DNA of 64,000 nt from Oculina patagonica (lineage: Eukaryota): positions 43,772,001-43,836,000 of the forward strand of contig NC_135761.1 in assembly GCF_052425735.1 (NCBI RefSeq), given 5' to 3'. Position 1 is the stretch's first letter. Every line of letters starts with the position of its first letter. Positions 1 through 64,000 of the stretch are shown in pieces. A program made the translations under genes and the position numbers. A model generated the notes under the pieces. The model was not told the DNA's origin. It saw only the letters and a program-made list of their open reading frames with translations, and searched no databases.

Positions 1-366
1 AATGAGTGCTTAATGCAATTACATTTTTGTTCTTTTGGAAGAAAAAAGCGGCTTTTTTTTTCCAACCATGCCAACGGAAAAATGAATACCCTTAGACATC
101 CAATGTCCCTCCCCTTAGAGGTCCCATCAAAGTAAACTATAAATCGGCTGCTAAAGCTATTGGATTGTTACGAAACAAACACAATGTAAACAGAAGTATC
201 TGAAAGTGGCGTAAGCCCTGACATCACATCAAGGCTGTAGGCATTGCGCCATCGTTGCGAAAACAAGCAGCCCACGTGAAGTATAATAAACAGATAAATT
301 TTCTAAAATATCCACCTTCGATGTAATGGCCAAGTTAACGTTCGCAACATGGACAAGGTTTCTTAC

Positions 367-3283
367 CAACAATACCACATTATAAGCGTCTTTTTAGCAT
401 AACTTCGAGACGAGAACAAATCCCGAAGGTCGCCCAGTCTTTGGCCTACTTCCATGCCTTCGAAGTTTATGTCTCCCTCAGATACTTCTTTGCCGTTGAC
501 GTGCGCAATCTTCTTGCAGAGTGTTATGGCCTCGTCTTTCTTTTCTTTTACTAACAGCCAGCGAAGGGACTCTGGAGTAAACCTGAAATAAAATTAATTA
601 ATACAATTGGATGCTAGGCTAGTAACTTTGAAGAAGCACCTTCCAACTTTAAAAATCCCACACAGAGACAGCTTGATTCTGGTTACATATCCATTATAAC
701 GCATGTATTACATTTAAACTGATTCGAAGATACATCATTCTTTTAACAAATGTCCCATGTAGGTTATGATATCCCCACGGGGGGTACTCCGGCTTGTAAA
801 TGACGGGGATGATCGAATGGAGGCAAAACTCAGGACCCAAAAAAACTCCCTTAGTCTTCCAACATTTCCCAAAAAAAATCCCTGGACAAAAATAACCCCC
901 AAAAAAAATCCCTTGTCAAATTACCCCTAAATTGCCAGGAGGGGCAATAATATAACACAAAGAAAACCATAAAAAATTGAACGCTCGTGTTTGTTTATTC
1001 ATCATACCATAAATACGCCAAGGCCGCGCCAAGGCACTTCAGTTCGTTTTTAATACCCCCAAAAATCCCCTATTTAAATCAAGTCACCCAAAAAAATACT
1101 TGCCAAATTTTCCAACCCAAAAAAATCCCGGAATCGAAAATTTCAAACCCAAAAAAAATCCTTCTATCATCCCCGTCATTTACAAGCCGGAGTACCCCCC
1201 CTGGGATGACATCACATAGCAAAAATACGTCTGAAATATTATTGCAAACTCCACCATCTCGATTTCAATAGTTTTTAAAATTGCCAGGTTGCCAAAATTG
1301 GACACTGCAAACGTCTTTCAACTACTCCTTGCGCACCACGGATGAATTGACCACGCTTTGCTTCTTGGAATAGTTTTAACACTATCAACTTTTCTCATTT
1401 TTTTTTTTTTTTTCATTTTAAATACTTCATTTTTTTCAAAGTTTAATCCACTACACTATCAGGGAGTTCTTACTATATGACATACCAGTAGCCAATCAGG
1501 AGTGGGATCGCTGGTGCCCCAGTCACTATGCACAGTATCCTCCAGTCTGTGCTAAGATAAGCAATCCCTGCTAAGGTCATAGCAGCCAGAGAAAAAGAAT
1601 ACCACAAAGATGTTCCCATCATGCTTCTGTGCTTAATGCCCACGAACTCGAGGGCCAATACGAAAATTGTGATTCCTGCTCCTCCTATTGATTGAAAAAT
1701 ACAAGAATTAATATTTTGTATTTTACATTTACAAAGTTATTTTTGTAGGCCAGAAAGCTTATCCAACCCTGTATTTCCAGACGAATTTACTGTTGGAACT
1801 TGTATGGCATATCAAGCACTAACTTGTTCATTTTAATAGTAGTCTCTTCTCAATTATGACGTCATATGGCAAAAACATGACGCCTGAAATATATTGTAAA
1901 TCCACCATCCTAGATTTCAATAGCTTTAAAAAATTCCAGGTCGCCATTCAACACTGCAAACGTCTTTCAACTACTGGAAAGGGCCTCAACACGGATTTCA
2001 ATGTCATCTAATTTCTCACTGAAGTAAGCGAGCGTTAGTGACATATTATGTTTTGTTTTGATGGATAGGTTATGACTTGCGCGCCTTTGTCAGTTGCTGT
2101 CTATTCCTTATCTATCCTACATCTTTGTTGTTTATTTATATTTTCCTTAGTGAACAAATATTTATACATACCAAAGCCAAAACCAACGAAAAACCGGAAG
2201 ACAGCAAAGAGCCAGTAGACTTTCGGGAAAGCTGTCAGCAGACTAAAAATGGAAACTATACAACCAGCACCAAATGTGATTTTTTTTCTGCCCAGTTTGT
2301 CTGATAAAGTGCTCATAACGATGCTTCCGATCAGCGAGCCAAGATAGACCAAGGAGGACGAGATAGTACCGTACAGCTCCTTGTCACACACCAAGTCAAA
2401 CTGTAAGGAAATCAGAATAAGTTAAAATTGGAATGAGTGAAGAAGACAGGGGGGGGGGGGGGGGGAGTGGATGCAACTCCCTTAAGATTCTATCTTAGTT
2501 TTGAAAAGACAATTTACTCTTTAACACAGAAACGTTTAGTAGTCGTTCATTCATCAATTATAGGAATTTTGAAATGCCAACTATGTGTCCATCACGTCAT
2601 AATTACAAATATGTTTGACCAAACATAGTCACGTTTCCAAAATTGTACAATTCTTTTAGTGTTACATTCCTTTTGCATTTGGCGTTGATGTTGAATCACT
2701 TTCCTATATCTTCAGAGGAAGTAGTGAAATAAATCATAGCGGTTCTAATTGGGTCATATTACGTATCGGTCAGCAAAAATTGTCATCTTGTGGATCAAGC
2801 TAAGGTCTTTCTATTCAGTGCTAAATAATTTCGCAAGGCATTAAAAAAAAAGGAGCCCCCCCTAAAAACCCTTGCGAATGACCCTTTTTTGTCTAATCGC
2901 AATCCTAGTTGTTTTTTCACAAGTGTTTTTACAGGGCAACAACAACAACAACAACAATAAGTAAAACAAAAGTTGTCAGGCAGTTACCTCTGTGACAGCG
3001 GATGTGTAGTCGTCAACAAACTCCCAGGCTTCCCTGGACATATCGCATCTGTCATAAAATCTGTCATCTCCAAGGTACACGGTTTCGTTCACTTTACATT
3101 CGCTGTTGTTACCATTCTGGACGCAACGCCAGCCAGGCTCAGCAGCGATGAACGTGTTAAGCAGTGCTGGCCAGCCATACCAGCACCAGCCAAGAACGTT
3201 AACGTAGATTACTTGAATAACAGTATTTGGTAACGACCAAAGCTGCCAATTTTTTCGAGAACTCGGTCAGGGGTTAAGGCCAT
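367..3283 (-). pseudogene. SLC22 / organic cation transporter-like MFS gene, 5' part (coding exons 3283-2988, 2400-2172, 1684-1486, 582-367; continues off the left edge). Frameshift and stop in coding exon 1 (pseudogene, null allele or assembly error)
   Basis: GT-AG introns with compatible phases (0,1,2,2). Translation gives MALTPDRVLEKIGSFGRYQ..., the Cys-containing extracellular loop ending VTE|FDLVCDK, MFS motif A (SDKLGRK), FRFFVGFG, LEFVG, DWR and PESLRWL, all SLC22 hallmarks. Exon 1 is 296 nt (3n+2) and reads TAA at codon 25 (3209-3211). Confidence 0.9.
773..1205. mobile_element. Non-autonomous DNA transposon (MITE) with CCC...GGG termini and 2-bp TSD (EnSpm/CACTA-like), in an SLC22 intron
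   Basis: About 40-bp TIRs (CCCCACGGGGGGTACTCCGGCTTGTAAATGACGGGGATGAT and its reverse complement at 1166-1205). AT on both sides (771-772, 1206-1207). Confidence 0.8.
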
Positions 3284-3438
3284 TACTGAAGATAAGGATA
3301 AAAACAACGTTTAGTACGTTTGCACAAATATTCTTGAATCTGTTCCTCACGCTGCAAATCAATTTCTAACCATATTGAGCATGCAGAGGGGGTGGGTGGG
3401 TAGCAGATCGTGATTTGAATACACTACCGGTTTAATTA

Positions 3439-3472
3439 GAAAAAAAAAAAAAAAAAAAAAAGGGGAAAAGAG

Positions 3473-3507
<35 letters not shown>
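3439..3507. repeat. Poly(A) tract with G interruptions
   Basis: Directly visible. Confidence 0.9.
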
Positions 3508-3510
<3 letters not shown>

Positions 3511-3991
3511 CTGCCAGATTAAGCATATGGCGCTTGTTTTTCCCGCGAATAGCAAAAATTCAACTTTAGCTTTTAGTTGTCTGCCGTTTGCCGTTTGTAC
3601 GCGAAAATGAGTAGTTTTATGCTTGTCGTGAATGTGGGTTTTTTTTCTCCGTTTTTTGAGTGATTACTTTTAGAATTCAATAAAAGGTAACACAAGAAGC
3701 TCGCGTTTTCCGTTTGCCGAAAAAAGGCCTGGTTAATCTCTATAATGGCAATCCTTCTCCCGGATTAGGTCGCACGTGTCAAAATCTAAATGTTTTACGT
3801 TTGCTCTTTCAACATCTTAATGAAAATAAAATTAAGCAAATGAATGTAAACGGCATTTTAACTTGAAAAGTGAACTCGTCTGACTTATTCTTAAGCGAAA
3901 TTATTATTAGTAATTGGCCGTATTCCATCCTGTATTATAGTTTGGCTCTCTGAGTTTATCTTTCTTTGCCACAGCGACTTCGAACTTTTTC

Positions 3992-4502
3992 GAAAATTTC
4001 AAGGTTAAAATCGGCGAATTATTGAGTTTTGTTCTTTGTGTGCTTTTAAAAGAGCGTGTCAAATATTGTGCGTGCTTTATTTTAAAGGAGTGTGGCAGAT
4101 ATTATGCAAATTACGATGTCTGTCCACTTGTTTACTAAGCCGCTTGGTCTGTTTTCAAGAAACCTTGCGAATTATTTGGATTTTGCTGTTTCATGTTGAT
4201 CAGTTTACAAAACAGTTATGTGCTATACAGAATCTTTAGTCGTTTAAGAAAATTTCAAGGTTAAAATCGGCGAATTATTGAGTTTTGTTCTTTGCGTGCT
4301 TTTAAAAGAGTGTGTCAAATATTGTGCGTGCTTTTAAAGGAGTGTGGCAGATATTATGCAAATTACGATGTCTGTCCACTTGTTTACTAAGCCGCTTGGT
4401 CTGTTTTCAAGAAACCTTGCGAATTATTTGGATTTTGCTGTTTCATGTTGATCAGTTTACAAAACAGTTATGTGCTATACAGAATCTTTAGTCGTTTAAG
4501 AA
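3992..4502. repeat. Near-perfect tandem duplication of a ~256-bp unit
   Basis: GAAAATTTCAAGGTTAAAATCGGCG... begins at 3992 and again at 4248; the copies differ at only a few positions. Confidence 0.92.
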
Positions 4503-4664
4503 TAGGAGGACCAAAAAACAATTCAGTTTTAACTGGTCTAACAGGACTCAGTGATGTACCTTTGAAATCGACGATTTGGTGAGCTTTGTATTAAATTCTC
4601 CCGCACGACCAATAAAAGACGTCTAAAATTCAGGGCGAATTGTGTTCAGTTGCCTCTTGCATTC

Positions 4665-5985
4665 GGTCAGTGCACGTGTAAAGCGCAGACTGCAGACCGG
4701 GAGTAAAATGCAGTCTGAGGGTAAAATGCAGACTGCAGACCAGGGGTAAAATGCAGACCCAGGGTAATGTAACGAAATATGAGTCACAAAGCCGTTTTAA
4801 CCGATAGGTTACATCAAAGCGTGAACACGTGTTGAAAAAAACATGTTCTAAGTGGTGTTGTGAAGTGTTTCAGTTACCAAGGTTGTTCAAGGTTACTCTT
4901 TAGTTTAAAGTCCAACGTTGCTCAGGTTTTACTCCACACTCACAGTTCCTTGCTTTTAGCAGTTTTGTCTAGTGTCTAGTTCGTAAGGGTTGTTTGGGCT
5001 GGCTTATTTCCGTTTCTCAGAGTAGTCATGTTCGGGAATCAAAACTGTCCGTGTGTCCCGCCTACCTGCGGTTCTTGTTTGGGTTCTTAGTCCAACTCTG
5101 TAGATAATTCATAGGATTTTAATTGGTTATTCTCTAATTTTGTTGATCACCAAAAAAGTGTGTTTTCACAGATTGAATCATGCTGGAATGATGTGCGGTA
5201 AAGTTCCGCGAAACCCAAACATGTCTTCCGTTTACCTATATTAGAAAGGCTGCTAGTTGGTTATAGTTAGTTGTGCAGTTGTTGCTGAAAAAGAAGCACT
5301 AAAAAATGAACAGAGTCAGCGTCCTGGTACCTCCTGTTGCAGACAGAGAGGGAGAAAGCTAATTTCCCCAAGCACGCAACAACAGTGGGTATCAAACGTT
5401 GTGTGATTGATTATCAAAAGTTCGAAGTTCCGTAGACAACTCTTTTTGCATGAGCGAACACGAAAATGAACTGACGGTAAACAAATTTTATGCCTTCACA
5501 AATGCGGTCAAATTTAGCTTTATTTGCAGCAAAAACAAAATCATTTTAAATATTTTTGTGGAGCCTTCAAATCTAAGTCTTCAGCTCTTGTAATCCGGGC
5601 GAAATTGAATGGTTTACAGCCCTTTCGGAAATCAATTTTATACGAATTACGTCACGCCATTTCTGATTTGTTTAATTTACCGCTCGCCAAACATAAAAGT
5701 GTTGTACATTTTATTTTAATCTGCGCCTGTTAAAAGCAGTTTCAAGAGTTGTGAACGCAGAATAAAATTTATTTATCACCAGTTTAACTTTTGTGATCTC
5801 TCGTGCGAAACGGATTCTCCCACGTACATTCCTTCAAATCACGCAACGTGTCCAGGAGGGCTTCAGGCTAAGATGGAACCAACGGGGTAAGATGAATTTG
5901 TTATTCATATTTCGTTACTTTACCCTCGGTCTACATTTTACCACCGGTCTGCAGTCTGCATGCTAGTCTGTGTTTTACATTGACC
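4665..5985. mobile_element. Non-autonomous DNA transposon with imperfect TIRs and subterminal GCAGACTGCAGAC repeats
   Basis: GGTCAGTG...GCAGACTGCAGACC at the left end; GGTCTGCAGTCTGC...CATTGACC at the right end. Confidence 0.65.
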
Positions 5986-7097
5986 TCTTCTACATTGCAA
6001 TTTTAGTTTAGGTTACTTGTTCTAAACGGTTACATTCATAACTGATCGGTACATATAGAAGCAAAGTTCATTACTTACTCAGGAGCTCAGAAAGAACCCT
6101 TGCACGCGAAAAGATAGTTTGGCCGTCACAACTTGATTTGCTTACATTACCTGATGAACTAACTTTAGAACTTTTAGTATTTTTTGTAACGACTATAGTG
6201 GTCGTTTTGTGCTATTTGTAGGCAACAATGATATAATTCGTGTCAGAAAAGTTTTCGTGAGAAATGTTATTGACAGTTTTGCCATTTGTTTTTAGCCAAA
6301 GAGTAATTACTTAGTGTTTTCGACAATTGAAAATTTAAAAAAAAAAAAGAATGCTTATTTCGAAACAAGCTGTCGCCCTTTCTGTTGTGCACGCAAATTT
6401 GTGGCGAGTGTAGAGGCACTTCAGGTTTGTCTAGCTTGGTGCAATGCACTGATTCAATCCATTTGTCGCATAAAGCAAAAGGGGAACTAATATTGTCTAG
6501 GGCTGCCTTAGTCCAATGCTGGTCTCGTCTCATAAAAAAAACACAACTTCTCTTACATTAGACAGGCTATATAAAAAATTCACTTTCTTTTACTAGAGTT
6601 GCAGACAACGTAATTTGCATAATATTTGCCACATTCCTTGAAAAGCACGCAAAGATCAATATACAATGATTCGTCAATTTTAGCCATTTACATAGTTATA
6701 CAATTTAATTTGTGTGGATTAGTTTGTATTTTCTAAATCTAACAATGAATTGGTTCTTTTATGTTTGGTCTTTTTTTAGCAACCTTATTTGCATAATGTG
6801 TGTGAAATAAACGCATAAGCACCAAAAAGTCGAAGTCACTGTGGCAAGGGAAAATAAAAAGCGCAAGGAATTTTGGTATTTCTATGCTTTTTAAACATCT
6901 TCTAGTCGATTTAGTTGGATTTATTGTGAAATTGCGGTAATTTCCCATTTTTTTTTTGTTGCGGTATTGCAAAGTGAACTGCTGATAAATAAAATGCTTT
7001 TAAATGGCTTAGTTAAACCTTTCGGATGTCAAGTTGTCAAAATGATTTTGCTTCGTAAAACGCTCGGAATAAAACAGCATAAAAATAAAAGGAATAA

Positions 7098-8090
7098 TTA
7101 ACAATTATTCTATGAGTCCGCGTTGGATACGAGGTGGTAAATTAAATAGACAACGAGGAGCGAAGCCCCGAGTTGGCTATAACGACTCGTATCCAACAAG
7201 GGCGAATAGAATAATTGTTTAATTAAATTCTTCTTCAAGTTAAAATCGACTGGATATTTCAGTTTGATGTAAACAAGGTGATAGTATTAAAGGCGGGAAA
7301 ATTTGTGGCGCGGTGTTCACTTCTTGAGTTGAATGAAACACACGAGGAAAGCGAGCGAGAGAGTTTTCTTCCCAAGATTTTCCTCGAACAATCTCCTCTA
7401 AAGTCGTCTATATATCCTGGAAATTGTGACAACAGTTAAGATTTACGGGAAGATCCGAAGCAAAAGCTTTTCTGGAAACTACACGTCTTGTGGAAGTCGA
7501 ACGAAGCAAGTGTTTACATTGTACTTCTTTACGGCTCCACGGCTGTCATCAAGACTGCTATATTATTTGAAGCGAAACTGAGCTCAAAGTTCAGAAAGTT
7601 GAACAGGTTTATTAAAGTATAAAAGGACAAGACCAAGATTGAAAGGTAACAAACTTTACAGAAGTGCTGAGCCTAATTTTATGACGTACAATAAATGAAA
7701 CTGTGTCAATTTGCCGCTCTTTTGTAAATTATTTGCTGCTTTTCTACTTCATTCACTCGCTCTTGTTGTGCGTTTACAAGTATTATTAATTAAACTTTTC
7801 GCACTGCAAACCTTTTGTTTTGCGTAGTTAATTTTATTATGGCATTTCTGAGGTTTTGGCAGGCACCGCTGATTATTTCTTGTTCATAAAGCTCGCCAAA
7901 ATTGCTGTTTTCTACCATTTTTCTGATGGAGCTGTCGCTTCCCGCAGAAAAATTTTACGTTGAGCGCGCGGCACTTGCCGCACTCATTTCCGATATAATG
8001 TCAAACATAGGTATACGAGCTGATAACCGGGATTCAGTGAACCAATCAGAAAGCTAGAAATGCAATATCCGAGGTTGAGAATTTAATAAC
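7098..8090 (+). mobile_element. Non-autonomous element with a terminal palindrome (hairpin-core family, possibly Crypton-like)
   Basis: Arms AACAATTATTCTAT..GTTGGATACGAG / CTCGTATCCAAC..ATAGAATAATTGTT flank the core ACGAGGAGCGAAGCCCCGAGT. The right boundary is approximate. Confidence 0.55.
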
Positions 8091-10268
8091 AATTTTATGC
8101 TCGCTAAAAACACCTTAGCACGGTTCGTAAAACATGGCTTTGCTCTTAAAAAAAGGCAAATTTTATCAATTTTTTGCCGGCATAAAATTTATTTTTCGGC
8201 AGTTCGATTCGCCATCTGAATTTTAAAGCTTGTCATGTCGCAATTTGCAATGCTCCGCACGTCGCTGTCGGAATTTAATTCGTCATTTCGTCTAAGGGAC
8301 ATGAGATATGTTTTATGCAAAGCCTCCTTGCATACGCAACAATAAAGTGGCAATGTATGTAGTTTAGTATTTACTTGTGGGTAGGAAAAAGCAACAGATG
8401 TTTTTGAATGATTCTATCGATTCACTTTTCGACTAAGAAGCTTTTTGCCTGTTAAATCCGCGGGACCTAAAAACGAGCCTTGAGGGGAATATTAATGACC
8501 TACACTTGTTGACGATTCAGGGGATTTGTGACTACACCAGTTTGCCGTTTATTATTTCCTTCACTGTCGCTATTTCAACAAAAGTTTTGTTGTTCGTCGC
8601 CATTTTGTTTCTTCTATGTCACCGTACCCTTACAGGGCCACGGTGGTCGCTCGAACGAAATGTTGTCTGACACCCCTTCAAACGTGTTTTCAGGACGTGT
8701 TCATTGTTATTAAATGCGACATATAAAAAGATAAATTCAATTCTTCGCCATATCTTTACTGCAAATCGGGAGGTTGTGATTAGAAACAAATTTTGATTCG
8801 AACATTACTCCGCGCTTCCGATGTATTCCTGAAATTGACTATCTGAATCAAATTTCAAATAATCAACTCATTAATGTACGGATTGAATCAAGCTGTGAGA
8901 TATGCGTTAAAAGTTTCCACGCTCAGCAATCCCAAAAATGCACGTCTGCAGTTAACCTTTGTTAATAGAAACTCAGTTGTGTTCTTTTGGAAATCCGCGA
9001 ACTGCCCAGAATGCCATTGTTTTTAGCGACATGTACTTACAGCGCCCGATTTCAGGGTGAGCGGCATAATAGTTCGCATATTTTGAACTAGTCAGTTGTA
9101 ATTGGCTGATGGACTTAGCTTTGGGAATACTCTGACGAGTACCGCAAGATCATGTACTCTCAAAGGCTATTCCTTGTTCACATGTTTGTTCGGCCTGTTT
9201 GACTTTCAGCCCGTTCGTCTCTACCGAGCCTCATGCGAATTCTGCCAGCGCAAGTAATTTGTAATTTGGCGCATTGATCATATAAAACTAAAAAAACAAC
9301 AACAAACGAGCGCATGTTGTTGTCGGAACGAGCCGACCCACGCCGTCAGTGCCTCGTGGGATTTCGCATTCTATTGTTTCTAAAAATTAATTATTCAACT
9401 TTGGATTGATCAAAAGTTATAAATAATTGATTGTAACTTTTCAGTTACGAAAGAGAGCTTTCGGTCAATGAGCTGCAGTTCGATTAGAAAAGACATTTCA
9501 ATTGTGGGTTCCGAAAGCGATCGCGATCGAAGAGTATGTGTCTCAATTCTTGCTCATTCTGGTGTTATCAGTTTGTCACACTTCACTGATGCTTAATTGC
9601 CCTAGCTTGGCCTCTATTGTTTATGAAAGCGGAGTTTTGAATTCATTAAAACGCAAGCGGGAATTTTAAATCAACTCACGGGGGTAAAATCAGACAAGTT
9701 AAAAAAGATAATGCTTCCAACCGTCGGATTTGCGCGAAAAAGCGGCAAGTAACTCTTGAAATGCTACTTATAAAAAGCCATATGAATGCTTTCCTGCTTA
9801 GTTCTGTTTTCTCGAGATTTTCAACCTCAAAGTGTCGATCTTATACATGCAGAGCTGCAAAATAGCTGCATTTGAGGCCGAAAAAGATAATACTTCCCAA
9901 ACATTAACAGACGTAAAAGTAGCCGGATTGTCTTTATTTACCTCATTTTTACAAAAGCCATATAAATGGTAACGAGTAAACTAAACCGTTTTCTTGTAAA
10001 AGTAGAATTCCCGAGCAGTGGTGACCATTTTGGCCGACTTTCTTTGTTATTACGTGTTCTTTGTCTAATGAGCTTTTGAATTTTCGCGCGAGAAGGGCTT
10101 CTAAAGTCCCGGATGTGTCGCGGTGATGATTGGTTCTCCCACTGTTTTCTATTCGCCGATAGAAAAGAGTCACGCGCGCGCGTAGCTCTTTAGGCGGTAA
10201 ATTTTCTTGATTTTTGTCTTCAAAGTGCACAATATTGTAGGTTTTGGACTGCAATCCTTTAGAGTTTC

Positions 10269-10274
<6 letters not shown>

Positions 10275-10304
<30 letters not shown>

Positions 10305-10305
10305 T

Positions 10306-10341
<36 letters not shown>

Positions 10342-10385
10342 TTGCTCATAGAAAACTCGGGCTCGTAGTCTAATTTTTTAATTAG
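10275..10385 (-). mobile_element. Terminal palindrome of a hairpin-core non-autonomous element; a second copy in the opposite orientation is at 21218-21455
   Basis: TTAGACTACTCGCCCTCGTTTTCTATGAGC..GTCAACTCGGCTGCGCCTCGTTGAC..GCTCATAGAAAACTCGGGCTCGTAGTCTAA, nearly identical to the reverse complement of 21222-21320. Confidence 0.7.
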
Positions 10386-10431
10386 AAAGGCTGTTAAGTT
10401 GGCTATAGTTAGTTGTGCAGTTGTTGCTGAA

Positions 10432-10491
<60 letters not shown>

Positions 10492-11084
10492 TTTATTACC
10501 GTGTGTAAAATGTTTAGCTGAGGGGAAAAGTCCCCTCTACTAATTGTGGACACCTGACTAAGAAAAAAAAACTTAAAAAAAACTTAAACTTATCATTATA
10601 CAACTATTACAATTAATAATTTAAAGTTAAAATAAGATAAAAAGAAGCTATTTACATAGTAAAAACGGGTAAAAAAGTAAATCTATTTATGTGATAAAAA
10701 AGACTATATACATGGCTAGTATTAATAGTCACAGAGGCGGTAATTGCAGCGTTCATTATTTAAAAAGTTATTGAAGTCACGTTTCCGAATCGTTTTCTTA
10801 AATGTCTTAAGTGACTGGCAGTTTCTTTCATCCGTCGTCAGGTGGCCCCAGAGCTTTGGACCCAGGTATCTAATAGAATGCTTTCCGTACGTAACTGTAG
10901 TGAAGCGGGGCATCGAAAAGTCTGATTGCCTCAGCTGGTAGGACGACTGATGAGGCTTAAATAGCTGACGGATCGGATTTGGACTAAGCCCATTTTTAAC
11001 CTTATACATCAGTATGCATATATCTTGCAATCGCCTGTTTTTTAAAATAGGTAGTTCTGCCCTCTTTAGTAAAACTTCGTAGCC
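10432..11084 (-). mobile_element. 5'-truncated non-LTR retrotransposon (CR1/L2-group LINE 3' end) with (TTA)n tail
   Basis: ORF2 C-terminus YEVLLKRAELPILKNRRLQDICILMYKVKNGLSP...YGKHSIRYLGPKLW, then a 3'UTR, AATAAA and an (ATT)n tail (10432-10489). Confidence 0.85.
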
Positions 11085-11797
11085 GTGTTTTAAACGTGTT
11101 TTAAACGTCTGGTACCTCCCGTTGCAAACAGAGGGTGAGCGCTATTAAAACGCTTCAATAAATAAACAAATAAACCACTTTCACTGAACTTTATGAATAG
11201 ATCGGTCTCTGATTGTGGCCTGCGACAGAGCGTCGCAGGCCACAATCAGCATTGTAATTGTCGCAGATCATTCTGTTGCGCGGATAAAACTTAGTAGCTG
11301 AGAAAAATTGGATGTGTTTGAATGAACTAGAAATAAATGAAAAACAAATGGTTGCTAAATGGAGACATGGAGGACTACAAGCGAAACTTTTTGAGAATGG
11401 CTAAAACCACTTTAGCGAGTTCGATACAAAATGCGTTACTACAAAACGACCCAGACAAACAGGACACTGTAGAAAATAACAAAACCACACTCTTCTGCTC
11501 AGTTTGAAACCTTTAAAAACATAACAGCGTTACAAACTTTGAAAAAAGGTAAAATTTCTTACCTTTTAGATAAGCGTCCATTTTATTCACTTTCAGTGTT
11601 TATATAAGCAGACCAAGAGCCAATACTTCCCCATCCGTTGAGTCCTGACTTAACCAACAGAACATGTAACAGAAAGACAAGTATTAATCAGTGGATAAAT
11701 TTTTCTATTTGTGAATAATTTTCACGCTCCAATGTTTCCTTAGAGTCCTTAGAACCATTTTGGATACCGCGACTGAATTGCTAACATTCAATAGCCT

Positions 11798-12019
11798 GGT
11801 AGCGGTGGCCCAACAGAACGAATTTGTAGTTTTGCTGATTCGCTTTTGCAATCTATCGCCAAAAATCAAGAGTCGTACATCAAAGACACCACTCATTATG
11901 TAAGCTTCATTATATAAACTCCACTTCCAGACAAAGGGGTTCTAGTTAATTCAGACGTTTGCTTACTCTTCACTAACATTCCTCAAGAGGAAGGTATTAG
12001 TGTTGTTTGTCAAGCATTT
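11798..12019 (+). mobile_element. Penelope-like element reverse transcriptase fragment (degenerate)
   Basis: GSGGPTERICSFADSLLQSIAKNQESYIKDTTHYVSFII*TPLP...DVCLLFTNIPQEEGISVVC matches the Penelope-type RT motifs SYIKDT and DVxSLYTNIP. Confidence 0.75.
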
Positions 12020-13911
12020 TCAGTCGAAACCTCCTATCCCAACATCCTTGCATACGCATCAACAAAGTAGTAATTTATTTCATTTAAGTACTAGTGGATA
12101 GGATAAAGCAACAGATGTTTTTGACGGATTTTATTTATCCATTTTTCAACTTGGAACTTAAAAGCTTTTGCCTGTTAAATCAGTGGGACACAAAAACAAG
12201 CCTTGAATGCTTTAGAGAGAAATATTTATGTCCTACTCTTGCTGACGACTCAGGGAATTTGTGATACATCTGTTCAAGTCTTATTAACTCTTTCCTTCGC
12301 TGTCGCTATTTCAACAAAAGTTTTGTCGTTCGTCGCCATTTTATTCCTTCCATGTCGCTGTATACATGGCAGTGTCTCTTGTCGGAATTTACCGTTACAG
12401 GGCCTCGATGATCGCTCGAACCGAAAACGTTGTCTGACACCCCTTCAAACATGTGTTTACACGACGCGTTCACGTTTATCAAATGCAGCATGTAGAAAGA
12501 CAAATTCAATTTCTCACCTTCTCTTTACTGTAAATCTGGCGGCTGTGATCAAAAAACAAATTTTTATTCGAACATTGATCCGCGCTTTATTTTTATTAAG
12601 ACGAATGCATTCTTGAAATTGACTAACTGATTCAAATTTCAAATAATCAATTCATTAATGTACTCTAGTCGGGTACGCTTCACTTGGCACGACTGTTAAA
12701 GAACATAAAATTGTAGTTTTTAGACTGCAATTCTTAAGAGTTTCTACTCAAACAATAAGAATACTCGCCTTTGCTTTCTATACGCTTGGGCTTGTTGTCT
12801 AACTGTTTAATAGACTCTTTTGGTAGCGCGCGCAAGTAAAATCGACGAAATCACAAACCAAAACTATAAATAAACCACTTTCGCTGAACTTTATGAATGT
12901 TTGATAGTTGGCTCTGTTTGGGCTTTGCCCCTCCTTAACTAACAGCCGATAAAAACCTCAAGCTTGCCATGGAATTGATTTAAGTCACTCTGAACGCAAC
13001 GAAGGTTTTGACAAGTCGATATCTGAAAATATTTCAGGCGACAGCGCATTCCATTTAGAAAGATTTACATTCCATCGCAGGCCACAAACAGACTAATCGT
13101 GGCAGATCATTCTATTGCACAAATGTAAATAAGAAGCTGAGAAAACTAGAATGGGATTGAAACTAGAAATACATTTCAAACAAATGTTGGCTCAATAGAG
13201 GCATGGATGACTAGAAGCGAAACCTCTTGAGAATGGCTAAAACAACCTTTCAATTTCAAGGTTTTACGACTGCGATGCAAAATGAGTTTAGGTTAACCAC
13301 AAAACGGCCCAGACAAACAGGACACTGTAGAAAACTGATAACACAAACATATTTTACAACTCTTCTACTTATAGACTATTAAAGCACAAAATAGCGTTAA
13401 AACCTTCAAAAAGGTTAAAGCTCTTACCTTAAAGATGTACGTCCGAGTAATTTTGTTCCTGCAAACAGATTGAGAGCCAATATTTACCCACCCGTTGAGT
13501 CCAGACAGAAAAAAAAAGAACATAAAGACAAGTACTGATATGAATATTTTTTCCTATTTATGAATAAATTTTATGCTCCAGCGTTTCCTTATGGCCAGTT
13601 TGGACCTCACGACTATTCTACGAAAATTCAGTTGCCGGCAAATGCTCAATCAATTTCAAAATGCAAAACTTTAAGCAAGGCCTGAAGTCGGTGCCTTCAA
13701 ACTACATCATTTCATTTGAGTGTTTTCCGAACGATGTACATCTTAAAAAAAGTTTTGTCATACAAAACGATCTTTCGATGGAACCGGTAGATCGAGAAAC
13801 AATCGCCTCAGGGTTCCTTCAATCCAGTGATCAAACCAATAAGAAGCTTAACTGGGTGCTTATGCAAAGCAATTTTAATTGCTAAATATTTTCAAGTGTT
13901 TTCACACAGTA

Positions 13912-14010
13912 TGTGAGGTTTGTGGTGAATGGGTTGTGAGGTTTGAGGGAATGTATTGTGAGGTTTGAGGGAATGTATTCAGGGAATGTATTGTGAGGTC
14001 TGAGCGAATG
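13912..14010. repeat. Degenerate ~22-bp minisatellite (GTGAGGTTTGAGGGAATGTATT)
   Basis: Directly visible, about 4 copies. Confidence 0.7.
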
Positions 14011-14642
14011 CATATTTCTAATTTGCTGCCATTTGGCATACACTTATTGGATTTGTCCGAGCCCGATTTTGAAAGTTATTTGAGTGAGACCGAAGGCCGA
14101 GTCCAATATTGAAGTGTTGGGCGAGGATGAATCCTATAAGTAATTTATTTACCGAAGAAATAATCCACCTACCAATACAAAACCATTTAACCAACTAAAT
14201 TTAATTGAAATAAATTTTACTCCACAAGTTTAAAAGGCAAGAGACAAAAAAATCAAACAATACAAAACACATATTTATCTGGCACATTCGTTTAATCGCC
14301 ATACTAACCGCCTTGAACTGAATAATACAGAAGCTCCATCGCACGAAGCGCTCCAGCGGAGCACCATGGGTAAGGTATTTTGGAGAACCAGGGTGTTTAC
14401 CATTTACAAAAAATTTCCGGAAATTCCGGGTGGGATGTAAATGGAACACGACTTTTCGGTTCGTTCCACTGGAAAATTCCCGAAATAAACGGACAACCTG
14501 AAAAGGTAGTCCCGTTTTCCCAGTGGAAATTTTCCCGATGGAAATGTGTGTTCCATTTACAAATTTTTCGTATTTCTGACCAGTCCCAATCCTTTCACGG
14601 TCTGTTTTGCAGCCAGGCCTTTCTTGTTGCTCTCAGACTAAA

Positions 14643-15607
14643 ATGGCGGGGCAAGTTCCTTTAAGTTTACAGGCGGGTTTGTACCAGTGCAGTGATTGTC
14701 ACCTGCTTTTAGCTAATCTGGAGAGTTACCTGCATCACGATTGTGCCTCTTATGTAAATGTAAATGGTATGTACAATTTTTGGCAAACCCGAAACTTTCT
14801 TTGAGCAAGATTTCGCGCGTAAAATGTTACATCTGAGAGCAAGAAGCTTATTCCATCCAAAGTTTTTATTTTTTGTAACATTGTTTGTTTTCAGCTAACA
14901 TTTCTACCATTTCAAGTGAGCACATACTTGAACCGCCCACTGTTCATCAGCCCACACTTGAACGGCCCACACTCGAACGATGGGAGGATACAGATGTTAG
15001 ACTGCTCATCACAACATATGTCGATAACAAGCATAGGTTTGGCGGGAAAGCGACGAAGAAAGAAGTATTCGAGAAAATAGCCGAGCAATTTACCACAACA
15101 TCTGGTCGTTTGGTCTCCGGAGAACAATGTATGAGGAAGTGGGGAAAGATTACCTTAAAACAAAAGGAGATAGAAGATCACAACCAGAAAACTGGCAATA
15201 GCAAGAGGACCTGGAAATTTTATGATGAACTATCGGAGTGCCTTGCTAAGGATGCTACCGTTCATCCCGTAATTACGATGGAAAGCGCAATACAGTTGGA
15301 CGATCAGAATCCAGTTGGTTGTGGCAGCCAACAACTTTCAGATAACGATTCGTCCTCTGAGTCGACAGGAGGAATGTGTACAAGTACAAGCGATTCATCT
15401 GGCAAAAGAGGAAAGGCCACCAAGCAAAAAAGATGCCGAAAGAAGCCAAAAAGTCGCTCTTCTGCGGCGGAAATGCTTGAATTTTTGAAATCGTATAGCG
15501 ACAAGCGAGAAAAAGTGGAAGAGGAAAAGCTAAAGGTGTTAAAAGAAATGAAAGACGAAAAATCGGCTTTCTTTAATCGTTTCTTCGAATATATGGACAA
15601 GAAGTGA
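14643..15607 (+). CDS. Harbinger accessory Myb/SANT-like (trihelix) DNA-binding protein, 278 aa (exons 14643-14766, 14895-15607)
   Basis: Phase-1 GT-AG intron. Trihelix signature WEDTDVRLLI...VFEKIAEQF...QCMRKWGKI...WKFYDEL and a C-terminal coiled coil. Exon 1 carries CSDC-x11-HDC. Confidence 0.88.
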
Positions 15608-16394
15608 ACATTGAAACAAAATGTTGCTGGTGTTGGAGTGTAGGCAACAGGGTAGGTGATGCAATATTGAAATGGAATTGTCAGAAACTCCCCCACACAC
15701 ACACACACCCCACGATTTCCTCTCTGTTGCTTACCCTTCAAGACCAGCAACAAAACATTTGTTTCTAAGTTCTTTTTGTCCATTTATTCAAAACATGTAG
15801 CCTGGATAGTTCTTCTGGCATTGTTTTCTACTTGTTGTTTGTTAAGTGTTGCGTTGTTATTTAAAACAATTATTTTTTTCTTAAAAGGAAATATTTTGAT
15901 ATCATTTTATTTGTTTTTCCTGTTTGCAAAAATTATCTTCAGTTCAAGATACAACTTATAGTTTGCTGGAGGTATCTTAGGGTCCATTCCCTTATAAATG
16001 TGGTACTTGTCGTTCATTAGCATTACTAATAAATGTACATGAGGGAGAGAAAGGAGCTGTGTTTCTGTGAGAACAATAATTTGGTTAGATTAACTTCCTC
16101 CTCCCCCCTCCCCTCATTACTCCCTTTTAAACATTTCTTCATAGTTCCGCCAACACCTTCAAATCAAAAACCAATGTCACAATGTTGTTCACTGCTTTAT
16201 TTGAACTCTTGCTTAGTGAGTGTACAAGTCACCTGATTAAGACTTTAAAATTGCACAACTATAGATGTTACAAGAGTTGTTGATCAACACACAGAACCTT
16301 TTTAGTGGTATGAAGCAAAACAAGCTAAATAAAATTTCATATTGTGTTGTTTGTTTCAAAAGTGTCATTGATGTACCAAAAATATTTAAGGGAT

Positions 16395-18435
16395 TCAACA
16401 GATGATATTCATTAGTTGCACGCGCTTAGCCTGAGCTGCTGGAGCTCCTCCATCCAGGTGTCCTGCAACTGCTCCGCCATCATCTCCATCATCACCATCA
16501 TCATGATCTAAGAAGTAGCTGTCGTCAAAGTCATCATGAAGAAGACAAAAATTGTGCAGAACACATGCAGACATAATAAGGTGAACCAACAATTCCAAAT
16601 CCAGGTGCTCTAGTGTGAGGAGTTTCCTCCATCTCCCTTTCAAGAGTCTGATTGATCTTTCAACAATTGACCTCAGAGCAGAGAGTTTAGTGTTAAACCT
16701 TCTCTGCCTTGCAGTAAGGTGCCCATTGTCTCTGAATGGGGTTATTAGCCAACTGAAAAAAAATGCCATACTTAAGGCAACTCGTTCAACTTCTAAATTT
16801 AAAGGTATTTTGAAGCTACTCACAATACAGTAAAAATCTGTGAGTAAGAACTTACATTTAATAACCTCTTAGGTTAAAATTTCCAAATGAGATACCATTT
16901 TTATAAGAACCTATTAAGCCTTAATTTGAAAACAGGTTCATATTTTTTTAAAATTGATTCAATATGTTTACTTTTGGGAAAATATAATCTGAATCCTCTT
17001 TGGAGATAGGTAACCTAGAAGCCTTATTACCCCAGATGCAATGTAATGCCAATTTTTGTGTTATAACCCATTATGCAAGAACCTGTTTAGGCTAATCTGA
17101 AAAACAATAGGTTCTTACTTAAAGGTTTTTACTGAATCTTCAATGTGTTGCTTAGTTCATTTTATATCAATGAATGGAGGAAAATGAAAGGTGAAGTACC
17201 TAAATACTCTTGCTTGGCTTACACATACATTCATGTGTGTGTGTGTGCGTATGCATGTTTGTGCTTGTGTGTAATGGCAGACAGCCATTACCAAAATACA
17301 GTAGAAAAACAAAACAAACAATACAATCAAATGAGAGAATAAACCTCTTTAGTGGGTATCCGCCGTCACCAAGAAGATGTGTGTCCCCAGGGAACTTGGC
17401 TGCAGCAGTTGCAAATAGAGAGGAGTTTCTGAGGACCCTTGAGTCATGGACTGAGCCTGGCCAACCCACTAAAATATCTCTGAACATCATGTTGTCATCG
17501 CACACAATCTGTAGTGCAACATTAAAAGATAATTTTACTTATTTCATTTTTATTGTTTTAATCAATACATTTATTTAATACCCACAGCAACAGCTTGTTG
17601 CTGACTCATTGTTTAAATTGTAATGCCTCTAACAAGGAAAAAATATGATCCTCACCTGGACAACAAGAGAATGGAATTTTTTTCTGTTGATATACGCATC
17701 TGGCTGCCTTACTGAAGCTCTTATCTTGATGTGCGTTCCATCAATAACACCAATAATTCTTGGAAACCCAGGAAGTCCTTTTGCTTGAAAATTTCCCATT
17801 ATTTCATTCATTTCATTCCCTATTGAGTACATGACATTGAAAATAGCTAACTCTTTATTCATAAATTTGTGGAAGAGAACAGAAACGAAACGAAAAAAAA
17901 GGCAATAATATTTATTACGAGAAGGAAATTTGCTCCAAAAGTTCTAGAAAATTAACAGAAATTGCAATTTACCATTAGGCCACTTGATATACTGTTGTCG
18001 CAGATCGACACAGGCACTTGACACGCGATGAATTATTCTGTTCAGACTACTCAGGGTCACATTGAACCTGTCTGACACAGAACGGATTACCTCTGAATTT
18101 GCAACAAACCATAAGAATGCTAAGACTTGCTTATCAAGGGGAATCGGTGGCCTTCCAAAAGATTGTCGTTGTGGCACCCTTCCAGTGGTCTGTACCTCTC
18201 TGCAGAGAGCCTCTACGGTGCTTCTTGTCATTCTAAAGTGACTTTTAAACTCATCGATCGAGTATGTCGGAACAGAAACTTCAAAATACCCTTGATTTCG
18301 GTTGAGGTCACGCCTCATAAAAGTTGCAGCTGCTGCAAACAGAACGATTTCACCATCATCCTCGGAATTTATTACAATTTCATCTTCAACAGAAGAATCG
18401 AAGATCTCATCCAGCATCAACATTTGAGCCGCCAT
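16395..18435 (-). CDS. Harbinger DDE transposase (HARBI1-like), 382 aa (exons 18435-17973, 17819-17656, 17508-17345, 16752-16395)
   Basis: GT-AG introns with phases 1,0,2 give a 1149-nt open frame. Motifs FKSHFRM, IDGTHI, YINRK, GWPGSVHDSRVL, GDGGY, VERSIRLLKGRW, ACVLHNFC; the catalytic D/D/E residues are present. Confidence 0.93.
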
Positions 18436-19063
18436 TTTGAATTTTCGCGGGAAATTCGAGGGAGCGACAGAGAGGAACCTGAGAACGAATGAGATAAGTG
18501 TCCAAATGGAACGCACTCTTCCCAACGGAAATTCCCGACGGAAATTTTCCGAGATTTCTTGTAAATGGTAAACAACCCCAATCAAGCCGAAAAGTTTGTT
18601 TGTCGCGTGGGGGTGGGGCAATCTATTCTTGGCGGAAAGTCGAGCGGCGCTGTGGTGGGCTTTTGGGCAACTTGGGTTTTCTTGTCTAAGCAAACTGATC
18701 CGGGAAAACTTCGAAATGAATATGGAGCAAAAACGCCTGATACCAAGCAATGACGCTATCCAATCTGACAGCTTCGATGGACTATACGTGGAAAAGGCTG
18801 AAAATAACGTCAGCGATCAGGAATTTAGTTCGGTAATATCAACACAGGAAACGACAACACAAAGTTTTCCATGGTCCCTCCCTGTAAAGTGATGGCATTG
18901 GCTTTCTTTTCTCGCTTTTCTATGTCGCTTCATTTAAAGGACAGTTAATCAACTTGTCCCGACAGATAGCAGAGATATTCGCTATTTATCCGAGTTCTTA
19001 AGTTGTTTTTAAGCAAATTCAGTTTCATCATTTTCCGGGCAGGGATAAAATTCACCATAGTCG

Positions 19064-19203
19064 ATTTGATGCCGACCAAAACACGTAGCCATGTCTTTCA
19101 AGCATTTTGCACATACTCGGTGTGTTTCTTGACTGATTGATGCCGACCAAAAACACGTCGCCATGTTTTTCAAGCATTTTGCCCATACTCGGTGTGTTTC
19201 TTT
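19064..19203. repeat. Tandem duplication of a ~72-bp unit
   Basis: TGATGCCGACCAAAA..CCATG..TTCAAGCATTTTGC.CATACTCGGTGTGTTTCTT occurs twice. Confidence 0.85.
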
Positions 19204-19862
19204 AATAATTGATGGATTTATTTACTGGGGCAATCAAGAGAGCCACAAAACGGCAAGATCAAGGGTAGCTGGCAGCCTTTCAACCAACCCCCCCTCCCCT
19301 TCCCACTTGGGTTGTTGCTTTTCCTTACGGGGAAGCTGCAACGGTTTACTTGATTATGCTGCTTCTAAAACTCAACTTTACCAGAATAGAATGTTTCTCT
19401 GTTTTCCTTTGTAGCTCAACCGTGATCAAAATGTCGTTGTTTAAGTGGTAAAGAAATGTGTGGTAGTTTAAGGATCAACATATAATGCACAGCTGGATCT
19501 AGTACTAAGACAAACTCGGGACAGCTCGGTTTGGAAACGATGGGCACCATGGGTAAAAATGGGAGTCCTTTGCTGTTATTTTATTTGAAATGCCAGAGTC
19601 GCCAAGCCTGACTAGAGCGCATTTGAGAGATCACAAACTAACCACAAACTAAGCAGGTGTCAGAGCAAGACAGACAAGTTGCCACACTGTTAGTGCTGTT
19701 TAAGGACGACAACTGTGTCCACTCTATTTATTTTTGTGTCAATGGAAATTGCCTTTGAGATTCATCGATTCAACGTACATACAGTAAACGTAATCGTACA
19801 TCTTAAACAAGGAGAATTACATAACTTTGGATGGAAAACATCGCATCAGTATGATCCTCTGT

Positions 19863-20787
19863 TTAGCGGCATCCACACGTTACTACGGACATGTTTGGGA
19901 AGTCCTGCTTCTGGACTTGGTCGTGCTCATCAAAGTAGAGTATGCTCTGGGGTCGCAGCGATGAAGGCACGCAACAGGGAGCTGGCACAGTTGCAGGCTC
20001 AACCGAATGCAAGAGCCCCTGTAAGATTGCATGGTTTGTGGGGCTTAAGTGAGCACCCATGACGGTTGGACATTCATCATCGCAGTAATTTGCTTTGAAC
20101 CCAGCCGGAGCAATAATCCAATTATCTTCCTCGCCATAAATTCTGGAGAAGTCGATATATAAAGCTTTCCTACTACAAGTGTTGCGTCTTGTCCTCGAGG
20201 GGCGGTCGCCTGTCGTATACAAACAGAAATAACTGGGTTCAAAATTTGAAATTAAAGAAAAGTTTTATAGATACTATCTTATAAGCTGTGCTAATCTAAA
20301 GCGAAAATAATTGCTCTCAAAAATCATTTTTTTAGTCGATGCCACTTCAGGTCAGTCAGGAAAGCTTCATTCTTCTTCTGGGGATATAGCGCGTTTTTTT
20401 GAACCAACGGAACTTGTCAAAACCCATTTTTTTAAAAAAATCATGACCAGCCCCTCATAAACCTGCTTCTTCAAAACATGCCCTCGACGGGCCGGGAATG
20501 GCTTTCAAACCTTCATTTTCAAATTCCTGGATGCTGTTGTCAGATGTCATCATTCCGGTCCCCTCAGATTCATTGACTTGTTTATTAAACAAGTCAAGCA
20601 CGAACTGTGGTATTTTCTTTTATAACCCCTTTTTTGGTTTAGGAGGAGTTTTCAAGCCCAGTATCTGCAGCATGGCCTTTTCCACTGCTTTAGCTACTTC
20701 TGCCTCTTTGGCCGTCAAAGGTGGGTTCGGTTCTCCCAGACATATCGTTGTTCCAAAGAATAAACAACACAGCAAAGAGAGGAACAT
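19863..20787 (-). pseudogene. TGF-beta/BMP-family ligand, copy 1 (exons 20787-20511, 20209-19863; 207 codons) with a very short prodomain; in-frame TAA at codon 56
   Basis: Signal peptide MFLSLLCCLFFGTTICLG; straitjacket motifs KAMLQILGLKTPPKP and IPQFVLDL; phase-1 intron; furin site RTRR; mature domain C..LYIDF..WIIAP..YCDDEC..TNHA..CCVP..MSV.TCGCR. Nonsense codon at 20620-20622. Confidence 0.9.
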
Positions 20788-21455
20788 CTTTAAAGCCAAA
20801 CTCGAAATGCCTAGACATTGAAAAGAAAACAATGTTAGTGTAATGGCCGGCATATTTCTTTGTCCTCACAGCGGTTCCTGGACACAGCGACAAAATGCTG
20901 GCCAATTAACCTGTTGCTAGGAATGACAGTGACCATCACTGCATAATTTGGCACTCTAATGTTGAAGTGTTAGAATCATGTTACCTGAACTTCCCAAGTG
21001 CACCATAACTCGATAGAGCACAACTACAATAATAAACCAATTGTTTATAACACTACCGCTGGAAACGTACATCAAATCCTGCGCCAAAGCTCAGGGTGCT
21101 CGAGGAAAAAAAGGGGACAAAACGATTTGCCCACGCTTTGAGCTTGCACTAATGGATAATGGTGCGCGTTTACCTATACTGGATTTGATTGCACGGCTCT
21201 GCTAGCTATGTTCTAATTAACAATTAAACTACGAGCCCGAGTTTTCTATGAGCGAATAGTCAACGAGGCGCAGCCGAGTTGACTGTCGCTCATAGAAAAC
21301 GAGGGCGAGTAGACTTATTGTTTTAGTAGAAATTAATTAACTCTTAAAGGACTGCAGTCCAAAAACTTACAATTTTACGTCCTTATAAGCCAAAAATGAA
21401 GAAAAATTAATCTTTTAATGAGCAACGAGCGCGCGATCGTTTTCTATCAGCGATT

Positions 21456-22250
21456 ATATAATAACCTGAATTCTACGCGCATTTTGATTGGTTCTTACCT
21501 ATGATCTATTAGAGTACAGACACATAGATGACGTCAGGCGGTGGTGTGACTCGCGCGCGTGATCAGATGTCATAGTCCAAATCAGAGTTGCCGGCAAAGT
21601 TTTTCAAACTCGCGGGGCCACAACAATGCAAAGCAAAAAAGTTCCGCTTAATTACAAATCTACAGTGAGAAATAATACCCAAGCATCGTTCACCTTTCGA
21701 AGCATTTAACTGGGCTAAACAAGCTTCAAGAAGACAGTGAATTATTCGAGAAATTATCAAAATCTGTATGAAAGTGTTTGACCAATGTTGTACTGTTGGA
21801 AGACGCCACGGGAAACAAATGAAAAGCGGATGAGCGCTTAGGTAAATGCTTACAGATTTGAACAACTTTCCAAATCGGAATAAAGGTTAGTTTTTTCATT
21901 GACTTTTAATTTACCATTTTTCTGTTTATTTAATCGGCTTAATAGTGCTTCGTGGCTACGGAAACTTTATCGTGAAATGAAAACAACTCAACTCACTTTT
22001 GGTAGCGGCATTGCTCACACTGAAGTGTACTGAAGTCTTGTGTTATTATATAAAACAAATCGATTCCATTTTGCCGTGGGTCTGTTCAGTTATAGATCAC
22101 AGAAGACGTCAAAATGTGGTATGAACATCAGTGACCCACTCGCCTAGCCGCTCGTGGGCCACTTTTCTGTTCATACCACATTTTGACGTCATCTGTGATC
22201 TATAACTAAACAGACGCACGGCAAAATGGAATCTATTTGTTAATTTATAT
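21456..22250 (-). mobile_element. Non-autonomous element with a ~190-bp terminal palindrome, nested in the 21218 element
   Basis: Long inverted arms at 22053-22243 around CACTCGCCTAGCCGCTCGTG; TATATA at both flanks. Confidence 0.65.
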
Positions 22251-23877
22251 ATAGCGGCTGTATACGCGCGAAGGAATTCTAGCGCCGTGCATTAGCTTTT
22301 ATAGAACATAGCTAAAAACAATAGAGGTCCGGTATCGGCTGGTTGTGCGAATTGTGCGAATTCTCGTTGTTATTGTTGTTTAAACGATCTTTGATGCAAC
22401 AAGATTTCATCAGGAACGTCTACTTTCTAAAACAGAAGTGAGACAGTGCCAAAGAAAGTGACAGATTAAGATAGAATTTTTGAAATTTATTTCTCTTCAG
22501 TTTGGCGATGTGTACGCTACCATTTTGTAGCTTTGAGGTAAGGAAAAATTTTTCGTTGAAGTTGAAAAATTACTGGGAAACGTATACGCATGTAAAATTT
22601 CAATGAAGTTCAAATTTCGGAGAAAGGGCCATGATATGAATTATGAATGAAATGGTATCTTGGTTCATTAATGAAGAAGTCACCAATAAAAAAAGGATAT
22701 CTGTCAATTTTCTAATACTTCGTGCATTCGTCACTGCGAGTCTTGTCGTAGGTTGTATATTCGCCGAGATTCACTTCGCCTTCGGCGAATAATTGTGAAA
22801 TAGAACATGAAAACCCATTTTTAAATGGTAATTGGATGCACTGTGGCTTAGAGCCTTAGTCGCTCGTGGCAATACCTGATAGCGAATCCCGCATGATTGC
22901 TTAAAAAAAAACTTTGTTCAAGTATCAATGTATATTCAACTCTCTCTATAACGGACAACTTCGGGACCATAATTTGGTGGCCGCAATAGAAAAGAGGCTG
23001 CCATTGCATCCATTATCGCAGCAATTTTTCTTCTTTATAAAGAGGAGGAAGAAAGTATGAAGACTGTAAGGGATTTGCCGAATGTTTTGGCAGTGCTTTC
23101 CACACAGGACAGGAGACACATCCCTCGAATCACGGGCTATGCCGTCCGCCATCTTGAATTGGATTTTCATTCGCAACATTCTGTTCATTCTGCCCCTGAG
23201 AGCAGAATGGATGGAATGGCGTTCTGTCCATTCTGGAATACAAATGCGGGATAGAAAAACGCGCGCATTTTACATTCGGACCATTCTCATTCCAGAATTT
23301 TGAATAAAAAAGAGCGCCCTTAATGCTTTTTAGTTCTATTGCGCGGTTTGGGACTGGCACTAGTTACGCGCGCAATATATTTTTTTCCAACGCAAGCATT
23401 CTTCCCCCAAGCCCCGAAAAAAGATCACCATTTTACCATCACAATACGCTCCTTAACTCTCTCGTATCGCATTTCCACGCAGAACGCATCTATTGTGTAA
23501 TTCAATAATTTGATCGATTTCACAAGCACTCGTGGTCTGAAGGAAAGCAAAGAAATTGTCTGTCGTTTTTTATCGAAGGAAGGAAAGTTTTTTTTTCAGT
23601 GACAACTCTCGCCAGATCCGGCAACAATGTAAGTTTAATTTACCTCGGGTAGTTCTTTAGCTAATTTCTTGTTCCTAATTTTGTTAATCAATTATTTTTA
23701 GTTTCACGGTCAGATACAACATTAAAGGAAGCGTTCCATAAAAGAAATTGGTGCGATGTTCGTTTTGTCGATCAGTGGAAATTGCACGGTCCAGCTAGCG
23801 GCGGACGAGCGCCGCTATAGTGAAAATTGCAAGAATTCAAGAGTTTATCGGGAGTTTGTCGATTGCGATACAGAACC

Positions 23878-26800
23878 ATGGCGAAGGCAAATCCTACGAA
23901 TGAAAAGGTCACGAGCGAACAAAACGAAGACCATCAAGTCGGCGATAAAATGACTGATAGGGAAAGAAGAGAAAGAATCCCTACCGAAAAGGGCGACTCA
24001 CTTCGCCTGGAAAGGCTTTTTGAGGAGCGTAAGGCTGCAGGAGTCGCTCTAAGGAGGCAAAGTACGAAAGTCGAAAGTGAGCAGTTTATTCGAATCGTTA
24101 AAAGAATCGGACGCAAGAGTTCTAGAGCAAGAGCGTGACAGTCTAGACTTGTGTAGGGATAGGATGAATGACGCTCATCACAATTATTAAAAGGAATTGC
24201 ATTACACTAAGGAATCAGGTAAAGCGTACAAGTGGTTTGATATTCGGGATCACGAAAATTTCCAATGTCGCATTAGAATTAATGAAGCCTTGCTTAGTAT
24301 GGAAAGACAAACAAGTGATAAAATGTCTCTGGTTTCATCAAAATTTTCCAAGCGTTCCTCCTCCTCTTCAGTAAGATCTAGAAGAGCAAAGACAGCGGCC
24401 AAGGCAACGTGTCTTCAAGTAGAAATGGAGGCGGCGTATAAGAAGCTCGTAATGCAAAAGAAGTTAGCTAACGCAAGGGCTGAGGAAGAAACCATGCGCA
24501 AAATCGAACAAGAAGAAAGGCAAGAGGATTTCACCCAGATCTCGAAGCATGAAATACCAATTCTAGACGTGAAACCCAAGCTTCCACCCAAAGAAGAACC
24601 TGGTGAAACGAAACCGTTGCAAGATGACGGGATCTTAAATCCAAAAGCTCCGCCCGGTGAACCCAAAATGGCCCACCACCATTACGTGACTCAAAGCCGG
24701 AGAGTTACCACAGAGCAGACGAGCTAACCTCGGTGGTGAAGCTTGTCGCCAAACAACAAAAACTGAGTATGCTCCCAGCATAGCAGCCCCCGGTTTTCTC
24801 TGGAAAATACTTCGACTACGCGGCATTTATCAGTGCATTCGAAAGTTGGATAGAGTGCCGAGTGAGCGATCCGAAGCAGAGGCTCTAATATTTAAGCCAG
24901 TTCACATCTGGGGACGCTAAGGAATCAATTTAAGGCCTCATTAACCTCGACCATCCGGATTCCTATGGTAAGGCAAGACAGGTATTAAAGGAAAGATTCG
25001 GTCATCCTTATCGCGTTGCAAAGGCCTACAAGGATAAGCTGAATGCTTGGCCTCCGATAAAAGAAGGGGACGGCGAGCGTTTGCAACAATTTGGTGATTT
25101 CCTGGTGCTTTGCGGCCAAGCCAGGAAGACGCTAAAGTACATGGAAGGTCTTAACTCCGAAGATACCCTTAGAAGGATAACGTCAAAGTTGCCAAGTAAC
25201 ATGGGAGTGAAATGGTGTCGTTTTGCCAACAAGATGTTAAAATCAGGAGAAAGGCTTGCTACGTTTCATGACGTTGTCAATTTGTAACGCAAGAAGCAGC
25301 CCTGGCAACTGACCCAGTATTCTCACCTGAAGCCCTCAAGGAAGCAAGAAAAAACGAGTTCACTAGCTGTAGCAGCAGTGACAACAACACCAACAGGAAC
25401 ACAACCTGGCGAAACAATGGAAGAAGAGACAAGAGTGCAAGTAGCTTCTCGACAAGTGCCACACCTCACGAAGATCAACCGCCACCATGTTCTTCATGTC
25501 CATTCTGTAACAGTCAGCAACACGATCTGGAGAAGTACTCAAGTTTCAAGAAGAAGACTGTTCAAGAAAAAAGAGCATTTGTCCAAGAAGCTAGAATATG
25601 TTTCGGTTGTTTCTGCTACGGCCACATGTCAAGAAGATGTCGAAACCGGAAGGTGTGCAAGACATGTAGCATGCCCCACCCGACCGTCCTTCATGATGAA
25701 AGCAGAATTTCTCCCAAGCAAAGTAGTGAAGACCAAGCAAGAGTTGTTCAGGCAGCTGAAGCAACTAGCAGCTGTACAAGTACCTGTAATGCTACTGGAG
25801 TCATCGATGCCATCATGAACTTTATGATTGTTCCGGTTCGAATGTACCACCAAGACAACCCCGAACGACAAGTGGTGATTTATGCGCTACTCAAACCAGC
25901 TAGTAACGGAACTTTCGTTAAGGAGAGCGTACTCGAAGAACTGCAAGTTAAGCGGCCACTTTTCAAAGTCCGGGAGGGTGGCCGCTTAATAGAGGTCGGA
26001 CTGTATTTCGTTCCTTGAGTACGTCTTGTGAAGCTTGATGTGGACCTCTCTATCCATTCTTTCCACGATAAGACCGCTTACTCTTCGAGTAGGAACTACT
26101 TCTGAATCATGCATTGTGTTCAACTTCAATTGAGTCTAATGGCAGTAAACATGATTTTATTGACTCTATATAGCAAAATGTTTTTAAAAAGTGAACATAT
26201 ATAAAGATAAATCCAAAATTCATTGTAACAAAACATCAAGTGCATTTCCAGCCGATGTATAGTTCTAGCTCTAATTCAGAGGGCACGTAGTTGAAATGTA
26301 CAGTATTTCTTCAGGTTGAAAATGTACAGAAAAATATGCAAAACATCGTTGACAAGTTTCTTAAGCCTTTTTGCATCAACAGTTAGTATGTAAAAAAATT
26401 AGCTCAAGATATTTCACGGACGATATATATCATCTGTCACCATTTCGCTTGGAAAGATAATTTGCTGGCCGCTTAATAGAGGTAAAAACCCATATAAATA
26501 ATACACTTGTGACAGCAAAAAGGTGGCTGCTGCCGCTTAATAGAGGTGGCCGTTAAATAGAAGTATCAAATACAGCAGTTCAGTGACAAATAAATCGGGA
26601 CTTTCGAAAGTGGCCGCTTAATGGAGGGTGGCCGCTTAATAGGTGGCTGCTTAATAGAGGTCGGACTGTACCATCGAGAAGAAACGAGATCCCAACACCA
26701 GAGTCGGCAGCAAAATGGCCACACCTAAGTCACTTAGCCAACAAGATTTACCCGTACCAAAACGATCTGCAAGTGGGACTTTTGATTGGCTTAAACTGTC

Positions 26801-29648
26801 CAAACGCCATAAAGCCGAAGCAGGTCATTCCTGGTAGGAGCAGCGATCCTTATGCCATCCGTACCCTCCTTGGTTGGGACATCATTGGTCCAGTGACAGG
26901 AAGTACCACCACAGAAGATTCGGATGTCTTATGTCACAGAGTTGCTGTGAAGGAGATTGGCAGCGAAGAATTTTCTTCCCATAGTTTTGTTGTTGAGGCA
27001 CGCGTAAAGGAAATCATCTCTCCAGAAGCAGTTAAGAGAATGTTCGAGCGAGATTTCAATGAAGGGAAACACGTGGCTCAACAAACCCTTTCCATGGATG
27101 ATCGAAGATTCATGGCGAAAGTTAAAGAAGGAATCACCCATCGTTCAGACGGACACTATGAACTGCCATTGCCACTACGAAATGAAGCGTTAGCCCTACC
27201 GAATAACGAGAAACGGTCTAAAATCTGTACCTTCCACAAGTGAGGCAAAGGAGCTCATACCCAAGACTAAAGAAATGTGTCGGCGCAGATGATTCAACCT
27301 GCATAAATTTACAAGCAACAAAAGAGAAGTCATCGAGTCCATACCAGTGGAGGATCGTGCGAAAGGCATTAAGGAGTTGAATCTCGAGAAGAATGAGCTG
27401 CCTATGAAAAGAGCGCTTGGTGTGAGTTGGTGTATCGAGTCAGACGCTTTCAAGTTCCAGATCGTAATGCAAGATCGCCCTTTAACGCGAAGAGGAATTC
27501 TGTATACTATTAGCAGTGTGTACGATCCGTTGGGGTTCCTGGAACCTCTAATCTTGACAGGAAAGGGCCTTCTACAAGATCTGTGTAGAGGTAAAGTGGA
27601 ATGGGACGACCCTATTCCCTAGAACGTAAGATCGCGTTGGCTGAAATGGAGGGATGCGTAACACCACTTAGAAGAACTCTCCGTTCGCAGATGTTTCAAA
27701 CCAGAAGGTTTCGGAACGGTGATGTCAACCCAGCTTCATCACTTCTCAGACGCAAGCACGACTGGGTATGGCCAGTGTTCATACGTTCATAAGGTAGACG
27801 ACAAAGGCCAGATCCACTGTTCCCTGATTATGCGCAAAGCAAATGGAGACACGTCGAAACGAAGTGTAACCCAGCCGATGATGCCTTACGTGGTATCACT
27901 GCCAAGGAAATCGTTGAAAGTTCAAGATGGATCTCAGGGCCAGAGTTCCTTTGGACGCCCGAAGACCAGTGGCCACAACCCCTCAAGGATCAAGACCTTG
28001 TCATCTTATGCAACAAGTACGCAAGAGCCATGGAGCCTTGCTGAAAGTTTAAGCTACTTCTCGGATTGGCACAGGGCTTGTAGAGCCGTTGCTATCTGTC
28101 TACGCTTCAAGCAAAAGCTCCGTCAACTGGCGTACTCCAAGAAGGAAAGTTGTGCTGAATCAGTCAAACGTCAATAAAGGCCTGCCCTGACAGTGGAAGA
28201 GCTTTTATCAGCTGAAAGGGTGGTCCTTAAAGCAGCCCAAAAGGTCGCCTTTTGTTAAAGCCGTTTCAAGAAGGGCAAGATGGATCATCTGCGCAGCAGA
28301 AGAAGAGAGCCATGAAGGCAACGAGCTCGTTGTACCGCCTCGACCCATTCTTTGACCATGATGGAGTACTGCGCGTTGGTAGTCGGATCCAGCGAGGGGC
28401 TTTCACAGATGAAACAAAGTTCCCAGTCATCCTTCCGAGGAAAGGCCACGTGACAGGTCTGATCATTAAGTACTACCATGAGAAGGTTCAACATCAAGGT
28501 CGTGGAATGTCCTTAAACGAGATCCGAGCTAATGGATTCTGGGTTATTGGCGGAACATCAGCTGTGGCATCCAAAATTGCAAAGTGTGTCACCTGCAGGA
28601 AGTTACGAGGTGCAGTCCAGGAGCAGAAAATGTCCGACCTTCCGGAGGATAGTCTGGAACCGGCACCCCCTGTACCTACTACGCCGTCGACTACTGTGGA
28701 CCATGGTATATTAAGGAGGGACGCAAGGGAGTAAAGAAGTATGTTGCCCTCTTCACGTGCATGGCATCAAGAGCCGTACATCGCGAAGTCTCGAATTCCT
28801 TGGAAACTGACTCGTTCTTCCAAGCCCTGCGTCGCTTCATCTGCAGAAGGGGTCCTGTGCGTCAGTTGCGCAGTGATCAAGGAACGAATTTCATTGGAGT
28901 AAAACGAAAGCTCCGCGACGCGTTGCTGTCTATGGATCAAGGCAAGATCAACGCTGAGATGTTGAAAGAGAATTGTGATTGGATGACCTTTAAGATGAAT
29001 CCCCCATCAGCGAGCCATGCAGGAGGAGTATGGGAGCGCCAAATCAGGACCATTCGCAACGTATTATCAGCCCTCCTGCAGAAGAGTGCAAGTTCCCTGG
29101 ATGGAGAGTCCTTTCACACGCTGATTTGTGAGACCGAAGCGATCGCGACCCAGAGTCACTATCTCCATTGACGCCAAATCATATCCTCACAATGAAAGCA
29201 AGGCCGGTTCTACCACCGCCTGGCGTTTTTCAAAGAGAGGACCTGTACTCAAGGAAACGTTGGCGAAGAGTTCAGCATGTCATGCGAATTCTGGGACCGT
29301 TGGAGGAAGGAGTTTCTTCATAGCTTACAAGAGAGGTCCAAGTGGACAAGGCCACGCCGTAACATGCAAGTTGGCGACGTGGTTATCGTTAAAGACGACA
29401 ACAAAAAGAGGAATCCGTGGAGCATTGCTCGTGTGATAAAAAAGTATCCCAACAAGGCCGATGGACTGGTGCGTAGTGTCAAGGTGGCAGTTGGAGACCC
29501 TGATCTCTCCAGCACTGGCAAGAGAGTGCACCCTCCATCAGTTCTGGAAAGACCCATTCAAAAGCTTGTCCTGCTGCTGCCAAGAGAGGAAAGACCGGGA
29601 TTCCAGCATGGGGAGCCATTAAACGAAGACATTCAGAAGAAGGACTAG
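23878..29648 (+). pseudogene. BEL/Pao gag-pol polyprotein, disrupted (stops, frameshifts, RT core deleted, MITE insertion)
   Basis: Gag FSG..DYAAFISAFES; Zn knuckles CFGCFCYGH..C and CKTCSMPHPTVLH; protease YALLKPASNGTF (K in place of the catalytic D). The RT jumps from LPNN to GLKSVPS, so YVDD is lost. RNase H LHHFSDAS; integrase HEKVQH..CVTC, VDYCGP, RSDQGTNF, GGVWERQIR; C-terminal [20 protein letters not shown]. Confidence 0.92.
25947..26670. mobile_element. Tc1/mariner-like MITE inserted into BEL pol (left end truncated)
   Basis: Repeated GGTGGCCGCTTAATAGAGG motifs; the terminus ..GAGGTCGGACTG|TA interrupts the protease region. Confidence 0.75.
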
Positions 29649-29809
29649 ACACGGACATGTCAACGAACTCTGAACTTGTTAGTTTAATTATGTTTCGTTT
29701 TGCTTTGAAATACGGTGATTTCAAGGGGAGCCATGTAAGTGCCCCTATGGCACGGTTTATCCCTTGTTTTGATTTTGTTGTTTTGATTCAGTAATTGTTT
29801 AATCAATAG

Positions 29810-30435
29810 CAGGGGGGGGGGGGGAGAAACTCTCTTTGTTACACGACTGAAAAAGGGGACATAGCGGTGCCGGGCAACAGAATGTGCGCAGTAGCTATCG
29901 AATGGTGGCTAAGGGCACAGTGAATAGCTTGACAAAGTCATTGTCTAGTTCACATGTCTTTGTCATGACCGTGAACAAAACACAATAGCTATTTGCATTT
30001 TGCTTGTTCTTTTGAAGTTTGCCGGACATCACAACAACAAACGGTGATATCGGTGTCCATTCTGGCAAGAGTAGGGCTTGCGAATTATACGAATTAAAAA
30101 TAACTCCAATGATTCTGAAATGATTTACCATTTTTTGGTTGTTAAATGTCAACCGTGACCAATTTTTCGCTTGGTATTCCACGCCGCCAAAATATTCTCA
30201 GTGACGTGAAACATGAGGTGAGAAATCAGTGGCGTGAAACATCAGACGCAAACACCGTCACTATTCGCATTTCACACACATGCAGTCATTGATATTTAAA
30301 TCTTTCTGAGAAAACAAAACTTTGGGTGACGTCTTTCATAGCAACGGCTTGATTGATATAGACTCACACCCTGTATCCAGGCACTGCTATGTCTCCAAAG
30401 AAAAGTGCCGACTTTCTCCCCCCCCCCCCCCACTG
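29810..30435. mobile_element. hAT-type MITE inserted in the 3' LTR
   Basis: CAG(G)n-AGAAA ... TTTCT-(C)n-ACTG termini; perfect 8-bp TSD ATCAATAG (29802-29809, 30436-30443). Confidence 0.88.
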
Positions 30436-32639
30436 ATCAATAGTCACACTAGGTGGCTCGTCACGCGCTCCTTAAGCCGTATCGCATTTCCACGCAGAAC
30501 GCATCTTTTGTGTAATTTAATAATTTGATCGATTTCACAAGCACTCGTGGTCTGAAGGAAGGCAAAGAAATTGTCTGTCGTTTTTTATCGAAGGAAGGAA
30601 AGGTTTTTTCAGGGACAACTCTCGCTAGATCCGGCAACAATGAAAGTTTAATTTACCTAGAGTATTTCTTTAGCTAATTTCTTGTTGCTAATTTTGTAAA
30701 TCAATTATTTTTAGTTTCACGGTCAGATACAACATTAAAGGAGGCGTTCCATAAAAGAAATTGGTTCGATATTCGTTGAGCCGATCATCAGTGGGAATTG
30801 CACGGTCCAGCTAGCGGCGGACAAGCGCCGCTATAAACGGTTTTTAAGAATATTTGATTAAGTGTAGTACTCTGGAAAATTCGAACTTGGACCGGCCATG
30901 GTACCCCACCGATTTGGCTGAAATTTTGCATGTAGTCTTGGTTTGGGGTCTTAACTACGGATTGGATATTTTTAAGTTCTCTAAATTATTACTTTGGGAA
31001 TTATGAACATGGCCTGTTTTGATCGGCCCCGAAGGCGAACCAATATGGCGGAACGAAGGACTACTTGTCACTTTACCTACAAGCGTACCATGAGCTTTCG
31101 ACAAAAACTATTAGTGCCATCTTAAAGATTCATTCTTTTACTCTTGTCCTGTACCGAAAATTTTGTCGAAATTAAACGTTTTGGTTTTTAACGAGCAAAA
31201 TGTTGTAGTGTACCTCTAGGTTGCTTTAAAGACTTATGAATTTACTGTTTATCGAAAGACCAATATCTCCCATGTTATGTCGATAGCACGCAATTAAAAA
31301 TTTTTTCAAGTTGCTAAGGTTTGACGATTGTGAAACCACCAACACCAACAATAATGAGGAGAAGCATTTGAATTATCTTCGATGATTGATAAAGTGTCAG
31401 AAATATTACTTCTAAATAGTGATTTCTAGCTGAATAAAGACAGTTTGCGTCGTTGGAATGATTTCAAAGAGGAGTTATTATCACTTCTTCGATTTACTGA
31501 TGGAAATAAAGTAAATACATTATGAACGTCAGTAGTGAAATATGGCCGCTCTTCTGCGGATGAAATGAATAAAGATCATTACCTGATATCCAGTAAAGGC
31601 GCTTAATCGTCGAACAAACGGAAGAAAATTACGCAAAACAAACACAAATGAGGATGGACATTAAAACCGTATTTTTTATAGGCCTAGGATCATACCGGCC
31701 TATGGCGCCATTAGCATTTTGGAAGTGTCACTTGCAGTAAACATGCACTTTGCTAGTTTCTGTTGTTATTCAATAAGTTAAATGCTTGACTCACCTTTAG
31801 GCTTTTCCAACAGCTATCAGCACTCTCTCAGATAATCTAAGCACCATTTAAACCTCGCTTTGCTTCCGCATTTCCATTATAGATCACAAAGCAACAGAAG
31901 GGACGAATTAAGTTTAAGATTTCGATCAATGCTCTGTGAAACTGACATCCTTGGCAAACCGCAATGTTAATTCAATTATATCACGTCTGTGAAAACTTTG
32001 GAAATTTCCCACGGTGCAAACGAAGTGCTAATAGTTTTTGTAATCTCATAAAATATAACATGGAATTAAAAATTTGAGCTCGAACGTTTGAATGCAGTTA
32101 ATATTCACGATCGTTTTTTAGCGTTGAATTTTCTGAGAAAAGCACGAGGTTAAAAGTTAACAATATTTGGCGAAGCATGTACGAAGTTGTTAATTCCACT
32201 TCCTTGTACAATTTTTCTGAAGTTGTATAAAAACGATAGATCATTTCATTGATGAACATGTACTAATTATTACTCTTAAATATTTGTAATTCAGTTCATT
32301 TTAGAAAATAACGTTCAAATGGTGGCTCAGCTAGCAAATAAAGGGACAAATAGTTTTTGCTCCCTACCCTAATGGAAACAGTAAGGGCCAGCTTTCACTC
32401 CGACTTTCCCCTTTCATTAGAACAAGGGAGGGAGGGGGCTCATCTCACCTTATTGGAATAGAGTCGCTTATTACAGTATAAGTACTAATTGGAGCAGGTG
32501 CGCTGTAAACAGGCACTGGATAAGGGGGGGGGGGGGGGCTTATTGGAACTGGAATAGGAACGCCCTCATTGGAGGAAAAAAGGGCGGGCACCTTTTTGGA
32601 ATATAGGAAGCGATAACTGGAATAGGTGTGTTCATCGGA

Positions 32640-32958
32640 AGTGTTATTGACCAAGCGTGAGGTCAAGCTGACTGGATATTGCCCAAGTTCCGTTTTGCAT
32701 TTTTCTTTTATGGACCGAGACGAAGTCGGGGTCAATAAAAACGCAAAAAGAGACGACGCCGATATCCATGTAGCCATCTTGACAAAAAATGCCTGATCAA
32801 TAAAGGATTTATTACATGGCCAAAAAGAGACATTCTTCTCGCGGGACCGACGCGGGAAATCTTAAGCGGGCAAGATACGCCCATCTTGGATGCTAGCGTA
32901 GCCAATCAGAATAAAGGATTCGCTTCATCTTGCCCGCGCGAGGATTCAGTCATATAAA
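32640..32958 (+). mobile_element. Short non-autonomous repeat with internal inverted GTCAAG(A)TGGCTGGATAT motif
   Basis: GTTATTGACCAAGCGTGAGGTCAAG..GGATAT ... ATATCC..GCCATCTTGAC..GATCAATAA, inserted among GGGCGCTTATTGGAATAG subterminal repeats. Confidence 0.55.
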
Positions 32959-34569
32959 AATGGAGCTTATTGGAATAGTAGCATTAATTGGAACAGGGGC
33001 GTTTATCAGAATTGGGATGCCTATTAGAATATGGGCGCTTATTGGACTAGAAACGATTATAAAGGGTTTTCACTGTAACGGCACTGTCACGCCGCGTAAA
33101 AATTAATCCAATACTTTTGAGGAAAAAAATCAGGAATATTATAGGTTTTAGAAAACTACTATATAAACTACTTGTCCAAGGTTCAGGTTTGTACGTTATT
33201 CCGTTCTCGTGCAAAATGTTTCATTTGGCATTAAATTCTGCTACAAAGGGTGGTCAAATCACCCCCATGAATAAGTAAACATTCACATAAACACTTCTCG
33301 CAAAACCTCAACTGATCAGATTGTTAAAAATCGCAGGATAAGGCATTTTCTTTTAGAAAACGTGACAGCCTTCTGGCGGCGTGAAACTCTGAAACTGAAT
33401 TCGAAATTCACTATCTTAAAGACGGCGAATGCTATCGAGCTAAACACCGTCAGCAAGATATATATTAAGGGAGTCTAATAGCCAGTGAAGGATAAAAACT
33501 TCTGGGTTTTAGAATTTTGATGACGACACATGACAGCATGAAAACCAAATAAAATGAGAATACCTGCTGCACAGAAAAAGGCCCACCGGGCCATTCAATG
33601 GTTCAGACTTGTTGTAACTATGGCAAGGAGGGGGTACAACGTGCCCCAATTATTCATTATATTTTTTATTATTGTTTAAATCAGTTGACAAGAGAATATA
33701 TGATTTTTAGAATTTCTTTTGTGTGAACTAGTAACCAATCGCATTGAAACATTTCTTGTTCGCGGCTTTTGATTGGCTTGGAGACATTTTCTTGCTTTGG
33801 TCGCGTCATCAGAGTGTTTTATTTTACAAATTCCTTTTACAAAAAGTGTATGAATTTTTTCAATAAAAACACGTCAAGCACCACTTGAGGTCTTATAATT
33901 AACTTAATGGCGGAGCTTTACTATTTTAACCGTAAAATGTTTCTTTGGTTTGCGAAAAACGGGAAATCTGAAATGATCTTCAAACTGTACAAGCACACAA
34001 ACGACAGGTGATGGCGAGAACATTCGTAAGCTGTGTGTTTTGTACTCTCATAAAGGCTGGTTCCCATATAATCGCCCTGATCGTTTCAATCGCTTCTGTC
34101 ACCTTAAAAAAGTTGTCTTGCGATCGGGGCGATTATATATGAGAAAATTACACAGACGATCGCTAACGTCTGCGGCGATTGGGGCAATCACGATTGCTTG
34201 GATCGCCCGTGTTCTATCCTTCTAGCTTCTCTATCCCTTCCTCGCCGTAAAACTGTAATAACTGAAAAGATAGGAGGCCACGAGTTGTGCCCCTCACCTC
34301 CACCCCCTAATGAAAATAACATATAATACTATTATATCAGAATAGGGCACTTTTAACATTGAGGTTGCTTATAGGAAAAGGTATGCCTTTTAGAATAGGG
34401 CGCTCATGACAGCAGGGACAGGGGCGCTTATCAGTATAAGGATGCGTATTGGAATTGGGCGCTTAATGTTCAAAAGGTCTCATCCCCATTAAATATAATA
34501 AACGGTTCTTCGTGTTACATCGTTTTACCTTAGGGCACTTTTATACGCCCAATAGATAGCGTAAGATGT

Positions 34570-35720
34570 TAGTGGCGGATCCAGGGGGGAAAGTTCGGGT
34601 TTCCGAAAGCCCCCCTCAACAGACATGACACTTGCCTGACACTGAAATTCTTGCATCGACAGTGATAAGGGAACGGTCATAAAGTACAGAGGGGGGTGGG
34701 CTATGAAAAATTGGGGGTGGGCCACTATTTTTCAACATGTCAAAAAGGGTGGGTCAGGAAAAAAAATGCACTGCATTTGGGGTGGGTCATGGTTAAATTA
34801 TTCATAAAACAGCATCTATAAAAGTGCAAACATTCTATCAGGATGCCTAAAACAGCGTTTCTGAGGTGCTAAAAATCTAAATGTTCCCGTGGAACATTCC
34901 CCCAGACCCCCTAATTTGCCTTGTACCAAACATCATTAACTCAAAACCACCAACTATTGTTATCCCTTTAAACTGCAGAGACTACTTCTACAATGGTACA
35001 AATATTCACCAGAATGCAGAAATAGTATTTCTGAGTTTCTAAAAATCTGAATTTCCCGGGGAGCATTCTCCCGGACCCCTCTACTTTGCCACGGGCTCCT
35101 GACTTTGCTTTGTACAAAAATCATTAACTCAAAACCACCAACTATTAGTATCCCTTTGCACTGTAAAAAGTTCATCTAAAACAGTACAAAAATTCTACCA
35201 GAATGTCTAAGATAGCATTTCAGGATTCTAATACTGACATGATTCAAACTTTCGATCTCGATAACTTTTTGGAGATTTTGACTAAAGTGGTAAGCTAATG
35301 TTCCCTTTGTACCTATCTACACTACTGATTTTGGTTGGCGGGGGAGGGGTGGAGGTGGGCCACCAGGTTTTTCTGTGCCACTCCAGGGGTGGGCCACCCC
35401 AATTGTGTGAAATAATTCGGGGGTGGGCCACTGATATCAGTACTTAAAAAGAAAAAATTCATAGCCCATCCCCCCCCCCTGAACATTATGACCGGTCCCA
35501 AACTACACTTCTCTCACGCACGTGTATTAGTACTGTTTATGGTAGCTCATAGTTTTCATCTTTTTTAAACCATGGATGTGCAACCGATACTGGTGGCTGG
35601 TGAGGAGATGCGGGGGTGAAGTTATTTGAAGCAAAAAAGTTTCAACAGTGTTTTCTGAATCAAATTTTGGACCCCCCCCCCCCACCCCCTGCTAATAAAA
35701 AATTTCTGGATAAGCCCCTG
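34570..35720. mobile_element. hAT-like MITE with 5-bp TSD, containing a nested MITE at 34669-35499
   Basis: TAGTGGCGGATCCAG ... CTGGATAAGCCCCTG flanked by GATGT on both sides. The nested element has TIRs GGGAACGGTCATAA..GGGTGGGCTATGAA / TTCATAGCCCATCC..TTATGACCGGTCCC. Confidence 0.7.
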
Positions 35721-37210
35721 GATGTTGATTGTGTCCCAAATCTTGTTTGTTTGTTGTATTGATGTTGTGTTCGAATTATAAAACCTATGCGCGATTCTTG
35801 GCAAAATATATAGTTTCATTATAACAAAGATAAAAGATAAGATTCTTTCTGATATTTTCCCTTTCGTTCGGTGAGTTCGTTGTGCCCGAATAGCTCATCT
35901 ACTGTTCGACAGCGGGCATTTCGACCCCGACCCCTCCACCCTTAGCCATTGCTAAAATTGTGCATTTCAAGTGCAGTTTATTTATTTAGTGTCGCTCGAG
36001 ATATTCCGTCCAAAAACACAGAAATATACCAAGCTTCAACTTAACTTAAAATAACTGGAGGGAGAACTGTTGATATTGGAATGCCTTAGTTAAACACAAG
36101 GTAAGTCCAGCTTTGAACTATTTCAGCAAAGTAACAACGTTCGAATGTATTACGTGACGAAGATATAATGTAACTTGATGTTGAATATTTACTTTGGAGC
36201 AGATCATAATCTTTCACGTTATTCAGATCAATATTTAACTGCACTTGTATTCTAAGAATATTTTGCTGTTTTGTCGCTTTATGAATAGTTTAATCGGCTT
36301 GAAATGCAAAATAAAATAAGTGTGCGGCTTCCTTTGGGCATATTGATAAAGAACTGTTTCAAGGCCGTTCTTTGTTTATATCAGTTAAATCAAAGCAGTG
36401 ATCGAGAGCCTTCTACAAAATTATTCAAACGATTTTTCCTCTTTATTTAGGGTACTAAATCGTTGTTTGAAAACAAAATTTGCTTACATTTTTTTCGAAG
36501 AAGACGAAAATGTCAACGCTTTATCTCCACATTGTACCACGACGTTCATGTTGATGGTTGCATCATACCGCAAAGTACAGCAACTTGTTAAATTGTTTTC
36601 TCTTTTCCAAATAGAGTTGCCCATATTTTTATTTCTGATATCAAATCATCTATAAAAACTCTACATGTCTGATAAATGGCACGTTCTCAATCGACATAAC
36701 ATGGGAGATATCGGTCTTTCGTTATACCGTAAATTTATGAGTCGAAAAATCATGCTGGAAGTACCGTACAGCATCTTGCTCGTTCAAAATCCAAACTTTT
36801 CGTTTCAGCAAATGTTCGATACAGAACGAAAGTAAAAAGATAGCTCTTTAAGGTGGTGCAAATGGTTTTTGCTAAAATGTTATGTTAGGCTCGGAGATAG
36901 AGTAACAAGAAGTCCTTCGATCCGCCATATTTGCTAGCTCTCGAAGCCGATCGAAAATGGCTGTCTCCTTCATTTCAAAAGTAAAAATTTATAGAACTTT
37001 AAAACATCCGTTTCGTACTAAGGACCCCAAATCATGATTACATGCAAAATTTCAGCCAAATCGGTGAGGTACCGTGGCCGCGACCTTTTAAAATTGTTCG
37101 AAACTTCAGAGTATAACACTTAATAGCTTAAAGTAGGATACTTATCAGTTAGGGGTTTTAAAACAATTCACAATAAAAACTAACGGTAAAAATTCGCGAA
37201 TTTTCACCGA

Positions 37211-37318
37211 ATTTTGAAACGGATTTTGAAACGGATTTTGAAACGGATTTTGAAACGGATTTTGAAACGGATTTTGAAACGGATTTTGAAACGGATTTTG
37301 AAACGGATTTTGAAACGG
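37211..37318. repeat. Perfect 12-bp tandem repeat (ATTTTGAAACGG)x9
   Basis: Directly visible. Confidence 0.95.
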
Positions 37319-37960
37319 TTGGCTTGGTCCATTAGACGTAGGAACTGACTTTGACCTGCGAATCGTAGAATCGACAGGTGGACGAAATAATCGGAGTCGA
37401 ACAAAAACGAAGATTACATTTAAAACGTTTACAGAGGGAAAGCATTTATTTTAATGTTTTGTTTGTACGTGCTAATCTTAAACGTAACCTCGGTATAAAT
37501 CAGTGCTCTTTGCGTGATGTAAGCCGTTCAGGTTGTAGTCGCCTTGAAATTAGCCTGTGAACAGCATTTCCCATTTCCTCAATACCGGAAGTTTTCATAC
37601 TAATCCAAACCTAGATCTCCAAACACATGATTTTTCATGATGTTAAGAACCGAAATAGAACCACGAGGAATCTTTTGAAAACAAAACATAAACAAAAAGG
37701 CTTTAAGAATATCTTTTCAAGGCCGACGTCTGCAGGAAGTTTCATCAAAAAGGATTGAGCCTATTTGTAACGCCTGGAAGACTTTCTCAGACAATGAAAC
37801 TAAAATAAAATTGTAATAAATGAAATCAGCCACGGATTTACTACAAGCTTTTATACCATTATATGACGAGTGCCGAGAAACCTTATTTTACTTATTTGTA
37901 GAGCAGACTTGGTCTAAAGACATATTAGCGTGTCTATTTTAGATCGATTTCTGCTTTTGT

Positions 37961-38284
37961 GGCCCGAGTTCGATTCCCGGGCCCGGCGTCATATGTGGGT
38001 AGAGTTTGTTGTTGGTTCTCGTCCTTGCTCCGAGGGTTTTTCTCCGGGTTCTCCGGTTTTCCTCCCTCCACAAAAAGTAACACTTCTAAATTCCAATTCG
38101 ATCGGAAAATCCGAGGGCCACAGGTTTATTAGTCGCAAGACTATTAAGTGCTACCCTCATAAAAGTAGCTGTACAGTTAGCTGTACAGTTTTAATATTTT
38201 ATTGTAATTTACCCTGAAAAACCTTTTTTGGAGAGGCAAATAAAATCTTTATCTTTATCTTTATAAAATAAAGACGATTTATTT
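37961..38284 (+). mobile_element. 5'-truncated tRNA-derived SINE (V-domain-like body)
   Basis: B-box GAGTTCGATTCC; V-SINE-like GGTTTTTCTCCGGGTTCTCCGGTTTTCCTCCC; AATAAA/ATTT tail. Confidence 0.7.
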
Positions 38285-38432
38285 TTACTTCATTTACTTG
38301 TGAATTCGTATTGTCTTGGCGGCATCACGCCAAAGGTGCGGGTGGCTCCGATAGGATAATGTGCGAGCAAAATCCGATCTAATTTTGTAGGATGTGAAAC
38401 AAGTTAATATAACGCTGAAAACAAATTTCATT

Positions 38433-38640
38433 ATGGTAATGGTAATGGTTCTTGTATAGCGCATTTACAAAGCTCAATGCGCTTCACAGTTAGAGTCACG
38501 GGACGAGAACGGACATCAGCACATCAGGCGCCTTTGGCAGCCGCTATCCGTCCATGTATATGAACTCGTCCCACCACCCAACCCGTGCATACATGTGAAT
38601 AGGCCAGACCACAACACTGGGAACTCCGTGCCCTTCTCAT
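38433..38640 (-). mobile_element. 3' fragment of a SINE related to the 52192 SINE
   Basis: The reverse complement contains GGGCACGGAGTTCCCAGTGTTGTGGTCTGGCC and AAATGCGCTATA followed by an (ACCATT)n tail, matching the 3' part of 52192-52550. Confidence 0.6.
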
Positions 38641-41562
38641 TGCTTATATAAATTTCTTTTCAAACAAGAGTTCGTCGCATGTGCTAGATCTGCGTTGTCA
38701 TACTGTGCCGTGTTGTTGTGTGTAAATCGAAAAATGCGAAACAAGAAGCTACTTCACCTCCAGCCACGCCCTTCTCTTTTGTTTGACTCCATTGATTTTC
38801 TTTACCTGTTTTCCATTCACCGAGTCACTGGTCACACTTTTCGTCCCTGACTAAGCCAAACCAATCATTTTATTTCACGAGGTTACTCATTGATGACCGA
38901 GATCGGCACCTGTTCCTAATCATAAATTAACAATAGAGGTAAATTGTTTAACGAGTTAAAGTGGCTGATCCGCTTTGTTACACTAACTAACTTGTTTTTT
39001 GGTCACACACATAAAGGAAATAATGGGATAAGCAACAAATGAAAATAAATTTTCCCCCATTAACGAATTTTCTAATTCTTATCTTGCTCGTTTTTGTTCG
39101 ACTCATGGTTTCGTCCACCTGTTGACGATTTCACAAGTCGCAGGTCAAAGTCAGTTCCTACGTCTAGTGGACCAAGCCAACCGTTTCATTTCATGACGTT
39201 TTGTGAAATAAAAGCCCATTGATAAACAAAATTATCACCTGTTTAAATTGGTCGTGTAAACTAATAAATAATCAATACTAGAATATCGTGTAAGACAAAC
39301 AAGGGCAATCTCTGCGCATATTTACAAAATAAATGGATTTTTTTATCGCATCAGAAACGTACAGGGACAAAAAAGTTCTTCTCTCCGTGAGCAGCAACCA
39401 ACTTATTTTTTTTATTTTCTCTTGCAAAGCGGGTCTTTCGCTTAACACTGAATTCTTGCAAAATGAGTGAGCAAAATTGGTGCTGGTTTTCTTTTCCTTT
39501 TATGGTAATAAAAAGAAGTGAAATTACAGCTAGCTATTAAAAATTAACTACGTGGATGCTTTATCAAATAGCATGAAACAACGCAATTTTATCAGTTTTC
39601 TCACAACTTCCTCAAAGGCAAGATCTTAAAATCGTAAGTATTAATAGCTTAACATCGCTTATCGCTTTTTAAAATAGAAACGTTTACAAATTGCCCTTTC
39701 TATTTATTTTAGTTTCCTAAAGATAACCACATTATAGAAAAATATAACTTACATCACTAAAACAGCGGAGGGTTATATCTTTATTTTCATTTTTCCCTTC
39801 AATAAGGGCAAAAATGTTGTATTAATGGTTTGACAGTATTAAAACTATTGCTCTTCATTGTTTACACAATTGCTATGTTGGTTTTAAGGGCAATTAGTCG
39901 AAAGCCTTTTTCTTTTGTTAAGCAGAATCGTGTTATAGTAACACGCGGTGTAATACATTAGCTATTCCGTCTAATAATACTTAATGAGAAATTTTTTACG
40001 TTTTGGAAACTCTGAAGAATGGCGAAACCACCGCAAACAAGAACAATTTATCTAACAAAAGAAAGTACTGTGAGTTTTCGACGGTTATTACTGTTGATAA
40101 AATAAATACACGTATAAGCGCTTTCTCAGGGCCCAATCCATCTTGAAATCTAAGTGGAAGTAGGCGGTGACAATTTTTTCTTTCTATTATTGCGTTTTGC
40201 CATGCTTATTATCTTTCACTTATTTCCCTTTTATTTAGCTTGAAAATATAAAAATTTCGAGTTTCTGTTTTAATAAAAACGGAGAATGTTTGGTGTCGAC
40301 TAAGACCGTCCAAGTCACTCACATGTGAGACGATATCGATTTGATATTCTATGGCCCTGAATTGATTTTATTCGATGTGAGGTGTTTGTCTTTCTCGCAA
40401 GTTGATTTGCCGTGAGTTGATATCCTTTGGCAGTGAATTGATTGTTTTGCTGTGAGTTTATTTTGATAAGATTGCCGTGAGCTTATTCCGACTTTAAGCC
40501 GTAAATTGCCCGGCAGAAACTAATTGAAATTCACATGGGGTATCTAAGTCAAGTTGTCTAAAGTGCTGAACGACGAAGACAAAAAGAAAGTTGCATCCTA
40601 GCATGCTAAACGTTATTTCCTATCCAATTATTCTCCGTGGACATTTCTAACAACGATTCTTGCTGCTATCAAGGCAGTTGTTAGTATTTTGCACTGCATG
40701 CATTATCTGCAGGCTTACTCAAGTTAAATTTTTACATGCAATTCTTCTTTATTTAGTATTATATAATTCTTCGTTTATTTAGTATGTTTTAATAAGTTTT
40801 GCTTTACAACTTTCAGTGTTGTTTCAATTTAGTATCCCAAAATTGTTTTCCAGTTATGTCGTATCGGTCTATGCTATTTTTTTTAACGTTATGAAACTAT
40901 TATGGAACCAGAATTGGAAGATTTAATGGCGTTATTTGACACCAGCTGATTGGCGATGCAGAAACTCTGCTTTGGATTTTTTTTTTTCTGAATTCACTTA
41001 ATAACGATGTTAAGAGCGCGCGTAGAATCTTGGTTGTTTTACAAAATACCGGCAAAGACAATCGGAAAAGAGGCCAGCTGTAACATAATTCACAGATGAG
41101 GCGGTAAACGTGGCAATATTGAGAAAATTCTACCAGTCTTCTTACAATTTCTTCAGAGGCAATTGCTAGGAATCATAGTTATTGCTGCCGATAGGCAGTC
41201 TTCATATTCTTGAAAGCATTCGAAAATTTTGGTTCAGTTGGTTCAGTGGTTCGGATCAAGATACGGGATATTCAAGAAGCAGCGAATCAGCGGTCATTTT
41301 CTATAAGCAGCAAACGTTATCCAATCAGCGACTTGCTTTCATAAAACCATGAAGAACCGAACCGACTGAATTCAGGACGATATTTCTCACCTCTTGCTAA
41401 CAAGAAATGCATTTTTTTGAGTTCAAAATGGAATGAAATAACCCTAAAGAACACTCGACCGCCTAAAAAGAGAACATTGAGGTCTTTTAAAACCTAAAAA
41501 GGCGATGAAGCAGGACAGCTTCAAGACTTAGAAACCACTGCAGTATGGTAAATATCTTCAAA

Positions 41563-42305
41563 TTAACAATTGACATCAGTTTTTTATGCGTCTACCTTGT
41601 TATTCATGATAAATTGCGTCATAACATTGTCAAAGTTTGTTGTAGATCCACTGGCCGCTAGGCGAGTGGATCTACAGCAAACTTTGACAATGTTATGACG
41701 CAATTTATTATCAATAACAGGACAGACGCATCAAAAAATGATGTCAATTTGTTTTTTACAATAACAAAAAGCCAAAACTGATTTTAAAACGAAGGAAAGA
41801 AATGTACGAGGAAGATGCGATTGTTGTACGGCCGCAGAATCTAAATTTCGTCGCTGTAATTCGGAGAATCATAGCCTCGTAATATAAAAGTTTGGTAAGA
41901 ATACGGCCAGAAATACAAGAGAAAATTCGAATCGTTCAACTAACCTTTAATCCAGTGAAGTGTTCACAAAATAATCCGCCAAAACCCGGTCCAGCTTCTT
42001 AATTTCATTTACAACACACATACCCGCTCAACGCCGATTTCCAGGTCTTAACATCCTCATCTTTTTGCTCTCAGGTTGCAATAGTTTCTTAAGTTTTAAC
42101 CGATAAATTTTAGATAATTTCCTCATTCAAGACTTCTAGTTTCGTGGGAAAATTCTCGTCTCATCAAGAATACAGCGCTAAATCAGTGCTGAAAAGTTTG
42201 ACAAAACCTTCGCTGAATGCGTTAGCAACGAGTTTCATGCGTCTGTACTATTATTGACAATGAAAATTAGCCAATCAGCGCGCCAGACTTCACTCAGATA
42301 TTGTA
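41563..42305 (+). mobile_element. Non-autonomous element with a ~190-bp terminal palindrome (hairpin-core family)
   Basis: Arms ...GATAAATTGCGTCATAACATTGTCAAAGTTTG.TGTAGATCCAC / GTGGATCTACA.CAAACTTTGACAATGTTATGACGCAATTTAT... around TGGCCGCTAGGCGA. Confidence 0.65.
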
Positions 42306-43309
42306 AAATGTTGATTCGCTTTATAAAAATCGTTTAGCTGATTTCTCGAAACTAGATTAAATAACTTCAGTTTGAAATTTCGTTTGGCTTTGCTATGCTG
42401 TGTTACACATTGCTTTCCGCGAGCGTCTGGAAAATTATAATCCCTTGCGTGTGTTCCCGCACGCAACAGCGACGCAAGGAACTCGAAAGTCGTTTGCTTC
42501 TAACAGCAAATGTACAGTGTATATTTAATGAAAATTTGTCCAACCTTTTAATTTTATTTTGTACTTTTAATTCGAAGGTTAAGTGTACATTATAAAAGCG
42601 GCGTTGTATAAAACCTTGAAAAATTTGCATAACCGTATTGAAATTTAATAGCCGAGTTGTTTTCATTTGAGATGAGTAGGAATTTTGATTTTCAAGATTG
42701 TGATATGACTTACAGGTATACTTCATCTGCAACTTTTTTTTTCTTTTTACATAAGAAAATATTAATATACATTTCAAATGAAGTTATTTTTCTGTACATT
42801 CATATATTCTTGAAGTGTAACGGCAGCATTTCACTTCTCATTAAGAACTTCTAGTTGTTAAGTTTCATCTTTTCTGCTCCACCTATGGGATAATGTCTAA
42901 CAAATATCCATGACATCAAGGACTGGAGCTGAGCCTGGGAGAGACATCATGGCGGTGTCCACAGCGGTGCCTTGGTACAGAAAGTGGGCAAAATTTTTTG
43001 CAGCAGTAGCATACTTTTTTACAAGCTTTTTCAGGACTTTAATCGTTGCTAAAGAAAAAGAAAACATATTCTACAAGTTGTAACAATAGGGAAATTTTTA
43101 GGCATGTATTGCCTTTCCTCTCCCCGTTTGTTTTCGGGATAACACACTAGAGCTCAAAATTATATAGTGAATATATGCCATTCTTAGCAACAACAGGTTG
43201 ATATGCCAGCCTTTCGTCACTGTGTCCAGAAACCGTTCCGAGGACAAAGGAATTTACTCTAACATTGTTTTCTTTCCAGTGATCAGGCAATCTGCGTCTG
43301 GCTTTGAAG

Positions 43310-45309
43310 ATGTTTATCGCTCTGCTGTGTTGTTTATTCTTTGGAGCAACCATATGTTTTGGGGAACCGAACCCTTCTTCAACGGCCAAAGAGGCGAAAT
43401 TGGCTAAAGCAGTGGAAAAGGCCATGCTGCAAATACTGGGCTTGAAAACTCCTCCTAAACCAAAAAAGGGATCAAAGGACAAAATACCGCAGTTCATGCT
43501 TGACTCGATTAATAAACAAGTCAATGAATCTGCGAGGAGAGGAATGGAGGTGTCTGAAACTACCAACCAAAAATTGGAAAATGAAGGTTTGCAAATCAAG
43601 AGATAATACACGTGTACGACAGAGAATATTAAAGACATATCATTTTAAAATGTCACTTAGCTAAAGCAAATGCCTTGTTAGTGGGGCGCGCTTATTGCAG
43701 TTAAGCGTGACGCGCTATAAACGGGGACAAAGCGGTAGACTGTGTAGTGTAGCAAAGAAACAATCTTCCCTTTAAAAGTCATTTTAGTATCATCATTATT
43801 ATTATCAATATACAGGACCAAATAACACCAAGATAACTTACAGATTTAGATAATACAAGTGTGCTTCATTCGTATTGAAAATTTTATACTTTAATGGGGC
43901 ATAAGTGTTGTCCAAGTTTAGTTGACAATTGCAGTAATTTCTCTGAAAATATACTGATCAAAAATACACCTGACACCTCATTGATAACCGTTATACTTTA
44001 TAAAACGCCACTTCGTAATTGAACTTAGGCGTAGAATTTCCTCACTACTTCAGCTAATTTAGCTCGACGGGAAAAATATGAATGAGGTAAAAAGATATTC
44101 GTTTCGTTTCTTGTAAAACAACAAAAAGTGTGATTTTTTTTTTATCCTCACCTTGTGCGTTTCCTTCAAGTTGCAAGTATCTATAAGTTTCAATCCGAAT
44201 TTTTGGCCGCGATTTTTTCAATTCAATTTGATTTATTTCCGGACAACATCCGTTTGGCAAGACATCTAGAGAAACTGCACAAAACTGCGTTAATGTCTAA
44301 GCTTGCTGTACGCAACTGGATGAGGTTTTCACCGGGTCAATAAATCTAAACCTAAGTGATTAAAATTCATTGGATGATGATCCGTGGACCAATCAACTGC
44401 AGAGCAGATAATGCAAAAGCAGCCCTTCTGGGAGACATTAGGAACCTTCACATTGAAGTACGAGTACGAGATTGAGTAAGAGTAAGACTTTCGAATATCA
44501 ATCCAGTTACGTTTCCCGAGTCCCAACTCCTTCCTGCTGTTGACCAGTTGAAAAGGAGAATATCGGTGTGAGATTGGTGTGAAATGAGATAATCGAAACC
44601 ATAAGCACTAGGTTTGAAAAATCATACTCCTACCCAATCTCGTACTCGTACACCGATCCGAAGGACCCTATTTCAAACCCGCCAAGTACCGGTTTTGAAG
44701 AGGCAGTTGCGTATATATAACGATAACAATTATAATAATTAAAAAAAAAAACATAAGATGGACAAGTTTCATTGGTTCACGAAAACGCGCCCTTTCCCTG
44801 TGGAAGAATAAAGCTTTGCTCGCTTACTTGATGTTGGTTTGTCGGAACAATGATCCGAGCAATTATTTAAGCTTTTTCAGCATTGCGGCTAAGAAAGTCT
44901 TTATTGAACCTCTATGGGATTTCCATGACATCAAGTATTAAACCCGGTTATTTTTGTTTGTACAACAGGGGATCTATCCGCGAGGACAAGTCGCCGCACT
45001 TGCCAGAAGCATTCTTTATATATCGACTTCAACAGACTTTGGGGTGAAGATAATTGGATCATTGCTCCTGCTGGTTTTCATGCATATTACTGCGATGGTG
45101 AATGTTCAGTTCCCATGGATGCTCACCTGAGCCCCACAAACCATGCAGTCTTTCAAGATTTCTGGCATTCGGTTGAGTCTACCGTGCCAGGCCCCTGCTG
45201 CGTGCCTACAGAGCTGCGATCTCAGAGTCTCATCTACCGTGATGCCAACGGCGAAATCAAGGATCGGGTTTACTCAGACATGTCTGTAGAAACATGTGGA
45301 TGTCGCTGA
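43310..45309 (+). CDS. TGF-beta/BMP-family ligand, copy 2 (exons 43310-43586, 44969-45309; 205 aa) with a very short, arm-less prodomain
   Basis: Signal peptide MFIALLCCLFFGATICFG; straitjacket KAVEKAMLQILGLKTPPKP..IPQFMLD; phase-1 intron GAAG|GTTTG..ACAG|GG; RTSRR cleavage site; all 7 Cys, including CxGxC (CDGEC), CC and the terminal CGCR. Exon 1 length (277 nt) is identical to copy 1. Confidence 0.9.
44438..44670. mobile_element. MITE in the intron of TGF-beta copy 2
   Basis: TAGGAACCTTC..GTACGAGTACGAGATTG / CAATCTCGTACTCGTAC..GAAGGACCCTA inverted ends; absent from the copy-1 intron. Confidence 0.6.
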
Positions 45310-46122
45310 TTAGAGGACCGAGATGTTTTCCAACCATAGCCATGTAACTCCGTTAATTTAAAATGTCCGACGTCTTGCACTGTATTTGCACTGAGTCGAT
45401 GTGAAGTACAAATAAATGGAAAAGACACAGTTGTCCTTAAAAAAAAAAACACTGACTGTTTATTATTTTTTTTTATTTTCGATCCGACCCCTTCTTAATT
45501 TGTTTCACATGAGTCATCCTTTTGTTATTAACCACGCACGCGGTTCTTGCTCTGCTAGCGGTTTCTTTTTCCGTTTTGTCGGTGAATAGACCCAAGCATC
45601 CACTCGACCAAATCGTTTAAAGTTTATTCGCCAAAAGCTCATAAAACGACATCACTTTGCTCATTTGCATTATAGAAAAACGTAAATATCGTTAAAACGA
45701 AAACAAAAAATATATCAAAAAAGGCAAAACGCCAATCTCCATATATAAATTTTAAAAGGATTTCAAAGTAGCAGCAATTATTGTTTTTTACTTCATAGGC
45801 ACTTTAACCTTATCCAGACCCGGGGGGGGGGGGGGGGGAGGCGGAAAGTGCCCGCGCCGACTTTGAACGCTAATAACTTTTTTAATATTCAGCCAAACGC
45901 TGTCAAACTTTACGTTTTTATCTAACATTTATCAAGAATGTACTTTCAGACTCTTCTTTTCAGTCTTTTCAGACTATTACTTCTCAGACTCATGAATGAT
46001 TCATCAAATTAAAACAAAGAAAAACACAACCGTGAAGTAGGTTTGGATACCCGGTCTTAATTAGAATAGATTTGTAAAATTTTATTTGTCCGTTTACTCC
46101 TTATTTTTTGTTTTGATTGAGA

Positions 46123-46282
46123 AGATCTATCAAACACTAGAGAAAGTATCTCATCGGCTATCCAAACACCTCGGATTTCGTCAAAAATACTCTGCTGCGC
46201 GTCGTCACGTGATGATTTTCAACTCTCCTCTCGGTGTTTGGATATCCCGATGAACCACTGCCTCATGTTTTTGAAATATTAC
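46123..46282 (-). mobile_element. Terminal palindrome of a hairpin-core non-autonomous element
   Basis: TCATCGGCTATCCAAACACC / GGTGTTTGGATATCCCGATGA arms around ACTCTGCTGCGCGTCGT. Confidence 0.6.
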
Positions 46283-46919
46283 TTCCAAGGGTTAACAATT
46301 GCCTTTTTGTGTATTTTTTCGCCAAATACTTACTGCAGCGACAATTTCAGGCTAATAAAACAGAATACCAAACTCTCTGTGGGCTAAGAAAAAAATGTTT
46401 AACTACACAGGGGCATGGTTAGTCTGCGTCGCAAAGAGTCTTAACCGCCGAATAAGTCTGGCTGTAACGCAGGCCAGGCTATGGTTGACAACGCAGATGT
46501 TGGGCTTGGAATTAACGAATCTTTCAGCGTTTTTTTTTTCTGGGAGCAGAATAGTCGGAATGAAATTCAAAGTATTCCACGACCAGAATAGGAAGAGCAG
46601 CCAAACGAACGTTAACTCGTGTTATTTCAATTATTCTTATTCTGGATTGATCCCAAACGAACGCACCCTGTCTCATGAGAGATTTTTTTAACCATCGTTT
46701 CCCCGAAATGCTAACTTTTCTCTCGTTTTTAAGTCATTTGCCTGCTCAAGGGGAATATGGAACCTGTTAAACTCGCTTTTTAGAGTACAAATATCATTAA
46801 AACGATTTTATGGAGTAAAAAAATCGTGAGATATTTGTAGTCGTTTTGCGCGTTTTTTTCATTCCGCGAAACTCTACTCACTTCCTGCGAAAGTCTCGCT
46901 TTTCCATATCACTTCATTT

Positions 46920-47587
46920 TAGGTTTTGGTAGATTGTGCTCGAAAAAAGCATGTTATGCTTTTAGCAGTGCTTGTATTTTTTAGAAATTATGCCAAAATT
47001 ATGCTACTTTCTGAAAATTATGCTCTCTGTCACCGAAATTATATTATATATTTTGCTGAAAATAAAGATCACCAGTAACTCTATCAATTTTAACTTTAAT
47101 GAACATTCCAGTCTTACAGTGCAAATACGTATGTGCGCACCTCAAAAAGCCAAATGATTAACAAATGATATCCAAATCAAGCGTTTCTGGGTTCTGAATC
47201 CGAGCCAGAAAGTTACTTGTATATACTTGTTTTAGACGCCATCCACGCAAAGCCCTCAGTTCAGTATAAAGACAACTATGCATTAAAATTTAAAAAAAAA
47301 ATAAGAATTTAAAAATTAAAAAAAACTCTCAGATATGCACAGGGTGATCTGGAGTCTACCGGACCGTATTTGACCATGGGTCTTCTCACAGACCTCAATA
47401 TTTTTCCAAAAAAATACAGAAATAAAATACAAACTGAATTACTTTAGAACTATGATGGTTATTTTTGCTTTCAACGCATAAAAGCTTGGATTATGCTAGC
47501 AGTGCTAAACTGAAATAAAAGCTTAAAATAATGGTCGTTTTGCTAAATTGTGCTTAAAATTATGCTAGCACAATCTACCAAAGCCTA
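46920..47587. mobile_element. hAT-type MITE (TAGG...CCTA) with 8-bp TSD
   Basis: TIR TAGGTTTTGGTAGATTGTGCT / AGCACAATCTACCAAAGCCTA; TSD CTTCATTT. The empty site is visible in the homologous sequence at 18928-18945. Confidence 0.88.
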
Positions 47588-47611
47588 CTTCATTTAAAGG
47601 ACAGTTAATTT

Positions 47612-47659
47612 CAACCTCGTTCCCAGGACTTTTCCCTTGTTTTTTTGGAAACGAGGTTA
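47612..47659. mobile_element. 48-bp mini-MITE with 9-bp TSD (Mutator-like TSD length)
   Basis: CAACCTCGTT(C)CC ... GGAAACGAGGTTA flanked by AGTTAATTT on both sides; absent from the homologous sequence at ~18945. Confidence 0.7.
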
Positions 47660-47723
47660 AGTTAATTTGTTTTCACAGATAGCAGGCATATTCCCTATTT
47701 ATCCGAGTTCTCAAGTTGTTTTT

Positions 47724-47915
47724 ATCAATCAATCAATCAAACAATCAATCAATCAATCAATCAATCCGTCAATCAATCAATCAATCAATCAAACAATCAA
47801 ACAATCAAACAATCAAACAATCAAACAATCAAACAATCAATCAATCAACCAATAAAACTTTATTTAAACGGGGTGACACATGATAATTAAGCAGCTAATA
47901 AATTTGTGGCCCTTT
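47724..47915 (-). repeat. (TCAA/AAAC)n microsatellite, probably the tail of a very short LINE 3' remnant on the minus strand
   Basis: Tetranucleotide array at 47724-47852, preceded on the minus strand by AATAAAG. Confidence 0.7.
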
Positions 47916-48416
47916 ATGCAAACCAGTTCAAGTATTTTTTCCGTGCAAGGATAAAATTCGGCAACTATAATGCAAAAAATAGCAATTTTTCAAACTCGTG
48001 GGAACAACAACCTGTAGAAATCTCTTGCTCAAGAAGTCTAGTCCTCTTCCCCACGTTTTTTTTTTTCTGCCAATCCCGAGGGTGCAAAAAAAAAAGTCTA
48101 AGAAGATCATCCAGAACACATGAAGGAAAACCCATGAAAAAATGGAAAAAGCGTGGCAAACACGTGGAGAGCAACGGAGTAGTGCTTTGCATTCTTCTGG
48201 CTTTCCTGTGCAGGTGTTCAGGTGATTATGGTAAAGAAATTGCAAACAAACCAAAGCAAACCTGACCCATACCCTCTCACCGCCATAGCTAAAGAGACTA
48301 CTTCACAACACCATTTAGCATCCCCCAGGATGACCACTGATATCATTGGAAATGCACAGGGTGAAAGTGTCAAACCTTCGTCCCTTGGCTTGCGGAAGTG
48401 AATAATCATTGTAGGA

Positions 48417-48560
48417 TAGACTGTCCATATCCTCTCTATTTTAGAATGCAAAACGCCTATGCGCCTCCCGTTTTGCGCAGGCGGCCAGTTCTCTCGCCGT
48501 TTTCACCGCGCGCTCAACAATCGAAAGAATACGAAAAAGTAGAGGGCTGTGAACAGTCTA
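48417..48560. mobile_element. Short MITE (TAGACTGT...ACAGTCTA termini)
   Basis: Terminal inverted repeats are visible. Confidence 0.55.
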
Positions 48561-48920
48561 TTTGTAAAACAAAGCTAATTAATGTCTGCAAAAAAGAATA
48601 ATTGCATCTCCCCTTCCCTTTTGTCTGTCGGGAGTAACTCCTGGCCCCGGTTTTTTAAGGATGGATAATAAAATCGACCCAATAAATTATTATCCAGTGA
48701 AAAGTATAGTATGTATTGTTAACACTTATTCACTGAAGAGCGAATTATCAGGTGAATAGAGTTATCTACCCTTTGAGGAATACGCCCCTGATGTCTATTC
48801 CCCTTGATTCCCTATATTACTCCCAGAACACGCTTATGTTGTCTGAGCTTCGTGTAGGGTAAAATCATTTGCATTCTATTTTTAAAGCTCGCGAGCTTCG
48901 CTACTGAAAGGCGAGTGTAA

Positions 48921-49196
48921 GGCCCCGTCCACACTGACCCGGGTAAATCTGAAAACGGAGAAATTTAAAAAAGGCCGCGTTGAGTTACAACGAATGCATA
49001 GAGCTATTGCTATGCTAATTAAACCTTTTGTTTTGACAGAAAACACATGCCGTTTTGACCAGCGACTATTTGGAAAGCGTTTTTTACAAATACTGTTTTC
49101 GGTGACCGAAAACGCCGGTTCAGTGTGGACGGTTGGCCTAACCGGAGGAAAAAAAGATGCGTTTTCAAATTTTCCCGGGTCAGTGTGGACGGGGCC
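48921..49196. mobile_element. PIF/Harbinger MITE
   Basis: TIR GGCCCCGTCCACACTGACCCGGG; TSD TAA. Confidence 0.88.
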
Positions 49197-49724
49197 TAAA
49201 GTGTCTTGTGCTGAGGATAAAAACGCAGGGCCCGAGCCCACTGGCGCACTAACCATAAGGTAACTGCGCCTTCCGAATAGAATGCTAATCCATTCAGTTC
49301 CAAAATCCACCATTCAATCAAGAATGAGCTATTTAGTCCGATATGCTCTTCATTAAGAACATGTTTCATTCGTTTTGTAGTTTTTTAGTTATATTAACAA
49401 TTACTAATAATAAAGTAACGACAAAGGGCGACGTTAACCATCTTTATACCCTTTTATATCTCCAAAATATCGCTTAAAAGTTCCAGCAGCTTTAAGTTTT
49501 TGATAAATTTTGGAAGTGAGGCATTCCACCAGCAATCAACACAATTACTGAATCTTTTGAGCCATGAAGTCTCAACAATTATGCCCCTTGCTTTGATCTA
49601 AAAATTCTGTCAAATAGCGAAAATAAAGTTTTACATTTAGAGGCATCAAGCAAAAAATATCTAACTTTCTTAAAGTTATATTTGGAATTTTTATGACCAG
49701 TTATTTATAAATCTTAAATCCTTA

Positions 49725-49897
49725 AGGCCGATTTACACGGTACGATTTTGTCGCATGCGACATGCTTGCGACATGCCTACGACAGGCCTACGACACGAAT
49801 TGTGTCGTGTAAATCAAACCTACAACTCGCTTATGACTGTCGTAGGCGTGTCGTTAGATTATCGTATGCGACAAAATCGTACCGTGTAAATCGGCCT
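49725..49897. mobile_element. PIF/Harbinger MITE
   Basis: TIR AGGCCGATTTACACGGTACGATTTTGTCGCAT; TSD TTA. Confidence 0.88.
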
Positions 49898-50345
49898 TTA
49901 CATAGTTTATTCGATTATTACAAATCAGCTTTGGATATTTACATGACACTCCAATCCAACATGGCGGAGATTTTGAAATGTATGACGTCTTTTTGGCGTT
50001 TCATTTTTATTGTTTTCGCTGGTCTTTAATCATGCTTGATTTCAACTGCGATACCAGTTATCTCAGTTTTACAGTTTTACGCTTGGGGTCATTTACTTGC
50101 AGTGTTTTCACGGTATCACAACTGAAACAAATTACTGAAATTCTCTTATTTTTCTTGTTACCTCATAGAGTACTCGGTCGTTCTATGATCGTTAATTTAC
50201 CATAATAAACGACCGTAACCAAGACAATGATTTTACAGCTAAAATTGTAATTACATAGTCGCATATAACAAAGAAATGTTTTGTACTGATCAGTTTTTTT
50301 TTTATTCTGTGGTTTAACATTAAGTGATCTTCATTTTATGTCAGG

Positions 50346-50489
50346 AGTACCTTAGTGGCCGCGTTGCTTTGCATGCTTTTGCCCGAGACTCGGTTCAAGC
50401 CAACATTGGAGACGATGGAAAAGCAAGAAGATGCAACATTGGAGTCAATTGACAAACAAGAAGAGTCTGGGAACTTGATCGAAGCATAA
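50346..50489 (+). pseudogene. Orphan terminal exon fragment of an SLC22-type transporter
   Basis: STLVAALLCMLLPETRFKPTLETMEKQEDATLESIDKQEESGNLIEA* corresponds to TM12 plus the LLPET motif and acidic tail; AATAAA at 50591. No upstream SLC22 exons were found on this strand. Confidence 0.72.
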
Positions 50490-51481
50490 ATCCAATGATA
50501 GTAAGGGAGGATTGGCGCTGGGGAAGAGAAAACGACAAATCATTCACCTTGTGTTTACTCACTTAATGCAGGTTGTATTCAGATAAGCTCAATAAATAGT
50601 TTTTTTACAAGTTCGTTTGTATAAAACTCTAAACTGCTTTTACAATCGTTTGCTTCGTTCTTACACAAGACTAATCAACACGAAATGTACGACTTGCGCT
50701 GTAAATGGTCGTTACACTTCATTCATCGTGGGACACCCAAGAGCACTTAGTCGGGGCGAAACGAAGTAAACCCGGCAAAAATCGAAAAAAGCCCGGATTT
50801 ACTTCGTTTCTCCCGGATACTTGAACATTAAAAATGCAATCAAATATTATTTCGTCGTAAAACATCGCAATATCCAACTCTTTCGTTTCTCCCTTTTTTT
50901 ACAAAAATACTTCAACTGTACGTTTTCATTTGTTCTGGGGTACAAGTGAAATGCGAAAAAATCAGAGTTGGCCGATTTATTTCCAACTTCTTAGCGTACT
51001 CAAGGAAAAAAAAGGGTGCGATGAACCGTAAGAGAGGTAGAGATGCCTGTCGCAAACATCCATGTAAAACGATACATTCCGATTCCCTTACGGCTGTAGT
51101 GTTTTATGGACAACAGGCAAATTCACCCGCAGAGCACGGCTGCGACTGCTCTAGCCGCCAGTCCCTCGTCCCTTGTCTCTACACACTGCATTTTAAACAA
51201 ACGTTGGTCCGTCAATCAATTCACGGTTTCAGCCTGTTTCTTGTCTGTGCGCTGAATCCAAAACCAATTCTTTGAAGTCCTCTTCATCACTGGTATCCGG
51301 GATCGAAGAATATGGATTTTTCCCCCTAAGGTGAAAACAAAAAATTGAATAAAAGTAAAAAAGCCGATAATTCGACCCTCCTTATATAACCTTACCGGCC
51401 CACGGAACTTTCGAAATTTTTTTCCCGTTCGAGACATGTCTAAGAATAAACTTTGAAATGTAGCCCTGTAAATACTCGTGT

Positions 51482-51642
51482 GCAAACAGAAACGAGGTCA
51501 ACGACGCGAGTCTTGGAGAAGGACTGTCGAAAGGAAGAACATGAGCAGCAGCGGCATCGGCTGCGGAGGACAGAACAGCCTGGAGGCAGAGAGCCTGCAG
51601 CCCAATTCCCCACCAGGAGAAAGGTGAAATGATGATGATGAG
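51482..51642 (+). mobile_element. 5'-truncated RTE-clade LINE 3' end
   Basis: KRGQRRESWRRTVE...AEDRTAWR motif, a (TGA)n tail and a 10-bp TSD ATACTCGTGT (51472-51481, 51643-51652). Confidence 0.82.
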
Positions 51643-52191
51643 ATACTCGTGTAATGTTCTGAGAATTTCACCGAAAAATTTCAAAATCAATCGAGTACCA
51701 GCCAATCAGAGACACAAAACAGATATCTTTAGAGCTACGTCATCAATATTCTTTAACTATATAGCCTATTTAGAGGTTCACAACAGTTTCCAGCACTTTC
51801 CAGCTCTCATAATTTGATGGGTCAGTGCTACAAACCATATTGGGCAACGGTATAAACTGTAAAAAAAAAATCCTTAATTTTAACTTTAAGTACATATAAC
51901 TCAAAAACGAGTCCAGTGACCCCCATTTTTTTATTATTAAATAATGATCAGCGAATAAAGATACAACTTTTTGCAAAGTTAAAAAAAAATTCTGCGGAAT
52001 TTCAAAAATTTCTTCATTCGATAATGTAAAAAAAATGGGGGTCACCGGAACTCGTTTTAGAGTTATAGTTTTTAACCATTTATCCAAGACACATGGGCAG
52101 AGTCTGAAAACGTCTGCCAGACATTTTCAATTTGTGATTGAAATCTCATGCTTGTATAATATACCACTTTTGTTACTTTTGTGGACTGTTA

Positions 52192-52383
52192 CCGCCGCCT
52201 GGTAAGCTCAGTTGGTAGAGAGCCGGACTGCTGTGCGGGAGGTCGAAGGTTCGAAGACCAGACCGGACCAGCACTCGGGTTCTTAAAATAACTGAGGATA
52301 ATGTGCTACCTTTGTAATTGCATCTGCAAATTGTTAGGGATAAACCGTAGGCCCCGTCTCCTGTATCTTCAGTCTTATAACAG

Positions 52384-52426
<43 letters not shown>

Positions 52427-52550
52427 CGAAGCTTCCGGTGCTGTGGTCTGGCCTTTGCAATTGTGTAGTAAATTACAGTATGTGTACAGCGCATTTGAAC
52501 ATATACATATGAAAAATGCGCTATATAAATACATTATCATTATCATTATA
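52192..52550 (+). mobile_element. tRNA-derived SINE (Nin/Deu-domain-like body)
   Basis: A-box TAAGCTCAGTTGG and B-box GGTTCGAAGACC; body GGGGACGTTAAAGAACCCAC; 3' stem-loop AGCGCATTT..AAATGCGCT and a (CATTAT)n tail. Confidence 0.8.
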
Positions 52551-53948
52551 GTCATTTTTAACGCAAGTCCATTATTTTTAGGTTTCGGTGAATGTAAATA
52601 TTTCTTTTGACTATTGACTTTTCGAAGAGATGCTCATGATACTGCCCCTTTAAAGCTAAAATCAAGGGTGTTTTAAACAGGTTATACCGTTGCTTTGGTT
52701 ACAAGTGACGTCAAGAAAATAACCAAAATTTGTTTATCAATGATTGGGCATTTGTTTGATACCATTTTTGTAGTGGTAACAGATAAATGTTTGTAGCACT
52801 GACCCACTAAAGTATAAGAGCTGGAAAGTACTGAAAATTGTTTTGAGCCTCCTTAACAAAAAGATCAAATTTGTCTTACCTTCCCGCTTTAGTTCGTTCC
52901 CACAAAATAAACGCCACCAAAACTACAGCCTAAAGACAAACACTAATTTATAAATTATACATTTCAAAATTCCTGAAAAGAATTGAAATAATATAAGAAG
53001 GGAAAGAATTATACAGGTAAAACCTTAGAATCTTTCAGAAATAAGGTTAGACAGAAAATTTTCAGATACCGTAGATAACATTTAAATTGGTTGATTAAAG
53101 TATATGCCTGGAGATTTTAGAACCGTCTCTCCAGCTTATTAAACATTTACAAAAATAAGACTTATTACTGGTGAATAATCAAGTTTAGTGATATCGCTAG
53201 GGCAACAGCTTGGCTTATCAACGACAATGTAGTTTCAGTGAAACACTTTCATTATTCTTGTAACTTGTATGCTTAGAAATGTATATGAATGCTGTAATGA
53301 GAAAGAGATGAGTATTGTGTATGAGATATAATGAGCAAGAACTTACCTGAGAAAAACAGATAATACCAAGAAGCTGAATAACAATGGAAATAAAAGTTGT
53401 TAAGCCAAACATTCTAACATCAAATTTACACGTCTTTCAGTCAGCAGCTTTTATTGACGTTTTATCAATAGATGAAGTTGATATTGGTCCGTTTTAATGT
53501 CAATAACGACGCATAAGATGAATTACTCGTCTGCTATTTTATGCGTCTAGTGTAATAAAGGAGCGAACTATCGGGTGCATGGTGAAATTATTTAGTCCTT
53601 TAAGACGCACAAATCTAGGAAGATTCCCTTGACGATTTGTCCGTCTTGTGCCCGTCTTTATACTAAGACGCATATTTCGTTTGATGTCCGCCTGTTATAC
53701 AAGACGGATCACCGTGCCAGTCAAGTTTTTCTGTAAGTTCGTCGCTCGAGCCACCCTTAAGCTGCAGACAGTTTGTTTGACGCAGAATCCGTGTTGAGAT
53801 CGTGCTTATACCAAAAAACTTAAGCAGATACACTGAAAAGGCTTAGTTCGTTAAGACCAATTTATTATGCGTCCCTTGTTTAAAACGGCAAATGAGAGTT
53901 TGTGAACAAATCAAATCCGTTAAGCACTGATAACAGGTTTATCCTTAA

Positions 53949-54299
53949 AGGGACTATGTCACGTAGATTTCGCAGATTTTCAGTCTAAACTGTTCTGAAA
54001 TTAGTGGAAGGCATTTTAACCCATAGAAACATTATCTTTAACCATCTAAAGAAAGATATTACATTAATTTGCGGATAGTAATCAAGCTACGGCTACAAAT
54101 ATCGATTTTTTGAAGACGCGCGGAAACAATTTAATTCCGTTTCCATCCGAGCCATCCGCAGCCAAAGATGCTAGTTAACAGTTTCAGTGCTCTAATAAAG
54201 CAATTTCAATAAAAATGGATTATTATTTTTAGGTTTCCTGCGACACAAATATAAACTTTGACCGTTCAAAAATCTGGTAAAATCCGCGACACAGTCCAT
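53949..54299. mobile_element. Kolobok-like MITE
   Basis: TTAA|AGGGACTATGTCACG ... CGCGACACAGTCCAT|TTAA. Confidence 0.65.
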
Positions 54300-56059
54300 T
54301 TAAGTGCGAGAATCGCACAAAATCTTACCACTGTTGCCCATTGAAATCCAAGGTACTGATCTATAATCCCAGCCAGGGTCGGACCAATGGTTGCGCTACA
54401 ATATGAAAATAAACGGCGCAATTTAATAGTATTAAACTTGTACGTTTGCTCTTTGAACCAAGTTCATTTTGTGTTCAAGTTACACATATTCAAAATTAAC
54501 TTTAACGGAACTATATAGAGTGCGCGTGCAACTTACCAAAACGGCAAAAGGTCAAGACGCTTACAAGGAACGCACCAAATTTATGTGGTTGACCTGTTGA
54601 TTCAGGTCAGGCTTTTCCCACTCAATGCACATTGATTTTTTTTAGCTTGATTTGGTTCCTTGTAGCGTCAAAGTCTAAAACGTTTTAAACAATCTGGCAA
54701 GCAGGAGGCACGGCAAGACTTGGAATTCTGCAAATGCTTGAATACATCTAGCTGAGCTATCCGCCTCGCTTGCCCATTTACTTAGCAGATTTCTTTCGTG
54801 TGCGGACATTTTTCGTGAGAGTTTTACCTCACGAGGCCTTGACGAAAATATCTATAGTTTTTGATATTTTTGCCTCGAGAGGAAAAACCCTCAACGTATG
54901 CGGGCGACGTGAGCTACTTGCTCAGCCAAAAATATCAACTGACCAATAAACACACACAGAATGCACACGTGATTCAACATGGCGGCTTCCAAATCAAACT
55001 TGCTAAGCACGTTCCTCACTTTCTACGGTGAAATGTGCAGTGAGTAAATGGCTGATTAAAAGGGCACTTGAGAGGAATAGCTCAGCTAGTTACTTTGGTG
55101 TGCGGCTGGCTTATCGTATGTTATGTAACGTGATGTAACGTTTGCACTGTAACTGGCACGCAACATATTTTAGCACTTGTACTAACAACCGATACACTGA
55201 CAATGACGTAAGTACCGTCGAAGCATGTTTCTAAAATTAATAAAGTCGTTTTTCTTGTGAAGATTTCAACAGCGCTGCTGTTTCCTCGACAGAAAAATTC
55301 ATTGTGCATTTTTACAGGTTATAAACTACATACCCCAAGTTAACCATGCTGCTGTAGATGGTTGAAATCACCGAACGCGTAGCAGAATTGACAGGCCATC
55401 CATTATCCCTATAAACAGAACGGAAAAGATAGAAGATTAAACGAAACTGCTACCAAGGGACCTCGGAGCCGGGGGTCTGGGGGGCTTACCCCCCAAAATA
55501 TTTTCGAAAAAATAAAGACTTTCTAAGAGAAGAGTCTCAAATGCCCCCCCCCCCCACTTTAAGTCACTAGTCAGCCCTCCCCCCCCCCCCATTGGAAAAA
55601 TGCTCCGCAGTCTCTGCTCTTTGCATTTCAGAATAAATTTCAACGCTACAAAAACATGACGTTTTACAACGATATTTATAGAAAAGAAAGTGTGAAACTA
55701 CATTACAATAAATGAGGCCTGGAAAACAGCAAAATGTGCATTCATATGTAAACAGTTTCACTAGTATAGAATGGAGTACGTTTGAGTGTCTAAAGATGGT
55801 TTTGTTCTTCCTAATTAGGAATACTTTCTTTGCGACCATCATTGGATCGAGCGCAGATAAAACAAAAAGTCACATGACACAGTTGACGACGTGGTCAGTA
55901 GTAGTAACAGTCTAACCAATTTTATTTTCATAGGGCAACCTTACATTTATGAAATTGATACTCCGAAGTACCTTTATTTAGAAACTAAAGCTAAAATTAA
56001 ATAAAAAACAAAACATTGAGCATTAAAAAAACTGAAAGATTCACAACTGGTAATGTTAA

Positions 56060-56260
56060 GCCGGCGACACACTTGGCGATTTTATTCGCCGATCGCGGCG
56101 AATTTGATCGCAAGCGATCGGCGAAAAAAATCGCTGATATCTGACATGCCAGATATCGGCAATTTTATACGCGAAAATCGCAATCGCTGCACCGGGCACA
56201 CTTGGCGATTTTCGCCGATCGCGGCGATCGGCGAATAAAATCGCCAAGTGTGTCGCTGAC
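56060..56260. mobile_element. Harbinger-like MITE
   Basis: TIR G.C.GCGACACACTTGGCGATTTTATTCGCCGATCGC in a TTAA context. Confidence 0.8.
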
Positions 56261-56472
56261 TTAAGTGCCACTCACCTCGTAATTTCCACTAAATCTGGTA
56301 TCAATTGCACAATGTAAATTCCCCCGAAAAACCCCATGATCGCCATGGATAGGCAAACAAGCGAAACGCTCCTGGAAGCAAAAATGACAACTGATTAAAA
56401 CGAATGGATTACAGCATGCCGCAGTGCGTGTTCACACGCGACAAAGAGTACGGTGGAACATACGACTATTAA

Positions 56473-57072
56473 CCTTATTCAGACCAGGCTTTTTTGGACC
56501 TTCTCAGACCGGGGGGGACTTCGGAAGCCCCCCCCCCCCATGTAACTTCCAGAATATTTAAGCAATCACCATGGATGTATTGTACGTCCAAAACTCTTTC
56601 TTTTGGTATACTTCACGTGGGATTGTGACGTCACATCACGTGACAATAACATCATGATGTCAAAACAGCTGCCATCTTGGATCCGCCATCTTGGATTTCA
56701 CAATTTTTCCAAAATGCCAGAAAGCCACCCAAAATCACTGCAAAGTACTCAAAATGAATAAAAAAATGAAAATGTGCTTTAAACCCGTAAAAATGTAAAA
56801 AATAATTCCATTTCAGTTGATTTTTATTAAAAGAAACACGCAAAATGACAATTTTGGCAAAACATGCCTGTCAAAATGCCGTTGCCATGGTGATAACAAG
56901 TTCCTGAAACATCATCCAACCCTACCAAAATTGTTGCCAGATAAATTTTAGGAAAACTCAGAAAGTTTGGCAGCGTTTGGTTAAATCTTAAAAAAGTTAT
57001 AAAAGTTCAAAGTCAGCGCGGGCCTCAAAAGCCCCCACCCCCCCCCCCCCCCCCCCCCCCGTTTGAATAGGG
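56473..57072. mobile_element. piggyBac-like MITE (related left-end fragment at 45806-45940)
   Basis: TTAA|CCTTATTCAGAC ... GTTTGAATAGGG|TGAA. Confidence 0.65.
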
Positions 57073-57417
57073 TGAAGCGGGAAATGGCAAGTTGATAGAG
57101 GTCAGCCGCTTTATAGCGGAGCTCCGCAAGCGCCGAAGGCGCGCGCATGCGTAGCCCCATACCTTAGAATTTTTGGTAAACCATCGAGCCGGAAAATTTT
57201 GGTTGTCACGTGACCGTTCGACCGACCGACCGACCGTACGTACGCACGGAAAAGGACTGGGGATGAATTACTGTGGCAACCCGCGTTTTTTTGTCGCAAA
57301 ATCGCAGCGTTAAATTCTCTTGGCAAAGAAATTTTTCAAAACGACTATTGTCAAATTCTATTCAGCGAGTCTGAAGGTTAGAACTTGAGAAAAACATATT
57401 TATTTCGGTCTCTTGTT

Positions 57418-59811
57418 ATGTCGATATCGACAAACGAGAGTGGAGCAAACTTAACTTCGATTAGACAGGGTTTAAGCGAACTGCGACGGGAAAGAGAGCG
57501 AGAAAGATCAAGAGAGAACAGACGAAAACGTAGCGAAGAACAGCGACAAAAAGAGCAAGAAAGGTGCCGACAGAACAGGCAAAGAAAAAGCGAAGAACAG
57601 CGAGAAAGAGAATTAACGACAAAGAGCACGGCAAAGAAGGCAAAGATGTAGGGAAGAACAACAGGAAAGGCAACGGAGACAAAACAAGCAGTGTTTTGGT
57701 GAAGGTGAGTACGTATTTTACTCGCTTAAAGCTTATGTTATTCCTTAGTTTTGCCACTAGGTATTTGCTTGTGATATGGCTAATGTTGAAAAAATATTAC
57801 TATTCGTTAAAATTCAATTTTATAAATAGGAGCCTGAGAGTTTGATTCTGTGATATAAATGTCTTTGAGACTGGAAAACAAATGCTCGATGAAAACCGGG
57901 CTAAAAGCATTCTAGTTCAGTGTCAGAAGGAGTAAAAACAACATTTCATTTTCCAGTATGTTTGATATGTTTTCTTTCATTCTAGCTGGCACGAATTTTT
58001 TTCTACGGGTTCGCATAAAAGCCGATAGCTCAGTTTGTTTTCTATTGTGTCCAGAGAGAGAATGAACCAATCATAAGTCACTTATTGTTTAATTGACCAA
58101 TCATGAGCCGCTGCTCAAATGTTTGCTCCGTGAGACCAAGAGTCGAGACTCTTGTTTCAGGCTCCTGTGTATGGCCATTTTGTGTTATTCTATAGCTTTA
58201 ATTTCGGAAAACGGAGCGTAGTACAGCAGAATTTTCAATTCAGTAATAGAGTAAGGTCGGAAAACAATCTCACAGTAAGATTTACCAAGCGTTTGTTGTA
58301 GACTCTTTTCATCAAGAAGTGAAATCGAAGCGAGGACACATCTTACAGATGCGCTAAATAAATCCTCGACACTCTACCAAAGAAAAGGTATTATTGATCT
58401 TCATTCATAACGAAAACTCTTCGTTGTTTGAATAACGCTCAAAGTGTTTAGACCTGTTTAGATTCACAATAATTCTACGGATGTGTTATTAACTATCAAT
58501 ACTTCAGGGCGACGCTCTATGGACATGCAGTTTGACTGTGTAATCTATGTGAACAAATATTTATGGGGCCTTTCAAGGACGAATTTGTATACGTAATTGG
58601 ACTACATGCTGTCCAATTTGGAAATAATTTGATGAAAAAAATTCCGAGGGCAGCCAAAATTGGACGAGGCCGTAGGCCGAGTCCAATTTGGCTGTCAGAG
58701 GAATTTTTTGAATCTAATTATTTCCAAATTGGACAAGCATGTAGTCCGGTTACATATTAATTATATAGCTTGTAGTCAGTCAATCCAGCATAAACAATAA
58801 ACTTATGTCCAGACGGGAAAAGCAATCATCAATAGTAGGCATAACACAGCACATGTAACTCACTCGAAGCATTGTCTTCACAAATCAAACTTAACAAAAC
58901 AGTGCAATTTTATTCACCTGAGTTTGCAAAGCTTGCTACAAAGTGAGTGAAAACACTGCATCAATCAATGAAAGTCGTAAACAAACTCAGTGCAAAGTGT
59001 CCGAAGAGCGTAACAACTTCTTGAATCTGACAAACTCCTTTCCACTATCTCGTTCGTACTTCATCGCCGTCTTTTCTCTTCGAATTTCAGCAAAAAACGA
59101 CAAAGAATTGCATCTAGCTCGTGGCTATGAATATCTGACAGATTTCTTGCTTCGCTTTGCTGCACTTACGTTCACCAAAGTTTTGTACTATTTGAGGTGT
59201 TTTGCTCTTGGTTTTTGCTTCGTAGTGTAGCTAGCTCCTCTTCTGACAACGTAGAAAATTTCTCTTTGTTGTTACTATTGCTGAAAAGCTCAAAAAGAAT
59301 GGAAAAACGTAGCAACTTGCCTCTGAATTCCGCCATTGTCGACTAACAATGCGACAAGTTTACAGGGCTGACGCTATGCTTTGTGCTAATTGGCTAATAT
59401 CCGTCACATGTTGTTTTTTCTTCGATTTGATTGGCTGAGACAAAAGTGTCCAATTTTTCTTAAATTGGACAGTTTGTGCATTTTACCTGAAAGTCCTAAT
59501 TGAAACTATCCAAATTTAATCCCAAATTGGACAGTTCTCAGAAATTAAGGAAAAATAGCTGCGCTGACAATATAGGATTTACTGACAGCTATATAATTAA
59601 GAGAGAAATTCGACGGATTTTAAAGACATTTGTGATTTTTACGTGTTTGGGATGTCATAATTTTGTTTTACAGTACTGGGAAATCAGTTGCTGGAATCAG
59701 TGGAATGTCAAGATGAAAGTGATCGCAGTTTGGAAGAAGCGCCTTCGCCTGAGATTTTGTTATCTCCAACTGATCATGAAAGGGATCCAGTGCAGATTAT
59801 TCATGATGCAG
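57418..59811 (+). pseudogene. Spliced, frameshifted ORF remnant (Arg/Glu-rich coiled coil plus acidic exon), probably transposon-borne (exons 57418-57704, 59674-59811)
   Basis: ATG at 57418; a frameshift near 57616 restores RQRARQRRQRCREEQQERQRRQ..GE G|GTGAGT. The phase-1 acceptor TTTTACAG at 59673 opens a stop-free 138-nt exon ending CAG|GTACG. Confidence 0.5.
58587..59597 (+). mobile_element. Non-autonomous element with a terminal palindrome (hairpin-core family)
   Basis: TGTCCAATTTGGAAATAATT..CAGCCAAAATTGG / CCAATTTGGCTG..AATTATTTCCAAATTGGACA around ACGAGGCCGTAGGCCGAGT. Confidence 0.65.
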
Positions 59812-61044
59812 GTACGTGTAATAAATCACTGCTCGTTTTAATGAGTAAACAAGAACATTGAGAAGCTTGAGAAGCTTAAAATCGGGCGCTTTGCCTTGAA
59901 AGGTAGGGTTCAGTACAGCAGAAACCACGAAGCAGTTACTTAAGTAGCACTCAGTCCGACTGTGTTTGTGTAAGTCACAGGGCTTGCATGAGCTGTATTA
60001 GTGTGCATAATATAATATCTAGAACGTTGTCGAGATTGCATTATTACTTAATGACATGATGGTTTCAATTTATAAATGTATCTCACACAATACAAATAAA
60101 CGATTGAAGTAGACGACTAGACAATGTAAAGTTTTAAGACTTAGCAAAGTGCAGTGTATTGGTAATACTGTAAGGTGCGGTTTCACCTGAAGGTCGTGTG
60201 CTTTTCGGTATTTTCCAGGCATTGCACTTTGATGGGACAGTACTACAACTGTTTACCGGGGAACTACTATTGTCAAGAAAATGATCACAAATTGTTGATG
60301 AATGATTGAACATTTGTTTCATACCATTACTGTAATAGCAATTGATGAAGGCTTTTAGTCCTGAACCAAAGTATAAGGACTGGGAAATACTGAAACCCAT
60401 TATCAGCCACCTTAAACGGAAATATCTTGTTGGTGTTTCAAGGAATCCAAGGAAACTTCACTCATCCCATGTATCTATGTATTGCGGTATTTTGTAATTT
60501 TTTGAGTGATTTTTGGGGATGTTTGGCAGGTGATAGTTTTTTTTAAAAGAATTAGTAAAATTTAGACAACTAAGAAATATTGAAAATTTAATGTGAATTT
60601 AACATTGGAATTTGAAGTTAGAAATTGGCAGACGGACACCAAACAGTCCCGTGACATCCTGGAGTGTTTTTGCATGGGAACAACTGTGTGATGATGTTTC
60701 CATTTTTTTCTTCAATCCCCACTGATAAAGAACTGTTGTTGGTGTTATGTTGGTGTTATCACATGTCAAGCCTTTAACAAGGTATGAAAGAACACAAGGA
60801 TTTAAATTATTCTGGTGCTCAATTTTTGCGTAACTAAAATTAATGTTACTCAAATTCCTGATGGATTCTGTCTTAAACTGTTACGAGCTTAGTATTTCCA
60901 AATTATTGCATGTCAATGTAAGGCAAGACAAGACATGCCTTGGTTCTTATGTAATTCTCTTAAAAACACATAAGATATTGACTATAATTTTGTCTGTGCT
61001 ATGGCAATTCACAGTGGGGTGGTCTTGATGTGTCTTTAACTTGT

Positions 61045-61965
61045 AGACTGGACTGGACTAGTAAAACGAGGACTAGTAAAACGCGGACTTGTAAAACGCC
61101 TCTAGACACTTCGAATTCCTTCGCCACAATCATCTTACGGCTCTCTTCAATACATAATGTCTCAAAAAAACAGTAACCTCAGAAAGAAGTCAGAAGCAAA
61201 TAAGGTCTAAAGACCGAATTTGAACATATAACGGCAAATGTTCTAATGTCACGAACGTAGGAGTCGTGTAGGCCCGTCACCTTTATTTACCACATACTGC
61301 CCCCGAATTAAAACAGTACCCTCAGAAAGAAGTCAGAAGCAAATAAGGTCGAAAGACCGAATTTAAACATTAAACGGCAAATATTCTAATGTCACGAACG
61401 TAGGAGTCGTGTAGGCCCGTCACCTTTATTTACGATTGACTGTTGATTTCTGGACGGGCCCCGTTCTACCTCGTGCGAGCAATACAAACGACTGCACTCA
61501 ACAGACGTCAAGTAGTGGAAAGAAAGAAACATATGCACACAACTCATAGCATCAGTCCCGTTGTTTTAGTAGGGGTTTGCAGAACGAACATGTGCTATAC
61601 TACAAAAACATCTCCACGCTAAAACAGACCATAGAGTGCTCAAAAAAGCTAGAAATATGCCGTCGAAGAAACACACAAGAGCTTCAAACACAAATTGTTT
61701 CGCTCGCTAAACCGTTTAGTTTTATCCGATTTCCAAGTGCTTGTTTTACAAGTCCGCGTTTTACTAGTCCTCGTTTTACAAGTCCGCGTTTTACTAGTCC
61801 CCGTTTTACTAGTCCGCCTTTTACAAGTCCGCGTTTTACCTGAGTCCGCGTTTTACTAGTCCGCGTTTTACAAGTCCGCGTTTTACTAGTCCGCGTTATA
61901 CTAGTCCGCGTTTTACAAGTCCGCGTTTTACTAGTCCGCGTTTTACTAGTCCAGTCCAGTCCTCT
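61045..61965. mobile_element. DNA transposon-like element with TIRs built of 15-bp tandem units (about 14 copies at 61745-61950) and an internal ~143-bp direct repeat
   Basis: GACTGGACTGGACTAGTAAAACG / CGTTTTACTAGTCCAGTCCAGTC; unit AGTCCGCGTTTTACT; repeat 61170-61290 ~ 61313-61432. Confidence 0.75.
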
Positions 61966-63529
61966 AAATACAGTATGCCAAAACTCCCCGCCCTCTAAAG
62001 ATAAGTCCTTGACGGTTCTTGTCGTTTTTCGGTGCCTATTCATCTTCGGCATCTTTCTCATCCATCTCTCGTTCTGTCCTGTGTCTTTCATCACACGAAA
62101 GAAAAGCTGATTCTCAAAAAATCTGCCACAAAAGGAAATTGACAAAAACAATATGAAAACCATATATCGAAAGTTTCTTATTCTAAAATTTTATCATACG
62201 TCTTAATTCAGAGCTACAAAGAAGTTCCTCCTTTTGAGTTATTGATACTGTTCTTACAGTACCTCTTTCCACTAGCAAAATTTTACAAAATTCCTTCGCG
62301 GCGAAAAGGTAGCGCGAATCCAGAACAGACTCCAATCGAGAGTGGGTTAATTCTAGATTACTATTAATTAACTATTACAACATTCATTTTTAAAATAGTT
62401 TCCCAAGCCGACTAAGCTAACTAAACGTCGAGTGTATCTTTCAGTAAACAAAACATGCCGTTATGACGCCGGAAATCCAGCTCACGCATACTATACCCCG
62501 TGACTCACGCAAACCTCCGACTTACGTGCTACTACAGTCATTCCTTTCTAAACATTTTTTTTTTGACCACCACCGTACCTTTCTACCCAAAAAACTCATG
62601 AAACCGCCCGGTTTTAACCTGTTTTAACCTTTCAAAAAGTAGAGCGTTCGAAACTAAATAAGATCCGTAATCACAAACAACATACAGCCGTTTACCAGCA
62701 CTCTTTAAAACTCCTGAAACCCTTCAAAATCAGGCAAAATAAATCTTTGAAATAACCTTTATCAATGTTTCTTATTTTTTATTCAGTTCTATAAAATGCC
62801 TTTCATACACTACTGTCAAACAAAAATTTCAATTTCCTCAAAGTTTCAAGACAAAAGAATAACAAATATTTCGTGCACAATGTAATTTGATTAAGCCAAT
62901 ATTATCACGTCTAAAAATACTTCAAGCAATTCAGTGAAAACCCGTTTTTTTTTCGTATCAACGAAAACCACTTTCGAATAATCAATACATGAAAATAACA
63001 ATAAGATCAAAAGGAAGAAAGGAACCTTTCTAATTATTTGAAGACTTTCAAAGCCGTGATATTATGCATCCAATCCGCGATCCGCAAAATCCAAGTTCTC
63101 ATTTTGAATTCCATTTTTTTCAGTTGATACCTTTATCCAACTTGTGAAAAATTCCATTCAAGTTCCTATTAATACTGTACATTCCCAATGTTTTGCTCAG
63201 GTCTTCAGAAGCGTCTTACTAACCAAATCTAAAATAATTCCAAAACATGCTGTACAAACATTCTATTCTTTGTGACAAACGACTTGACGACCAATTGTTC
63301 AGAAATGAAACTCGACACAGTTCTTGCTAAATAAAAAAAAAGTTTTACGGCGGAGTCAGGCTCAAAAAATATACCGCAAGATCACACCCCCATTCATAGT
63401 CAGAAACCAGCAAACCATCTAGTTTGCTAAAAAAAACACTGCGTGACATCAATGACGTTACCTTTTTCATTTACAAAAATAACTTTAACTTGTCAAAGTA
63501 AGTGCAATTTCACAATGGTGAATATCAGT

Positions 63530-64000
63530 ACAGTATGGGGCCCAGTTCTCGGCCGGGTCCAGTTCTCGGCCACTTTGTGTTTAACGCGTTTTTTCACACT
63601 CCAGTTGAATCAAAAGAAAAAGGTATTTCCTTCAAACGATAGACTGATTCATGTGCTTTAAGTATCTTGAGTTTGATCGTTCAATTCGATATAGAAAGCT
63701 CACACGTCGAGTTTACGCGGAGGTAGGTGAATTTGCATTCCCGAAAAAGTTGTTTGTTTACGGCTCCAAATTCATGGATGTAGTTAAATTCGTATTTTAT
63801 CCAAAAGCCCCCACCATAAGAGCTAATTTTTGGCATGTGAAACGTAGAATAATTCAGCTTTCTGATTTAGTTAACTTTTCGTTGAACCGTTGTATTTTTT
63901 GGTCTTAATTTACTTCGAAATTTTTTCTTGCGACGTTTGCGTATTTGCCAGTTCTCGGCCACCCTGCTCGCTATCACAGCTTAGCGCTTGGTTTTATATA
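63530..64000. mobile_element. Left end of a TA-inserting (Tc1/pogo-like) element
   Basis: TA|CAGTATGGGGCCCAGTTCTCGGCC with three CCAGTTCTCGGCC subterminal motifs; the right end is not in the window. Confidence 0.45.

What the first reader, a model, noticed from the sequence alone, without database searches (positions are those of the whole stretch)
19863..45309. Pair of 'arm-less' minimal TGF-beta/BMP precursors (~205 aa): straitjacket-only prodomain fused to a cystine knot
Seen: both paralogs have two coding exons. Exon 1 (277 nt in both) encodes a signal peptide, the alpha1 helix/latency-lasso motif (KAVEKAMLQILGLKTPPKP, compare BMP2 FELRLLSMFGLKQRP), the alpha2 motif (IPQFMLD, compare VPPYMLDLY) and a ~25-aa linker. 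Exon 2 reaches the furin site within about 9 codons, followed by the mature 7-Cys domain. The copy-1 intron is only 301 bp and aligns with the 3' part of the copy-2 intron, so there is no room for hidden exons. Established: BMP, activin and TGF-beta prodomains are typically about 250 aa or more and contain a beta-sandwich arm domain that supports folding, dimerisation and matrix binding. Inference: this is a lineage-specific TGF-beta subfamily with a prodomain of about 80 aa that has lost the arm but kept the straitjacket, implying a different mode of folding, latency or diffusion, or obligate heterodimerisation.
Basis: partly seen in the sequence, partly recalled or inferred. Interest (0 to 1): 0.9.

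Follow-up and report, generated by a model that had tools for sequence, protein, structure and literature searches.

The report
Arm-less BMP2/4-derived gene family in coral
A stony coral (Oculina patagonica) carries a tandem family of at least 13 BMP-like growth-factor genes that lost the large "arm" of the pro-region through a deletion but kept its short N-terminal wrap; one of the two window copies is intact and transcribed, and the other is broken by a stop codon.

Summary
Copy 2 (43310-43586 and 44969-45309, + strand) is an intact two-exon gene for a 205-aa precursor. It has a signal peptide, alpha1 helix, latency lasso, alpha2 helix, a ~25-aa linker, an RTSRR site and a 7-Cys BMP domain. 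It equals the GenBank and RefSeq models. A high-depth RNA-type contig joins exon 1 directly to exon 2.

The "pair" is part of a tandem array on one chromosome (43.44-43.87 Mb). I count at least 10 intact two-exon short genes, 3 broken ones, and a further short locus on another chromosome. The signal peptide, the phase-1 donor, the last ~40 nt of the intron, the acceptor and the first codons of exon 2 all align with the canonical 375-aa BMP2/4 gene. The family therefore arose by duplication plus an in-frame deletion of ~170 codons (the arm) inside exon 2.

Constraint is reversed. The mature domain has dN/dS 0.6-2.2, against 0.02-0.06 in canonical BMP2/4. Several members lack a furin site, and the conserved GWxDW motif is remodelled. 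A Tara Pacific coral metagenome scaffold shows the same architecture.

No description was found in the literature searched. I rate it a new variant of a known kind. Its function is untested.

The parts
43310..43586 (+). Copy 2, exon 1 (277 nt, phase-1 donor GAAG|gt). Encodes the signal peptide, alpha1 helix (KAVEKAMLQILGL), latency lasso (KTPPKPKKGSKDK), alpha2 helix (IPQFMLDSINKQV) and the linker.
   Evidence: (PF00688 positions 14-66 of 242, E 5e-7). Identical to the N-terminus of P0158. AF2 helices at residues 24-42 and 61-78.
43587..44968 (+). Copy 2 intron (1382 nt, GT..AG). Holds an interspersed repeat at about 44391-44711. Its last ~200 nt are homologous to the copy-1 intron, and its last ~40 nt to the canonical BMP2/4 intron.
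   Evidence: no transcript coverage in X2 except over the repeat; no arm-like coding.
44969..45309 (+). Copy 2, exon 2. Encodes G-DLSA-RTSRR (proprotein-convertase site), then a 102-aa 7-Cys BMP-type cystine-knot domain and the stop TGA.
   Evidence: PF00019 E 2.6e-29; closest solved relative is human BMP2, E 1e-33; TM 0.94 and rmsd 1.4 A to BMP2 in 1es7.
20511..20787 (-). Copy 1, exon 1 (277 nt). Same layout as copy 2 but with an in-frame TAA at codon 56 (window 20620-20622) just after the latency lasso. The open part encodes only signal peptide + alpha1 + lasso (55 aa).
   Evidence: The same TAA is present in an independent Logan contig, L066.
20210..20510 (-). Copy 1 intron (301 nt, GT..AG).
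19863..20209 (-). Copy 1, exon 2. Encodes G-DRPS-RTRR (good furin site), then an intact 7-Cys domain and the stop TAA.
   Evidence: PF00019 E 1.2e-28. dN/dS is 0.38-0.52 against its relatives J and L066.

Best explanation
SHOWN.
- The window holds two members of a tandemly expanded gene family in Oculina patagonica. I count at least 10 intact and 3 broken copies at chromosome C4 43.44-43.87 Mb, plus a short locus on C13.
- The family descends from the canonical two-exon BMP2/4 (dpp-type) gene. After duplication, an in-frame deletion of ~170 codons inside exon 2 removed the whole beta-sandwich arm of the prodomain.
- Exon 1 was left in place (signal peptide, alpha1 helix, latency lasso, alpha2 helix). 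So were the conserved phase-1 intron and the first codons of exon 2, which now run almost directly into the cleavage site and the cystine-knot domain.
- Copy 2 is intact. It, or a near-identical allele or orthologue, is transcribed and spliced exon 1 to exon 2, at a contig depth at least equal to canonical BMP2/4 in one transcriptome-like run.
- Copy 1 is broken by a stop codon and is most likely a pseudogene (about 65%).

INFERRED.
- The products are secreted, disulfide-linked dimers with a BMP2-like fold.
- The retained alpha1-lasso-alpha2 straitjacket acts as the minimal intramolecular chaperone and sits on the type I receptor (wrist) side of the growth factor.
- Loss of the arm leaves the type II receptor (knuckle) face unshielded and removes prodomain-prodomain contacts.
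- Members without an RXXR site would keep the straitjacket covalently attached.
- The wrist motif is remodelled and the mature domain evolves more than 10 times faster than in BMP2/4. I therefore judge them more likely diversified modulators of BMP signalling, or ligands with new specificity, than redundant BMP2/4 agonists.
- My rough split is: signalling ligand ~35%, antagonist or modulator ~30%, new non-BMP role ~20%, no function ~15%.
For: Gene model:
- Searches give the exons and splice sites.
- P0158 (XP_078364348.1 / KAL9978268.1) is identical to my copy-2 model.

Transcript:
- In run X2, a contig of depth 851 joins exon 1 to position 44967 onward with the junction AATGAAG|GGGATCT.
- Exons are covered at depth 300-1700, and the intron is uncovered apart from a repeat.
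- The contig that one search identifies as canonical BMP2/4 mRNA has depth 235 in the same run.

Family size:
-. All members use a phase-1 donor (G/A)AAG|GT, and most share the acceptor ACAACAG|G.

Origin:
- Canonical gene at C13:11.398 Mb, 375 aa. Its signal peptide MLIARLWCLFFGATICLG compares with MFIALLCCLFFGATICLG in the family.
- The same donor (..FDHE|G versus ..LENE|G), ~40 nt of alignable intron 3' end and the first codons G-D-(H)-L-P/S-A are shared.
- The mature domain is closest to human BMP2.

No arm:
- Pfam partial hit and tblastn of the arm against the window.

Straitjacket placement:
- AF2 model pLDDT 81.5.
- VIA alignment covers 125-142 residues over model 28-205 with 5ntu, 8vsc and 5hly.

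Dimer:
- ipSAE 0.66 against a best control of 0.00, with Cys169-Cys169 in contact. The runs agree in at least 58% of contacts, and the partner pLDDT is at least 61.
- The mark was reached by 21 of 30 proteins solved as pairs of one chain and 0 of 23 solved as single chains. This may reflect memory of solved BMP dimers.

Selection and maintenance:
- Exon 2 dN/dS is 0.6-2.2 and exon 1 is 0.2-0.6. Canonical BMP2/4 gives 0.02-0.06 for the mature domain and 0.13-0.27 for exon 1.
- Ten ORFs stay open with all 7 Cys across dS up to 0.7.

Other species:
- Tara Pacific scaffold L072 has a 232-nt exon 1, a 247-nt phase-1 intron and an exon 2 starting EDLSVRTTSSTC.
Against: - No functional data exist.
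- High dN/dS of the mature domain, loss of RXXR in A, B, C, D, G and the C13 member, loss of BMP2 Trp28 in all members, and three broken copies (c1, J, E) are also what a decaying gene family would show.
- The spliced contig carries a 30-nt in-frame linker deletion and 9 differences in exon 2. It comes from a run labelled as another organism, so it proves the splice for a near-identical allele, paralogue or orthologue rather than strictly for this copy.
- Two shallow poly(A) runs of the same species label gave no reads on the gene.
- The AF2 placement of alpha1/alpha2 rests on an alignment dominated by canonical BMPs.
- Signal-peptide cleavage and convertase cleavage are read from sequence only.
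Confidence: 0.75

Rival explanations
1. Deletion debris. The array is a set of non-functional, decaying duplicates of a BMP2/4 copy that suffered a large deletion. Transcription is noise.
For: - Mature-domain dN/dS is 0.6-2.2, far above canonical BMP2/4.
- Copy 1, J and E are visibly broken.
- Furin sites and the GWxDW motif have been lost in many members.
Against: - Ten copies keep 186-205-codon ORFs, both splice sites and all 7 cysteines across dS up to ~0.7.
- Exon 1 has dN/dS 0.2-0.6.
- Transcript depth is comparable to or above BMP2/4 in one run.
- The same architecture is retained in another coral sample at ~63% protein identity.
Confidence: 0.12
2. Incomplete gene models. The real transcripts include arm-encoding exons located elsewhere, so the prodomain is of normal length.
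For: Only one spliced contig was seen, and it came from a run of another organism label.
Against: - The contig joins exon 1 directly to exon 2.
- GenBank and RefSeq models give 192-208 aa for six members.
- There is no arm homology in the 64-kb window.
- Introns of 247-301 nt in several members leave no room.
- Reading frames fit only the direct phase-1 junction.
Confidence: 0.03
3. Copy 1 is not a pseudogene. Its lineage was re-purposed to encode a stand-alone secreted alpha1-lasso peptide (55-56 aa), a free prodomain fragment that could bind and regulate family ligands. Exon 2 would then be untranslated or used from an internal Met.
For: - c1 and L066 share the same TAA, and J has a 53-nt deletion at the same spot. 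All three end the ORF right after the lasso.
- The alpha1-lasso peptide is identical in c1 and J despite synonymous differences.
- Exon 2 dN/dS is 0.38-0.52, so it is not clearly neutral.
Against: - Transcription of copy 1 is not tested.
- The nucleotide identity of this segment among c1, J, c2 and K may reflect gene conversion.
- The tests for omega below 1 are marginal (p 0.06-0.12).
- A simple young pseudogene lineage explains everything.
Confidence: 0.1

Closest known systems
Canonical BMP2/4 (Dpp) of scleractinian corals (here C13:11.398 Mb, 375 aa; Montipora orthologue P0006/P0159 'bone morphogenetic protein 2-like')
   Same: - Near-identical signal peptide, and the same alpha1, lasso and alpha2.
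- Same phase-1 intron position, with homologous intron 3' end and acceptor.
- A 7-Cys mature domain that is closest to BMP2.
   Different: - About 170 codons encoding the arm are missing.
- The mature N-terminus is reduced to 1-3 residues before the first Cys.
- GWNDW is replaced by [YWF]G-x(3-4)-[WFY].
- The mature domain evolves more than 10 times faster.
- The furin site is often lost.
- The family has many tandem copies rather than a single gene.
Pro-TGF-beta1, pro-activin A, pro-myostatin and pro-BMP9 procomplexes (PDB 8vsc, 5hly, 5ntu, 4ycg; definitions in PMC5798290)
   Same: The straitjacket elements (alpha1 helix, latency lasso, alpha2 helix) are predicted to sit on the growth factor as in these structures.
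   Different: These all have a jelly-roll arm domain that contacts the growth factor and, in TGF-beta, dimerises. The coral family has none, so any latency or shielding must come from the straitjacket alone.
GDNF-family ligands (GDNF, neurturin, artemin, persephin). Cited from general knowledge, not tested here.
   Same: They are distant TGF-beta-superfamily cystine-knot ligands with short (~50-90 aa) pro-regions and no arm.
   Different: - Their pro-regions are unrelated, and they use different receptors (GFRalpha/RET).
- They are ancient and conserved rather than recently derived from a BMP by deletion.
- They are not in the BMP sequence class.
Myostatin prodomain alpha1-helix inhibitory peptides (synthetic). 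Cited from general knowledge, not tested here.
   Same: They show that an isolated alpha1 segment of a TGF-beta-family prodomain can bind and mask its growth factor. This is the activity proposed for the retained straitjacket.
   Different: They are artificial fragments of a different subfamily. Here the minimal prodomain is natural and genomically encoded.

Membership tests
TGF-beta superfamily, BMP class (Pfam PF00019 TGF_beta) | C-terminal cystine-knot domain with 7 cysteines, including the inter-chain Cys | tested here: met
   PF00019 matches full length at E 2.6e-29 (copy 2) and 1.2e-28 (copy 1). All 7 Cys are present in all members. The fold matches BMP2 with TM 0.94 and rmsd 1.4 A. The dimer model puts Cys169 against Cys169.
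TGF-beta superfamily, BMP class | N-terminal signal peptide and a prodomain with an alpha1 hydrophobic motif | tested here: met
   PF00688 hit to profile positions 14-66 (E 5e-7, above the gathering score). AF2 gives helices at 24-42 and 61-78. The signal peptide is read from sequence only.
TGF-beta superfamily, BMP class | Prodomain arm domain (beta-sandwich, ~150-200 aa) | tested here: not met
   Only 14-66 of 242 profile positions match. The precursor is 205 aa. No arm homology exists in the window. The direct exon 1-exon 2 junction is seen in a transcript contig.
TGF-beta superfamily, BMP class | Dibasic / RXXR proprotein-convertase site before the mature domain | tested here: inconclusive
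   Present by sequence in copy 2 and K (RTSRR), copy 1 (RTRR), H (KGKR) and I (RKR). Absent or weak in A, B, C, D, G and the C13 member. Cleavage itself is not testable here.
TGF-beta superfamily, BMP class | Conserved G-W-x-D-W wrist motif (BMP2 Trp28 and Trp31) | tested here: not met
   Trp28 is replaced in every family member. Trp31 is kept only in c2, K, c1 and J, and is F, Y or P elsewhere. An aromatic residue appears one position before the Gly.
BMP2/4 (Dpp) orthology group | One-to-one orthologue of BMP2/4 with a conserved two-coding-exon structure | tested here: not met
   The exon structure and exon 1 are shared, but the true orthologue is a separate 375-aa gene on C13. The mature-domain tree does not resolve the array's position. 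The family is a derived paralogue group, not BMP2/4 itself.
Processed or unitary pseudogene (for copy 1 only) | Disabling mutation in the coding sequence | tested here: met
   In-frame TAA at codon 56, shared with L066. The sister copy J has a 53-nt frameshifting deletion. Neutral evolution is not shown: dN/dS is 0.38-0.52 with p about 0.06.

The most novel reading that the evidence does not exclude
Corals have evolved a natural "straitjacket-only" pro-BMP family. If the proteins fold, this would show that the prodomain arm is dispensable for folding and secretion of a BMP-class ligand. In furin-less members the alpha1-lasso-alpha2 would stay covalently tethered as a built-in cap on the type I receptor site. 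The tandem expansion, with dN/dS near or above 1 on receptor-binding surfaces, would reflect diversifying selection for new receptor, antagonist or inter-organism specificities. The copy-1 lineage may even supply a free secreted alpha1-lasso peptide.
Probability: 0.2. Interest if true: 0.8.

Novelty: new variant of a known kind. Interest (0 to 1): 0.62.

Why it matters
The arm domain is treated as a universal part of TGF-beta/BMP/activin precursors. It is thought to be needed for folding, latency, matrix targeting and shielding of the type II receptor site.

This family is expressed, has many members, and removed exactly the arm while keeping alpha1, lasso and alpha2. That makes it a natural deletion experiment. 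It allows direct tests of what the straitjacket alone can do, namely chaperoning, masking of the type I site, and diffusion.

It also documents a simple mechanism, an in-exon deletion after tandem duplication, that produced a fast-evolving set of BMP-like ligands. BMP2/4 has been linked in corals to axis patterning and to the calcifying epithelium.

For annotation, proteins named "BMP2-like" or "DVR-1-like" in this genome should not be taken as BMP2/4 equivalents.

Tried and rejected
- Hidden arm exons. tblastn of the canonical 375-aa BMP2/4 against the whole window found only exon 1 and mature-domain matches. Nothing for residues 109-260 reached E<1.
- Other species by protein search. Word-indexed searches and the exhaustive phmmer search of 1.84 billion representatives returned full-length short proteins only from O. 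patagonica. Other short hits were fragments of canonical BMPs.
- The JGI metagenome scan found only a canonical BMP2/4 locus.
- Family exon-2 ORFs of the type GDISVRTITNQC exist in other Logan/ENA samples. No exon 1 was found within 2 kb on L070. The organisms behind these accessions could not be named with the tools.
- Poly(A) runs X9 and X10 gave no reads on the gene. They hold about 3.4 million reads each, so this is uninformative.
- Copy-1 expression. The word search shows many holders guessed to be DNA and only a 0.20 share in X2.
- A mini-intron or alternative splice that would remove the copy-1 stop. No frame-preserving GT..AG option was found by inspection.
- A chimeric origin (exon 1 from BMP2/4, exon 2 from another ligand) was considered because exon 1 dS (0.6-0.7) is much lower than mature-domain dS (1.4-2.4). 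I rejected it as unnecessary, because canonical BMP2/4 orthologues show the same ~3-fold difference, and the acceptor and first exon-2 codons are also BMP2/4-like.
- Literature. Seven full-text searches found no description of an arm-less coral BMP family. Subscription journals are not covered.
- The ESM Atlas look-up returned only generic TGF-beta clusters.

Full report
**1. What is in the sequence**

Copy 2 lies on the + strand.
- Exon 1 is 43310-43586 (277 nt). It runs from the ATG to GAAG|gt, a phase-1 donor.
- The intron is 43587-44968 (1382 nt) and ends ..acaacag|.
- Exon 2 is 44969-45309 and ends in TGA.
- The spliced product is 205 aa. In order it has MFIALLCCLFFGATICFG (signal peptide by sequence), an alpha1-type helix KAVEKAMLQILGL, the lasso KTPPKPKKGSKDK, alpha2 IPQFMLDSINKQV, a ~25-aa acidic and polar linker, G-DLSA-RTSRR, and a 102-aa domain with 7 cysteines.

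Copy 1 lies on the - strand with the same geometry.
- Exon 1 is 20787-20511 (277 nt), the intron is 301 nt, and exon 2 is 20209-19863.
- Its exon 1 contains an in-frame TAA at codon 56 (KKGL*KKIPQF; 20620-20622).

Pfam supports the partial prodomain.
- The profile sees only positions 14-66 of 242 of TGFb_propeptide in exon 1 (E 5e-7).
- It sees the entire TGF_beta domain in both second exons.

**2. The gene model is real and transcribed**

The genome is Oculina patagonica, going by the source names. P0158 (KAL9978268.1 / XP_078364348.1) is residue-for-residue my copy-2 model.

I laid public runs on 43000-46200. Run X2 covers only the exons, at depths of about 300-1700, plus an intronic repeat.
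- One contig of depth 851 runs from 43443-43548 through the letters AAATGA into 44967 onward. This gives the junction ..AATGAAG|GGGATCT.., exactly the predicted exon 1-exon 2 splice.
- That contig carries a 30-nt in-frame deletion in the linker and 9 differences in exon 2. Other X2 contigs are identical to copy 2 over 133-140 nt.
- X2 carries another organism label. The evidence is therefore for copy 2 or a near-identical allele, paralogue or orthologue.
- In the same run, the contig that I identified as canonical BMP2/4 mRNA has depth 235. The short genes are therefore not weakly expressed there.

Two shallow poly(A) runs gave nothing. tblastn of the canonical BMP2/4 protein against all 64 kb found no arm-like coding sequence.

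**3. It is a family, not a pair**

I searched the whole assembly with exon 2 and with exon 1 and then modelled each locus.
- Intact two-exon genes of 186-205 aa lie at C4 43.44-43.87 Mb. I call them A, B, C, D, F, G, H, I, copy 2 and K.
- Broken copies are copy 1, J (a copy-1 sister with a 53-nt deletion in exon 1, modelled by RefSeq as a 129-aa "DVR-1-like" protein starting at an internal Met) and the fragmented locus E.
- A further short locus lies on C13 at 27.05-27.09 Mb (P0005 and P0156, 197 and 208 aa).
- GenBank or RefSeq models exist for A, B, C/D, K, copy 2 and the C13 gene. The models for F, G, H and I are mine.
- All members use a phase-1 donor (G/A)AAG|GT, and most share the acceptor ..ACAACAG|G. 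Exon 1 is 214, 232, 250 or 277 nt long.

**4. Origin**

The canonical BMP2/4-type gene lies at C13:11.398 Mb and encodes 375 aa. It has two coding exons.
- Its signal peptide MLIARLWCLFFGATICLG is nearly the same as the family's.
- Its exon 1 ends ..NTIRAFDHE|G at the same phase-1 donor, compared with ..NSIQEFENE|G in copy 1.
- The last ~40 nt of its intron, its acceptor and the first codons of exon 2 (G-D-H-L-P-A versus G-D-L-S-A) align with the family.
- After these codons the canonical gene encodes the ~170-aa arm, RRRRKRR and the mature domain. The family goes straight to RT(S)RR-x-C.

The simplest history is a tandem duplication of BMP2/4 followed by one in-frame deletion inside exon 2.

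Other evidence is consistent with this.
- The mature domain is closest to human BMP2 among solved structures (E 1e-33, about 48% identity).
- A mature-domain tree of 28 genomic TGF-beta domains puts the C4 array in one weakly supported group (82/87). It puts the C13 short pair next to canonical BMP2/4 (93/88). Deeper relations are unresolved.

**5. Evolutionary regime**

I computed Nei-Gojobori estimates.

| Comparison | Exon 1 dN/dS | Arm dN/dS | Mature domain or exon 2 dN/dS |
|---|---|---|---|
| Canonical BMP2/4 orthologues | 0.13-0.27 | 0.23-0.27 | 0.02-0.06 |
| Short family | 0.2-0.6 | none | 0.6-0.8 typical |
| I versus C | 0.60 | none | 1.23 |
| Copy 2 versus K | 0.22 | none | 2.17 (15 non-synonymous, 2 synonymous) |

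- For copy 2 versus K, the contrast between exon 1 and exon 2 gives Fisher p = 0.02.
- The usual pattern (mature domain far more constrained than prodomain) is therefore reversed.
- Even so, ten ORFs, their splice sites and all seven cysteines persist across dS up to ~0.7. That argues against simple decay.
- The convertase site is good in copy 1, H and I. It is minimal in copy 2, K, F and J. It is absent in A, B, C, D, G and the C13 gene.
- The near-invariant GWxDW motif (BMP2 Trp28 and Trp31) becomes [YWF]-G-x(3-4)-[WFY].
- In copy 2 most of the knuckle residues (BMP2 Ala34, His39, Ser88, Leu90) are kept. Wrist residues (Trp28, Leu51, Asp53) are changed.

**6. Structure predictions**

- AlphaFold2 was run with a 67-sequence alignment and gives pLDDT 81.5. 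It predicts helices at 24-42 and 61-78, a disordered linker at 79-100 and a confident BMP fold.
- Foldseek matches BMP2 with TM 0.94.
- VIA-align aligns model residues 28-205 with pro-myostatin 5ntu (Z 11.6, 125 residues), latent TGF-beta1 8vsc (135 residues) and pro-activin A 5hly (142 residues). Mature ligands align over about 105 residues. The extra aligned residues mean alpha1 and alpha2 are placed as in known straitjackets. The definitions of straitjacket and arm are from PMC5798290.
- A homodimer test scored 0.66 against a best control of 0.00. It shows the canonical BMP interface with Cys169 against Cys169. The runs agree in at least 58% of contacts, and the partner pLDDT is at least 61.
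- The mark was reached by 21 of 30 proteins solved as pairs of one chain and 0 of 23 solved as single chains. Because BMP dimers are solved, this may be memory.

**7. Other species**

- A Tara Pacific coral metagenome scaffold (L072) carries a family-type exon 1 of 232 nt with donor CAAG|GTAAAG. A 247-nt phase-1 intron follows, and then an exon 2 starting EDLSVRTTSSTC... It is about 63% identical to member A in exon 1, so the arm-less design predates that divergence.
- Family-type exon-2 ORFs also occur in other Logan and ENA contigs.
- One of these, L066, is a copy-1-type gene with the same TAA.
- I could not name these organisms. I also could not survey annotated anthozoan genomes directly.
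- No full-length short protein from another species appeared in the exhaustive representative search.

**8. Interpretation**

Shown:
- a BMP2/4-derived, arm-less, tandemly expanded family;
- copy 2 is intact and expressed;
- copy 1 is broken.

Inferred:
- the products are secreted disulfide-linked dimers whose folding is assisted by the retained straitjacket;
- the type II face is exposed;
- the type I face is remodelled and possibly capped by alpha1, permanently so in furin-less members;
- the likely roles are BMP-pathway modulators or ligands with new specificity.

Decay of the family remains possible (about 12-15%).

**9. Novelty**

Seven full-text searches found no description of such a family. 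Databases only carry the automatic names "BMP2-like" and "DVR-1-like". I class it as a new variant of a known kind. Interest is moderate to high for TGF-beta structural biology and cnidarian evo-devo. It is tempered by the lack of any functional evidence and by signs of relaxed constraint.

Noticed in passing
window 20511-20787 (-); J at G000:C4:43851650-43851811; L066:3-170: All three copy-1-type sequences are broken at the same spot, just after the latency lasso. c1 and L066 share a TAA, and J has a 53-nt deletion giving KKGLI*. Each still encodes signal peptide + alpha1 + lasso (55-56 aa). The alpha1-lasso peptide is identical in c1 and J despite synonymous differences, and exon 2 stays open with dN/dS 0.38-0.52.
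   Followed up: partly
window 24197-29648 (+): A degraded BEL/Pao-type LTR retrotransposon lies between the two genes. It has fragmented ORFs with Peptidase_A17, Integrase_H2C2, rve and DUF5641 hits.
   Followed up: partly
window 44391-44711 (copy-2 intron): This segment has very high contig depth in both runs laid (250-720), while the rest of the intron is uncovered. It is probably an interspersed repeat that is transcribed elsewhere.
   Followed up: no
G000:C4:54.07-54.12 Mb and G000:C1187:0.45-0.48 Mb: A second cluster of about 10 TGF-beta-like terminal exons sits here (e.g. ..DACRKVDLFVDFADLGLYDRIIAPASFNAYQCKGKCSPTNHSLL..). They have a shortened pre-helix loop and form a strongly supported clade (100/100) in the tree. 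This looks like another lineage-specific expansion.
   Followed up: no
G000:C13:27046658-27087454 (P0005, P0156): A short (197 or 208 aa) BMP2-like gene with family-type exon 1. Its intron is ~21 kb and there is no convertase site at all (..VLGKEKGLCRK..). A second related exon 2 lies at 27087137 with TKTRR.
   Followed up: partly
L073:2514-3020 (ENA ERZ25073789 contig): An intronless 168-aa TGF-beta-like ORF (P0178). It has a signal peptide and a ~45-aa pro-region ending GNKR. It lies within 5 kb of two other TGF-beta-like ORFs in an unidentified eukaryotic contig, and may be an independent short-prodomain case.
   Followed up: no
exon 1 versus exon 2 of BMP2/4 and of the family (L058, L063, L065, window): Synonymous divergence of exon 1 is about 3 times lower than that of the mature-domain exon. 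This holds both between canonical BMP2/4 orthologues (0.375 versus 1.24) and between the family and BMP2/4 (0.6-0.7 versus 1.4-2.4). It suggests nucleotide-level constraint or gene conversion in exon 1.
   Followed up: partly
window 43549-43578: The transcript contig in run X2 lacks 30 nt (10 codons) of the linker, flanked by a GGA direct repeat. The linker length is polymorphic or differs between near-identical copies.
   Followed up: no
window 37204-37300 (-): A hexanucleotide-type tandem repeat that translates as (RFKI)n inside a spurious ORF.
   Followed up: no
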